Below are positions 1-64,000 of a stretch of DNA of 64,000 nt, piece by piece. The translations under genes and the position numbers were made by a program. Location: the NCBI GenBank assembly GCA_964482035.1, contig CAYZVC010000001.1, forward strand, positions 337,874 to 401,873, given 5' to 3'. Numbering within the stretch: the stretch's first letter is position 1; every line of letters starts with the position of its first letter. This stretch comes from an uncultured Candidatus Peribacteria bacterium (GTDB lineage Bacteria > Patescibacteriota > Gracilibacteria > BD1-5 > UBA2023). The notes under the pieces are model-generated. The model was not told the DNA's origin. It worked only from the letters and a program-made list of their open reading frames with translations, and made no database searches.

Positions 1-123
1 ACGATTATCGTTGAGGATTCTCCTCATGGCATTCAGGCCGCAGAGGCTTCCAACGCAAACGTAATTAAGGTTAAGGACGCGACCGAAGTCCATTGGTGAA
101 TCTTCGATACGTTCGATTTCTAA
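1..123 (+). CDS. HAD-superfamily hydrolase, C-terminal end (truncated by window start)
   Basis: Frame 1 reads TIIVEDSPHGIQAAEASNANVIKVKDATEVHW-[TGA 97-99]-IFDTFDF, then TAA 121-123. The EDSxxGIxAAxxA..VI.V stretch resembles HAD motif IV. Confidence 0.45.
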
Positions 124-136
124 CTCTGATACGAAC

Positions 137-880
137 ATGCTCAACATCGTAATACCTATGGCGGGGGCCGGAAGTCGATTCGCCCAAGCGGGATACACGT
201 TTCCGAAACCGCTCATCGAAGTGAAGAATAAGCCCATGATACAGGTCGTCGTCGACAATCTTCGTCCTGCGGATTTTCTTGGCGATTATAAATTCACGTT
301 CATCGTCCAGAAGGGGCACTATGACAAATACGCCCTCAAGCACCTTCTTGGACTCATAGCCCCAAACTGCAATATTGTCATCACGGATTGACTGACGAAA
401 GGCGCGGCTTGTACCGTTTTGCTCGCGAGCGAACACATAGATAATGATGACGATCTCCTCCTCGCGAATTCGGATCAGTTTTTGGAAGGTGGGATTTCTG
501 ATTTTTTGGAATCTTGTAAAAATCAGAAACATGACGCATCGATCATGACTTTTAAGGCTACCCACCCCAAATGGTCTTTCGCAAGATTATGATCCGATTG
601 ATTCGTAGAAGAAGTCGCGGAAAAAAAGCCAATTAGCGATAATGCGACAGTTGGCCTCTACTACTTTAAAAAGGGCTCGGATTTCGTAAGGGGCGCCCAG
701 AACATGATACGAAAGAACATCGTAGTTAACGATGAATTTTACGTATGTCCCGTATACAATGAATTGATATTAGATGACAAGAGGGTTTCCATCTTCGATA
801 TCTGAAACAGGATGCACGGAATCGGTACTCCCGAAGATTTGAACCGCTTTCTAGACAGCAAAGCATCTGAGACGATCTAA
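137..880 (+). CDS. sugar-phosphate nucleotidyltransferase
   Basis: ATG 137. N-terminus MLNIVIPMAGAGSRF (G-rich NTP loop), later HGIGTPEDL. Checked codon by codon: four in-frame TGA (389, 590, 599, 803), TAA at 878. Confidence 0.8.
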
Positions 881-903
881 TATTTGGCAATTGAGAACGG
901 GTT

Positions 904-1224
904 ATGGAAAGACATAGGCTTTCGGATTATAAAAAAGGTTGGTTCGTCTGAGATTTCGATCCCGTCATCATTAAAACGGGTGATTTCGAGGTCTCTATAA
1001 AGCATTATGACTCAGGTGCCGTAGAAATGCCCCATTACCATGCCATAGCCACCGAAATAACGGCAATTACGTCCTGACGTTTCGTTATGAACGGTGAAAA
1101 CCTCGGTAAAGACGACATCATCGTCCTGAGTCCTGGGGAAGTCGCGAACTTTCAATGCCTTGAGAGCGGCACTACCGTGGTCGTAAAGACGCCATCGATT
1201 CCCGAAGACAAATACTTAGTCTAA
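904..1224 (+). CDS. small cupin-fold protein
   Basis: ATG 904 to TAA 1222, 106 codons, 2 in-frame TGA. Contains KKGWFV-[TGA]-DFDP and ...HYHAIATEITAITS-[TGA]-RFVMNGE..., typical of small cupins found in polysaccharide clusters. Confidence 0.55.
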
Positions 1225-1229
1225 TTGCC

Positions 1230-2081
1230 ATGAGGATTCTGACACACCGCTGATTGGAGCCTGGGAATCCTGATTTTCATTTTTCAGAGAGCAGTTTCGA
1301 GGCTTTTGAAAACCAGCTTTCGAGATGATTTTGATTGGAGTTCGACGTTAATTTCTCGAAAGACAATATTCCGTTCGCTTTTCACGATTCTTCCTTCAAA
1401 AGAATTTCGAATTGAACCAACGATGGCTCCTTCTCGGAATTGAACTTCTCTGAGATTTTGAGTGTCTGATTGCCATGAGACTGTCATTTTGCAAAAATCG
1501 AAGACGTCTTCGCGCTCATACTGAAATTCTCGAATAAAGATGAATTTTCAGCTTTGCACGTTAAGGCGAAGTTCCAATCGCCGATATTCCTCGATAAGAT
1601 TTTAGAAATCTTCGATTCGTATGAAGGGGGCGTAGACAGAGTTATCCTTTTCGATTTGCTTCCGGAAGCCGCACAATATCTGAAGCAGAACAATCCGAAT
1701 ATACGCACCTTCGCTTCTGTTGCCCATCCATTCGACGTAAAGCGTTTTTCGCATTGCGTGGGTTGAACCCTCTTGCCCTTCGACGATTTTTTAAATATGC
1801 GATCGGTATATGATTGAGCCTGGTTGGATGAGTGGGACAGGTTGGATGAGAACTGACTCACGAAAGCCCTCTATGTTCGCGATTCGTTCCTGTCATTGCG
1901 TAGTCGGTGATTTCAGATAGCCGTAGTCTCTCCTGAATTACATGCTTCGTCCCCATGATTATACGGTGGGGAATCGCATCAGGATTGCGTAGATCACCTT
2001 TCTCTTGAAAAGAGAATTCTTGAAATTTCTATGCTTTCGCCTGACTTCTTTTGTACAGACTATCCTTCCTTTTTGGCTTAA
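1230..2081 (+). CDS. glycerophosphodiester phosphodiesterase (GDPD) family protein
   Basis: MRILTHR-[TGA]-LEPGNPDFHFSESSFEAFENQL..FGLEFDVNFSKDNIPFAFHD matches the GDPD HRG...EN(S/T)..AF...E.D hallmark. Checked codon by codon: 11 in-frame TGA, TAA at 2079. Confidence 0.75.
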
Positions 2082-2085
2082 CGAT

Positions 2086-3453
2086 ATGAAAAATATTCTT
2101 GATGTTTCTAGCAAACAGGCAATCTTTGGTGAGGGTGTGAAATTTTTTTCTCAGGAAATTAATCAACTGTATCGTCCTTGCTGACAGTGAGTCTGTATTC
2201 CTGATTCTTATGATATCGTATATTCGAATAACAATCTTACAGGGCATAAGTTTTATCAAATATTGCTCAAAGAATGGTTCTACCTTCCGAAAAAGAATGG
2301 TTTCCTTGTAATTGATTACCATCCTTCTGAACTCATATCTCCTATTATGGTTGAGGATGAGTTTTGGCTTCAGTGGGGATGATCATACGAAATTCTAAAG
2401 CATTGTATCATTTCGGACGAGGATGCTTTTTCCGATTCCGCTAAAATCGAGAATCAACTTATCCTCGATGTAAAGACATATGAATCGAATCAGGATTTAT
2501 GATTCGATGATTTTGATAATCCTACTCTGAGGAGTAAGAAATGGCGAATAGTAATAAGGAAAACCGTAGAGTGCATGAAGGAAAATGACTCCATGGATAA
2601 GTGGACCTTCTGAATTATTACAAACGGTACTCGAGGTCAGTGGATGAGTGATTTGATATCCTCTATCAGGGCTTTAAATGTTCCAAATTATGAGATACTT
2701 GTTTGTTGAAATTATCAAGCAAACCCTAGAGATGGTGATTTGACTTACATCCCATTCAACAAAAGGTCGAATAAATGATGGATAACTAAAAAAAAGAATC
2801 TTATTTTAAATTCATCAAAATATGAAAATATCGTCATAGTTCACGATCGATATGTATTTGATTCTCAATGGTATTTATGAATGATAAAGTGGGGGCCGAA
2901 TTTCGAACTATTGACCACTGAGCAATATTTTCAGAATACTGACATAAGATTTTTAGATCGTGTAGAAATACTGAATTCAACGAAAACTGACCCTCTTTCT
3001 CTTAGGAGTTGAAACCTCTGCTTTTTGATTGCGGAAATGGACAATAAAGATTTTTACCATTCAACCTGTCTTGGGGGCGGAGTTTTAATTCTGAAGAAAT
3101 GAATCTGAATCAAACTTTGCGAAACGCTTTTTTGGAATAATTATGAGGATAACGAGTACTCGGCTTCCTCAACTCAACGGGGGGCTTATCCCAGGATAAA
3201 CCCATATTCTAAATTATATACCCGCCAATACGAGAAGGTCTTAGAAATCTCGAAACAACAAGCAGATTACATACTTGAATATAATCCGGTTAATTTTTGT
3301 TATAACTATAAGGCATTAACAACCCGGGCTTTTAAAAAAAGGATATTCTCATATTTTCTACTCATATGAAAGAATTACTTTTGACGAGTGATTCTTTCTC
3401 GATTACGCAATTTTTATCATAAATCTGGTTTTGCGAAAAAATGGAGCATTTAA
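2086..3453 (+). CDS. two-domain protein with GT-A-like glycosyltransferase core (putative)
   Basis: Continuous frame from ATG 2086 to TAA 3451 (455 codons, about 13 TGA). Core reads KWTF-G-IITNGTRGQW...YEILVC-G-NY...IVIVHDRYVF. GC is lower than the flanks by eye. Overlaps the next gene by 13 nt. Confidence 0.5.
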
Positions 3454-4571
3454 AGGGGGCGAAAATTGCAATAATCTGCGATCCTATAGATCTTGATCAA
3501 AAAACGGGAATTCCCGTATATTGTGAGAGAATGGTTCGGGAATTTATGAAAGATAAGAATAACAGTTACGTTTTCTTTCATATGAAAGAAAACTCCATTT
3601 TCAATGGTTTCGAGAATGTTATTTTCCCGGCCTGAAACAGTTTCTGATTATGGAATGCCTTATTGAGCGTCTGGAGGAAATTCTTTCTCATTCCGCGAGA
3701 ATGTCGTCGTCGTGGAATCGATGTCGTGCATGATTTGAACATGATAGGAATCCATACTTTTGATTTCTTTCGAAAATACAAAGCAGTGGTTACGATTTTC
3801 GATTTAACGCCGCTTATATTTCGTCAATATCACTGATGGTTGAATGTTTTGTGATTCAATCTTTTCGTCAAGCGTTCGGCGAAAAAAGCGGATAGAGTAA
3901 TTGCCATTTCCGAAGCAACCAAGAATGACCTGATTCGTTTCTTTGGAATACATCCAGATAAAATTTCCGTCACACTTTTGTGAACGGATATACTAGAGAG
4001 GGGAGTGGCTGATACCCCGAACTTTTCTGCCCCGTTTATTTTGAGCGTCTGAACCCTGGAACCTAGAAAAAATCTGAGAAATTTGGTCAAGGCGTTTGTA
4101 AAGGCAAAAGAGCTTTGAATTTGAAAAGACGTCAAGCTTGTTCTGACTGGGAAGTTTTGATGGAAGCTGGAATCCTTTTTGAATGAATTGTCCCTCCACT
4201 CCTCTTTACGTAATGAAATCATCATCACTGGTTTCTTGACAGATGAGCAGCTTGTCCATCTGTATAAAACTTGCACCGTCTTTGTATACCCGTCGTTTTA
4301 CGAAGGTTTCTGACTTCCAGTACTTGAGGCCATGACAGTTGGTGCGCCGGTCATCACCTCAAATGTTTCAAGCATACCGGAAGTTGCATGAAATGCATGT
4401 CTGCTTTGTGATCCAAATGACGTGAATTCCATCGCTAATTCAATTAGCTCAGTCTTGCATGATCCGCAAATCAGAAAAAGATTATCTTGCCTTGGCATTG
4501 AACAATCTAAAAAGTTCTCATGGCAGCGGTGCGCTAGTGAAACACTGGTCGTGTATGAATGATTACAATAA
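3441..4571 (+). CDS. GT4-family glycosyltransferase
   Basis: Fragments joined across about 12 TGA. Contains FVYPSFYEGF-[TGA 4311]-LPVLEAMTVGAPVITSNVSSIPEVA, the EGFG/EAM GT4 signature. Ends VVYE-[TGA]-LQ then TAA 4569. Confidence 0.85.
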
Positions 4572-4582
4572 GGATTATGAAT

Positions 4583-4613
4583 AAAAAAATCCCCCAATTT
4601 GGGGGATTTTTTT
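4583..4613. terminator. bidirectional rho-independent terminator
   Basis: aaaaaaatccccc-aattt-gggggattttttt between convergent genes (GT4 on +, manC on -). Confidence 0.7.
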
Positions 4614-4624
4614 ATTCGGGCAAT

Positions 4625-6004
4625 TTATTTCCTCTTGTAATCGTCTTCGAACCTCACGATGTCGTCTTCTTCGAGGTAGTCGCCGATTTGGCTCTCGATG
4701 AGGTGTGCGGTTACGCGGCCCGGGTTTTCCAATCGGTGCATGGTGCCGGCCGGAATGAACGTACTTTCGCCCTTATTGAGGATGCGTTCTTCGGTACCGA
4801 CGGTCACCTTCGCGGTACCGGATACCACTACCCAATGTTCGCTACGGTGGTAGTGCATCTGGGCGGAGAGGCGTTTGCCGGGGAGAACGGTGAGGCGCTT
4901 CGACTTGAAGCCGACGCCTTCGTCGATAATCGAATAGCTGCCCCACGGACGGTAGACCGTAAGATGGGTTTCGGTAACGGAAGGGAGGCGTTCCTTCAGG
5001 ATTTTTACGGCTTCCTGAACCTTCTGGGACGAACCTTTCTTAGAGATGAGAAGGGCGTCTTTGGTGTCTACGGCGATAAGGTTTTCGCAATCGATGAAGA
5101 CTACCGGCTTTTTGGGAACGTCGGAATACGCGTAGTTGTTCTTCGCCGAAATCTCGATCATGTCGGTCGACGGGATTTCGCGGGCGTATTTTTCGAGCGC
5201 GTCGAAGCTTCAGAGGTCGGTCCAACCGATATCGGCTGAAAGAACGCTGACGTTCTTGGTCTTTTCGAGAAGCCCGTAGTCGATGGAGAGGTCGGGGAGG
5301 TTGTCGAAAATCTCTTCGACGGTATCGTATTTCGCGAAGGTGGCGAAATAGGCCGAATCGGCTTTTTCGAGTTCGTTATCGAACACTTCCTTCGAGAAGA
5401 GGAAGATACCGGCGTTCCAAAGGTAGCCTTCTTTGACGTACTTCTCGGCGGTTTCGAGATCGGGTTTTTCTTTGAATTCCGAAACGGCTACCGCAGCGGT
5501 TTCACACGGGCCGGTTGGGTGGATGTATCCGTATCCGGTGTTTGGGTGATCGGGGAGGATGCCAAACGTCACGAGCGATTTCTTAGCCGTGGGTACCGCA
5601 TTGAAAACCGCTTCTTTGAAGGCGCGCGCGTTTTCGATGGCATGGTCGGAAGGAAGCACCAGCGCAAGGTCGTGGTCGTCATCAAGCGAGCGGATGGCGA
5701 GCATGATTGCCGCGAGGGTGTTTTTTGCCTTGGGTTCGACGATGAGGTTCTTTTCGGTAACCGGTATCCCGATTTCTTCACCCTGCGTGATGCAGTGGAA
5801 TTTGTAGTTTTCGTTCGTAACGATGCGGAAATCCGTCTTAGAACCGGAAATTTCGATAGCCCGTTTGAGGGTATTTTGAAAGAGGGAAGTGCCACCGAAT
5901 TCTGCAATCTTGATGAACTGTTTGGGGTAGAGCTTGCGCGAAAGCGGCCAAAGACGCGTACCAGAGCCTCAGGCGAGGATTATGGGGAATACGGAGTCGT
6001 GCAT
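4625..6004 (-). CDS. manC: mannose-1-phosphate guanylyltransferase / mannose-6-phosphate isomerase
   Basis: MHDSVFPIILA-[TGA 5969-5971]-GSGTRLWPLSRK at the N-terminus. GWTDL-[TGA]-SFDAL in the middle. C-terminal cupin HYHRSEHWVVVSGTA. 1380 nt, in frame with track ORFs 4625 and 5210. Confidence 0.9.
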
Positions 6005-6074
6005 TTTGTTGAATTTGAAAATACCGGTGAATTCTATCGAAAAAGAGGGGAATACCAACCCCTCTTTCCGCTTC

Positions 6075-6428
6075 TTAAACAAATGGAACGATTCTGTATT
6101 TCCCGCTTTCTAAATCTGCAAATATTCCGTCCAGTTTCCCGTTGAATTCATCGACGGAATATTTTGAAACGTTCCATCACTGTTTTGTTTCCTTTTTTGC
6201 GATATGGAACGGTAGATAGCTCCCGTTGCGTTCCTGAAACAAGACTACGAATCGGATTCTTCCTGAAAACAGGTACCCTTTAAGGATTTTCCTGCCTCGG
6301 ATTTCTCAGATGTTCTTAAGATTGTCGAGGCCTTTTGAGTGTTTAGTAATCTCGATTCGCATATCGTCAATAGATACCGATTTGATTTTAACCACAGATT
6401 TCTCGAACGTCTCAGTTATTAGAATCAT
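6075..6428 (-). CDS. RelE/HigB-superfamily-like toxin candidate
   Basis: 117 codons. LKGYLFSGRIRFVVLFQERNGSYLPFHIAKKETKQ resembles the Gp49/HigB-type core. Its ATG overlaps the end of the upstream antitoxin-like gene. Confidence 0.45.
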
Positions 6429-6661
6429 AAGTCATCCAATTTACTGGATATCTTCTCCAGACGAGAAGTAACGGATGGATCTTTGAGCAGCTCGTCGAAA
6501 ATGCGTTCGTCAAGATCGAATCTTATGACCGAGGGTTCCGAAGATACCTTTTCCATGAAATAGCGTATGAGGACGGCTCATTCGAGTCACCGTTCTTTTG
6601 TCTTGGAAAGAAACTCTTGTTTGAGCTTCTTGTCCACCCGTATGGAAAGCGTAGTATCCAT
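6419..6661 (-). CDS. ribbon-helix-helix/DinJ-like antitoxin candidate
   Basis: 80 codons. MDTTLSIRVDKKLKQEFLSKTKERG... is a typical RHH antitoxin N-terminus. Ends DDL-[TGA]-F then TAA. Confidence 0.5.
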
Positions 6662-6667
6662 ATATGT

Positions 6668-6684
6668 GTATTACATTGTAATAC
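6668..6684. promoter_or_regulatory. perfect 8-bp inverted repeat (candidate operator)
   Basis: gtattaca-t-tgtaatac lies 7 nt upstream of the antitoxin ATG (6661). Confidence 0.4.
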
Positions 6685-6689
6685 ATAAG

Positions 6690-6716
6690 AGTATACAGAT
6701 GTGCGAGAGGAGTCAA
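6690..6716 (-). promoter_or_regulatory. candidate sigma70-type promoter of the TA pair
   Basis: On the minus strand: TTGACT, 15-nt spacer, TATACT, located just upstream of the palindrome. Confidence 0.3.
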
Positions 6717-6718
6717 AG

Positions 6719-6748
6719 AAAAAAAGGGGGAGGATGCCCCCCTTTTTT
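6719..6748. terminator. rho-independent terminator after ahcY
   Basis: aaaaaggggg-aggatgc-ccccctttttt hairpin flanked by an A-run and a T-run. Confidence 0.6.
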
Positions 6749-6768
6749 CGCTTCTTTAACGAAATTTC

Positions 6769-8157
6769 CTAATAACGGTAGTGCTCCGGTTTGAACGGAC
6801 CTTTTTTTTCAACGCCGATGTATTTCGCCTGTTCGTCGGAGAGTTCTGTGAGGTTCACTCCGATACGTTTGAGATGAAGTCGTGCAACCTTTTCATCTAA
6901 GTGCTTCGGTAGGCGGTAAACACCTACTGGATATTCGCCCTTGTTTTGGAAAAGTTCGATTTGTGCGAGAGTTTGGTTCGTGAACGAATTCGACATGACG
7001 AAGGACGGATGTCCGGTCGCGCATCCGAGGTTTACCAAACGGCCTTCCGCGAGCATGATGATTTTGTTTCCGCTCGGTAGTTCGATGTGGTCCACTTGTG
7101 GCTTGATGTTGTCCCAAACGTATTTGCGCATGCTCGCGACGTCGATTTCGGAATCGAAGTGCCCGATATTGCAAACGATAGCTTCGTGACGCATCTTGAC
7201 CATGTGGTCGTGCGTGATAATGTCCTTGTTTCCGGTTGCGGTAACGAAAATATCGGCCTTATCGCAGACGTCTTCCATCTTGACGATGCGGTATCCTTCC
7301 ATTGCAGCTTGTAGTGCGCAAATGGGGTCGATTTCCGTAATCCAAACCGTCGACCCGAATGCGCGGAGCGCTTGGGCGCAACCTTTCCCGACGTCCCCGT
7401 ATCCGCAAACGACGGAGATTTTTCCTGCGATCATGACGTCAGTAGCACGTTTGATGCCGTCGATAATGGATTCGCGGCAGCCGTAGAGGTTGTCGAATTT
7501 CGATTTCGTTACGCTGTCGTTCACATTAATGGCTGGGAAGGGGAGACGGCCATTTTCGAACATCTGGTAGAGTCGGTGGACTCCAGTGGTAGTTTCTTCC
7601 GTAACGCCGCGAATGTTCTTCTTAATGGCGCTATACCAGGTAGGGTTCTTTGCTAATTGCTTGCGAATGCTCGCGAACAACCATTTCTCTTCTTCACAGG
7701 TAGGGTTGTCGAGAATGGACGAATCCTTTTCCGCCTCGCTTCCGAGGATGACCAAAAGGGTGGCGTCGCCGCCGTCGTCGAGAATCATGTTGGGGGTTCC
7801 ACCGTCGTGCCAGTCGAGAATTCTATGCGTGTAATCCCAGTATTCTTCGAGCGTTTCGCCCTTGCTTGCGAAAACGGGGATTCCGGCGGCTGCGATAGCC
7901 GCTGCGGCATGGTCTTGCGTCGAAAAGATATTGCAGCTCGCCCAGCGGATGTCGGCTCAGAGATCTCGGAGGGTTTCGATAAGGACCGCGGTTTGTATGG
8001 TCATGTGGAGCGATCCCGCAATACGCGCGCCCTGTAACGGTTTACTGTCCCCATATTCTTCGCGCAAGGCCATGAGCCCCGGCATTTCCGTTTCCGCGAT
8101 TTCGATTTCCTTGCGCCCGAATTCAGCCAAACCGATATCGGCAATTTTGTAGTCCAT
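6769..8157 (-). CDS. ahcY: adenosylhomocysteinase
   Basis: [36 protein letters not shown]...TLRDL-[TGA 7957-7959][30 protein letters not shown]...; track ORFs 6769 and 7957 are in frame. Confidence 0.95.
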
Positions 8158-8203
8158 TTTTTAGAGATTGGATGTATGTATAGGATTTTACGTAAATACG
8201 ACG

Positions 8204-9142
8204 TTAAGAAAAGAAGCTTTCTCAAAATTCGCGCATTCCGATTTCATTTATTACATTCGTGTCGAAGGTATGGTTCTGTCATCAGAAATGCCGGATTTTA
8301 ATCCCGCCGAGAATACTTCAAAGCCGGCAAGATTTTTCGATGTTCCAGCCTTCCGACAGTCAGAACAATAGTCATCATCTGTAGGCGTCTCAGCATCCCG
8401 TCGCGTCTACGATCGACTCTGAGAACGTAGCGGGGACGTGCGTAGTTTCGCCGTTTTCGAATATCTTGGATCAGTTTTCACCGAGGGTGACGATTCCGAT
8501 TTTTCCGAAGGCATTTGTTTTTGAGTCGAGGGCCTCGCCCGTTATCTGGAGGAATCAATTCGCCTCATATTCGTTCATGATGGTTATATCCGCGGATACG
8601 ACCATGTCCGTCAGTTCGCTCGCGTCGAACAGCCCCATGGCCTGACCAGGATCGAAAATAGTGAAGGCTCAGTCCGAGAGACATTCCTTAACCCTTCTCA
8701 TCATCCCATTTTTCGAATCGGGCGAAACGATAGCATGGGAATATCTTTGCTTTGCGGTCGGTATCTCTCAGGAAAACGACATCGCTCCTGGGTGGAACGC
8801 GGTAATCTGTCTACCGATCTCGTCCCCGATTATGAAGCCATGTGCACTGAACGAATCGGGAAAAGTCTTTATGAGCTTCGTCCCGATTCAAAGCGATTCA
8901 AGCCTTTTTACGTAGGGATCCGCGTCTTGTCATACCGATGCGACGATATCCGGATTCTTGCCGAGCAGGGCGAGGTTGTATGCGATATTCCCTGCCGTTC
9001 AACCGTATTCGCGACGTATTTTGGGAGCGAAGAGGGAAAGATTGAAGCTGTCGAGAGCGTCTGGAAGTATCTGGCTCTTGAAAGTTCAGGTGGTGCCTAC
9101 GATCGTATCGAAGGCTACGGAGCCGGAGATGAGTATGGACAT
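8204..9142 (-). CDS. PfkB-family carbohydrate/adenosine kinase
   Basis: 312 codons joined across 16 TGA. REYG-G-TAGNIAYNLALLG and DATGC-[TGA]-DAYR-[TGA][TGA]-LLFG (DTxGAGD signature). Lies 46 nt upstream of ahcY on the same strand. Confidence 0.8.
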
Positions 9143-9475
9143 GACGTTCGAGCGGTTTGTTCGGTATTGCGGTCATATTTCAAACGGCAAGAACTCTAAC
9201 GTATTTGCCCGCTTTTGGAAGCCTTTTTTTCTTCGAATTTTCCTTGCCCTTAACCTTAGTGCGAGTTAGTCTCTCAAAAAGAAACGAGCCTTTATTTTCC
9301 GTGTTGTATGTATACAATGAGTGTGTATTATTTGTATCATTTCCTTGATATGCGCTCTGAGCAATGCATTTCGGTAACCGAACTCCGCCGCAAGACGGGG
9401 GCTTTCGTCGGAAAAGGCTCTTTGCCGGAAAGGTTCGTTTTTGTCTGAAGCAAACCTACGAACGTGATTTTGAGC

Positions 9476-9631
9476 ATGGAGAGGTACGAGACCCTTCAAA
9501 AAATCGAGGAATCGTTCTACGAACAGCAACTGGACGTTCGTTTCGTTCCTCTTGATTCGATGTCGCTTTCTGAGACTCGCGAGTATACCGAAGCTTCCAA
9601 ACGTGATGATTCCGATTTCGTAGAATTGTAA
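9476..9631 (+). CDS. small acidic protein, antitoxin candidate
   Basis: 51 codons, MERYETLQKIEESFYEQQLDVRFVPLDSMSLSETREY.... TAA lies 1 nt before the ATG of the toxin-like gene. Confidence 0.3.
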   Translation: MERYETLQKIEESFYEQQLDVRFVPLDSMSLSETREYTEASKRDDSDFVEL

Positions 9632-9632
9632 A

Positions 9633-9887
9633 ATGCCGATTCGAATCGAACGCGTTCTCATCGACCAAAAGCTCGTTTCCTACCTGTCGGAAAGGCGGCT
9701 TCTTTCTCAATATAAAAAAGCGAAGGATTTCCTTTTGGCAGGCAATTTCACAAACGCCTCGCTTAAAATCCGGGAGCCAAAGGATAAGGGAATTTGGTAC
9801 TTTCGCATCAATAAACAATATCGTGCACACGCAACCATCAAAGACTGAGTGTTGCGCATCCACGATATTGACGACCATTCTGTGTAG
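9633..9887 (+). CDS. RelE/ParE-superfamily-like small protein
   Basis: ...GIWYFRINKQYRAHATIKD-[TGA]-VLRIHDIDDHSV then TAG 9885. Resembles the RelE/ParE C-terminal pattern (fRi..yR.....d..l.i..i..H). Confidence 0.45.
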
Positions 9888-9926
9888 CGGGCACTGTTCT
9901 AGTCGGACATCCTGAATGGGGGTATA

Positions 9927-10742
9927 TTAATCTTGCGAAACCCTGATGACCACGGGATATCAATCGTCCGATATCCCTATTTCAGCAGTCCTGTTTTTAT
10001 AACGTAGACTGTCTCCTACGGTGAGACGGGGAAGGAATCCCGATCCCGTCTTCATGCCGTTTACGTACACCTCCCCTGATTCCACAATCTTTTTCAACTT
10101 CCTCATGTTCGCATTCTTGTCTATGGCCGCCAATACTGAAAAATACGATAATCAAGGGTAGAGCCTGCCTTCGATGTCCATCGTTATTACGGCCTGTTTT
10201 TCCAGTATTTCACGAGCCATGTGAGCTCAAGTCGTTTGTTGAAGCGGTGCGTAATTGAGAAACGAATACGAATCCGACCTCCGTCATATGAGAACGATTT
10301 CCTTCGCAGGGACATCTTCTTTCGCAGCTTTGACGAGTATGGAATTCAGTTTTACTCGGTAACTACTGACGTAGTCCGTCCAGGCGTTCCCGCTCGGTCC
10401 GGGCATTTCGATCTTGAGAATCTTTCCTTCAGGTATCCGAAATCGTTCGATAAGATCGCGTGCCGTATCGATTTCACGAGCAGTGCCAGTTGGCTCATAA
10501 CAAAAGAGGAATTCGTTGTTCGCGTCGAGACAGCGCGAGATTTTCTGCCGAACGTCTTCAGTAAGTTCCTCGAACGTTTGGAATTTCAATTCGTTTCGTT
10601 CAAGCTCGTCCATTCTCGTTTGTTCGGTTTCGCTGACTCAATAGACGAGTTTTTTCGTTACGAGACTTTCAAATTCCGCATGCGCTGCGTTTTTGACGTG
10701 CGGATAATGTCGAATGAGCGATATTTTGTCCGCGTAGGTCAT
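9927..10742 (-). CDS. hypothetical protein with C-terminal S4-like RNA-binding module
   Basis: ATG 10742 to TAA 9927 (271 aa, 5 TGA), in frame with track ORF 10284. The tail KKIVESGEVYVNGMKTGSGFLPRLTVGDSLRY looks S4-like. Confidence 0.5.
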
Positions 10743-10743
10743 G

Positions 10744-12453
10744 CTATTCTTGTTTAATGAGTCAGAGGCGAACGTTTGAACGTTCGAGCATAATTCGGAA
10801 TTCCGTCAGACTTCACGAGCAGCTTACGTTGAGTTCGTCGTCCGAGTGGGCGCGTGCGAATTTCATGAGAGGTGAAATGATTTTGCTCACCATCTCGTTC
10901 TTATTCTGGGAATAACTCGAAGCGGGCAAAGCCCTGTTCGGTATTTCACTTCCTATCCGCTCGATAAGCATTTCGAAAAGATCGCTTGCGGCGTTTTGCG
11001 AAGGAATTTCTTTCGAAGTGAGCCTTCTTCCGTTGAAATAGACTTTCTTGCTTATCGAATCGAATAGGATTTCCCCCTCCTTTCTGGAAATCGCTTCAAG
11101 GTAACCGCAATTGCTCCTGTTTCCAAAACTGTCGAGAAGCAGTATTCTTCTTCCCTTGGTCCGTACGTCCCCTTTCTGGTTTTTTAGGATTTCCACGGAT
11201 TGCGACGAGGTTCAGCCTTCGTAATTCGAGTACAGGATTTCCATTCAGGGGAATTGTCCGATTTTTTCGCGTACCGTTGATTCCACAGCATTACGGACGC
11301 TTCATTTTTCCCCAACTACGAGGTATGATCAGCCGTATTTTCCCGAGTATAAGGGAGTAATGCCGATTTCTGCGTCGCACTTGTGTCGGATATCTTCGTA
11401 CAGGATTCTAGCGAACGCTCACTGTTCGCTTATCATCGACAAAAGCGCCCTCGAGTTGTTGAGGTTTCCGACGAACCTTCCCGTAAGCGAGTCGTCTGCC
11501 CATCAGAATTTTCACATTCGTTCCAAGAGTTCCATGCCTCGGAAGTTCAAATGTTTCTTCACGTCCCTGAAAGCCGAGTATCCTAATCACTCTATTGCGG
11601 CTTCATCCGGTTTCCCGTCTTTTTCCGGTACTCTCGATATTTCTCTCAGGAAGCTCCCCAGCCTTTCTTTTTCGAACGCGTCCGATTGTCGGATTTCTTC
11701 GATGGATTCGCTGTTTCCGGGAATTCAACTGTAAATGATCCAGGTATCGATGGGGAGTTGGTTCGCCGAATCGGAATCTTCGGAAAGTTTCCTTTCCCAT
11801 AGGCGGATATTCGCCAAATCGCTCGATTCGGCATCGAATTCGTCTCAAAAGTACGCTACCGGTCATCCGAATGACGAATACGAATTTCGAATGCCCTGCG
11901 CCATGGTGTTTCAGGAACGCGGTTTCATCGAAAGTTTCCATGCGAAGTCGATGAGTTCGCGCTTTCTGCCGTCGTCGAGTTCCTCAGATGAGCGTGGCAT
12001 TCCGCCCTCGTCTCAGGTGAGCAGGGTTTCTATTGCGTACGCGAGCGCAGCGTTCACCGTTTCCGTAAAGCCGATTGATCGGCCTCTCGGTATTTCACAG
12101 AGTGCTCAAATTTCGATTCAGCCATCGAATCATGCTTCTTCAAGCCGTGCCGTTATTATGCTTTCGTTCACTGCGATGGACGAGGACCATTCCGACCATT
12201 CGGTTCTTTTGAAGCCGTTTGCGCCCATATAGGAATCGATCCAAGCGAACTTCGCTCAACCTCAGGCAGCCCGCCTGATTCATACGTAGCACTTAAGCGG
12301 GAGCTTGCTTCGTACGAGAGGGAATTTCGACGCATGGTCGATAAGCTCGTTGCTCCACGGCATCGAATAGTTTGCCGAGGTGACTATCTCGAATTCTTCA
12401 AAGAAGTTTCGGTACGTTTCCTGGTGCGCTTCTCGTATCTTGACAGAATTCAT
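10744..12453 (-). CDS. GHMP-kinase-like protein fused to OmpR/PhoB-type winged helix (putative)
   Basis: 569 codons, about 21 TGA. CEIPRGRSIGFTETVNAALAYAI is a degenerate GHMP motif II and YSGKYGGSYLVV is motif III-like. C-terminal part: VYFNGRRLTSKEIPSQNAASDLFEMLIERIGSEIPNRAL. TAG 10744 lies 1 nt before the next ATG. Confidence 0.55.
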
Positions 12454-12524
12454 ATATCCAAAGTGGTTGAGATATTGCGCCTTTGAATTCTTATGTTTTG
12501 GTTTGGAAAGAAACGGAAAAATCC

Positions 12525-12564
12525 AAGAAAAAATCAGGTAAACGCAAAAGCGCGTACCTGATTT
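12525..12564 (-). terminator. rho-independent terminator after glmS
   Basis: 10-bp stem aaatcaggta / tacctgattt with a 14-nt loop, followed by a T-run on the minus strand. Confidence 0.55.
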
Positions 12565-12687
12565 ATGAAAAGTTGGGAAATATAAGAGTCGCTTTCATCC
12601 TTTGATGGGTGAATAGGCTTCTTACTAACCGATAATATTTCTAATAATTATTAATCAAGTAAAAATATTAAAAGTCAACCAAGAGAT

Positions 12688-14541
12688 CTATTTCACCGTC
12701 ACGCTCTTCGCCAAATTCCTCGGCCTATCGATTTCCCTTCCGAGCGTCAACGCCGCATGGTAGGCGAGCAATTGTCCAACCACGGTGGCCGCAAAGCCGA
12801 AGGTGAGCCCCGGAGCATTGGGGATGACGATGTTCCAATCGGCTTCTGCAACCGGTTTGGCACTGATGGCGAGCACTTTGCCACCTCGTGCGCGGATTTC
12901 GGCCACGCTCGACTTGTTCTGCGAGAAGAGCGAATCGTCTGGGAGAAGGATTACCGACGGGCAGTTCTCGTCGATGAGCGCCAACGTGCCGTGCTTGAGT
13001 TCGCCAAGGGGCATGGCGTGGGCGTGGAGGTAGGTGATCTCTTTGAACTTCAGCGCCGCCTCCGCCGCGATGGGGAGCATATGCCCGCGTCAGAGAAAAA
13101 AGAGGTGCTGGTATCTGGAGAGTTCTTTGGCCGTACGTTCTATAGACACAGTGTTCGAGAGAACTTCCTGCATGATTTCGGAAAGCTTCGAGAGCTCTTC
13201 GAGCGCGCTGCGGTATTTTCTGAAATCCTCTCACCGCTTGATGGCGTAAAACAGCGCCAAGAGCTGCACGGTGGCGAGTTGGGCAGTAAAGGCTTTGGTG
13301 GATGCCACGCCCACTTCGGTTCAGGCGCGGGTGAAGAGGCCGAAATCGGTGAGTCGGGAAATCGAAGAACCTACCACGTTGACGATACCGAAGGTCTTGC
13401 CGCCTTGGGCCTTGATGAATTTCAACGGCTCGATGGCGTCGGCAGTTTCACCCGATTGCGAGATGAAAACGTAGAGCGTCTTAGGGTCGATTTTGACGGG
13501 GGCGTTCAAAAATTCGCTCGCGATTTCGGCAGTGGCGCTCATTCAGGCGAATTCCCTGAACGCGTAGCTTCCCGCCCATCCCGAGTGGAAAGACGTTCCG
13601 CAGGCGATGAATTTCACGCGCTCGATATCCGCGTCCCGAAGGTCTTGGAAGGCGGCGGCGTTGAGTACGAGGTCTTTAAAATCCGCGCGCCCTTGGAACA
13701 CGGCCTTCATGATCTTGGGCTGTTCGAAAATTTCTTTGAGCATGAAGTGGGCGAAATCGCCCTTGTCGGCCTTGAGGCTTTCGGTCTCCACGCGTTCGAA
13801 CGGACGCGAAACGAGCGATCATTCGGATTTGATTTCGTAGCTTCCGTCCGGCTTCACGCGGACGAGGTCGCCGTCGTCGAGAAACGTCACCTGGTCGGCA
13901 TATCCCGCAAGGGCCTGCACGTCTGACGCGAAGAAGCATTCGCCGGTCTTGGGATTGCGGCCGAAAACGAGCGGGCTACCGTATTTGACCCCGATGAGTT
14001 CGCCCGGAAAATCGGAATGCATGACGAGGAGCGCGTACGCCCCTTCGAGACGCGGCAAAACGGCCTCGACTGCTTGGATGAGCGCGTCGGGGCTTCCGGT
14101 ACGCAGACGCGCGGCGGTTTCTTTTCCGAGAAGTTTCGCCACGATTTCCGAGTCGGTCTGTCCGTAGAACGAGGTTCAGGACTTCTTCAACTCTTCCGCG
14201 ATTTCGACGTAGTTTTCGACGATGCCGTTATGTACGAGGAAAAGCCGGCTTTCGCTATCGGAATGCGGATGGGTGTTTTCGATCGTCACTCCTCCATGGG
14301 TGGCCCAGCGTGTATGAGCGATTCCGTATGAGAATTCGGATTCGGGTTTTCGGGTGTTGGAGACTTCGTTCACCAATGCCGATACTTTGCCTACGGCCTT
14401 GAAGGTTTCCACTCCGTGCGCCGCGTTTCCGACGGCGATTCCGGCGGAATCGTACCCGCGGTATTCGAGCCTTTCGAGCCCGTGGAGGAGGATCTTGTCG
14501 GCGTCTTTGCGGTTACCCGCGTAGGCGAAGATTCAGCACAT
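12688..14541 (-). CDS. glmS: glutamine--fructose-6-phosphate aminotransferase
   Basis: MC-[TGA 14533-14535]-IFAYAG at the N-terminus (canonical MCGI). TRA-[TGA]-TEVGVASTKAF, FFL-[TGA]-RGHMLP, C-terminal LAKSVTVK. Five track fragments are all in frame. Confidence 0.95.
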
Positions 14542-14554
14542 TTTCCGGTGTGGG

Positions 14555-15829
14555 TTAGATGAGTGATTCGATGTGCTCAAGCAGCTTCCTTTGAAAGATC
14601 TTCTTGTCGAATTTCGAAGCGTACCTGCGGATGTCGTAGGCGCTCCAGCGGCGGGTTTCGAACGATTCGATGGCCTCGTTGAGGCTTTCGGGGGTCTGTT
14701 CCATGAAGAACGTCCCCGACAATCCCTCTTTGACGGTTTCGAGCGCTCATCCCTTGCCGTAGGCGATTACGGGCGTTCCGCATGCCATGGCTTCGAGCGG
14801 CACGATGCCGAAGTCTTCTTCCGGCGGGAATACGAACGCCTTGGCCTTTTGGAAGAGCCTGACCTTTTCATCGTTGCTTACCCCGATCGCCCATTCGATG
14901 TTGGGCTGGGATTTCTTGAAAAGTTCTTTGAAGAGCGCGTTTTCGGTGGAAGTGGCGATCACGAGCCGCTTGCCGGAAGCGTTGAACGCGTCGACGAGCA
15001 GGTCGAATTTCTTATAGGGGATGATGCGCCCCACGGCGAGATAGTAGTCTTCTTTTTCGGTCTCCACCACGAATTTTTCGGTATCGATTCCCGGGGTGAT
15101 TACCGTCGCCGGGCGGCGGTAGTATTTGGCGATGCGTTTGGCGGTATTGTTCGAATTGGCTACGAAATCGTCCACGCGGTCGGCGGCGTCGCGGTCCCAC
15201 TCGCGCAATCTCTTCAGCATCATGGGCATCACGAGCCTCGCCAAGGGGTTGAAAATGCCGAACTCGAGCATCTTTTGGTACTCGTGGGTATGGCTCCAGT
15301 AGTAGCGGGTGGGGGAATGGCAGTAGCACACGTGCACGGTCTCGGGCTTGGTGATGACGCCCTTGGACTCCGCGCTCGAAGACGAAATGACCACGTCGTA
15401 CTCCGAGAGGTCGAAAGATTCGAAGGCGTACGGCCTGAGCCACGGAAAGAGCTTGGGACGCGAACGTACGAACGGGATCTTCTGCAGGAAGCTCGTGGTG
15501 ACTTTGGTATTTCCCAGAAGTTTCGTAAATTTTTCTGGAAAATAGACCGACGAATACACGTCCGCCTGAGGGAAGAGTTCGAGCATGTCGGCGAGTACCT
15601 GTTCGGCGCCGCCCCAGTCTTTGAGCCAATCGCAGACGATGGCGATTTTTTTGTCCGGCAGCCCTGGCGTGATGCGGGACGCATGGAAGGGGAGCGCACC
15701 GTTTTCCTCGAGGTTTTCGAGAGCGACTTCGTCCGGTCCGACCGCTTCCTCGGGATACTCCGGAGTTTCGCCTACGGAGGCGGTTTCCACGGCTTCTTGC
15801 GTGAAATTTCCGTTAACGTTTTCTGCCAT
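14555..15829 (-). CDS. GT4-family glycosyltransferase
   Basis: Track ORF 14747-15829 continues through ...EDFGIVPLEAMACGTPVIAYGK-G-[TGA]-ALETVKEG to TAA 14555. Ends 13 nt upstream of the glmS start. Confidence 0.85.
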
Positions 15830-15891
15830 AGCGCTTTACAAAGGATTAGGCTCGTGTAGGATTCGGCCGAAAGTATACCGCCCCACACGAT

Positions 15892-17064
15892 ATGGCCAAA
15901 CCGAAAATCTGCATTCTCCACGACTTTTTTCTCTACCGCTGAGGAGCCGAACGGTTCGACGTGATGGCCGCCGAAGCCGCGGGTGCCGACATCGCCGCCG
16001 CATACTTCGACCAAGGAAGCTTCGATCTCGATTCCATGGGATTCGAAGGGAAGAAAATAGCGTTCTCCAGAAGGGCGTTTCCGGAATCGGGAGAATTCTC
16101 CGGACCGCTCGAGAAATGGCTCGATGCCAAATTCCCCGACCGTATCAAGCGCATGGTCCGCTACGCGCTCTTCAAGCTGGCAGTCCGCTTCAAAACGGGT
16201 TTCCTGAAAGCATACGACGTGGTGGTATTTTCCGGCGATACGCTTTCCGCGGTCGCGAAGTGTCGGAAGGACGCCGTAAAAATCTGCTATTTCCACTCGA
16301 TCCCGCGTTACCTCTTCGATCAGAAGGATCTCTATCTCGCCAAGGTTCCCTCGTATCTCAAGTGGCCGTATCTCGCGGTTCGGTTCTGCGTCACGAAGAA
16401 TTTTTTCAGGAATCTCGCCAAGGTTTCGAAAATCTACGTGAACGGCGAAAATCTCCGTTCGTACTGTGCCGAATACCTCGGCCGCGAATCAGAAATCCTC
16501 TATCCTCCGGTGGATACCGCCGAATTCGCTCCTTGCGACCCCTCCGAGAAAGGCGACTACTACGTCTCTTTTTCGAAACTCGCGACGTTCAAGCGCGTCG
16601 ACGTCGTCGTCCGGGCGTTCAAAGAAATGCCCGATAAGAAGCTCTTGGTCGTGCATGGCGTCAATGATCCCCAAAAAGACGAAATCACCGCTTTGGCGGA
16701 AGGCGCGCCCAATATCGAATTGCGCATTCTCGAAGACAATTCCGAACTTCCCGGCATCGTCGCTCGGGCGATAGCTACGCTTTTCGTTTCGAAAAACGAG
16801 GATTTCTGAATGGTCGCTATCGAGTCCATGGCGGCCGGAACTCCCGTTATCGGCGCTGACTCCGGGGGCATAAAGGAAACCGTCGTAGCGGGGGAGACCG
16901 GCGTATTCGTCCCGGAAGTCTTCTCCCTTGATGACCTGCAGAAAGCGGTTACGGATATGACTCTCGAAAAAAGCCTCTCGATGCGCGACGCCTGTCTTAA
17001 GCGTGCCGAAGAATTTTGAAGGGAACGTTTCGAAAGGGAAATTCGGAAGTCCTTCGCGAAATAG
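15892..17064 (+). CDS. GT4-family glycosyltransferase
   Basis: MAKPKICILHDFFLYR-[TGA]-GAERF ... NEDF-[TGA]-MVAIESMAAGTPVIGADSGGIKETV. TAG at 17062. Divergent from the previous GT4. Confidence 0.85.
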
Positions 17065-17100
17065 CCGAGAACCTCTCGATTTTTTGCTCCCCGGGTGGCC

Positions 17101-17727
17101 ATGTGCTACGATGGGCGGGTATTTCGTTTTTCTTCGAACATGTCCCCTTCCGTACCGGAGTCTTCGGCCGTTTCCGAACAGCCAGAGCAGAACGTCGCGC
17201 AAATTACGGCCGATTGGTACAAGGTCTCGTCCCTTGCCGACATCATCGCCTCGCTCGATACTCTTCCTTTCCCTCCGAACCATATTCCCGAGTCCGATGC
17301 TGACGGGTCGGTAACCAAGGTCGTTTTCGCTCGACTTTGCCAGCAGAACCCGCGTTTGGCGGTACGGTATGCCGACGGCCGTTTAGTCAAACGTTCCGAG
17401 AACGGTCAGGGGCTCGATTATTATTTCATCCCTAAGCGCGACGGATACGAGTTCCACGTCCATCACGTCGACGAGAACGGAGAATGGGTGCGTGACGCGT
17501 ACGAGATGGACGCGCAGGGAAACGTGAAATTCGTCGCCTACGTGACGCAGAAGAACGAGGGCAGGTATTACGCTGACCTTGATTTGGCAGATGCCCACGG
17601 CCATATGGCGGAGCCGAAATTCTCGGATTATACCGGTTCGGTTCCCCCGTCCGTCCATGATCCGATAGCCAACGTCGGAAAAGTCCGCCAGGTCGTCAGC
17701 CGCATCGTCGACGCCGCGGTACTGTAG
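17101..17727 (+). CDS. hypothetical protein
   Basis: Uninterrupted ORF with no TGA, TAG at 17725. Start is uncertain (GTG 17095, ATG 17101 or ATG 17140). Confidence 0.5.
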   Translation: MCYDGRVFRFSSNMSPSVPESSAVSEQPEQNVAQITADWYKVSSLADIIASLDTLPFPPNHIPESDADGSVTKVVFARLCQQNPRLAVRYADGRLVKRSENGQGLDYYFIPKRDGYEFHVHHVDENGEWVRDAYEMDAQGNVKFVAYVTQKNEGRYYADLDLADAHGHMAEPKFSDYTGSVPPSVHDPIANVGKVRQVVSRIVDAAVL

Positions 17728-17747
17728 CCGCCAAGAGCGCGTTTTTG

Positions 17748-17777
17748 AAATCCCCCCGTTCGAACGAGGGGATTTTT
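17748..17777. terminator. bidirectional terminator
   Basis: aaatcccc..ggggattttt hairpin between convergent genes. Confidence 0.6.
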
Positions 17778-17782
17778 CAGGC

Positions 17783-18184
17783 TTATTTTTTCGCGAATGA
17801 GAGTTCGTTTCCGGAGACCTCGTTCAATATCGCCGACACTTCGGAGTGGAAACGCCGGATTTTATGGGCCAAAAGGTCGTGGAACTGGGTGATGTGCCCC
17901 CTCGATAACGCCCGTACTGCTTGCTTTGAAGTCCATTCGACCGCTCATTGCGTAGACACGGTCTTGAATTTTTCCCGACTTTCGTGGTATTTTCGAAGGT
18001 ATTCGCAATCTTGCTTCAGCCTGATGGCACTTTCCTTAAGTTCTTCCGCCGCGCTTCTGGCGTGGGGCTTCTTTCGTGCGGCTGATTCGAGGGCGTCCAT
18101 GGCGCGGTTCACGTATTCGAGGGCGATCCTCGCGGATTCGCGGAATCCGAATTCGTTGAACGAAAGAAGCGCGACGCGGTGCAT
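17783..18184 (-). CDS. hypothetical helical protein
   Basis: Track ORF 17945-18184 continues through one TGA to TAA 17783 (walked codon by codon). 133 aa. Confidence 0.5.
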
Positions 18185-18414
18185 TTCGCGTCACTGGAAC
18201 GGTTCGGTTCTCGCCCGGCGCTTCTCCGGTATGGCTTCGGAGCTCGTTTTCACGTGCCGATTATCTCCGTTTCGGTTTGAGGAATCAAGGCGCGAACGTG
18301 GTTTTTTTCTGAAGACCGCGTCCGGGACGTTGCGGAGTTCGGCGTTTGAGGCGGTTTCCTTTGACCGGCAAGCGCTTTCCGATAGAATCCACCGCGTTTC
18401 AGCAACCCAACAAC

Positions 18415-20292
18415 ATGTCCAAATCCATCCGCAATTTCTGCATCATCGCGCATATCGACCACGGAAAGTCCACTTTGGCCGACCGTTTGATCGAGATTAC
18501 CGGCGCGATGCAGAAACGCGACATGCGCGCTCAGACCCTCGATACCATGGATATCGAACAGGAACGCGGCATCACCATCAAGCTCACGCCGGTCCGCATG
18601 GAATGGAAGGGCGTCGAATGCAACCTCATCGACACTCCGGGGCACGTCGACTTCCAGTACGAAGTTTCGCGCTCTCTCGCGTCCGTCGAAGGCGCGGTGC
18701 TCGTCGTCGACGCCACCCAGGGCATCGAAGCGCAGACCCTTTCCAACGTCTATCTCGCCCTTGAGAACGACTTGGCCATCATCCCGGTTCTCAATAAGAT
18801 CGACCTCCCGTCGGCCGACGTCGAACGCGTTTCGAAAGAAGTCTGTTCGCTCCTCGGTTGCGATCCTTCCGAAATCATTCCGGTTTCCGCCAAGACCGGC
18901 GAAAACGTCGAATCCATTCTCGACGCGGTCGTAGAGCGTTTCCCTGAACCGAAAAAGCTCGATAGCGAGTCCAAGCTCGTCCCCAACGCTTCCGAAAAGG
19001 CCGAATCCGGCGCGGTGAAGGCGCTCGTCTTCGACTCGCAGTACGACACCTACAAGGGCGTCGTGATCTACGTGAAGCTTTTTTCCGGCACCATCAAGAA
19101 GGGCGACAATCTCGAACTCATCCATACCGGTTCGAAATTGGAAGCGCTCGAAGTGGGCTGCTTCCGTCCGAAATACGACCCTATCGGCATCATCGAAGAA
19201 GGCGAAATCGGGTACGTCGTCACCGGCCTCAAGACCGTCGCGGAAGCGAAGGTGGGCGATACGCTCTTTAAGGGCGCGTCCGACCGCAAGGTTCCGATCG
19301 ACGGGTTCAAGCGCATTACCCCGTTCGTCTTCGCCGGCGTCTACCCGGTAGATACCGACGAGTACCCCAAACTCAAGGACTCGCTCGACAAGCTCATGTT
19401 GAACGACTCTTCGCTTTCCACGGAGAACGAAGTATCTCCGGCTCTCGGCCACGGTTTCCGTTGTGGATTCCTCGGGCTTCTCCATCTCGACATCGTTAAG
19501 GAGCGCCTCTGGCGCGAGTTCGACATGGACGTCATCATGACCTCGCCGCAGGTCACTTACCGTGTCCTCGTCGCGGGAGACAAGGTGGCGGACTATCCGC
19601 GCAACCGTCCGGAACTTCTCCAACACGAAACCAAAACCGCTACGGCCATCTACGTCTCCAATCCGGAAGACTTGCCGAAGCCGGGCAACCTCATCCACAT
19701 CGAGGAACCGATCGCCAAGATCGAAATCATCACCCCGAGCGACTACGTGGGCGGCCTCATGCAGCTCTGCCAAGAACGCCGCGGACGCTTCAAAGCGCAG
19801 CACTACCTCGATTCGAACCGCGTAGTGATGACCTACGAAATCCCCATGGCAGAACTCGTGGGCGACTTCTACGACGACCTCAAGAGCATCTCTTCCGGCT
19901 ACGGTTCGCTTTCGTACGAATTCCTCCGCTACGAAATGGACGACCTCCACCGCCTCGACATCCTCGTCGCCGGCGAAAAGGTCGATGCGTTCTCGATGAT
20001 CGTCCACTCGGGCCGCGCCCGCACCCTGGGCGGGAACATCTGCCGTAAGCTCAAGGACAACATCCCCAAGGCGCAGTTCGCCATCGCCATCCAGGCGGCG
20101 CTCGGCAATACCGTCATCGCCCGCGAAGACCTTTCCGCGCTCCGCAAGGACGTTACCGCCAAGCTCTATGGCGGCGACATCTCCCGCAAACGCAAGCTTC
20201 TCGAAAAACAGAAGGAAGGTAAGAAAAAAATGAAACAGTTCGGACGCGTTTCAATTCCTTCGGAAACGTTCGTGAATATTTTGAAGAAGTAG
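18415..20292 (+). CDS. lepA: translation elongation factor 4
   Basis: MSKSIRNFCIIAHIDHGKSTLADRL...DTPGHVDF...NKIDLP. No internal TGA. TAG at 20290. Confidence 0.95.
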   Translation: MSKSIRNFCIIAHIDHGKSTLADRLIEITGAMQKRDMRAQTLDTMDIEQERGITIKLTPVRMEWKGVECNLIDTPGHVDFQYEVSRSLASVEGAVLVVDATQGIEAQTLSNVYLALENDLAIIPVLNKIDLPSADVERVSKEVCSLLGCDPSEIIPVSAKTGENVESILDAVVERFPEPKKLDSESKLVPNASEKAESGAVKALVFDSQYDTYKGVVIYVKLFSGTIKKGDNLELIHTGSKLEALEVGCFRPKYDPIGIIEEGEIGYVVTGLKTVAEAKVGDTLFKGASDRKVPIDGFKRITPFVFAGVYPVDTDEYPKLKDSLDKLMLNDSSLSTENEVSPALGHGFRCGFLGLLHLDIVKERLWREFDMDVIMTSPQVTYRVLVAGDKVADYPRNRPELLQHETKTATAIYVSNPEDLPKPGNLIHIEEPIAKIEIITPSDYVGGLMQLCQERRGRFKAQHYLDSNRVVMTYEIPMAELVGDFYDDLKSISSGYGSLSYEFLRYEMDDLHRLDILVAGEKVDAFSMIVHSGRARTLGGNICRKLKDNIPKAQFAIAIQAALGNTVIAREDLSALRKDVTAKLYGGDISRKRKLLEKQKEGKKKMKQFGRVSIPSETFVNILKK

Positions 20293-20321
20293 CCCATCCC
20301 CGGTCTTCTAACGAAATTCCC

Positions 20322-21152
20322 ATGTCGTCCACGTTCTCGGTATTTTCAAGATTCGGACGTGCGGTTCGCGCTTCCTTCGTACGGCGTCTCGACCTCACCG
20401 TCGCGATGGTGGCGTTCCTATACGGGTTTTTCCTTTTAAGGGAATCGTTGGACCGTTCCGTTCCGGACGGTTTGGCCTATTACCTGTTCGACAACGGGTA
20501 CGTGGTCCTGAAATACGTTTTTTGGTTCTTCCTCTCTTTGGCCGTGGTTCGGCTGGGGCTGGCGACGGAGCCGCACGGCGCGTCTTCGGGCGTCCCCTTC
20601 GTACGGCTGTTCGGCGAATCGCCGGCCTCGCTGCGCTCGCACTGGAAAACCTCCCTCCGTTTCACCCGCTACGTTTTCCTCTATTTGGCGATCGCGTTTT
20701 CCTCTTTTTTCGTCCTTACGAAAATCGTGGGCTTCGCGTTTCCGAAAATCTATATTCCCATGGAGGCGGCGTATCTTTTCGTGAAGGTTTGCTGGTCGCT
20801 CGCATCCGTTTTTCTCGTTTACCGGCTGATACGCGCCATTTTCGTAATGCCGAACGCCGTCGCTCTCTGACGTGACGACGAGGGGGTTTTCGCCGAATCC
20901 CTAAAATCGACTTCGTGAAAGTGGTGGGCGATCTTTTTCAACGTCCTCTTCTTTTACGTGGTCACGAGGTTGGCGAGGGGTATCGCGGTATTTTTCATGG
21001 GCTTCGCGTTCGCGAGCCTCGGAATCGACAGATCGATCTGAGAGGCGTTCGTACCGATTCCGTATTTCCTCCAGTTCGCCCTTTTTCCGTTCTTCCTTCT
21101 CGAACTGTACGGGGATTACTTCCGGAATCCGGTTTCTGACCAGAAGGCGTAA
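20322..21152 (+). CDS. multi-pass membrane protein
   Basis: Track ORF 20322-20870 continues through 3 TGA to TAA 21150. Several hydrophobic helices. Confidence 0.6.
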
Positions 21153-21187
21153 TTTTGTGGCCGGCCGTCATCTGCTAGCATTTTCCT

Positions 21188-21215
21188 TTGATTCGGAGCC
21201 TCCATTCCATATAAT
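21188..21215 (+). promoter_or_regulatory. candidate promoter of ndk
   Basis: TTGATT, 16-nt spacer, TATAAT, 35 nt upstream of the ATG. Confidence 0.4.
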
Positions 21216-21249
21216 CCCCGCGTCTTAAAACTCTTTTTTCTTTCCAACC

Positions 21250-21687
21250 ATGCAGCGCACGCTCATCCTCCTCAAGCCCGACGCAGTCCAGAAGTCCGTT
21301 GCCGGCGACATCCTCGCCCGTTTCGAACGCAAGGGTCTCAAGATCGTAGGTCTCAAGATGCTCCAGATGGACCAGGCCCTCTGTGACGACCACTACAGCG
21401 AACACGTTACCAAGGGCTTCTACAAGTTCATGTCCGCGTTCATGATGTCCGGTCCGATCGTAGCCGCGGCTATCGAGGGACACGACGCCATCAAGGTCGT
21501 TCGCACCATGTGCGGAGCCACCAATCCGGCCGACGCCCTTCCGGGAACCATCCGCGGCGACTACGCTAAGAACATCGACAACAACATCATCCACTCTTCG
21601 GACTCCGAAGAATCGGCTGCCAAGGAAGTCGCACGCTTCTTCAAGGAAGGCGAACTTTTCGATTACGCTCGCACCCTCGTAGACTAA
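21250..21687 (+). CDS. ndk: nucleoside diphosphate kinase
   Basis: MQRTLILLKPDAVQ...NIIHSSDS, typical NDK motifs. No TGA. Confidence 0.95.
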   Translation: MQRTLILLKPDAVQKSVAGDILARFERKGLKIVGLKMLQMDQALCDDHYSEHVTKGFYKFMSAFMMSGPIVAAAIEGHDAIKVVRTMCGATNPADALPGTIRGDYAKNIDNNIIHSSDSEESAAKEVARFFKEGELFDYARTLVD

Positions 21688-21807
21688 TTCGCATCCCTTT
21701 CGATGCTTTCGCGCATCGTGGGCCGAGTTCCCGACCTTTTGAGAAAACCTTATCCCACCTTAGGTTTTCGAGAAAGTGTCGGGAACTCTGACGTTAATAA
21801 CCGAAAC

Positions 21808-22875
21808 ATGAATCCCTTCCCCGGTTCCGTCACCGATTTCTCCCTCCACCTGTCCGATCGCGAAACCCGCCGCATCGACACTTTTTTGGCGAGCCAATAT
21901 CCGGAACGTTCGCGCTCCAACATCCAACGTCTCATCGACAAGGGGTTCGTGAGGGTCAATGGGGTCGTTATCGACAAGAACCGCAAGGTCTACGCCAAAG
22001 ACGTGATTTCGGTGGAATGGAAGAGCGAACCGGGTAAATTCGAGCCCGAAGACATTCCGCTCGACATCGTCTACGAGAACGCCGATTTCGCCATCATCAA
22101 CAAGGCGCCGTTCCAGAACACCCACCCGGTCATGGGCGAAGGATGAAATTCGGGCACGCTCGTCAACGCGCTGCTCCACCATTTCAAAGAACTTTCCGTC
22201 ATTTGATGAGTCGAACGCCCCGGAATCGTACACCGTTTGGATAAGGATACCTCCGGTCTCATCGTCATCGCCAAGAACGACCAGGCCATGACGGCGCTCC
22301 ATAAGAACTTCCACGACCGCCGGATTAAAAAAACCTACCTCGCGCTTTCCGTAGGCGCGCCCAGGGAGAACGAGGGGTATATCGAATCGTACATCGGCCG
22401 CGAAGCCGACAGCCGCATCCGCATGACGGTGACGAACCCCATCAACCCAAAAATCGCCAAGACCGAGTTCAAGGTTTTGGAAAGGGGATTGGAAGGGAAG
22501 TACGGGCTCTTCGAAGTGAACCTGCTCACCGGCCGTACTCACCAGATCCGCGTCCACCTTTCGACCATCGGATACCCGATCATCGGCGACAAGGTCTACG
22601 GCAACGAAAAGGCCAACCGCGTCGCGGAGGAATCCCATGCGCTCGAGCGCCAGTGGCTCCACGCCTATTCGATTTCGTTCGCCCTTTTTGGGAAGGCCTA
22701 CAAGTTCACCGGCGCCCTCAAACCCGATCTTCTGGCTTTCGACCCCGAAGGTCTCGCGAAATATTCCAAGAACACCGTGACCATCCACGAGTACGTGCCG
22801 GGCGTTCCCAATCCCGCGTACCAAGATCCCGTACGCGTTCCCGAGGAATTGGACGAAGACGAAGATTCGGTATAA
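21808..22875 (+). CDS. rluD: RluA/RluD-family pseudouridine synthase
   Basis: N-terminal S4 region (RIDTFLA...). VI-[TGA TGA 22204-22209]-VERPGIVHRLDKDTSGLIV and GRTHQIRVHL. Start could alternatively be 21703. Confidence 0.85.
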
Positions 22876-22880
22876 TTGCC

Positions 22881-24050
22881 ATGAATAGACGGACTTCTCA
22901 TTCCATTCCCATGCTTGGATACACTTTCTCGCTCGCGTTCCGCGGACTCTCCACGTACCGCTGGAATAATTTCCCCCGCGTGGAACAGGTTACCGCGACC
23001 GACAACGTCGCGTTCTCCCTCCACGTTTCCTATCTGGTGGCACGTCTCTACGAAGCGGAAACCGGCACGAAGGTCGACATCGGTTACCTCTACCGACGGG
23101 CTCTGTATTCTTCGTTTTCCACGTTCCTCCACTCGGACATTTCCAACGAAGTGAAACAGATGGTGAAGGCGAAGAATCCGGAAATCTACCAGAAATTGTC
23201 CGACGTGGCGTACGACCGGCTCCTTTCTTGGGATTTGCCGGATTTCATGGAATCCGACGTTCAGAAGTACCGCCGTCCCGATCCTTCCAAAGCGCTCGAA
23301 GAACGCATCTACCAATTTTCGAAGAACTGGGTTTCGTACCAGGAGGCGTTCGCGAGCAATTTCGTGTATTTCCGTTCTTTCGAACGCCCGCTCGACGCCA
23401 TCCGCGAACGCTACCTCCAGAGCGAATACGCCGATCTCCGTCCGCTTTTGAAACTCGACCCCGTCGACCATGGCGAAAGCGAACGCTACCTCATCGCCAT
23501 CCGCCGTCTCCAGTCGAGCTTCCGGTGGAACCACATGCGCCGCACGAACCCGGTTTCGGTCATGTCCCACCTGTTCTTCATTTTCTTCATCAGCTACGTT
23601 ATCGGCAACGTCGAAGGCCTCTCAGAAGCCGAAACGACCGACATGATGACCACGGCGCTCTACCACGACATTCCGGAGGCCATCACCGGAGACGTCATTA
23701 CGCCTACCAAGAAATCCGTTCCTGGTTTCGAAGACCTCCTTTCCGAAATCGAAGAAGAAATGCTCGACGAATACCTCATCGAGCACATCCGCCACCAGCC
23801 TTTCGCAGCGGAGCTCAAGAAGCGCATGCTTTTCCCTTGGGAATGCGAGCACGGCGATCTCGTCAAACTCGCTGACGTGTTTTCCGCCCTCTTCGAAGCG
23901 AAGATCGAAGTCGCGAACAGCGCCGAGTTCGACCACGTCTACCGAAAGATCCGAAAGGCCTTGCACAAGTTCCCCAACGTTTCGGTAAATTACCTTTTCC
24001 GTTTCGGAGTCGATCCGTTCGAGGAGAACCTCGAAGAAGTGCTGAAGTAA
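22881..24050 (+). CDS. HD-domain phosphohydrolase (YfbR-like module, duplicated)
   Basis: The C-terminal half has ALYHDIPEAITGDVITPTKK. The N-terminal half has a degenerate counterpart (FLHSDISNEVK). No TGA. Confidence 0.7.
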   Translation: MNRRTSHSIPMLGYTFSLAFRGLSTYRWNNFPRVEQVTATDNVAFSLHVSYLVARLYEAETGTKVDIGYLYRRALYSSFSTFLHSDISNEVKQMVKAKNPEIYQKLSDVAYDRLLSWDLPDFMESDVQKYRRPDPSKALEERIYQFSKNWVSYQEAFASNFVYFRSFERPLDAIRERYLQSEYADLRPLLKLDPVDHGESERYLIAIRRLQSSFRWNHMRRTNPVSVMSHLFFIFFISYVIGNVEGLSEAETTDMMTTALYHDIPEAITGDVITPTKKSVPGFEDLLSEIEEEMLDEYLIEHIRHQPFAAELKKRMLFPWECEHGDLVKLADVFSALFEAKIEVANSAEFDHVYRKIRKALHKFPNVSVNYLFRFGVDPFEENLEEVLK

Positions 24051-24064
24051 TTTGCTGGCCTATG

Positions 24065-24099
24065 AAAAAACGCCCGTCCGGTGAGGATTGGGCGTTTTT
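24065..24099. terminator. bidirectional terminator
   Basis: aaaacgccc...gggcgtttt hairpin between convergent genes. Confidence 0.65.
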
Positions 24100-24143
24100 C
24101 GCATTTCGATCCGAAACGGCGGATGCGTTGCCGATACGGAAGG

Positions 24144-24596
24144 CTAGAATCCGAGGATACGGAGCATTTTTTCCGTAAACCCGAGCTCGCTGTCCTTCGC
24201 TTCTTCGGCATATCCGGAGAGGAAGGCGCGAAGGTTGGAAATTTCGGAACCTTCCGGAATGTCGATGTCGATGGTTTTGATGCCCTTTCTCGAAAGGATG
24301 AGACGGAGATAGATGGGATCCTTTCCCTCGAAGAGGAACGAGAAGGTCTGGATAGTGCCGAAGTCGTAGAATTCGGAACCCACTCCGACACCGTTCTCAT
24401 TGACGACCACCATGGCCGAATCAGGAGCGTTGTTTTCGATGAGGAGGAAAACTCCGGCGAATACTACCGCCACCACCGAGAGAGCGTATATGCCTTCGAC
24501 GAAACCCCAGATGACGAGCGAGGCGATGACGATTCCCGCGATGGCGTACCAGCTCGCGCTATGTTCCTTGCGCACGACGACGTTCCATTCGAACAT
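24144..24596 (-). CDS. membrane protein (two N-terminal TM helices plus soluble domain)
   Basis: MFEWNVVVRKEHSASWYAIAGIVIASLVIWGF.... Start chosen after the stop of the upstream gene (24617). Confidence 0.5.
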   Translation of the reverse strand: MFEWNVVVRKEHSASWYAIAGIVIASLVIWGFVEGIYALSVVAVVFAGVFLLIENNAPDSAMVVVNENGVGVGSEFYDFGTIQTFSFLFEGKDPIYLRLILSRKGIKTIDIDIPEGSEISNLRAFLSGYAEEAKDSELGFTEKMLRILGF

Positions 24597-24616
24597 GTTT
24601 TTTCGTTTAAGGGACT

Positions 24617-24976
24617 TTAAATGTTCGTCATGACGATCTTGATGATCGCCCACGAAGATACGGCGAGCACGAAACCGATGAGGGACGCGGTGATGATCTT
24701 CTTCGCGGTGTCCTTGTCGCTTTCCACGGATCCGAGGGAGAGCTTGAACGCGCCGTAGATGATCATGGTTACCGAAACCGTTCCGGCGAAGCCGAGGAAG
24801 AAGTTGGTCGAATTCATGATGACCTTCGGAATGTCTTCGAAGGTGAAGTTCCCGTTGCGGATTTTGTCTTCGGTAATGCCGTTCCCTCCGATGAATCCGG
24901 CGTCGGCGAACGCGGAACGTACCTGCGAGAGGGTTGCTATCGCGGCGAATGCCGCACGGGTCGCGTATCGGTTCAT
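24617..24976 (-). CDS. small secreted two-TM protein with TrbC/VirB2-pilin-like topology
   Basis: Signal-like MNRYATRAAFAAIATLSQVRSAFA. Two hydrophobic helices separated by SLGSVESDKDTAKK. 119 aa. Confidence 0.4.
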   Translation of the reverse strand: MNRYATRAAFAAIATLSQVRSAFADAGFIGGNGITEDKIRNGNFTFEDIPKVIMNSTNFFLGFAGTVSVTMIIYGAFKLSLGSVESDKDTAKKIITASLIGFVLAVSSWAIIKIVMTNI

Positions 24977-25064
24977 ATGTTGATGTCAGTTAGTCGTATT
25001 TCGCCTTAACGGTGGGATTATAGGCTACCGGAGCCCTTTCCCGAAATTATTTTTTCTCCCCGCG

Positions 25065-25092
25065 TTGAATTCTCGCGTTTTTCCCTTAGAAT
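25065..25092 (+). promoter_or_regulatory. candidate promoter of pheT
   Basis: TTGAAT, 16-nt spacer, TAGAAT, 30 nt upstream of the ATG. Confidence 0.35.
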
Positions 25093-25121
25093 CGGGATAG
25101 TTACGTTTTTACCATACCGTT

Positions 25122-27563
25122 ATGAAAATCCCCCTTTCCTGGGTGGGGCTTTTTTCTCCCGTTTCCGAAACTCTTTCGCAATACGGAGCCAAGCCGCTCG
25201 CGCACGAATACAGCATCCGCACTGCGGAAATCGAAGGCATAGACGTCTTTTCTTTCGATTCCAAGATCGTAGTGGGCAAAGTCGTAGAAACTGCCGCACA
25301 TCCGGACAGCGACCATCTCAACCTCGTGAAAGTCCAGGTAGGGGAGGGCGATATCCGCAACATCGTTTGCGGCGCGCATAACGTCGTGGGCGCCAAATAC
25401 GTGGCACTCGCCACCGAAGGCGCGACCCTCGGTGCCGATTTCGTCATCAAGCGCGCGAAAATCCGCGGACAGGAAAGTAACGGCATGATCTGCTCCCTCG
25501 ACGAACTCGGACTCCAAGAAGAACGCGCCGAAGGCATTTTCCGCCTCGAAGAAGCGTACGGGGAAGATTTCCTCGAATCCAGACTCGGCAGCCCGTTCGG
25601 CGAACTCCCGCTCGAAATCCCGGGTCTCGACGGCAAACCTTTCGCCGCCACTTTGAACGACGTCGTATTCGAAATCGACAACAAGTTCATCACCAACCGC
25701 CCGGACCTTTTCTCGGTCGAAGGCAACGCCCGTGAGTTCTCAGCGCTTTTCAACCTTCCTTTCCAGCGTTACGAAGCGGAACTCCCCAAGGTTTCCAGCC
25801 TCGAAGTCAAGATCGAATCCGATCGCGTACTCGCGTACCGCCTCGTTTCCGTAAAGAACGTTTCGGCAAAGGAATCGCCTTTCGCGATTCGCGTCCTCCT
25901 CGGCCGAGCCGACGGGAACCCCAAGCTCGATTTGGTCGACATGACCAACTACGTCATGACCGAACTCGGCCAACCGATGCACGCGTTCGACGCCGATAAG
26001 ATCGACGGAACCGTTTCCGTTCGTCTCGCGAAAGAAGGGGAATCGCTCCTCGCTCTCGACGGCAAAGAATACGCGCTCACCTCCGAAGACCTCGTCATCG
26101 CTGACGATAAGAAGGTTCTCGCCATCGCGGGCGTCATCGGCGGAGCGTACAGCGCCGTCAGCGCCGATACGAAGAACATCCTCGTCGAATCCGCCACTTT
26201 CGATCCGACTTCCGTACGCCTCACCGCCGTACGTACCGGATGCCGCACCGACGCCTCCACCCGCTACGAAAAGTCGCTCGATCCGCTCCTTACCGGCCGC
26301 GCCGTTTCCCGCGTTCTCGATTTGTTGAAGTTCTTCGGCAACGACTTCGCCGTCGAATCCGCGTTCGACTATCTCAATGCCTCCCGCGTGAACGACGTTT
26401 CCGTTTCGCTCGAACTCCCGTTCGTAGCGTCGAAACTCGGTATCGAAATTCCGGAATCCGAGGTTTCCCGCATCATGGATAAGCTCGGTTTCAAACACGA
26501 AATCTCCGGTACTAAACTCACCGTTAAGGTTCCGTCCTGGCGCGCTACGAAGGACGTCTCCATCGCGGAAGACATCGTAGAAGAACTCGGCCGCGTCTAC
26601 GGATACGACAAGATCGCCGAAAAGGCCGTTTCTGGCGCTATCGACCTGTCCCCGCGCAACCACGAGATCGAATTCCGCAACAAGGTGCTTTCGCACTTCG
26701 CTTCCCTTGGTTTCTCCGAAGCGTACGCGTATTCGTTCTCGAACGCTGAAAAGGACGCCAACATCGGCTTCTCGGACATGTCCGGAGCCGTCGCCATCCT
26801 CAATGCCGTAAGCACCGAATACACCCACATGCGACGTTCCCCGGCAGCCCTCCTTTTCCAAGCCGCTTCCGAAAACGCCAAGCATACCCCTTCGTTCTCG
26901 TTCTTCGAATACGGAAAGGTCCACTTTAAAAACGCCGAAAACGATTTCACCGAAAAGCGTTCCCTCGCGGGCGTCTCTTACGGTTCCGTCGTCTTCGCGG
27001 GCCGAGATGCCGTGACTTCGTTCCTTTCCCGTGCGCTTCCGCGTGCGGAGTTCGAGATCTCCCAAGGCGCCGACGCTTCGAAGTTCCCGTTCCTCCATCC
27101 GGGCAAGTGTGGAACCGTTTCCATCGACGGTAAACCGATCGCCGTATTCGGCGCCGTGCATCCGAAGACCGCAGAGAAATACGGTTTCGTGGAAGTTCCG
27201 GTTTCGTATTTCGAAATCGACCCCGAAGCCGTATTCGCCCTCGTTCGGGAACTCGGTGAACCCGCATTCGCGGAAATCTCCAAGTTCCCGGGAGTTTCCC
27301 GAGAACTCAACTTCGTTATGGACGAACGCGACAGCGCGGGTGCCGCGGCATCGCTTATCGCTTCCGTGAGCCCGCTGGTTTCCGGAGTGACGGTCATCGA
27401 CACCTACCGAGACTCCGTCCGCGTCGGCGAAGGAAAGCGCTCCGTAACGTTCTCGTTCCGCATCGAAGATCCGGAGAAGACCATTACCGATACCGAGGCG
27501 TTCGACATCCTGTCCCGTGCAATTGCCAAAATGGAGGAAGCATGATACGCTTTGAGGCGTTAA
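25122..27563 (+). CDS. pheT: phenylalanine--tRNA ligase beta subunit
   Basis: 807-codon track ORF with tRNA-binding, B3/4, B5 and FDX-ACB-like regions. It ends at TGA 27543, so under table 25 it runs 5 more sense codons (YALRR) to TAA 27561. Confidence 0.95.
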
Positions 27564-28159
27564 CCGCTTCTTTAAGCCGAATGTCCATCCTCCAGAACGA
27601 AACCCCAGATACCATGCCGAAGAAAAAGGAAGAACTCTCCGCGTCCGCGTACATCCGCCAACAGGCGGAATACCGATTCATGCCAGAATCCGCCCTCGCT
27701 CTCGGCGTAGCCATTTCCGTGAAGGAAATGGTAAACGCCGGCATCGATTACGCGGAGAACTACCCGGTACTCGCGGAAGTCGCGCACCTTTCGGAGGAAG
27801 TCCTTTTGGAGAAGCTTTCCGTTCAGGCGTACTCCGACATGCTCCGTTCCGAAATGCTCGACTACCTCGACGACTACCGCGCGACTGGAAAACGCACCGA
27901 GACTCGTGCGGCATTCGACCATTTTCTCGGTAACGCCGCGAACACTTACCACATGGTACTTCGTAATTCCATGACCCGCGAAAAATATTCGCCGGTACTC
28001 GAGAGTCTGCCGTCACTCGCCCGCATCATGCGCATCGTGAATACCAAACAGCCGAAAGTCCTCTACGATAAGATTAAGGACGAGTCCGTTTCCCGCGTAA
28101 ATAATACGGACCTCTCCTGGCAGGCTTGGCTCTCCGAAGTCTGAACGCACCTTCAGTAA
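27542..28159 (+). CDS. hypothetical protein
   Basis: The ATG overlaps the former pheT TGA (gcATGAta). No internal TGA until 28142, then 4 sense codons (THLQ) to TAA 28157. Confidence 0.55.
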
Positions 28160-28171
28160 ACCCGAAAACAT

Positions 28172-30412
28172 ATGGACGCCTCCCAATTCATCTCGAAGAA
28201 CCCGATATACGCGGAGGCCGAAAAGTCGGTTACGCAAATCGTCGACATCGCGAAGGCGTACATGAAGGGCACCTCTCCGGAAACCGTGGAATACGAAATC
28301 CGGAAAGCGTACGCCTATGCCCGTGACGCCCACGAAGGACAGACGCGCAAATCCGGCGAACCGTATATCGTCCACCCGGTCGAAGCGGCCAAGTTGCTGA
28401 CCATACTCAAGCCTGACATCATCACGATCCAGAGCTGTTTTTTGCATGACGTTCCGGAAGATACCGAGAAGACCGTAGAGGAAGTCGAAAAGGAATTCGG
28501 TCACGACGTCGCGCACATCGTCTCGTGAATGTCCAAGCTCTCCGCCCTTAAATACCGCGGAGAAGAGCGAACCGTAGGCAGTCTGCGCAAAATGTTCATC
28601 GCGATGAGCGAAGACATGCGCGTCATTCTCGTAAAACTCGCCGACCGTCTACACAATATGACGACGTTGGATTTTCATCCCACGCCCGAAAAGCGCCGCC
28701 GCATCGCGCTCGAAACGCTCAACGTCTACGCCCCCATCGCCGACCGCCTCGGTATCTTCGACTTCAAGGAAGCTCTTGAGACCGAGTGTTTCCGCATCCT
28801 CTATCCTGAGGATTACGCCCGTATTACCGGCGAACTCGCCGAATTGAAGATCGAACAGGAAACTTTCGTGGTTAAAGCCAAGGATTCCATCCGTACGCTC
28901 CTTCCGGCCAACGTTCCGGTGGTCGATATCTCGTTCCGCGTGAAGTCCCCGTTCAGCATTTACAAGAAGATGCAACGTAAGGGGTACGAGAGCGTACGCG
29001 ATATCTACGACCTTTTCGCACTCCGCATCATTACCGATTCGGTTCCGCATTGCTACGAAATCCTCGGTATCATCCACAGCGCGTGGACTCCGGTACCGAA
29101 GCGTTTCAAGGACTACATTGCCCTCCCGAAGGAAAACGGCTACCAGTCGCTCCATACGACGGTGGTTTGAATGTTCCAGGAGTTCCGCAAACAGCCGACC
29201 GAAATCCAGATCCGCACGCTCGACATGCACCGTCAGGCCGAAATCGGCGTCGCGGCGCACTTCGAATATTCGGAATCGGGCAATTCCCGTATCGCCAAAG
29301 ACGTCTACTGGGTCACCGAACTCAAAGAAATCCTCGAAAAGTCCGCCGACGGCGAACTTATGGACGAGATGAAGATCACGCTTTTCGACGACCGCATCTT
29401 CGTATTCACGCCGAAAGGAGCGGTAGTGAACCTCACCCGCGGTTCCACGCCCATCGACTTCGCGTATTCCATCCACTCCGACCTCGGCAACCACCTGATG
29501 ATCGCCAAGGCGAACGGAAAGGTCGTCCCGCTCGACTACGAACTCAAAAACGGCGACCGCGTGGAAATCGTCACCGACAAGTCGCGCAAGCCTTCGGTAA
29601 CGTGGCTCTCGTTCGTAAAGACCACCCGCGCCAAGGACGTCATCAAGAGTTACATCAACCGCGAACAGCGCGAAGACATCCTCGAAAAGGGCCGCAGCAT
29701 CCTGAATTCGTACCTTCAGAAGAATTTCGGGAAGATGCTCGACAAGGACATGTCCATTTTGAAGGTTCTCGACGGAAGGGAACTGGATACCAAGGCGAAG
29801 GAAGAAATCCTCGTACAGGTCGGAAACCTTTCCCGAAAACCGAGCTCGGTCATCAGGGCCATCCGCGAAGCACACGGAATACCGCATGAAAAGGCCGTGA
29901 AGGCGGAAGGTTCTTCGAACCGCTCGAAAAGCCACGACAAAAAGGAAGAATCGAATGAGCTTCCGCAACTCGTGATCGGCGGCGAAAAGGGAATCCCGCA
30001 CCGCATTGCCAATTGCTGCCTTCCCAAGGTCTGAGACCGCGTTGTCGGCTACTCCAGCCGCTTCGGCATCACCATCCACCGCGTCGACTGCGGTTCTTTG
30101 AAGAAGGGGACGTTCGACCGTTTCATTCCGGCTTCCTGGAGCGGCTCCGAATCTTCGGACCTCCGTTTGAAAGTGGAAATGGTTTTTGAGAACAAGATCG
30201 GCGTATTGCGCAAACTTACCGACATCTTTTTCCTGATGCGGATCAATATCCTCGAAATCGGACAGAAGAGCGAAGAAGGCGGAAAAAGCGCCCGTATCAC
30301 CTTCGACCTGATGACCGAAGAGGAGGACTACTACATGTACGAGCGCCTCGTCGAACGCATCCGTTTGGCGATTCCGGAGTTCAAGGAAGCGAAACTTATC
30401 GAGATGAGCTAG
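28172..30412 (+). CDS. relA: bifunctional (p)ppGpp synthetase/hydrolase
   Basis: Four in-frame track fragments joined by 3 TGA. HD (FLHDVPED), synthetase (IVS-G-MSKL, TTVV-G-MFQEF..EIQIRT), TGS (IFVFTPKG) and ACT-like C-terminus. Confidence 0.95.
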
Positions 30413-31020
30413 GCAACCTTTCTTACCGCCGTCCGTTTCTTATAGCGGACGGCCAAGGTCGCGAGCGTCGCGAATACGACGAGGAGCATGAATATCGACG
30501 TCACGTCGCCGGTGATGGACGATATCGTTTCCCACTGGTCTCCGAAAGCGTATCAGAGTCCCGTGAAAATGACGACGTAGAGAGCCTCTCACGCGACATC
30601 GAGCGGAATGAATTTCTTAGGGGAAGTTTTTGAAAATCCCGCGAGAAGGTTCATGGTCGGCCCGAGTCCCGTAGCAAGGAAACGGCTCGTGAAAATGGCG
30701 GATGCGGAGTGTTTGGAAAAGAGTTCTTCGATTGCCGCGAACCTCGTGGAATCGAGGACTTTTTTCAGTCAGATTTTTTTGAATATCTCCCGTCCGTAAC
30801 GGAAAGAAATCCCGTATCAGATCATGTCTCCCGCTACGCATGAAACGAGCGCGTACGCAAGAATTACGTCCAATTCGAAATACCCCTGTGACGCGAAAGC
30901 TCCCGCGGCCATGAGCAATGCGGTGGCCGGTAGCGGAAGTCAGAGCGATGCCGAACCGACCACGGCTACGAGCAGTGCGTACTTCCAGATGAGGAGGTAG
31001 GGGAGGAGGTATTCGAGCAT
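30409..31020 (-). CDS. dedA: DedA/VTT-family membrane protein
   Basis: 203 aa with 5 TGA. AGDMI-[TGA]-YGISFRYGREIF matches the DedA GD..GY..G motif. Its stop codon overlaps the relA stop (convergent). Confidence 0.75.
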
Positions 31021-31023
31021 GGG

Positions 31024-31437
31024 CTATTTTGGGCTTGGGGTCTTCCAATTCGCCTTTACCGTTTCTCGAACGGCATTCAGGAACTCGTCTCGCTTGGCAC
31101 CCGTCTTCTTGGCGTATTTTCCAATGGGGAGGTTCGGGTAGGAGGCGTCTTCGATTTTCAACGCGCTTTTCAGTACGCCGTCTTGGAGCTCGAACACGAC
31201 GTTCACGTATTTGAACGTCATCCAAGGCTCGATCTTCATCGGATCCGGAGTATTGGGGACTCCTCCCGGCTTCCCGCTGAACAAATCGGAAATCGGGGGT
31301 CTCCGGTCGAACGCGCCTTCGTGTCGTGCGTCTTTCACGTGGAGTACGAGGTACGTGGAAAAAACCGCCAGAAGGGCGAAAGTAGCCGCTAATGCTAAGA
31401 TTTCGCCTCTTCCGAGACCTTTGAAAGGGTTTTTCAT
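31024..31437 (-). CDS. membrane-anchored hypothetical protein
   Basis: Uninterrupted 137-aa ORF with an N-terminal TM helix. Lies 3 nt upstream of dedA. Confidence 0.55.
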   Translation of the reverse strand: MKNPFKGLGRGEILALAATFALLAVFSTYLVLHVKDARHEGAFDRRPPISDLFSGKPGGVPNTPDPMKIEPWMTFKYVNVVFELQDGVLKSALKIEDASYPNLPIGKYAKKTGAKRDEFLNAVRETVKANWKTPSPK

Positions 31438-31446
31438 GCTTTCGGA

Positions 31447-32259
31447 TTACGCGCTCATCGAATAGAAACGCAGCGAGTTTTCGAATACGGTTCGTTCCAC
31501 TTCTTCGCCGCCTTCATTCCGGTAGGTTTTCAGACGTTCGAGAACGTGCCGGGTGTTTCCGCTTTCGTTGACGGTTCAACGTACGGGTTCGGGCGCGAGG
31601 AACGGCGCGTCGGTTTCGACGAGAATCCTTTGGAGCGGTATCTCGCGTGCTGCTTCGTGCAGGTTCTTCGCGCTTTTATACGTCAGGATTCCCGAGAATC
31701 CGAACATGATTTCCGGCGAGAACTTCATGACTTTTTTCGCGAAGGTCAAATCTTCGCTGAAGCAGTGGATTACGGCTTTGCCAATGGAGAATTCTTCAAT
31801 CGATTCCAAAAGCGCCGCTCAGGAATTCCGAGTATGGATCACGAGCGGGAGACCGAATTCTTTGGCGAGGGCGATTTGGTACGCGAACGCGGTTCTCTGG
31901 TTCGAAATCTCGCGTTCTTTGACCGAGAGGTCTTCCGACAGTCGGTAAAAATCCCATCCGGTTTCCCCGATGGCGACTACGGTGTCCCGCTCGCGTTCCA
32001 ATATGGCGCGGATGGCGGCGAGTTCCCGTTCTACCGTTTCTGCGTCCATGTTCTGGGCCTCGCCCGGATGGAGGCCGACGGACGCCCGGTAAACGTCCGG
32101 GTATTTCTTGGCGAGCGCTACGGCTTTTTCGCTCGATTGCGCGTCGCAGCCGATTTGGACGGCGAAACGCACGCCGTTTTCGCGCATGTTCGAAAGCACG
32201 CCGGTTTCCTTTGTGGCGAGTTCGTCGAAGTATGCGTGGGTGTGGGTATCGAATATCAT
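31447..32259 (-). CDS. tatD: TatD-family metal-dependent hydrolase
   Basis: MIFDTHTHAYF...AIGETGWDFY...VIHTRNS-[TGA]-...ILVETDAPFLAPEPVR-[TGA]-TVNE. Fragments are in frame. Confidence 0.9.
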
Positions 32260-32347
32260 GACGCCATTGTACCTCTGCGGACCGCTTTTTCAATTCGCGG
32301 AAATCCCCGTTTTTGACGGCCGCGCGTCACTATGGTAATATGCGGAC

Positions 32348-33355
32348 ATGACGACCATCAAGCTCGACAGATCCCAGTACACGGTACTCCCGGATGCCGA
32401 AAACCTTCCCGACGACGCGCGGGAGGCCTTTTACGCCACCAAGCTCCGCCTGGAGAACCTCATAGGAGCGGAAATCGACATCGAATCGGCGGAAGGGAAA
32501 GAGCGCTTCAATTACGCGGTCTTCAAGGCGGTGATGATCCGCATGTACGAAAACCTCGACGACCCGTACGTTCCGCTCCACGTCGCGAACGCCGTTCGAA
32601 AACTCCTTTCGGAGATGAACACCACGTTCGAATTCCGATCCCCGTCCGAAGCGCTGTCTTTCCGTTTCCCGAACGGACTCACGTTCATCGAGTCCCTCTA
32701 CGAATGCGGGTATTTCGACGGCGTCGCCACGAAGCGCAAGCAGCTGGATGCCATGGGAAAACAGGTGGTCATCGATCCGAAGAAAAACGTCGAATCCATT
32801 GAGAAGATCGCTAAGGCCTACGACCTTCCCGAAATCGAAACCGCACGTTTGAACGCGCTCAGGATCGCCGGTTGTCTCAACCGCGTCATCGAAGCTGACG
32901 GAAGTCCGAGCATGGATTGCCGAATCGCTTCCGGCAGGCTTTTAAAAGCGCTCACCCGCGAGGGGGGCATGGACCCCAACGAGATCGTAGGCAGTTTCGA
33001 CGAATCGGCTTTCTACCTGATGGCCAAGTACGTAGTCGACCCGAGAAATTACGAAGCGCTCACTTGGGCCATCAAGGCGTTCCGTCAGATTTTTTCGGAA
33101 TTCGATCCGTACGCGAAATACCTTCGGGTTATCAATCCTTTCGTCGTAGATAGGAAAGGCGTGAGGATTCTGGACGCCATGCGCGCGCAGTCCCGCGAAG
33201 CTTCCAAATACGTCTCCGACGACGAGCTTCTCGAAGCGGTTTTCCGTAGGACGAGCTGGCTCGTATCCGAACTCGAAGGCGACTGGAACATGATTACGGA
33301 GGCGAACCTCGATTCCCCGACTTCCCGAAAACTGCGTGACGCTTATCGGGCATAG
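32348..33355 (+). CDS. hypothetical protein
   Basis: Uninterrupted 335-aa ORF, no TGA, TAG stop. Confidence 0.6.
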   Translation: MTTIKLDRSQYTVLPDAENLPDDAREAFYATKLRLENLIGAEIDIESAEGKERFNYAVFKAVMIRMYENLDDPYVPLHVANAVRKLLSEMNTTFEFRSPSEALSFRFPNGLTFIESLYECGYFDGVATKRKQLDAMGKQVVIDPKKNVESIEKIAKAYDLPEIETARLNALRIAGCLNRVIEADGSPSMDCRIASGRLLKALTREGGMDPNEIVGSFDESAFYLMAKYVVDPRNYEALTWAIKAFRQIFSEFDPYAKYLRVINPFVVDRKGVRILDAMRAQSREASKYVSDDELLEAVFRRTSWLVSELEGDWNMITEANLDSPTSRKLRDAYRA

Positions 33356-33356
33356 C

Positions 33357-33983
33357 ATGAAATCTTCGCGTATCGACCATTTCCTTTCCGTTATCGAAAA
33401 GGAATATCCCGACATCAGGACGGAATTGGATTATGAAACTCCGTTCCAATTTCTCGTAGCGGTCATGCTTTCGGCCCAAACGACCGACAAACAGGTGAAC
33501 AAGGTCACTCCGCCGTATTTCAAGATCGTCCGCTCGCCCGAAGACGCGCTCCGCGTTTCGTCCGAAGAGACCGAGAAGCTCCTTTCCGGAGTCAATTATT
33601 TCAAGACGAAGGCTAAGCACGTCCGCATGACGGCCGAAATTCTCGTTCGTGATTTCGGGAGCGAAATTCCTCGAGGTTTGAAAGAAATCCAAACGCTCCC
33701 ATGAGTGGGGATAAAAACCGCGAAGGTCGTTCTCAGCGTACTCTACGACCTTCCGTTCGTGGGGGTGGATACGCACGTGCACCGCGTGCTGAACCGTCTC
33801 GGCATCGTGAAGACGAAAACTCCGGAAGAAACTGACAAGACGGTCGAAAAGAAGTTCACCACCGCGCAGAAAATCGGCTCGCACCACCCGCTCGTGCTCT
33901 TCGGCCGGTACCGCTGCCTCGCGAGGAAACCCCGGTGTTCCGATTGTCCGCTCAAGGACGAATGCCCTTCTTCGGAAGCGTAG
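33357..33983 (+). CDS. nth: endonuclease III
   Basis: LVAVMLSAQTTD...LP-[TGA 33702-33704]-VGIKTAKVVL (HhH-GPD)...VDTHVHRV...C..RKPRCSDCPLKDEC (Fe-S cluster loop). Confidence 0.9.
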
Positions 33984-34018
33984 GATTCACGATCGCCCGC
34001 GTTTCGTCTAATGAACCG

Positions 34019-34047
34019 AAAAAAAATTCCCCGGAAGGGGAATTTTT
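34019..34047. terminator. rho-independent terminator after nth
   Basis: aaaattcccc-ggaa-ggggaatttt hairpin. Confidence 0.7.
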
Positions 34048-34092
34048 CGTGTGTGACGACGTATCGGAATCCTATCGGACCCAAAACGTTCG

Positions 34093-34264
34093 CCGTATCC
34101 GGCCCCCCATTTTTCACGGAATTCCGGGAGCTAGCGCGGAATGCGGCCGCATGGGGGTTGGCGAGGGCCAGGGAAGACGCGTTCGGCGAACAAATCCGAA
34201 AAACCGAACGGCTTGTGGGAACTGAGTCCCACCGCCCAACCGAAAAAAGGTAAAACGGATACGG
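34093..34264. ncRNA. candidate structured RNA, family and strand unknown
   Basis: Nested perfect complements: 34093-34101/34256-34264 (9 bp), 34104-34110/34151-34157 (7 bp), 34180-34186/34204-34210 (7 bp), 34215-34220/34227-34232 (6 bp). Sits in a roughly 370-bp gap with no credible ORF. Confidence 0.2.
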
Positions 34265-34356
34265 GACTCTGACGCCTTTTTTCCAAGAGGCTTCCGGAAA
34301 GGGGTTGTTTTCCACTGTTCCGGGCAAGTTCGCGAACTCGATAATAACTACGAAAG

Positions 34357-34749
34357 TTACCCTGTCAATAGTTCAAGAAGTATCTTTCTATAGCGGTCTG
34401 CGTGGGTTTCGATACCCGGAACGGGTTCGAGTTCGTGCACGAGGCGGTTACGGATTTTGTGCAACTTCCAAATCTCTTCGAGACGGTTATGAAGGAGCGC
34501 CGGTTCCTTTTTCAGCTTCTCGCCGAGCGTGCCTTTGTATCCCAGGGCGGAGAGGAGATGGTCGAGAACTTTGTCATATCCGACGATCCGTTCGTTCGCG
34601 GTACGTCATTCGAGGCGGGAAATTTCGTCCGCGAGTTTTTTCGAATCTTTCGGCTTGAGACGTACGCGCGTGTGTTTCGAGAAGTACACGAAAACCGCCC
34701 CGAGGGCTACGGGTACGGCTACGATAAGGAGAATGGCGATATCCTGCAT
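34357..34749 (-). CDS. small membrane-anchored protein
   Basis: MQDIAILLIVAVPVALGAVFVYF... 130 aa, 1 TGA, TAA at 34357. Confidence 0.5.
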
Positions 34750-34852
34750 GCCCGGAGGATACCGCGCATATGCCAAATGTCACGGGTTTTCGTAAACTTT
34801 TCTTCGCGATAGGCGGATTTCGACGTATCATCGCCGCAACCACCCTCGAACC

Positions 34853-35470
34853 GTGTTCCAAAAGAAACCCATCAAGATCCTCTCGGATCCCGACAAACTC
34901 CTCGCGTACGCCGCCTGGTATTATGGAAAGTACGCTCCGCCGCTTTCGAAGCTCCGCGAGAGGCTTTTATTGAAGTCGTCGTCAGAATCCCTCGCCGAAG
35001 AAACGCTCGCGAGGTTTTCGAACTACGTAGACGACCGCACGAACCTCGAATCTAAAATTTCTTTCGCCGCAAGAGGAGGGAAGACCCTTTACAAGACGAG
35101 GAGTTCCCTCGTTATGAAGGGATTCGATAAAGACGAAGTCCGTTCGGTTTTGGAATCCGAAGATTCGTTTACCGATTGGAACGTCCGGTCTCCCGCGATT
35201 CGCAAGCGCCTTGCTTCTTTCGCTTCCAAGGGCAAGTCCCGCTCGGTGGCGCTCATGACCATCAAATCCGAATACCCGGAATTTAAAGACCTTCTCGACC
35301 AGGAAGTCCGTGAAAACTATCCCACGGATTCCGAACTTCTCGCTTCTTGTCACGGTTTGCCCGAATCGGTCCCCTCCGATCCGGTACAAAAAAAGAAAGC
35401 CCAAGACCGGTTGGTCCGGCTGGGCTTCCGATATTCCGACTTGTCCGCGTTCTTCAATCCAGACGACTAG
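34853..35470 (+). CDS. recX: RecX-family regulator
   Basis: LLAYAAWYYGKYAPPLSKLRERLLLK...FSNYVDDRTNLES...LVMKGFDKDEVRSVL fits the repeated three-helix RecX pattern. Confidence 0.6.
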   Translation: MFQKKPIKILSDPDKLLAYAAWYYGKYAPPLSKLRERLLLKSSSESLAEETLARFSNYVDDRTNLESKISFAARGGKTLYKTRSSLVMKGFDKDEVRSVLESEDSFTDWNVRSPAIRKRLASFASKGKSRSVALMTIKSEYPEFKDLLDQEVRENYPTDSELLASCHGLPESVPSDPVQKKKAQDRLVRLGFRYSDLSAFFNPDD

Positions 35471-35489
35471 CGCCGTTCGAACATGGCGG

Positions 35490-35702
35490 TTATTTCTTTT
35501 CGACCACGTTGATGACCTTGTCGTCGAAAACGACCACGTCGCCGGGGAAGATTTTTTTTGCGCACATCGTGCATACTTCTCCATTGAGCGTAGCCCAGCG
35601 GTTCTTGATGGCGAGCTTCGCTTCGCCGCCGGTTCCTACGTAGCGGGAAGCCTTGAGGAGCTGGGCGAGTTCGATATGTCCGCCGGATACTGCGAATTCC
35701 AT
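35490..35702 (-). CDS. S4-domain RNA-binding protein (YbcJ-like)
   Basis: MEFAVSGGHIELAQLLKASRYVGTGGEAKLAIKNRWATLNGEVCTMCAKKIFPGDVVVF, 70 aa. Confidence 0.65.
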   Translation of the reverse strand: MEFAVSGGHIELAQLLKASRYVGTGGEAKLAIKNRWATLNGEVCTMCAKKIFPGDVVVFDDKVINVVEKK

Positions 35703-35807
35703 GGTTTCTTGTTTACTGGTACCTACGAAAGATACCCGCAATCGTTCGAAAAGCGAGCGAAAGCGGGTATTTTCTTTATGACGTTCGGATGACGGTGAAC
35801 CGTCGGT

Positions 35808-36191
35808 TTACGCGAGGCGCGCAACGGCGAACGCCCCTACCGACATGGCGAGCGCCACGTAGGGGAAAATCTGCTGGAAGGGTTTCGAACGGGCGAACTC
35901 TTCCGCGATGGCGAACGTCCATTTGGGGAACGCGATGATGAAGAACCCCTTGGCGAGCGCGATCCATCAGAGCGTTGCGACCAGGATTTCCCTGATTGCC
36001 TGCGAATCCGTCCGGCCCGATACGATGGCTGCGCCTACGATGATGGCGAACAGGCCCGAAAGGTAGGTCAGTCAGCGGTTTCCTTCGAAATCTCACATAA
36101 GGCTTCTGAGCATCTTCTTGTCCGTAAGGCCGCCGATTCCGACGGCGAGGTAGACGAGGGCAAATACCTCCAAAATGACTGCGTCGCTCAT
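35808..36191 (-). CDS. small multi-pass membrane protein
   Basis: 127 aa with 3 TGA. Hydrophobic throughout. TAA at 35808. Confidence 0.5.
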
Positions 36192-36341
36192 AGTGGGATG
36201 GGTAATGGATACCGTTCGCATTCTAGTCTCCGCATTCCCGAATCAAGCCGAATTTCGGTCATTTCGCGAATATTGCGTGAAAAACCCATGAAAACCGGCT
36301 TCGGGACTTGCGTTTTCCCCATTTCGATTAGGATTCGGACA

Positions 36342-37685
36342 ATGTTTGACCGTATCCCGTTCCGTCTGATGCCGAAGGCTTTCCGAACCCTTTCGAAATT
36401 CCTCCTCGCTCTCGTTTTTTTCGCTTTGCCGAACCTCGTTCCGCAGGGCGTTTCCGCGTTTTCGGGAGATACGCTTTCCGGTTCGGTCCTTACCGCTTCC
36501 GGATCCGGCGTTTTCGTGTCTTCCACCTGAACCTCATTTTCGGGCAAGACCGCTTCCGGAACGTTCTTCTCGGGTTCGCTTTTGAAGCCGAAACTTCCGG
36601 TTCCGCATTTGGTTCAGACCGGACTTCGCGCGGAACATAACCTTCCGGAGGAAATACTCGGCATCGAAAGCCGTTATCCGGGGGCGAGGGTTTCCACCGT
36701 TTCGTTCATCCACGACGATTACGGCACTGGTACCGATACTGACTTCCGCCGTTCCGTAGCGCTTCTCGGCACCTGACGCGTCTACCATGTCACGATTTCC
36801 CCGTTCGGGTATACTGCCGCCCAAGTCGCTTCTGGAGCGTATGACGACTCCTACGCGCGTTTTTTCCGAACGGCTCGCGAACTCAAGGTAAAGGTGCTCT
36901 TCCGCACCATGCACGAAATGAACGGGGGATGGTACTCGTGGGCTTCGCATCCGGCCGATTTTCGTCGTGCGTTCCGCCACGTGAGCGAACTGGCTCGAAA
37001 ACATGCCCTCCCGAAAGACACGTTCAAGATGGTTTTTTCCGTAAATTCGCTCGATCTCCCCACGAAAGACGACGTCCCCACGCAGAGCTCGGCGCTCGTG
37101 CATTGCGAGCTCGACTGACCGGTTACGGAAGACATGCCGTTTTGTCCCACCTTCGAAGACTATTGGCCCGGTGACGAATACGTTGACGTAGTCGGCACGA
37201 CCTTGTACAACTGGGGCCGAGCCAAGGCCGAAAAGTGGGCCGGCTGGAAAACCGCCGAAGAAATGCTTTGAGAATACGGATTGCTCGTCCGTCTTCAGAA
37301 ATTCTGAAAGCCCGTCGGCCTCGACGAAGTGGGTACGACGTCCGCCCGTTTCAACGGCAAGTGGACGTGGGATAAAGCCCGTGCTTCGTACCTCGACAAT
37401 CTCGACGACAAGAACGCCTGGATATCGGATTTGGCGCGATACTCCGCATTCGGAGGTCATCTTTCGTACGTCGTGTATTTCAATTGCGACAAGACCTACG
37501 GACTTTCCAAACCCGTACAGGGCGAACTCGACTGGAAGGCGCTTTCTCCGGACAATCCCACCGAATACCTCTCCGCGCTCGATTTCCTCGCGCTTGGAAA
37601 CGGCAAGGGGCCGTACGCCCCAAAATGAATCAGGAAGACTTCCAAGAAGGGGTTTCAAACCGCTTCCGAAACCGCTAAAAAATAG
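36342..37685 (+). CDS. secreted GH26-like glycoside hydrolase
   Basis: Signal-like MFDRIPFRLMPKAFRTLSKFLLALVFFALP. LFRTMHEMNGGWYSWASHP matches the GH26 HEMNG.W motif. Four in-frame track fragments joined by 6 TGA. TAG at 37683. Confidence 0.65.
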
Positions 37686-37696
37686 CCCAACCCAAA

Positions 37697-39577
37697 ATGT
37701 CTCCATCCCCCGAACGCGTACTTCGGGACGTTTTCCGTCTCGAAGCCTTCCGCGATGGGCAAAAAGAAATCGTCGACGCCGTCATGTCCGGCAAGAACGC
37801 CATGGTCCTCATGCCTACGGGCGGCGGCAAATCTTTGACGTACCAGATTCCCGGCATTTGCCGCGAAGGCGTGGCGATCATCATCTCGCCGCTCATTTCG
37901 CTGATGAAGGACCAGGCGGACAAACTCAATTCCCTCGGTATCCGCGCCGAAGTCATCAACTCTACCAAAAGCCCCGGGGAGATTTCGGACGTTCTGGAAG
38001 ACATCAAGTGGTCCGAAGAAAGCGCGAAGCCCGTAAAATTCCTCTACATCGCTCCGGAGCGCCTTCGCAGCCGGCATTTCGTCGAAACGCTTTCCAACGT
38101 TCCCGTCAGCCTTCTCGCCATCGACGAAGCCCATTGCATCAGCCAATGGGGGCATGATTTCCGAACGAGCTACCTGCAGATCCGCGACTTCGTGAAGACC
38201 CTCCGTTTGGACGAGCGTGGCATTCCGCTCATGGCGCTCACTGCGACGGCGACGGCCAAAGTTCGCCTCGACATCGTCGAACGCCTCGGCATGAAGAAAT
38301 TCGAGACCTTCATCAAGGGTTTCGACCGCCCCAACGTCGCCATCATCGTACGCGAAATCTCCAAAAAGGACGCGAAGTTCGCCAAGATGAAGGAGGTCAT
38401 CCAAAAGACTCCGGGCGTCGGCATCGTCTACTGTTCGACCATCAAGCACGTGGGCGAAGTGTACGATTTTTTGAAAAAGCAGGGGATTCCCGCGGGAAGA
38501 TATACCGGCAGCGTCACGAACGAAGACCGTGAAAAGGTGCAGAACGGCTTCATGAACGACGAGTTCAAGGTCATCGTCGCGACCAATGCGTTTGGAATGG
38601 GCATCGACAAGAAGGACATCCGTTTCGTCATCCATTACAACCTTCCAGGAAGCATCGAAGGCTACTACCAGGAAGCCGGCCGTGCAGGACGCGACGGCAA
38701 GAACAGCTATTCGGTCGTTCTCGCCTCGTACCAGGATACCAAAATCCAGGAGTTCTTCATTGAGAACGCGCACCCGTCGCAGGCGGATATTTTCAAGTTC
38801 TACGACTACCTCTACGCGCCGTTCCAACCGGGCGAAGGTTCCGATACGCCCATCGCAAAAACCCAGATGGCTATGGCCAACGAATCGGGCCTGAAGAGCG
38901 ACATGCAGGTGGGCGCGATCATCCGCATCCTCGAAAAATACGGGATTCTCGAACGTGGCGGAGCGGACGGCGAGGAAGGGTTCCGCGGTAGGGGATTGGT
39001 GCTTCGGTCCGGCAGGAAAACGCATGCCAACATCGGCATCGACTGGAACCGTCAGAAACTTTTGGAAAACGATTCGTATTCGAAGCTCGAAGAGGTGAAG
39101 AAGTTTCTCTTTTCTCCGCAGTGCCGCAAGAAGCGCGTGCTCGAATATTTCGGTGACGAGATCGATGCCGAAAAGATCGCGAATTGATGCTGAGCGTGCG
39201 ATTTCTGTCTTGGGATTTCCGGTTCCGGAGGAAACGAAGACGCCGAACCGGTTCCGCTTTCGGCATACGAATTCGTGCTCGAAACGGTCGACAAGTACGA
39301 CGAAAAGTACGGTATGACCAGCATTCGCGAATGCCTCGCGGGCAGCAAATCGAAGAACGTTCAGAAATACGCGCTCGACAAAGATCGCAACTACGGAGTT
39401 CTGAAACAGTATTCGCAAGACGTCATCGAAAGCATGATGAAATCCTTGGAGAGGGAAGGGTATCTTTACCGTACGCCCGGAATGTACCCGAAGGTCGGGC
39501 TTTCGCTCAAAGGCAAGCAGGCTATCAAGGACGAAGAAATCCTCAAGGCCGACGCGAAAGCGTTGGGGAGGGGGTAA
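37697..39577 (+). CDS. recQ: ATP-dependent DNA helicase RecQ
   Basis: MPTGGGKSLTYQ, DEAHCISQWGHDFR, zinc finger IAN-[TGA]-C-[TGA]-ACDFC, C-terminal winged-helix region. Confidence 0.95.
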
Positions 39578-39639
39578 TTTTTGGATGTTTTACCGAGCGC
39601 GAGCGCTTTGTCGCTTTCGACTACGATTCGGCCTGAAAT

Positions 39640-40965
39640 CTATTTTGCGTGATTATCGATCCATCGAAGTCCGAAAAATCATTCGTGCACGGGTACTTCG
39701 ATGGGTTTCTCTATTTTCGCGTTCCGGTACTCATCTTCGGTCACGTGAAACGAATACCCCGTACCATCTTTATGGTATTTTGCCGTCACGAAGTACTCGA
39801 ACTTTTCTCATTCGCGTTTTCCTCACATGGTGTAGATGTTCGTCACCGCCATGCGTTCCGTGAATACGGGAGAGATATCCAGGGCACAATTGTAATATAC
39901 GAACGTTCACCATAGTCAGACCGCGAGCACGCATGTTTTCGCGAATCTCATCGGGAAATTAACCGGAAGGTAAAGCATTCATCACAACGCCGGTGAGATT
40001 ACGCTGAACGTTATCATGAATACATTCCAAAATCACTCGTTTAACGGCAAAAGCGGCACGTATTCGATAAAGGAAGATATTCATAACACGCCGATTGAAT
40101 ACAAGAAGGGCCAATCCATGTTCGCACGCGCGGTTCCGTATCCGTCGTTTATCACCCTTGCGAGTCCTCTCGACATTACGACCGAAGACGTCACGATGAC
40201 GAATATTCCGCTCAAAATCACGGCTCATACTATTTTCGGTACCGGTATGCCACCGTACGGTTCCCCTCATATCAAGATAATCGACGCGATAACCGCGACG
40301 GCGGTCAACGTTTTTGAAAACTTCGAGTATTTTTTTACCGACGTGTCTAACTCAACCCTGGATTTTCCTGTCCTTTCCATTAATTCTTCTATTTCCAAAC
40401 CCCTCCGACTGACGTCGAGATTGAGCATTTTTCGATAAACGTTGCTCAAGAACCGTCACGTATCTTGGTATAAGTTCAGCGGTATCTTTACGTAACGCCA
40501 ATTCACTCCCTTCAAATATAACCGCAATTCTCCGTCTATCCGATATCACTCTATTTCATCGAACTGGTACGTCGTTTTAGAAAATTCCGACACGATGGTA
40601 ATACCCGTTTCATTTACTATCAGGGCATTCTTCGGACGGAGTTTCTCGTAATAATACCAACCGAATGCCGAAAGCCATAAAGTTAGAAGAAAAAGCCAAT
40701 ATAATCCCTCGAATCCGGTAATTGCTGCGCAAGTGACGACGAATCCGGGGATCAGTATCGCGAATAGAATTCCGATGTTTTTCACGACGGCCGATGGTTC
40801 CGACTCAATCGGATACGTTTCCTCAGATTCGAATTTCAATTCGTAATCCCCATCGTCGTATTCATCGTCCCATTCTTCGTCGTACGTAGGATTTTCTCGC
40901 ATGAGAGGCATTGATGAATGTTCGACCTGCGCTGATTTGTGGTGCGTCTCCTTTCCTTTTTTCAT
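39640..40965 (-). CDS. membrane protein with acidic N-terminus, bPH-like module and multi-TM C-terminal part
   Basis: Walked codon by codon from track ORF 40546-40965 through 13 TGA to TAG 39640 (441 aa). NALIVNETGITIVSEFSKTTYQFDEIE-G-YRIDGELRLYLKG resembles a bacterial PH domain. Confidence 0.6.
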
Positions 40966-41001
40966 ATTTGATAGAGAATATCCTAAATAATCCCCATTTC
41001 C

Positions 41002-42864
41002 ATGAAAGTTTGTGAGTCGTGCGGTAAGCTTTTTGCTGATGACGCTTCTGGATGTCCTTCGTGCATTCCGAAAGTGAAGCGGGTTATCGAAAAACCGAAG
41101 CCGGTCGATTCGAAGCCGATTTCTTTCTGGAAATGGCTTACGCTCGCCAGCGTTCTTATGACCGTCGCGAAAGGCATCGCTTACGTCGCGTTCCCGACTT
41201 CATCCGTTCCGCCGTCCGCATATGGGCCACAGGTAACGCCGGAGAACTCCCGAAGCAGTTCTTCCAGAGGCGACTCGGCTTCGAGTTTCGTCGCACCGGA
41301 GGAACTTTCCGCACAACAAGCGTTCAAAGTTTCGCCCTTTAAATCCGTCGTTCTGCTTCAAACGGCCTGATTTTGAGGCTCGTCCAAAGTATCGTCTCTC
41401 GTCGGCACCGTAGTAAGCAAAGACGGTCTCATCCTTACGCTTTCGAAGCCCTTCGAACCGGCAGGTTTCGAATCGACCGCGGGTTCGATTTCCGTTTGCG
41501 TGAACGACGACGTCTCCAAATCGCCCACCTGCGGATATTCCGCCAAGGTTCTTATGCGAAATACGAAGCTCAATCTCGCGCTTTTACAGGCTGACAAGCC
41601 GCTGGACGGCCTCGTTCCGGTGAGGTTGTACGGGCTTCCCACATCCGTCGCTTCGATGACCCGCGTAGGAATTGCCTGATATCAGTACGATTCTAACGGT
41701 TTCGGTTTCGTCGCGTCTTCCGGAAAGGCTTTCATGAACGGCAACAAGGATGCCTACGACCTCGATTTCCCTTTGCGTAACGGCTACGACTGAGGAACGC
41801 TTTTCGACGCCAATGGAGTGTTCGTTTGAATCGCGAGGCCTTCGGCAGCCTCGAATTCGATTTTGGCTTCTTGAGTCTCCGCTTCGGCAATCGCCGGCTG
41901 GCTCGACCAGTTCGCAACCAAATGACCTGGGAAATATTCGGTTTCGGATTTCACATCGAAAAGCAAAATGCCCGAGGGTACCGTCATCGACGTTTCCCCT
42001 ACAGAACGTCCGGAGTTGGCGGCGGAACTCGAATGGTTGAAAACTCCCGGCCACGTTCCTTCGGAAACCGTTTCGCGAGGATTGGCGTTCTTAAAGTCCG
42101 CACCGGATTCTTTCGAGGCGAATTTCGCCGTGGCGAAAGCCCACGTTCTCGCTTGAGAAATCCAGAAGTCTTTGGGATACTTCGAAAAGGCGGCAATGTT
42201 TTCCAATGGAAATCCGAAGGTCGGAATCGCGTACGCCGACGTCCTGATTAAAACGTGACGCTCGTCGGAGGCTTTGCAGATTCTGACTTCCGCCCAATCG
42301 CAAAAACTCGATGGCGCTTCCATGGCCGATTCGTACGTCGTCGAAGCCAGCGCATACGAGTCCCTGAACAGACCCATGGACAGGTTAGTCGCGTTTAAGC
42401 GGGCACTTTTATCGGATTCGAACAACGCCGCAGCCAAATCGGGGTATGAGTCTATGATTTTTCCCAAACTTCCCGCATTCTCTCCCGAAGACGACGAGGC
42501 ATGTAAAAAGAAATCCTGAGCGTACGCAAGGGCTACCTGATTGAAAGATTCGAAATCGCAGCCAATTTGCGAGTGCCAGCCATGATCCAGGCAGGCGGAA
42601 AAGGTCCTTTATTGTTACGAGAACAGATCCGCTTCCATTACGCAGGAGGAGTCGCTGAAATTCATCCAGTACTACGTTCACGACCATTTCTCATGAAGGA
42701 ACCGCAGTTTCAAATCGTCCGACTGCGGCGCGTTGCAGAAAGATTATGCCGTTTTCGAACCCGTGAGGGGTGGATTTTCCGAGGCGGCCGTACCGAACAG
42801 CATCGTCGACGTCATCCATTCGTATTACACGAAAGACGCGATACTCACCTGTAACAAGCGGTAA
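41002..42864 (+). CDS. zinc-ribbon / TM / catalytically inactive trypsin-fold / TPR protein
   Basis: N-terminal CESCG..CPSC, one TM helix, then a trypsin-2-like fold with all three triad positions substituted (..LILTLSKPF, NLALLQAD, GYD-G-GTLFDANGVFV-G-IA). TPR-like repeats follow. 13 TGA. TAA at 42862. Confidence 0.6.
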
Positions 42865-42932
42865 CCTCCGGTTTTCTTGTCCGAAACCGCAATACCTGTT
42901 ATGATTTACGGGTAAATTCTGATTGTCGAAAT

Positions 42933-43229
42933 TTGCCGAACGTACAAGCGCTCCGAACCGATCTCATCAGCGTCCTTGAAAATCTCAGGCCGCACTTTGC
43001 GGAAGCTGATTTCCTCATTGGGGCGATACGTGAATGACTGGACGAAACTTCGCTTCTCGAACTTGCAGATTTGCTCGAATCCGCCGCATTGGCAGTGGAC
43101 GGAAAGGCCATGGAGGACAAACTTTCTTCAGCCATTCTCCTCGTTCGCGAAAGAAGGGAGATCGAAATTAAGGAAAGGAGCGAAGAGTCAGCAGAGGCGA
43201 AGAACGTCCTTGAATCCGACTTCCTATAA
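42933..43229 (+). CDS. small acidic helical protein (start uncertain)
   Basis: Frame 0 is open from 42855 and reads ...LISVLENLRPHFAEADFLIGAIRE-G-LDETSLLELADLLESAALAV...; TAA 43227 lies 1 nt before the next ATG. Possible starts are TTG 42933 or ATG 43110. Confidence 0.35.
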
Positions 43230-43230
43230 A

Positions 43231-44031
43231 ATGGAAAAACAAAAACTTCAGGAAGGGGCGGAAACCCGTTCCGAACCGAACCTCGACAAGGCGAAAGCCC
43301 TCGCAGCCCAAAATCCCAAAGCGCTTGCTGCGGCAATTAAGGCGGACCCCAAAGCAGAAGGGGTTTTTTCGCGAATCGCCGGTGGCGCTTGGAAGGGCGT
43401 GGTTTCTTGAGGAACTTCCGCCTGGGAAGGCACGAAAGCGGCGTTCGTATGAACGGGGGAGTTCATCGGCGTCGGCATCGCGAAGTTGCAATTGGAAGGT
43501 ACGGATTCGTTTTTGGACTATACCGCCGATAAAACCGCAGGCATTCGAAACGTCGTGAATATCGCGGGCGAAGCCATTGCCATTACCGCATTCGAAGCGG
43601 TGCACGGAGACCGCTCGGTAGTGGCGGACGCGGTAGAGTATTGGAAAGAAAAAGGCGTAAAATTTTGAAATTTGCCGGCAGAACGCCAAGCCGAGTTGGT
43701 TTCGAGTTTCGCTACCCAGGTCGCAATCGGCGTACTCGGTTCAAAGGGGCTCGGTGCCGTATCCAAGACGGCTACCGCCGCGAGGGCGGTCGATGCCGTG
43801 GGAACCGCCGCGCGCGCGGGTGCCGAGGTCTCCGCTGCCGCGGCAAGATCCGCGCAGACGCTTCGCGCAGCCGGTAAAATGGGCAGAGCGGCTACTTTGG
43901 AAGCTGCGGGAAGCGCTGCCGAACATACCGTTGCGGCAGTTGGAAAATCAGCCGAAAAAGTCGTGAAGGCCGGCGCGAAACTCTGAGTTACCGCCGCGGG
44001 TCTCGATACCTCCGCTTTCGCTAAAGAATAG
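43231..44031 (+). CDS. Ala/Gly-rich hypothetical protein
   Basis: MEKQKLQEGAE... Three in-frame track fragments joined by 4 TGA. TAG at 44029. Confidence 0.55.
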
Positions 44032-44037
44032 CCGAAA

Positions 44038-45954
44038 ATGAAAGTCCATGCCGTTTCCGAAGCTGCAAACGACGAGATGTTCCAAGCGGAGAAGCTTCGG
44101 GCGAACGGTGCTTCGTCGTCCGTTCGAACGGAGTCGACTTCCGCGCGGGTATCGATCCGTCCGGGTACTCCGGAATACGATGCGTACCGCAAAGAAGCTG
44201 CGAAGCACGGCATCCACGTAGCGGAATCCAAGCCCGCCACGGCCGCGAAGTCCGCGGACTCGGTACCGCATAAGCCTTCCGAACCTATCGATCTCGCCGC
44301 TGAGCGTCTCGCGCGTTCGACGCAAAAAATCGAGGGGGCCCGCCAGCTGGCCGAACAGCGCCTTCTTTCCGGCGAACCCGTTTTCGTCAAGCGCACGAAC
44401 GGAGAAATTTCCGTAGGCCGCGTGACGAGAATCGGGGAAGACGGACGTATCGACGTCGCGTTTTCCGGAAAAAACGGCGCTTCGCTCCATAAGACGCTCG
44501 ACCCTCTCGAATTCCGCCGTCTTAATGATCCCGAAGTCCGTCTCGCTCCGGAAATTGGCAGAGATCAAATCCGTATGCGCGATCGTATGATGGCCTCCGC
44601 CGAGCGTACCGGCCAAAGCGTCGAGGCGGCTTCTTCGGAAGTCTTCCGCAATGCGGCTCTCGGTCCCGTCGAACGCGTGGCGTCCGCTTCCGTGGAACTC
44701 AAACTTGGCCGCGAGCTTTCGCAAACCGAAGCATCGGCGCTTTTGAAGGCCCATTCCGTAAAAGCGGAAGGGGAGTCGGCGTTCAATTTCGGAACGAAAA
44801 GCCTTGGCAAGAAAATGAAGATCCTCCAGGAAGAAGGCGGTTTTACGAACGACCAAGCGAAAACCCTCGTACGGAAGGGGTATGCCGGTGAGGTCCCGGT
44901 TTCTGCAGAACGCGTAACCGAAATCAAGAAGCTCGTAAAGTCTTGAGATTACGCCTCCCAATCGGAATTCCTTACGAAATCGAGCCCCCAGGAGATTGGC
45001 CACGCGTTCAATAACGGCCTTACCGACTACGCCGCTGATGCTTTCGAACCCGAATTCCTTCACGCTGCCGACCGTGCCGTAACGCTCTTCGAGAAGAATT
45101 CATCGAACGTCGCGGGCGTCTCTAAGGAATTGAGAGCGCTCGTCGACGGATTGCCGGCTTCCGTACCGGCGGACCAAAAGAAGCTTCTTTCCGGAATGGT
45201 CGACCGGATGACCGCCGTCGGCGGAACTTCTTTCAAGGAATCCTTTGCGAAGGCGGCGTCGTGAACGGAACTCCAGTCAATCGTACGATCGTTGCCGGAA
45301 TCCGTATCGATGCGCGAATGAATGGATGCGTTCCGCGAAGCGGTCTCGAAACTCGGCGCGAAATGAGCAGCTTGAGCCGACGTCGCGCACGCGATAGACG
45401 CGTTCGCTCAGAAATTCCCCGCTTCCGCGAAAGAGTCCGCGATGCTCATGGTCGAAAGGGTTTCGCCCGAACATTGGAAGAACGCAACCGTTTTCAAATC
45501 CGAACTCGGTTTCAGCGTGAGCGGCGACGAATTTCGCCCCATGCTGAAAAAGCTCGCGCGCGAAAATCCTGAAAAAGTTACCGCTATCGCGAACGGCGTC
45601 GGAACCGAAGGGAACTTCCAACTCAAATGACTGGAGAAAGCGGCCGCAATGGAGAAGCCTTTCAACTTGAACGCGTTCCGCGATTCCTTTGTTGCGGCTT
45701 CGCCTACCGACCGCCTTTCGATGCTTCTTTGAGAACATCCGGATACCCGTCTATTAAGCGTAAAGGAAATTTCCGAGCGCTTGGGACCCGATAATATGGA
45801 AAGATTTTTCCATATGGATGATTTGCAGACCTTGATCGCGAAATCGCATTCCCAGCCGGATTTGGCGGATAAGGTGAAAAGGCTTCTCAATCACTACGGC
45901 CGTGACGAATCCTGATTTACGAAGGAATTTCTCGCGACCCACGGAACGGACTAA
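44038..45954 (+). CDS. large hypothetical protein (638 aa)
   Basis: Track ORFs 44038 and 45442 are in frame. The stretch between them was checked codon by codon. 8 TGA. TAA at 45952. Confidence 0.6.
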
Positions 45955-45963
45955 CCGCACACG

Positions 45964-45991
45964 AAAAAGCCCCCGTCATGCGGGGGCTTTT
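45964..45991. terminator. bidirectional terminator
   Basis: aaaagcccccg-tcat-gcgggggctttt hairpin between convergent genes. Confidence 0.7.
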
Positions 45992-46002
45992 CTATCTAAC
46001 CG

Positions 46003-47247
46003 TTACTTTGCGATCGGATTTACGAAATCCGATGCGGTAAGCACTTGGGCGGTTTCGGTGGCCGCATTTGTTCAGTTCGAGGCTTTTACCTGGTTTCCGA
46101 GCGCCTCGTAGTCCGTTCTGGAATAGATCAGTACCCCGGTGTCGGCTATGAGGCTCACGACTTCTTTGATTTCCGCGAACCAACCGATGAACATGTCGAC
46201 GTTTTCATTCAGGTTCTTCATGACGTTTATTTCCAAAAAGGAACCGGTCAGGAATTTCTTCACGTACAGCGTCTCGTAGTCGAACATGAATTCGTACTTG
46301 CCCTTGGTTTTCGTAACGAAGTTCACTAACCTGTCCATGAAAGCCGGGGTCAATACCCTTCTCGACATGATTTGGTCTTCGCATTTCACGTCGAAAAGTT
46401 TTTCGAAAGCTACGTTTTCGAGCTTCACTCGGTTGTTATTGGCGATCCATCTCGCGATATGCCACGTTACCGTTCCTACGACGAGTGCCGCCGCAATGGA
46501 CGCGTAGAATGGGTTTTCAAGGGAGGCGAACGCCCTGCCTACCGCTCCTTCTCCATGAGCGAAGAACATGGTAACCACCGCTGGTCCGAGAAAACTCGCG
46601 ATTTGAACGGCGACGGAATCGGCCATGTCGCCTTTGATGGTGATGCGTTTGGCGATTTTGAACCGGGTTTCCGGATATTCTCCCTTCAGGAGGAAACACT
46701 GGTTCGTCGTTACCCGACGACGGTTTTTTCCGGAGCCCCGCATTTCGGACGTTCGAAGTTCCATTCCCCGGACGTCGATGGATTTCCCGTCTTTTTCGTG
46801 GATGAAATGAAAACTGTCTTCCTCGGCGTCTACGCGGTCGTACGAACTGAGGAAGCCGTCGTATACCAGCGTCGTGAAGTCGAACGAGTATTCCTTTCCG
46901 GTCGAATAGCTGGAATTCTTTTCCATGAGCTTTAAGAATTCCGATATGACCGTGCTCTTCACTTTCGTTTCGGCTTCGCCCTTGAACGTCGCGAAAAGGA
47001 TGGCAGTGAATATGAAAAATACGATGAGCGCTACGAAAATCGCTTCGATCCCGTACGCCGCCACGATGGCGCCGCAGACGACGACGGTAGCGGCGAGGTA
47101 GATTCCGATTTTCTTCTTTCTCGACTCTTCCGCGTTCTCGAGCGCGGTTTTTACTTCTGCTGAATCCAGAATCGTTGCGATTCCCTGTGATTCGTTCGCA
47201 TCGAAGCCCTTCGCTTGCGCGGCGAGCATGATTTCGTTTTGGAGCAT
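46003..47247 (-). CDS. DUF3137-like membrane protein (paralog A)
   Basis: Track ORF 46072-47247 plus 23 codons after a single TGA. Shares about 80 percent nucleotide identity by eye with paralog B over roughly 150 nt (46290-46430 vs 48130-48260). LemA-adjacent context. Confidence 0.65.
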
Positions 47248-47259
47248 GTTTCGAAAAGG

Positions 47260-47286
47260 AAAAAGGCCCTTTCGTGGGAAAGGGCC
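47260..47286 (-). terminator. hairpin plus T-run between lemA and paralog A
   Basis: ggccctttc-gtgg-gaaagggcc, followed by TTTTT on the minus strand. Confidence 0.45.
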
Positions 47287-47294
47287 GGTTTCTA

Positions 47295-47858
47295 TTAATT
47301 ATTGAAGAGCTGCTTCGCGTCCGGGCGGTAGGTTTTCGCCGCTTCGTCGGCTTCGTACATCGGGTAAGCCGGAACGGTCATCATGCCCGCTACGATATTC
47401 GAAGGGAACATTTCTTTCTTATTCTGAAGTTCTTTCGCTGCGGCGTTGTACGCGCGGCGTGCGCCAAGGAGGTTGTCTTCGATTTCGGACCACTGCGCCT
47501 GGAGTTCGAGGAAGTTGGCGGACGCCTTGAGATCCGGGTAGTTCTCGGCGATGGCGAAGATGGACTTCATGCCGGAGTAGAGGGCGTTTTCCTGTTCGAA
47601 ACGCTCCGGCGAGGCATCGTGGTTCGTAAGGAGCTTCGAGCGGAGTTCAGTTACCTTGGTGAGGGTTCCGGCTTCGTGCGCCGCGTACTGTTTGACGACT
47701 TCTACGAGGTTGGGGATGAGGTCGTAGCGCTTCTGGAGTACGGTGTCGATAGCGGAAAAGGATTCCGCGGCGTTGTTCTTGGCACCTACGATTCCGTTGT
47801 AGATTCCGATGAAAACGAGCGCCACGCAAGCGACGACGGCGAGAATGATGAGGGACAT
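47295..47858 (-). CDS. lemA: LemA-family protein
   Basis: N-terminal TM helix, then RYDLIPNLVEVVKQYAAHE...NYPDLKASANFLELQ...ARRAYNAA, typical of LemA. Confidence 0.9.
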   Translation of the reverse strand: MSLIILAVVACVALVFIGIYNGIVGAKNNAAESFSAIDTVLQKRYDLIPNLVEVVKQYAAHEAGTLTKVTELRSKLLTNHDASPERFEQENALYSGMKSIFAIAENYPDLKASANFLELQAQWSEIEDNLLGARRAYNAAAKELQNKKEMFPSNIVAGMMTVPAYPMYEADEAAKTYRPDAKQLFNN

Positions 47859-47917
47859 TCTTGAAAGGATTGGGATAAGTGGGGTGAATATACCACTGAG
47901 GGTAGGTTATGACAAAT

Positions 47918-49144
47918 TTAGCACGTCTCGGAATCGTCCGAGTCCGCTCCGTAATCCGTACGCGAGAAAACGAGCACTCCCGTGTCGGTGATGAGGCTGA
48001 CGATTTCCTTGATTTCCAAATACCATTTGAGAAACATTTCCACGTTTCATTTTACGTTCCTCGTTCCGTCTATTTCAAGAAATTCGCTATCCAATTTTTT
48101 CTTTACGTAGAGCGCGTTTCCTTCGAACATGAATTCGTATTTGCCTTTGGTTTTCTTTACGAAATCCACAAGTCTGTCCATGAAGGCAGGTGTGAGAACC
48201 CTTCTCGACATGATTTGGTCATCGCAGCGAACGTCGAATAATTTTTCGAATTCCACATTTTCGAGTTTGATTCTTTTTCGATCCAGTACGAATTTCACGA
48301 TATTCCAGACAAGCAGTCAGATTGCCGTTCCGACCATGGCGCCGGCGATTCTCGGATATGCCAATCATGCGTACAGATCCGGAAGGGCCCCTTCTCAAAC
48401 GGAGGTCAGGCAGCCGAAGAGCGCGATTGTGAGTATGACCGAGTATTTGAGCTTCGCGGAATCGGCATAGTCGACCTTTACCGTTACCGCCGAGCCTATC
48501 GCGAATTTCGTCTCAGGATACTCGCCCCTGAGCAAATAGCAGTGGTTCGTTACCCGTTCGCGCGAGTTATGTTTCTTCCCTCTCCCGATTTGAACCGTTT
48601 TCAATTCGAATCACCGCACGTTTATCGTTTTCCCGTCTTTCGAATGGACGAACTCGAAGCTGTCCTCCTTCTTGGTTACTTTCGAGTACGTTTCGATGAA
48701 CCCCTTCATGGCGAGTGCCCGGTAGTCGAAACCGTAATCGAATTCTGCGGAATATTTCGCACCCTCGCGTAGCAGTCCTACGAATTTCGAAACGATTTCC
48801 GTTTTTGCCGCTTTCTCCGCTTTCTTTGGAAAATATTTGAAGTAGAAGCGCGTAAGGAGGAAAAGAACGACCGTCGCTATGACGACTCAGTCTTTCCAAT
48901 CCGTCGGACGTTCGACTCCGTTGACGGTCACCGTGGATCCTCCGTCAGCGAATCACGTGATGACGATCCCGTAGATCGCGGCTACCATGGCCAGATATCC
49001 CGCTATCTTGATCATTCTCCATTTTTCCGCATGTCGAACCGCTTCGGTCGCTTGTTGGGACGTGAGTATTTCGGCAATGCTTCGCGACTCGTTTTCATCG
49101 AGTCATTTTGAGAGGGCTCTTGATTGGATTTCCTCGAAGTTCAT
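47918..49144 (-). CDS. DUF3137-like membrane protein (paralog B)
   Basis: ATG 49144 to TAA 47918 (408 aa, 8 TGA), in frame with track ORFs 48047 and 48395. Collinear with paralog A (..EDSFEFVHSKDGKTINVR-G-FEL.., KLFDVRCDDQIMSRRVLTPAFMDRL). Confidence 0.65.
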
Positions 49145-49339
49145 GCTTCCACGGGTCATTCGCGACGCTTCGCGACGGATATTGCGCATATACGGTAGCA
49201 TATTGCCGTCTTTCGGGCAATTTGGAAGATGGCGTTATCGTTACGGCTTCGTGCGTGGAGACCGGACGACGAATTGACATTTGCGAATATACAATTATTG
49301 TCTATTCCAACACAAACAAATTCGAATTGGGAGTCATGA

Positions 49340-50218
49340 ATGCGTAACCTCTTTTCGGGATTCCTTGAGGAATTCTCCAATACGGGTACGTGGGAAAAGT
49401 GGGCGTTCGGAATTACTCTCGCATCCTACGCCCCGCTCATTATCGGGGCAGGGGACATCGTACTTCTGCCGTTCATTTACTGGGTCGTCCTCGCGGTCGC
49501 GGTCATCCGCGTCCTAAAATTCCATGGCCTGCCGTACTTGATCATGTTCGGCTACATCGTTGGCGACTGCGTCGTCATAATCACGGGATTTTCCCTCGGT
49601 GGCAGCGTATCTTTGTTTTCTACGAGAAACGAGCTCATCCTTCTTTCCTTAGGATTTGCGGTATTCGTTTCCTCGTGGTGTTACTTGGAAGTGACGGGGA
49701 AATCAGGTTGGGTTTCGCAAGCCGTAAACGCCGTCGCTCTGCAAATTTCCTACGTTCCGCTTTTCCAGGCATACGCAGGACCCGAAGTTTCGTATCTGGG
49801 GGCGATAGGAATCGGAATAGCGAACGCGGCGATGTTCGTACAATTGTTCCTAGCGGCCGACTTCGTAGGCGAATGCCGCAAGAACGTAAGAAAAGCGGTG
49901 ACCGATAACGTCATCTGGATCGTCGGTATCGTCAATTCGTCCACTGCGGCGATGTTGATGTCATTCTGACAGAAAACGAAATCCCCCGGCTTAGGCTGGG
50001 GGATTTTCATTACAGTCCCAGTAGGAGTCTTTTCTCGTTTCTTCGAAACTCGAAACGCCTTGCCTAAAAAGCCAAATCTTTGGCTTTTTACCGAATCGCC
50101 GCTTCACGGACAATTCGGAAGGCTGCGGTTTCGACTCCTACTGTTGCAAGTTATCGTAAAAAATAAAACTCCTCCACTTACGCGGAGGAGTTCTTATTTT
50201 TCATGGCAGCCCCAGTAG
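49340..50218 (+). CDS. multi-pass membrane protein; conserved-looking part ends at TGA 49967, formal table-25 ORF runs on to TAG 50216
   Basis: 209-codon hydrophobic ORF with no internal TGA. After TGA 49967-49969 there is no TAA/TAG for 82 further sense codons, across three hairpins and into the tRNA-Trp gene. Confidence 0.5.
49979..50007. terminator. rho-independent terminator
   Basis: aaatccccc-ggcttaggct-gggggattt(t), 9 nt after TGA 49967-49969. Confidence 0.7.
50013..50029 (-). repeat. direct copy of the tRNA-Trp 3-prime end
   Basis: cagtcccagtaggagtc vs cagccccagtaggagtc at 50207-50223 (16 of 17 identical). Confidence 0.5.
50066..50089. terminator. terminator-like perfect hairpin
   Basis: aaaaagccaaa-tc-tttggcttttt. 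Confidence 0.45.
50133..50143 (+). repeat. inverted copy of the tRNA-Trp T-arm/acceptor segment
   Basis: gactcctactg is the reverse complement of 50019-50029 and of 50213-50223. The surrounding ggtttcgactcctactgttgca resembles GGTTCGACTCCTACTGGGGCTGCCA. Confidence 0.4.
50167..50192 (-). terminator. terminator downstream of tRNA-Trp
   Basis: aactcctcc-acttacgc-ggaggagtt, flanked by an A-run and a T-run. Confidence 0.6.
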
Positions 50219-50278
50219 GAGTCGAACCTACCCCGAAGGATTTGGAGTCCTTAATTCTAGCCGATAAACTATGGGGCT
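50204..50278 (-). tRNA. trnW: tRNA-Trp (anticodon CCA), CCA end encoded
   Basis: Minus strand: AGCCCCA-TA-GTTT-ATCGGCTA-GAAT-T-AAGGA-CTCCAAA-TCCTT-CGGG-GTAGG-TTCGACT-CCTAC-TGGGGCT-G-CCA. Clean acceptor, anticodon and T arms. Confidence 0.85.
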
Positions 50279-50316
50279 ATGAACGGGAAGGAGGTAACCC
50301 CTTCACCGTCTATTCA

Positions 50317-51105
50317 TTAGATGGAGAACTTCTGGAACGAAACGACGTTGCCAGCACCGATGAAGTCGCGGACCTTCTGATCCGGATTCACTACGAACGG
50401 CTGGGTTTCGAGAGCGTTTTCTTCCTTGAGCTTAGCCATCTTTCCTTCGATGATCTTCGAGAGGATGTCGGCCGGCTTTCCGGCGTTCTTCGGGTCTTCC
50501 TGCATCTGGGCGAGGGCGATTTCACGTTCCTTCGCTACGAATTCGGCGTCTACGTCGTCCGGGCGGCAAACCTGCGGCTGGGAAGCTACGACGTGCATAG
50601 CTACGAGCTTGAGGTTGTCGGCGTCGGTTCCGGCCTTCGCTACGACGAGAGCGCCGTTCTTGAAGTTGGAGTGGACGTAGGAAGCGAGAACTTCGCCTTC
50701 GACCTTGGTGAGGGTCTTGATAACGAGGTTTTCACCCACCTTGAGGGTGTATTCGGAAGCCTTGATGGCTTCTGCTTTTTCGAGTGCTTCGGCGTCGGTA
50801 GCGGAGTCCTTGCGAATCGCGATGAACTGCGAGAGCATTTCTTCGAAAGTTTCGTTGCGGGCGACGAAGTCGGTTTCGCAGGTGACGACCACTACGTAAG
50901 CGGAAGTTCCTTCTACGACGATCTTGATCTTGCCTTCGGAGGTTTCGTTTCCGGCGCGCTTGGCGGCCTTGGCGATACCCTTTTTGCGGAGGACTTCGAT
51001 GGCTGCTTCGATGTCTCCGTCGGTTTCGACGAGGGCGTTCTTGCAGTCTCCCATTCCTACGCCGGTGCGGTCGCGGAGTTCCTTGACCATCTGTGCGGTA
51101 ACCAT
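50317..51105 (-). CDS. tsf: translation elongation factor Ts
   Basis: MVTAQMVKELRDRTGVGMGDCKNALVETDGDIEAAIEVLRKKG..., no TGA. Confidence 0.95.
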   Translation of the reverse strand: MVTAQMVKELRDRTGVGMGDCKNALVETDGDIEAAIEVLRKKGIAKAAKRAGNETSEGKIKIVVEGTSAYVVVVTCETDFVARNETFEEMLSQFIAIRKDSATDAEALEKAEAIKASEYTLKVGENLVIKTLTKVEGEVLASYVHSNFKNGALVVAKAGTDADNLKLVAMHVVASQPQVCRPDDVDAEFVAKEREIALAQMQEDPKNAGKPADILSKIIEGKMAKLKEENALETQPFVVNPDQKVRDFIGAGNVVSFQKFSI

Positions 51106-51124
51106 GTGGTTTGCTGTTTAGGTA

Positions 51125-51454
51125 TTAATTGGAGTTCTTATTTACGGCTTCTATGATCGCTTCCACGAAATCCGGGAGGTACTTTTCGCCATTGAAGGCC
51201 TTATACGCCGAGAATGCGGCGAGAACGAAGTAGAAGAACCAGAGAAGCGCTCATGCCACGAGCGACACGAGGAAGGTGACGACGAAGTACGAAGCGCCCA
51301 CGCGAACGTGGAACGCTACGAAATCTTCGCGGCCCTTGTCGAGGAAGTAGGGAAGGAAGAATCCCAAAGGGAAGTAGCAGACCGCGCCAAGGACGCGTTC
51401 GTCCTTGGGCGGGAGGTTGCTCTCTTCGAATACGTCTTCGTTTCCGGTCGTCAT
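51125..51454 (-). CDS. small membrane protein (DUF4870-like)
   Basis: ERVLGAVCYFPLGFFLPYFLDK... continues through one TGA to TAA 51125. 109 aa. Confidence 0.55.
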
Positions 51455-51466
51455 GTTCCGAGGGGA

Positions 51467-52225
51467 TTATTCTTCGGATGCTTCGGTTTCGGTGGCTTCT
51501 CCGTTCTTCGGAGCGATGCGTTCGGTCTTGAAGATGTTTTCCTTCTTAGCGCGGAAGAGTGCCGGCTTGAGGTATTCGAGAACGAACTTGAGGGACTTGA
51601 TGGAGTTGACGTTGCACGGAACGAAGTCGGTGGTGTTGTCGATGTCGCCGGTGGAACCGAGGAGCGCGTAGGTCGGGAGGCGGAGCTTGTTAGCTTCGGC
51701 GAGAGCGAGACCTTCGTAGTATCCGTCTACGACGAATACGGCGTCCGGGGTGCGCTTGAGGTCCTTGATACCTTCGTATGCCTTGCGGAGTTTGTCGAGT
51801 TCCTTGAGCTTCTGGGACTTTTCCTTCTTGGTGAGAGTGTCGAGAGCGCCGTCTTCGAGATCCTTTTCGATCTTGTTGTAGGTGGCGATGCGACGCTTGA
51901 TGGTCGGGAAGTTGGTGAGGAGGCCCGGTACCCACTTGCTGTCGATGTAGTAGCAGTTGGTTGCGGTAGCGACTTCTTTGACGAGTTCGCGTGCCTGGAG
52001 CTTGGTACCTACGATGAGGACCGATTTGCCCTTGGAGGAAAGGTCAGCGAGAGCCGCCTTAACCGCTTCGAGGCGGGTTGCGGTCTTCGAAAGGTCGAAG
52101 ACGTGGGTGTGGTTCTGTACGCCGTAGATGTAGTCGCGCATCTTAGCGGACCAGTACTGGCGCTTGTGGCCGATGTGCACCGCGTTTGCGAGCATATCCT
52201 TAACGAGGGCGGTGTTTGCCGTCAT
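51467..52225 (-). CDS. rpsB: 30S ribosomal protein S2
   Basis: LANAVHIGHKRQYWSAKMRDYIYG...VLIVGTK...PDAVFVVD, no TGA. Confidence 0.95.
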   Translation of the reverse strand: MTANTALVKDMLANAVHIGHKRQYWSAKMRDYIYGVQNHTHVFDLSKTATRLEAVKAALADLSSKGKSVLIVGTKLQARELVKEVATATNCYYIDSKWVPGLLTNFPTIKRRIATYNKIEKDLEDGALDTLTKKEKSQKLKELDKLRKAYEGIKDLKRTPDAVFVVDGYYEGLALAEANKLRLPTYALLGSTGDIDNTTDFVPCNVNSIKSLKFVLEYLKPALFRAKKENIFKTERIAPKNGEATETEASEE

Positions 52226-52313
52226 ATGGAGAAAAAAGGTAATCCTTAAAATGGAGTCTCGTGACGGGCTTGAGGAATGCGGTAACCCGCATCAGGACAA
52301 GCCGTTTAATGTC

Positions 52314-52356
52314 AAAAAAACCCGGTCTCCTCTTCTTATTCCGAAGGGAAACCGGG
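52314..52356 (-). terminator. terminator after the M4 protease gene
   Basis: Minus strand: CCCGGT...(TTCC-CTTC-GGAA inner hairpin)...ACCGGG followed by TTTTTTT. Confidence 0.45.
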
Positions 52357-52403
52357 GAGATTATATGCGGATTTTCCTATCTGCAAGCGGAAATACCGAC
52401 TTT

Positions 52404-55400
52404 TTACTTGTTGGTTGCAGGCTTCCGTACGTTTTTCTTCTTCGCGGACTTTTTCGCCTCCGCCGCTTTCTTGGAGAGTTGCTCCGATACGTACGACAGA
52501 ACGGCCTTTTCTCCACCCTTCGTTTTGGATTTTGCGAGCTTCGCCACGTTTGCTGCGGCCTTGGAGAGCGCGTTGGATTTCGCTTCCGGAGTTTTGCCTT
52601 CGAGATTGAGCGATTTGACGATGCGGTCCACTACGAGACGGTCGATTTTCGGTTTCACGCCTTGCGGTACGTTTTTAGATGTCGCGTTTATTCCCAATTT
52701 CGCGAGCGTGCCGGTCTTGGCGATTTCGTTCGCCGCCGCATAAGGATCTTCGGACGGTTTCACGTTCTTCTTGCTCGGGACGTTTTTCTTGTTCGCGTTC
52801 GTGCTTTGCGAAGTTCAGCTTCCGGAAACGCTTCCGGTCTTGGTCGTGGGGGTTTGCGCTACCGGTGCGGAGTATCCGCCCCCGCCCCCTCCTCCGCCGC
52901 CGGACGAACTGCGGACCACGGCGTTTTTCGAAGTGACGGTGAACGTTGCGGTCACTCCGCCGACGTTGAGCGTCGCCGAAGCGGTACCCAGCGCGTTCGC
53001 GGACGAGACGACCTTTACGCGTACGCTGTCGCCGGAAGTCACGGTGGACGTTCCGGTTACGAAGGCGGCGTTATTCACCGAGTAACTTCCGCCGCTGACG
53101 GTCACGGTCGCTGGGGCATTGAATCCGGTAAGGGTCACCGGATCGGAGATGACTTCTGACGTGAATTCCGCGCCGCTCTTCGGAGCGAAAGAATACGCGT
53201 CCGGAACCGAATCGCTCGGTGCCGCGAATCCGTAGTACGAGAAGTGGTCGGCTTCGAATTGGCATACCGATGCCGAAACCACGCATTCAGCTACGTGCTG
53301 GAAGTTCGTTCCGTCGTTGGAATGGTAGACTCGGAGGGTCTTACCATTGAGGGCGGCACCCACCTCGACCTTCACGGTTACGGTCTTTCCCGAGAAGGCG
53401 AGCCTCGCGGTATCGTTACCGATGGCGAATACCGAACCGGTCTGCGAGTATCCCGTATCGCTGACGCTGTCCGATACGGAGGCCGTTTTCGGTGCGGAGA
53501 ATTTTCCATCCCAGCCGTTGGTTCCGATGACGAGTCCGTCGAGGGGGAATTTCGCGGAATGCTTTCCGTCTTCGCTGTATACGGTCACCGATCCGCTCGA
53601 ATTGCCGAATTCGGCGCCGGTGGACGTGGAATCCTGGAACCATACGGAACCCGTTGCGGTAATGTCGTTTCCGTAATCGGACGAGGTCGCGGTCTTAGGC
53701 GTTTTTACCGCGATGGCGGAGCTCTTCGCCCCGTCTTTCCCGTTCACGGTTCCGTACGCTTTGAAATAGTACTGCGTATCGGCGGAGAGTCCGGATACGG
53801 TAACGGAATGCGAAGTTCCGCTCGACGATTCGGAAGCGAGCGAGGAGAGGGAATTCGGATCGGTTCCGTACGCGACGGATCCGAGAGAATCGACATCGGT
53901 GGCGAAGGTCGCTACGAATCCCGTACCGGTAACCTGCGATGACGAAACTCCAGAAACCGCGGGCGTTCTCGTTACGGTGACGCTCACGGTCGTTACGTGG
54001 CCTACGGAGTCGGTGGCGGACGCTTCGAACGTGGAATCTCCCGAGGGGAGCGGCAGGGTTTTCGACCAGTTTCCGTTCGTGAGAGGCAAGGCTTGTCCTC
54101 AGACGGAGAACGTCGCCAACCCTCCGGTGTCGGAGACGCTTCCCGTAAGGACGATTAGCGAGCCTTCCGCCGATGCGCCGTTCGTATGCGAAGATATCGA
54201 AAGCGCGGGGGAGGCCGTGTCCACGGTAATTACGGCGTTCGCAGAAGTGGATACGCCCGCGAGGTCGGTAAAAGTGGCGTACGCGGTCTTCGATCCGTCT
54301 CCGGCGGAAAGGTCGAGGGCGACGTCCGCGCTCGATCCTCCGATCAGGGTTCCGGTATGCGTGCCCACTACGTCGCCGGTGATTTCGTAATCTACGGTTT
54401 TACTTGCTGAGACCCGAACTACGACCGAGTTCGAGCCGACGATCGCTCCGCTTAGGAATGCGACGCTTCCGTCCGCCGGTACGACGGATTTCCCTACGGT
54501 TCCGAGTGCGGTCGCTCCGACGTTTCCGACGTAGTCGGTGACGTATGCGGAATAGCTTATCATTCCATCGTCGAACGAAGAAAGGTCGAAAGTCGACGAG
54601 AATCGGCCGTCGGATCCGACGACGAGGGTTCCGCTCGTGGAATGCGCGAAGTTCCGATCGTGGATTTCGTAGTTTACCGAATTTCCGATTTCACCGCTTC
54701 CGGAAAGTCCGGAAAGTACGGTGGAACCAACCGTTCAGGTTCCGATCACGGCGTCGCCGTTCAATGTGAAATCCGTCGGCGTGTCGGGGGCGACGGTGTC
54801 CACGTACGCGTTCACGGAGTCGGATGCGGAAGAGTTCCCCGCTACGTCGTACGCGATGACGCGGAAGAAGTGGGCTCCTTCTCCGAGGGTCAGCGTAACG
54901 CCGGTGGAGCTCGTGATGCCGGAATGGGTAAGCAGCGCAAAATCGAAATCGTCCGAAACTTCGTACCGGTACGGCTCTGGCGGGAGTCAGGAACCCGTAT
55001 CGGAAGCGGAGGTCCATTCGAACGCCACGTCGGCGATCTTAGAATTCGTTATGAAAGGCGAAGCGATCGGCTTCACGGGTGCTACGGAGTCGACGAAGAA
55101 GGTCTTTTCGTAGATGGGGGATACGAAATTCCGCGCGTTTTTATATTGGAAGCGGATGACGTTCGTTCCATCCGGCGCGGAAACGAGGGGAATGGATACG
55201 GTTCCGGAAGCGGTAGCCCTAGTAATCGTATCGGCGTTCACGTTCTGAAACAGGTACGTTCCTTGCCCGTCGAGCGAAACGATCGCCGCGAGGCCGTTTT
55301 TCGAGCGTACGTCCCCGCTCCCGGTCGTCGACGTAACGTCGACGCCTCCCGTCATCGTTTCTATGTGCACGGCGTCGATTCCCACCTGGTCGAGGCCTCA

Positions 55401-57617
55401 CGACAGGGTGTTGTCCTTCGCGTAGGTCCATGTGAATTCGTGCTGTCCGTTCGTAACGGAAGCAGTTACCGGCATCCAAGCGTTTTCTCAGGACAATTCG
55501 TTTTTAAGGTTTCCGTCGACGTAGAGCTTAAGTTTGTCATACGTTTTTTCGGTCGACGTCCTCGCGAAGAACGAGAGGTATCCGGTGTCGGTGGTTGCCG
55601 AATAAGTGACGCTTGCGGATTCCTTATCTGCGATGGCCGGCGACTGGAGGGATTTGTTCCCGATCGCGCCGGTGGAGCTGGTGAGCGTCCAGATTCCGGA
55701 ACCGGACGTCGTCCAGCCTGCCGGAATCGAAACGTCGTTTTCGAAACTTTCGTCCGAAGTCACGAAAGCCGGGTAAGCGATTTCTTCGTTCACTCCAACC
55801 GCGTCCCATGCGTTCGCTACGGATGCCGCATAAGCCGGATTTACGGCGTTCGCCGCGTCGATCCAAGCTTGGCGTGCGGTTTGGTAGGTGGCTTCGCTCG
55901 TAACGAAATTCGTATTGGCTTCGTACGCTATGCGCGCCGCGTTCTGCAACCCGATTCCGTCGACGCTGTACAAAAGACCGTCGTTGACGCCTTTGCCGCC
56001 TTCTGCGAGAAGGTAGTAGAAGAAGTTCTGCACGCCGCTGTTCTGGTGGACGCCCCCGTTATCGCCGGTTCCCGAGTACCAATAGGTTCCCTTGTATTTG
56101 GTGGGCTGCTCGCCGCCGGTTCCGACCGTTACGGTATTCGCGGGGTCGCGCATGTCACGGAGCGACGAGTATCCGATACCCGGAAGACGGAGGATGTCTT
56201 CGCCGATGAGCCAGTCTCCCTTGCCGGGCGCGGCGTTCGGGTACGATGCCCGATCGTCGACCTGAGTGAGGAGCTCTACGGTGCTTCCCATGATGTCCGA
56301 GAACGATTCGTTGAGCGCTCCGGCTTCGTTGAGATATACGAGGTTCGAGGTGTTTTCCGTCCACGCATGGGAGAACTCGTGCGCTACGACGTCGAGAGTT
56401 GCGAGCGGAGCGAGATTGGTGCCGTCCCCGTCCCCGAAATAGAAGCCGTCTCCAGGATTCCAGAACGCGTTATTGTAATTGTTTCCGTAGTGGACTGTGA
56501 ATCCTACCAAGGTCTGCCCGGTCGCGCTGAACGCGATATTCTGGACCGTAAAACCGAGAGGCTTGAAGAATTCGAGGGTTTTCTGAAGATTGTACGCGGC
56601 AGAAACCTCCGTCGGATCGGACGATCCCCATGAAGGCGTGCTTCTGAAAGCCACGCTGTCCGCGTCGGTATACGTTCCGCTGTTCGTGGAGAAGTTATAT
56701 ACGTATACGAGGCGGTCGACCGGGTCCCACATATAGGTATTTCCGTCTCCGGAATAGACCGTACCGGAAAACGATACCTGGGCGCCGCCTTCGCCGGGAA
56801 GGAGGTCGCCCGTAATATCCACCGGAGAGTTGTGCGCAACCGTTTCGTACGAACGGATCGTTTTTCCACTCTTCGCGTCTATTACGTAGCGGATTTTGGA
56901 GGGGCCGTTCTTCGTCGTTTCGAAGGACGCGTCGTACTGCCATACGAGGTTCTGACCCGATGCTTCGGCCAAAATGGCGAGTTCGGGTTTCGAAACCTTG
57001 AATTTCGGCTGCTTCCCGTACGCGGCGGTCGCGACTGCGGCGGCTTGCTTGGAAGTTACGATCGGGGTCGTTCCTACGGTCACGTCCGCGACGTAATCGC
57101 CGTCGATCTGGTAGAGCTCGCCGTCTTTGCTTACGTGGCCGACGACGTCGGATCCGATGACCGGGAGGCCGGAGTAGGATTGCTTGAGGCGGACGTGTTT
57201 TTCACCCGTGAGTTTCGATACGGTTTCCGATTCTGTTACGAGCTTGGCCTTTTTCGCTCAGTTTTTCTGGGCGTAGAGAGTGGAGAGGTCGTCAAAAACC
57301 GCCTGCACGTCGGAAGCGACGTTCTTGGTAGCTTTGGATTTGAGCCCCGTAATTTGCTTCGGCTTCGCGGCCGCGTCGTTCCAACGGATTTCCGTTCCCG
57401 AATATTTGGCGGCCTTTCCGCTCTTTTCGAGGGCGGATTTCTGCGCCTTGAGCCGGGTTTTAAGTTCGGTAGGCGCTTTGGCCATCCCCGCTTGCGACGC
57501 CGTCTTCTGGACGGGTTTCTGCGAAGTTTCGGCGTATGTTGCCGGAACTCCTACGGAATTGGCGAAAACCGCGAGCGAAGCGGCGGTCGCGACGATTTTT
57601 TTGAACAGCGGGGACAT
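52404..57617 (-). CDS. giant secreted M4 (thermolysin-family) metalloprotease with Ig-like/FN3-like array and Lys/Ala-rich tail
   Basis: Six track fragments (57258, 55488, 54987, 54099, 52815, 52404) are all in one frame and joined by 7 TGA; gaps were checked. Signal peptide MSPLFKKIVATAASLAVFANS. VVAHEFSHAW (HExxH at 56367-56381) and GALNESFSD. 1737 aa. Confidence 0.85.
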
Positions 57618-57717
57618 GTGGCCGGAACGGTTACGGCAATATCCTTACTATTGAGCCACAAAGGCTTTTGTTTCGCAATTATTTCGATACAATCCGCAGG
57701 TTCTTTTTCCAGCAATT

Positions 57718-59157
57718 ATGAAATACGAAATCGTCATGGGTCTCGAGACCCACGTCCGCGTCAAATCCGAAACCAAAATGTTCTGTTCCTGCCGCAATGC
57801 GGTGGCGCTCGCCGAAGAGCCGAACGAGAACGTCTGCGGCGTCTGCATGGGCTTCCCGGGCATGCTCCCGGTCTTGAACGACAAAATCGTCGATTTGGCC
57901 GTGCGCGCTTCCAACGCCATGCGTATGACGGTGAACGAGGTTTCGATCTTCGACCGCAAGTCGTATTTCTACCCGGATCTTCCGACCGGTTTCCAGATCA
58001 CCCAGCTTTTCCATCCCATCGCCGAACACGGCGAGGTGAAAACGATGGTCGAGTGAGTAGAAAAGACCTTCCGCATCGGTCGCATGCACATCGAGAATGA
58101 CGCGGGCAAGCTGGTCCATGCTGGTTCGTCGACCCTTCTCGACTACAATCGTGCCGGTTCTCCGCTCATGGAAATCGTCACCGAGCCCGACTTCCGCTCG
58201 AAGGCCGACGTCATCGCCTATCTCGAAGAGCTCCAGAAGATCATGCGCTGGTGCGGCGCTTCCGACGCCGACATGGAAAAGGGGCAGCTCCGTTGCGACG
58301 TCAACATCTCCATCCGCCTTGCGGGAACCGACGTCCTCAACAACCGCGTGGAACTCAAGAACCTCAACTCGTTCTCCGCTATCGGCCGTGCCATCGACAA
58401 CGAATACGCCCGCCAAATCGAAATGTACGAAGCCGGCGTCCGCGTCGCGCAGGAAACCCGCGGTTGGGACGACGAACACGGCGAATCCCGACCGCAGCGT
58501 TCCAAAGAAGACGCCATGGATTACCGGTATTTCCCTGAACCGGACCTTCCGCCGCTCCACGTCTCGAAAGAATTCGTCGACGCCCGTCTCGTGCCGGAAC
58601 TCCCCATCGACCGTCGCCGAAAATACCTTGCCGATTATAAACTTCAGGAGGACGACGCGCGTATCCTTTCGAACGAACGTACGCTCTCGGACTATTACGA
58701 AGAACTCGTCGCACTCACCGGCGATGCCAAGAAATCGTGCTCGTACGTTACGACCGTCCTTTTCGCTATCGTTCAGGAACATAATTCCCGCGTCCGCTCC
58801 GAGGAATCCAAGTCGTTCCTCGCGGTTCCCGCCAAAGAACTCGCGCGCGTCATCGCCCTCGTGGCGAAGGATGAGCTTTCTTCTACCAACTCTAAGACGG
58901 TCGTGGAAGAACTCTTCGAAAACGGAGGTTCCACCGATGAAATCGTCGACCGCCTCGGTCTCCGCCAGGTTAACGATACCGGCGCCCTCGAAGCCGTGGT
59001 AGAACAGGTAGTTACCGAGTTCGCGGCACAGGTCGCCGAATACCAGGCCGGCAAGGTTCAGCTCTTCGGTTTTCTCGTCGGTTCGTGCATGAAGGCTTCG
59101 AAGGGGCAGGGGAACCCCAAGATGTTCACCGAAATGCTCAAGAAGCGCCTCGGCTAG
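57718..59157 (+). CDS. gatB: Asp/Glu-tRNA amidotransferase subunit B
   Basis: MKYEIVMGLETHVRV...CGVCMGFPGMLPVLN...MVE-[TGA]-VEKTFRIGRMHIENDAGK...; the two fragments are in frame. Confidence 0.95.
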
Positions 59158-59190
59158 CCAAATCTGCCGTAATATATTCGACATTCACGT

Positions 59191-59218
59191 TTGACAATTC
59201 GAATCGCGACGGTATAAA
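59191..59218 (+). promoter_or_regulatory. near-consensus promoter
   Basis: TTGACA (59191-59196), 16-nt spacer, TATAAA (59213-59218), 51 nt upstream of ATG 59269. Confidence 0.45.
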
Positions 59219-59233
59219 AACCCCGTCGCGATT
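59202..59233 (+). terminator. gatB terminator hairpin
   Basis: aatcgcgacgg-tataaaaacc-ccgtcgcgatt followed by ttt. The loop carries the -10 box listed above. Confidence 0.55.
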
Positions 59234-59268
59234 TTGCGTCCCAAAACACATACGGAAAGGATTCCATT

Positions 59269-59922
59269 ATGTCAAAACATCCAGGGTTCGGCCATGAACG
59301 GGATAAAGATGACGATAACGTAACCACGCTTCCTATCGCCTTGAAACGCGTGGCCCAAATCGCCGCGTACCTTGAATCCATCAAGAAAGGGGACGACGGC
59401 GTTCTCAAGATGCGCCTTGCCGAAATCAAGCAGGAAAAATGGACCGTTGCCGAATGGAACACGTTCGGTATCGCGGCCCGCGTCGCACTCATCAACCACC
59501 AATCCTACGGCCTCGTAATTTCGGCCATTCAGGAAATGGGCGGATACTGAAACCCGAAACAGGAGAAGGATATGTCGGATCCTAAAAACCAAGTCACCGC
59601 GGAGCTCGATTTTTCCGCAAGCTTCGAAATCGGCGAATTCGTTCGCCAAATGGCCGGTTGTGACGAGGAAGCCTACTACCGCTACCAGATTTCCCAGCTT
59701 CGCAAGAAGCCGTGGTCTCCGGCGGGTTGGACCCTCCTCGTCACCGTCGTCTCGGTCGTTTTCCACGGAAACGGCCAACGCAAACAGGAAGTTCTGGAAA
59801 TCGCGCGGGAAATGGGGGCGACCCTATGACCGGCTCGGCTATCCGGAGTTTCCTCGATACGCAAGAAACCGCAAGAAGGCGTTCGACCTGGAATTGGTCG
59901 CGACGTCCGTTCGCATCGGTAA
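59269..59922 (+). CDS. two-module small-protein paralog fusion (table-25 reading)
   Basis: Module 1 ends ...ISAIQEMGGY-[TGA 59548] and module 2 ends ...LEIAREMGATL-[TGA 59827]. Same frame, with no TAA/TAG until 59920. Under the standard code these would be two genes (59269-59550 and 59572-59829). Confidence 0.45.
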
Positions 59923-59930
59923 TCGTCGAC

Positions 59931-60164
59931 ATGACCGCTAAGGACGACGTCCAAGAGCTCGTTCTTGAGATGCTGACCAAATCGCGCCAAGGCCTGACGC
60001 AGAAGGAAGTGGACGATTTCCTCTCCAAAAAAAGGACGCCCGAGGCCTGGAACCTCATTTCGCTCGTATTGCAGACCCTGTTCGAAGACCATCCGTCGGC
60101 ACCCGACATCCTTCGGAAAATCCAAGACATGGGCTGTCTCGAGTGGAAGTCCGATCCTCGATAG
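59931..60164 (+). CDS. third paralog module (77 aa; alternative start ATG 59826)
   Basis: ...KKRTPEAWNLISLVLQTLFEDHPSAPDILRKIQDMGCLEW shares the W..(A/E).W...(I/L)...EMG pattern with the two upstream modules. TAG at 60162. Confidence 0.5.
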   Translation: MTAKDDVQELVLEMLTKSRQGLTQKEVDDFLSKKRTPEAWNLISLVLQTLFEDHPSAPDILRKIQDMGCLEWKSDPR

Positions 60165-60188
60165 TTCGCTCGTAAAGGAGGCGAACTC

Positions 60189-60216
60189 AAAACCCCCGCA
60201 TGAACGCGGGGGTTTT
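60189..60216. terminator. bidirectional terminator
   Basis: aaaacccccgc-atgaac-gcgggggtttt hairpin between convergent genes. Confidence 0.7.
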
Positions 60217-60244
60217 TCTTGCGTGCGGACTGAGCCGAGCGCCT

Positions 60245-61018
60245 TTACGTCGTGGTGAGGATTTCGCAACCGTCTTCGGTGACGAGGATGGTATGTTCGA
60301 ACTGCGCACTGAGTTTGCCGTCGAAAGTCTTGACCGTCCAGCCGTCGGAAAGAAGCTTCGTCTTATGGGTTCCGGCGTTGATCATCGGTTCGATGGTGAA
60401 GACCATTCCGACTTCCATCTTCGATCCTGAGTCCTTGGGGGCCTTGTGCACGATGTACGGCTCTTCGTGGAAGTATACGCCCGTTCCGTGGCCGGTGTAG
60501 TCGCGTACGACGCCGTACCCGAGCTTTTCAGCGTAGTTGCCGATTGCGAATCCGATGTTTCCGAAACGGTTTCCGGGACGGACTTCGGAAATGCCGATTT
60601 CCAACGCTTTTTTCGTGGCGTCGACGAGCTTTTTCGATTCGTTCGAAACGTTGCCTACGAGGTACATCCGGGAGGTGTCGCCGAAGTACCCGTCGACGAT
60701 GGTAGTGACGTCGATGTTCACGATGTCACCCTCCTTGAGAACCGTTTTCGAATCGGGAATCCCATGGCAGACGACGTCGCCGATGGAGATGCAGGTGAAC
60801 TTGGGATATCCGTGGTAGCCGATGCAGGCGGAAATGCCGCCGTTCTTCAAAATGAACGCGTTGCAGATGTTGTCGAGCTCCTCGGTGTTGATACCCGGCT
60901 TCACGTATTGTCCGATCATGTCGAGCGTCGCGGCGGCGAGCCAGGAAGAGCGGCGGATGCCTTCGATCTGTTCCGGGGTCTTGATGATGATGCCGTTCTG
61001 GCGGTGTGCTTTTGACAT
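60245..61018 (-). CDS. map: type I methionine aminopeptidase
   Basis: IIIKTPEQIEGIRRS...GYHGYP...NIDVT...HGTG...TIEPM...EHT, the MetAP metal-ligand pattern. Start chosen at MSKAHRQNG. Confidence 0.9.
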   Translation of the reverse strand: MSKAHRQNGIIIKTPEQIEGIRRSSWLAAATLDMIGQYVKPGINTEELDNICNAFILKNGGISACIGYHGYPKFTCISIGDVVCHGIPDSKTVLKEGDIVNIDVTTIVDGYFGDTSRMYLVGNVSNESKKLVDATKKALEIGISEVRPGNRFGNIGFAIGNYAEKLGYGVVRDYTGHGTGVYFHEEPYIVHKAPKDSGSKMEVGMVFTIEPMINAGTHKTKLLSDGWTVKTFDGKLSAQFEHTILVTEDGCEILTTT

Positions 61019-61104
61019 GGTATTCGGGAAATGACGTGCGATTATATTCCGGGAACGGTCGAACGCAAATTGCAAAATCCCCGCCTCGGATTATTATCCG
61101 CGCC

Positions 61105-62844
61105 ATGCGACACCTGAACGTCAAAATACAGCGTTACGAATTGCCCGGATGAGACGTTCTCATACGGGACACTTCGCTCATCATCAACGACGACGACCGA
61201 ATCGCCGTCGTTTGAGGGAACGGCGCGGGCAAAACGACGTTCATGAAGGTCGTCACCGGAGAAAAGACCATGGCCGACGACGCGGGAGAGAAATTCCTCT
61301 GACGTTTCGAAGGCTCCGTTGACAATACCGGCTGACTTACGCTCGGCTACCTCGCGCAAATACACTTCGACCAAGAGGAAAAAACCGTCGGCGAAGAACT
61401 TCGAAACGCGTTCCCTTTGGTTCTTGAAGCCGAAAAGGAACTTACGGCGTCAGAAGCGGGATTGGGCGACGAGAACGGCGTGGAACGGTATAGCGAAGCC
61501 TTGGAGAGGTTCAAGGCCGTGGGCGGGTACGATTACGAACGCGAAATCGACCGAGTTTCCCGCGGTATCGGAATTTTCCATTTGCTCGGTTCGAAGCTCA
61601 AGGAAGTTTCGGGCGGACAGCGTACGAAGATCGCCCTCGCGAAAATCCTCCTCCTCAAGCCGGATTTTCTCCTTTTGGACGAACCGACGAATTTCATCGA
61701 CCTCAAGAGCGCCGAGTGGCTCGAAAAGTACCTTCAGGAAACCTGGAAAGGCGGCTACCTCATCATTTCGCACGACCGCGAATTCTTGGACGCCACTTGC
61801 ACCAAGGTCTACGACGTGGTGAAGGGCCGCCCCATCGCCGAATACGTGGGCAACTACTCCGACTACGTCACCGAAAAGCGCCGTCTCGAAGAAAAGCTCA
61901 TGGAAGAATACGAACGGCACCTCGAATTCATGAAGTCGGAAAAGGCGCTTATCAACCGTTTCCGCGCGGGTTCGAGAGCGGGCTTCGCAAAGAGTCGCGA
62001 AAAGATGCTCGAACGCGTTGACGAGCCTGAAAAGCCGTTCATTCCGCCGCGTCCGAAGTTCCGCTTCGAATTCTCGGAACGTCCGGGTGAGAAAATTCTC
62101 GAATTCAAAGAGGCGTTCATCGGTCGCAAGGAGCCGCTTTTCTTCATTAGTGAAGTCGTCGCGCGCGAAAAGAACCGTATCGGCGTCGTAGGGGAAAACG
62201 GGGTGGGGAAGTCGACCCTCATCAAGACCATCCTCTGAACCGTCCCGCTTCTCGACGGGTATTTCTCCAAGCACAAGGCGCTCGAAATCGCCTACTACTC
62301 GCAGATGCACGAGGAACTCGACATGGAAGCCACGGTGTTCGAGAACTTCGAACGCGCCGGATTCGCGTTCACCCGCGAGCGGCTCGCTTCCATCTTGGGC
62401 AACTACGGTTTCGAATATTCCGACGTCGACCGAAAGGCGAGGGATTTTTCGGGAGGACAGATTTCCAAAATACTCTTCTCGATGATCGGCCTCCGGCCTT
62501 CGAATTTCCTCGTGCTCGACGAGCCTACCAACCACCTCGACTACGACAGCCGCGAGGCGCTCGAAAAGACGCTTAAGGAATACCCGGGCACCATCCTTTT
62601 CATCTCGCACGACCGCTACTTCGTCAATAAAGTCTCCACCCACCTCTGGATCGTTGAAGACGGCGAATTGACGCTGTCATACGGGAATTATGCCGATTAC
62701 CGACTGAAGAAGGAGCGTGGCATTTCCTATGACGTTTCCCTCTGGAACGACGAGGGCGAGCTCGACATGGTGTTGGAAGAGAAGCTCTGAAAGGCCGAAG
62801 CCAAGCGCATTAAGGAAAAATTCTGAAGAAACCACCGCAAATAG
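61105..62844 (+). CDS. ABC-F family ATPase
   Basis: Walker A VV-[TGA 61213-61215]-GNGAGKTT and a second one, GENGVGKSTL. Signature motifs LSGGQ-like (VSGGQRTKI, FSGGQISKI). 7 TGA. TAG at 62842. Confidence 0.9.
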
Positions 62845-62845
62845 C

Positions 62846-63376
62846 ATGCCGAAACTCCCTTCCTGAAAACTCCATAAAATTTCCTACGACGACGGCGTAG
62901 GGGAGTCGGTTTCGACGAATTCGCCCACGCGCATGCGTTCTGACGTGAAGCGCTTGGCCGAATCGACGAAACTGCGTTTCGAATCGGCGTTTCCGGAAGG
63001 TTTCACCGCGACCGAATACGCTACGGTCCTCATACGGAAATGTGCGTCCCTGCCTGCAGAGGAAAGGAGTGCCGAAGTCGATTCGACCATCCGAAAGCTC
63101 CTCTCCCTCGAAAGGCTCTGCTTTTCGTTCAGCATGGCTGATCGCGCCGATTTTTTCCGTCAAGCGAAGAGGTCGTACGTTTCCCGTCTTCTCGAATCGG
63201 TCCTTCCGAAATTGCGGAACGCCGGTTACCGGAACGAGACTCTCGAAACCTGGTCGAAATGGATATATGCGAAAGGGTTTACGGACATTGGGGATTTCTG
63301 GTTCTGGAACGGCTGGAGAGACCGTTTTTTCGCGGAAGAACACGCCCCGTACGAAGATATCCCGTTGAATTTCTAG
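62846..63376 (+). CDS. hypothetical protein
   Basis: ATG 62846 is in frame with track ORF 62933-63376 through one TGA. Confidence 0.45.
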
Positions 63377-63377
63377 A

Positions 63378-64000
63378 GTGTCCAAGAACCGCCCACCGTT
63401 TTCGATTTACGAAACCGCCCCCAAACTTTCATTTTCCAGACAGTCGAAATGATCGGCGTTTTTAGTCGTGGGAGGCGTGGCGACCAAAGTCGAAAAGGTG
63501 GTGAGGGAATCCGATTTCGCGCTCTTTGCGGGATGTTATTGAATTATCGACAACCTTTCCCCCCATGCGGAAGCCGGCATCCCCGTAACTGCCGATATCG
63601 ACGAGGCCGCCGTTTGGGGCGGGATGATCGAAGAGCTTGCCCGACAGTGAGACGTTTTACCGAAGTCTCTCGAATCGGTAAGCGAAGACGTATCCAAGAT
63701 TCTTTGAAAACCCGTTTCCGTTTTTTCTGACCAGAAGATCGCGAAGATGGCGAAAGATGCCAAACGTCTCGCCGAAAGTGCGGAGAAGGAAGCGAAACGC
63801 GCGGAAAAACGACGTCAGAACAGACTTTCCAAATCTCCAGGGGAAACCGCGGATGCCGGAATCAAGAAGCCCATGGTCGTGGTCGTCATCGAAAAGCGCC
63901 TCGCGAAGTGCGAAGCCTCCATGAAAGTCTACCGGTACCTCGATCCGACCGTGAAAGAAGACGTGCCGGAGCCGACCGTGGCGGAAGTGGAAAAATTCAT
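63378..64000 (+). CDS. hypothetical protein, 3-prime truncated by window end
   Basis: Frame 0 is open from GTG 63378 to the window end if 4 TGA are read as Gly. The Lys/Glu-rich C-terminal part looks protein-like. Confidence 0.3.

Follow-up and report, generated by a model that had tools for sequence, protein, structure and literature searches.

In Absconditabacteria and Gracilibacteria, UGA has been known since 2013 to encode glycine, and current tools screen for this reassignment. The corresponding code, NCBI translation table 25, is the Candidate Division SR1 / Gracilibacteria code, and it is found in the GTDB class JAEDAM01, within the orders Absconditabacterales and BD1-5. A second bacterial code in which UGA is a sense codon, table 4, reads it as tryptophan and is used by Mycoplasmatales, Hodgkinia, Zinderia and several insect endosymbionts. 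Table 25 is documented for the Gracilibacteria/Absconditabacteria clade (PMC8629427; bioRxiv 10.64898/2026.05.24.727570), for which a GC range of 0.21-0.53 was reported in 2021 (PMC8629427), and in an Absconditabacterales variant of this code CGA and CGG are also reassigned, to tryptophan (Shulgina and Eddy 2021, PMC8629427).

The stretch of DNA analysed here, hereafter the window, is 64,000 nucleotides long, and its source organism almost certainly translates UGA as glycine according to table 25, with UAA and UAG as its sole stops. Nothing essential distinguishes the window from the described table 25 systems, as both share UGA as a glycine sense codon, termination at UAA or UAG only, membership of the Patescibacteria (CPR) and the fragmentation of standard-code gene calls. 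The GC content of the window (52.8 %, with core genes at 54-58 %) lies at the top of the published 0.21-0.53 range (PMC8629427); in line with this, UGA supplies only a minor share of the glycine codons of its core genes. The glycine reading is thus already known biology, and its novelty is low because it concerns table 25 in a clade already known for that code. The organism is uncultured and, judging from LepA, probably belongs to the Gracilibacteria/Absconditabacteria group; its GC content (~53-56 %) is comparatively high. The lepA gene used for this placement (18415..20292, plus strand) is itself without TGA; its product has as best matches, considering best hits only, five Candidatus Gracilibacteria metagenome-assembled genomes (MAGs; 72-78 % identity) and is 95 % identical to its counterpart in the Patescibacteria MAG JAUPLX010000008.1. 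The Gracilibacteria MAGs carry in-frame TGA codons of their own at glycine positions, aligned with GGN in the window, and the lineage proposed in the initial annotation was therefore right.

Genes were curated by combining a self-trained codon model, Pfam matches and public gene calls; greedy calling of the longest TAA/TAG-bounded open reading frames was dropped, as in DNA this rich in GC it produced wrong-strand frames, among others over manC and glmS. The curated set comprises 45 genes and 17,819 codons, among them 190 in-frame TGA codons distributed over 33 of the 45 genes, and TGA accounts for 14 % of all glycine codons. Counting TGA as glycine gives a glycine content of 7.4 %, versus 6.3 % without it. 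All 45 genes end at TAA (n=29) or TAG (n=16), a result that is partly circular because the open reading frames were bounded by those two codons, and where C-termini were checked, the ends set by TAA or TAG coincide with those of homologues. With TGA as a sense codon, full-length Pfam matches are obtained for manC, ahcY, glmS, three GT4 glycosyltransferase genes, rluD, pheT, relA/spoT, recQ, tatD, gatB, an ABC-F ATPase, a PfkB-family kinase and others.

Three independent lines of evidence, namely solved structures, codon interchange in relatives and a Codetta-style tally, support the glycine assignment that had been proposed from the sequence by the initial annotation. In alignments with the best PDB matches, glycine stands opposite 26 of 40 TGA positions and tryptophan opposite none; against a glycine background of 7.5 %, the former count has a binomial p of 4.6e-20. 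Broken down by gene, glycine is found at 7/7 positions in glmS, 11/15 in the PfkB kinase, 2/3 in the ABC-F ATPase, 3/9 in GT4, 1/1 in nth, 2/2 in manC and 0/3 in rluD. That roughly one-third of TGA codons face another residue in these distant homologues is no evidence against glycine, because GGN codons show an equal proportion. The tally against standard-code genomes, although small, points the same way, with TGA aligned to glycine in 10 of 17 columns, on a par with true GGN codons (66-72 %), and with all other codons retaining their standard meaning.

The individual genes bear this out. The eight TGA positions listed in the initial annotation are all TGA, in frame, on the strand given there and in exactly the peptide context quoted, and homologues carry glycine at those in glmS, manC, ahcY, nth and the ABC-F gene. 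In glmS (12688..14541, minus strand), all seven in-frame TGA codons (14533, 14176, 13819, 13543, 13321, 13231 and 13090) are opposite glycines of Escherichia coli GlmS, including that of the N-terminal Cys-Gly, and the relative L082 has GGC in place of that at 13321. The PfkB-family sugar/nucleoside kinase (8204..9142, minus strand) has 16 in-frame TGA codons, 15 of which align to PDB 3b1r, 11 with glycine (those of GCGDAFRGG included) and the rest with H, L, A or P, never W; the motif DATGC-TGA-DAYR-TGA-TGA was found as described, with its TGA codons at 8390, 8375 and 8372. Both TGA codons of the full-length Pfam match manC (mannose-1-phosphate guanylyltransferase / isomerase; 4625..6004, minus strand), at 5969 and 5210, are opposite glycine in PDB 2x5s (LAGGSGERFWPLS and WSDLGNW). 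In ahcY (S-adenosylhomocysteine hydrolase; 6769..8157, minus strand), which matches Pfam AdoHcyase over residues 2-461, the TGA at 7957 faces glycine in a standard-code homologue. The ABC-F ATPase (61105..62844, plus strand) contains seven TGA codons, and those at 61213, within the first Walker A motif, and 62236, a few residues past the second, correspond to glycine in YbiT and YheS. In nth (endonuclease III; 33357..33983, plus strand), the TGA at 33702 lies in the helix-hairpin-helix motif, where LP-TGA-VGIKTA pairs with LPGVGRKTA of PDB 1orn.

A GT4 glycosyltransferase (3441..4571, plus strand), situated in a low-GC island, has 12 TGA codons, that at 4311 among them; when 120 homologues are aligned, glycine makes up 86-92 % of the residues in four of the TGA columns (amino acids 204, 240, 291 and 317). 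The initial annotation held that TGA falls on invariant glycines; this does not apply to every TGA cited, as the three positions in rluD (21808..22875, plus strand; TGA at 22144 and a tandem TGA TGA at 22204-22209) correspond to N, A and D of E. coli RluD. L006, a close relative, has GGA, GGG and GGA at these three codons, and 22144 is also GGA in L086. The TGA codons of relA/spoT (28172..30412, plus strand; 28526, 29168 and 30032) are each GGC or GGA in at least one of the relatives L082-L086 and each glycine in a standard-code homologue. In a DedA/VTT membrane protein gene (30409..31020, minus strand), GGA replaces three of the five TGA codons in relatives L082-L085, with TGA retained at the remaining two. 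A GDPD-like gene (1155..2081, plus strand), whose Pfam GDPD match is weak (26.6 bits), has 12 TGA codons including that at 1251, which reads H-R-TGA; HRG is the N-terminal motif of the GDPD family. In recQ (37697..39577, plus strand), TGA codons at 39185 and 39191 lie in the zinc-binding motif, and the Pfam domains DEAD, Helicase_C, RecQ_Zn_bind and RQC match across the TGA codons. The gatB gene (57718..59157, plus strand) carries a TGA at 58054 and matches GatB_N and GatB_Yqey at full length. The single TGA of pheT (25122..27563, plus strand), at 27543, is only six codons ahead of the TAA stop; it is conserved as TGA in five relatives and is glycine in a standard-code homologue.

Among close relatives, UGA behaves as one more synonymous codon for glycine. 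Comparison of curated frames only, at 87-93 % nucleotide identity, finds window TGA codons aligned with TGA (51), GGA (11), GGC (9) or GGG (1) and nothing else, while TGA codons of the relatives align with GGN in 21 cases and with TCA in one. Summed over both directions, there are 42 TGA-GGN alignments, one TGA-TCA and no TGA-TGG, and TGG is conserved in 120 of 120 alignments. TGA-CGA and TGA-TGC pairs from a BLAST of all open reading frames proved spurious, out-of-frame and antisense frames having been mixed in. The Absconditabacterales variant resembles the window in its UGA-glycine background and related lineage; in the window, however, CGA and CGG behave as arginine codons. In relatives their exchange partners are all arginine codons (CGC, CGT, AGG and AGA), TGG never being among them, and against standard-code genomes CGA is aligned to arginine in 8 of 15 columns and arginine is the top residue for CGG, although all of these counts are small. 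The additional tryptophan reassignment is therefore absent, and neither the tally nor the relatives give any sign of further reassignment of CGA, CGG or AGG.

That UGA might instead be read as tryptophan, as in table 4, is practically ruled out. Such a code shares with the window the use of TGA as a clear sense codon and gene ends at UAA or UAG, and the GT4 gene's closest homologues in the database have W at the window's TGA positions. Inspection of the underlying DNA disposed of the latter as a sign of tryptophan, since behind each W stands a TGA codon that the database had translated by table 4 (12/12 in P0001 and 14/14 in P0006). The residue facing TGA in solved structures is mostly glycine and never tryptophan, and the lack of any exchange between TGA and an invariably conserved TGG likewise speaks against table 4. 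The sole tRNA found in the window by ARAGORN and Rfam, a tRNA-Trp (50204..50278, minus strand; 57 bits in Rfam) with a normal 5-bp anticodon stem and G73-CCA, has the anticodon CCA, as the initial annotation stated. The argument it drew from that anticodon against UGA as tryptophan is weak by itself, because organisms that read UGA as tryptophan often also keep a CCA tRNA. No more credible is the attribution of the TGA codons to pseudogenes, to assembly or sequencing errors or to selenocysteine, even if 33 of 45 genes look interrupted in the standard code. Frames are never shifted, essential genes (glmS, pheT and gatB) are affected, and 51 TGA alignments are conserved in independently assembled relatives whose proteins are 87-100 % identical. 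Selenocysteine is incompatible with 190 TGA codons in 33 genes that align to glycine rather than cysteine, and no tRNA-Sec or SECIS-type element was found in the window with Rfam.

It is also very improbable, if marginally less so, that UGA has a dual meaning, being glycine for the most part and still a context-dependent terminator of some genes. Open reading frames bounded by TAA and TAG would silently extend a gene truly ending at TGA, and release factor 2 may still be encoded outside the 83 kb examined, which are part of a 532-kb contig and within which no release factor genes were found. On the other hand, the C-termini encoded by glmS, manC-type domains, lepA, ahcY and pheT match homologues at TAA or TAG, the near-terminal TGA of pheT is opposite glycine in a homologue, no gene has a long unmatched C-terminal extension, and dual use is unreported for table 25 lineages (PMC8629427). 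Under the favoured reading of UGA as glycine throughout, and by analogy with what is established for table 25, UGA, used as a minor fifth glycine codon, would be decoded by a dedicated tRNA-Gly with anticodon UCA, and release factor 2 would have been lost, such that UGA is no longer recognized as a stop. A tRNA(UCA) with glycine identity would be expected to display the elements G1:C72, C2:G71, G3:C70 and U73. By ARAGORN and Rfam, no tRNA-Gly(UCA) is present within the window or its 8-10 kb flanks, nor was one found in the loci of 13 relatives. A structure-based pattern run on metagenome contigs matched at least 80 loci, those listed lying on contigs other than the source contig, and the listed matches in GC-rich loci look like chance occurrences in protein-coding DNA.

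The practical value of the assignment lies in annotation. As the initial annotation predicted, standard-code annotation goes badly wrong here: public standard-code calls on the JGI metagenome contig Ga0310076_1089489, which contains the window, shatter most genes, with glmS in six pieces, relA in four and rluD, manC, ahcY and gatB in two each, and with pheT ending at residue 807. The same collection of proteins also contains other relatives translated with table 4, in which tryptophan stands where the cell inserts glycine. Homology searches, structure prediction and metabolic reconstruction that start from such proteins work with wrong sequences.

The window is also a clean, small-scale illustration of how freely codons drift from UGA to GGN and back from strain to strain, and the use of UGA is far from even. 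Positions 1..12453 form a low-GC stretch (35-49 % in the GC profile) of glycan-biosynthesis genes and genes of unknown function, where the TGA share of glycine codons is 34 % (89 TGA vs 175 GGN), as against 101 TGA vs 951 GGN in the rest of the window. UGA takes up ~10 % of the glycine codons of the GC-rich core genes and 34-60 % of those of low-GC accessory genes; the most highly expressed translation genes lack it altogether. For the island genes, every nearest homologue belongs to another organism with UGA as a sense codon, one of these organisms being at 24 % GC. We tentatively suggest, as a possibility that we hold to be less than even, that in this GC-rich (~53-58 %) code-25 lineage, where UGA is a minor glycine codon in the core, the strain-variable, low-GC glycan-biosynthesis genes, packed with UGA (up to 60 %), belong to a set of accessory genes that circulate within a pool closed by the recoded codon. 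If this is true, the exchange of accessory genes would be limited by that codon, which would then act as a natural 'genetic firewall'.

UGA is a sense codon in this DNA, meaning glycine and synonymous with the standard glycine codons GGN, and only UAA and UAG serve as stop codons. The in-frame TGA codons reported in the initial annotation are confirmed, with coordinates, strand, frame and quoted peptide context matching at every site, and their interpretation as glycine is supported both by solved structures and by exchange between TGA and GGN in close relatives. Across the window (GC content 52.8%, with 40-49% over its first 12 kb), Pfam architectures are full length once TGA is taken as sense, as in manC, ahcY, glmS, three GT4 glycosyltransferases, rluD, pheT, relA/spoT, recQ, tatD, nth, gatB, an ABC-F ATPase, a PfkB kinase and DedA, as well as in a 1737-residue protein (52404-57617, minus strand) that carries an N-terminal signal-like segment, an M4 peptidase domain and seven in-frame TGA codons. 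A homologue of the M4 peptidase protein (31% identity) adjoins lepA in the related locus L006. The 45 genes curated here (17,819 codons) contain 190 in-frame TGA codons, with at least one in 33 genes; ORFs being defined as TAA/TAG-bounded, 29 of the 45 end in TAA and 16 in TAG. Glycine content in these genes is 7.4% with TGA counted as glycine and 6.3% without. TGA counts differ sharply (one versus eight) between the two DUF3137 paralogues of a DUF3137-LemA-DUF3137 trio (46003-49201, minus strand), and an 80-codon ORF (6419-6661, minus strand), a candidate gene whose N-terminus looks like a ribbon-helix-helix antitoxin, has three TGA codons and zero GGN as its glycine-type codons.

When the residue facing each aligned TGA was scored in the best solved-structure match, glycine was found at 26 of 40 positions (P=4.6e-20 against a 7.5% glycine background), including 7/7 in glmS (the catalytic Cys-Gly among them), 11/15 in the PfkB kinase (GCGDAFRGG among them), 2/3 in ABC-F (one in a Walker A motif), 2/2 in manC and 1/1, in LPGVG, in nth. 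The score was 3/9 for GT4, where the fraction at conserved motifs goes up with more homologues (with 120 of them aligned, glycine makes up 86-92% of four TGA columns of the window), and 0/3 for rluD, for which Escherichia coli RluD has N, A and D. In a small Codetta-style tally on 73 standard-code genomes, TGA faced G in 10 of 17 columns, the figure for true GGN codons being 66-72%, and all other codons had their standard meaning.

Over 20.4 kb, the window matches contig Ga0310076_1089489 (JGI metagenome 3300028826, 532,537 bp) at 100% identity, and five other assemblies show 87-93% nucleotide identity; in L006, a GTDB representative, LepA is 95% identical. In codon alignments with relatives, counted on curated reading frames, the window's TGA codons face TGA (51), GGA (11), GGC (nine) or GGG (one) and no other codon, while the relatives' TGA codons face GGN 21 times and TCA once. 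On this evidence, TGA acts as a fifth codon for glycine. The tandem TGA TGA of rluD is GGG GGA in L006, and GGA codon 82 of a small conserved protein (24617-24976, minus strand; weak T4SS_pilin Pfam match in public calls) is TGA in three relatives. The sole non-glycine partner of TGA in the comparison with close relatives is TCA (Ser), which the window has at codon 238 of the gene at 22911-24050 (plus strand), where the related locus L086 has TGA; the two codons are one base apart, and the change would mean a Ser/Gly replacement.

Reading UGA as tryptophan is excluded, as Trp lies opposite TGA in none of the 40 solved-structure positions and TGG is kept in 120/120 alignments with relatives, never paired with TGA. 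Pseudogenes, sequencing errors or selenocysteine are likewise ruled out: independent assemblies preserve both the reading frame and the positions of TGA, and the codons concerned are too numerous. That UGA might serve both as glycine and as stop is highly improbable, given that no gene has a long unmatched C-terminal extension. For UGA as glycine, by analogy with what is established for table 25, a tRNA-Gly(UCA) would decode the codon and release factor 2 would have been lost; neither gene was found within the window or 8-10 kb on either side, and the source contig was not among the matches listed by a structure-based pattern scan of metagenome contigs for such a tRNA. The anticodon CCA noted for tRNA-Trp (50204-50278, minus strand) holds; this tRNA, the only one of any kind in the window, has an ordinary 5-bp anticodon stem.

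UGA use is uneven. TGA makes up 34% of glycine codons in the first 12.4 kb, reaching 48-60% in genes at 1155-4571, versus 9.6% in the rest of the window, and its share declines as gene GC rises (Spearman -0.70). Positions 1-12453, with glycan-biosynthesis and unknown genes, form a low-GC stretch (35-49% versus about 55% elsewhere) that reaches about 1.8 kb further upstream in the source contig (L087). TGA is absent from lepA (18415-20292), ndk (21250-21687), tsf (50317-51105), rpsB (51467-52225) and map (60245-61018). The pattern suggests that core genes with high expression or high GC disfavour UGA as a glycine codon. At TGA sites of the GT4 gene at 3441-4571, the 11 nearest homologues (42-95% identity), one of them on a 24% GC contig (L091), show W, i.e. 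TGA; in the sister-strain locus L090, genes upstream of the GT4-manC pair differ from those of the window.

The proposed placement in the Gracilibacteria/SR1 part of the CPR is borne out by LepA, whose best matches are five Candidatus Gracilibacteria MAGs (72-78% identity) together with a 22.6% GC MAG labelled uncultured Candidatus Peribacteria (L007, CAZFLS010000058.1). TGA codons of these matches align with GGN of the window in 51 of 78 cases. Since 25 of the 31 TGA codons in lepA of L007 face window GGN, that MAG also reads UGA as glycine. Peribacteria are regarded as standard-code, and the label of L007 is probably wrong. Absconditabacteria and Gracilibacteria, which GTDB houses in class JAEDAM01 (orders Absconditabacterales and BD1-5), are documented users of table 25, with a reported GC range of 0.21-0.53 (PMC8629427; bioRxiv 10.64898/2026.05.24.727570), and the present organism sits at the GC-rich end. 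A further change, of CGA/CGG to Trp, has been reported in Absconditabacterales (PMC8629427); it is absent here, the partners of CGA/CGG among relatives being arginine codons only.

The genetic code here is already known, and in its known clade. Public annotations are wrong in two distinct ways. Calls on the source contig (L081, L087 and L089) follow the standard code and break genes up, as the initial annotation had warned, with glmS in six ORFs, relA in four and manC, ahcY, gatB and rluD in two each. In contrast, relatives' proteins in the same collection (P0001-P0011; loci L090 and L091) were called with table 4, with Trp at every TGA (12/12 in P0001, 14/14 in P0006). The worth of the finding is annotation correction rather than new biology.
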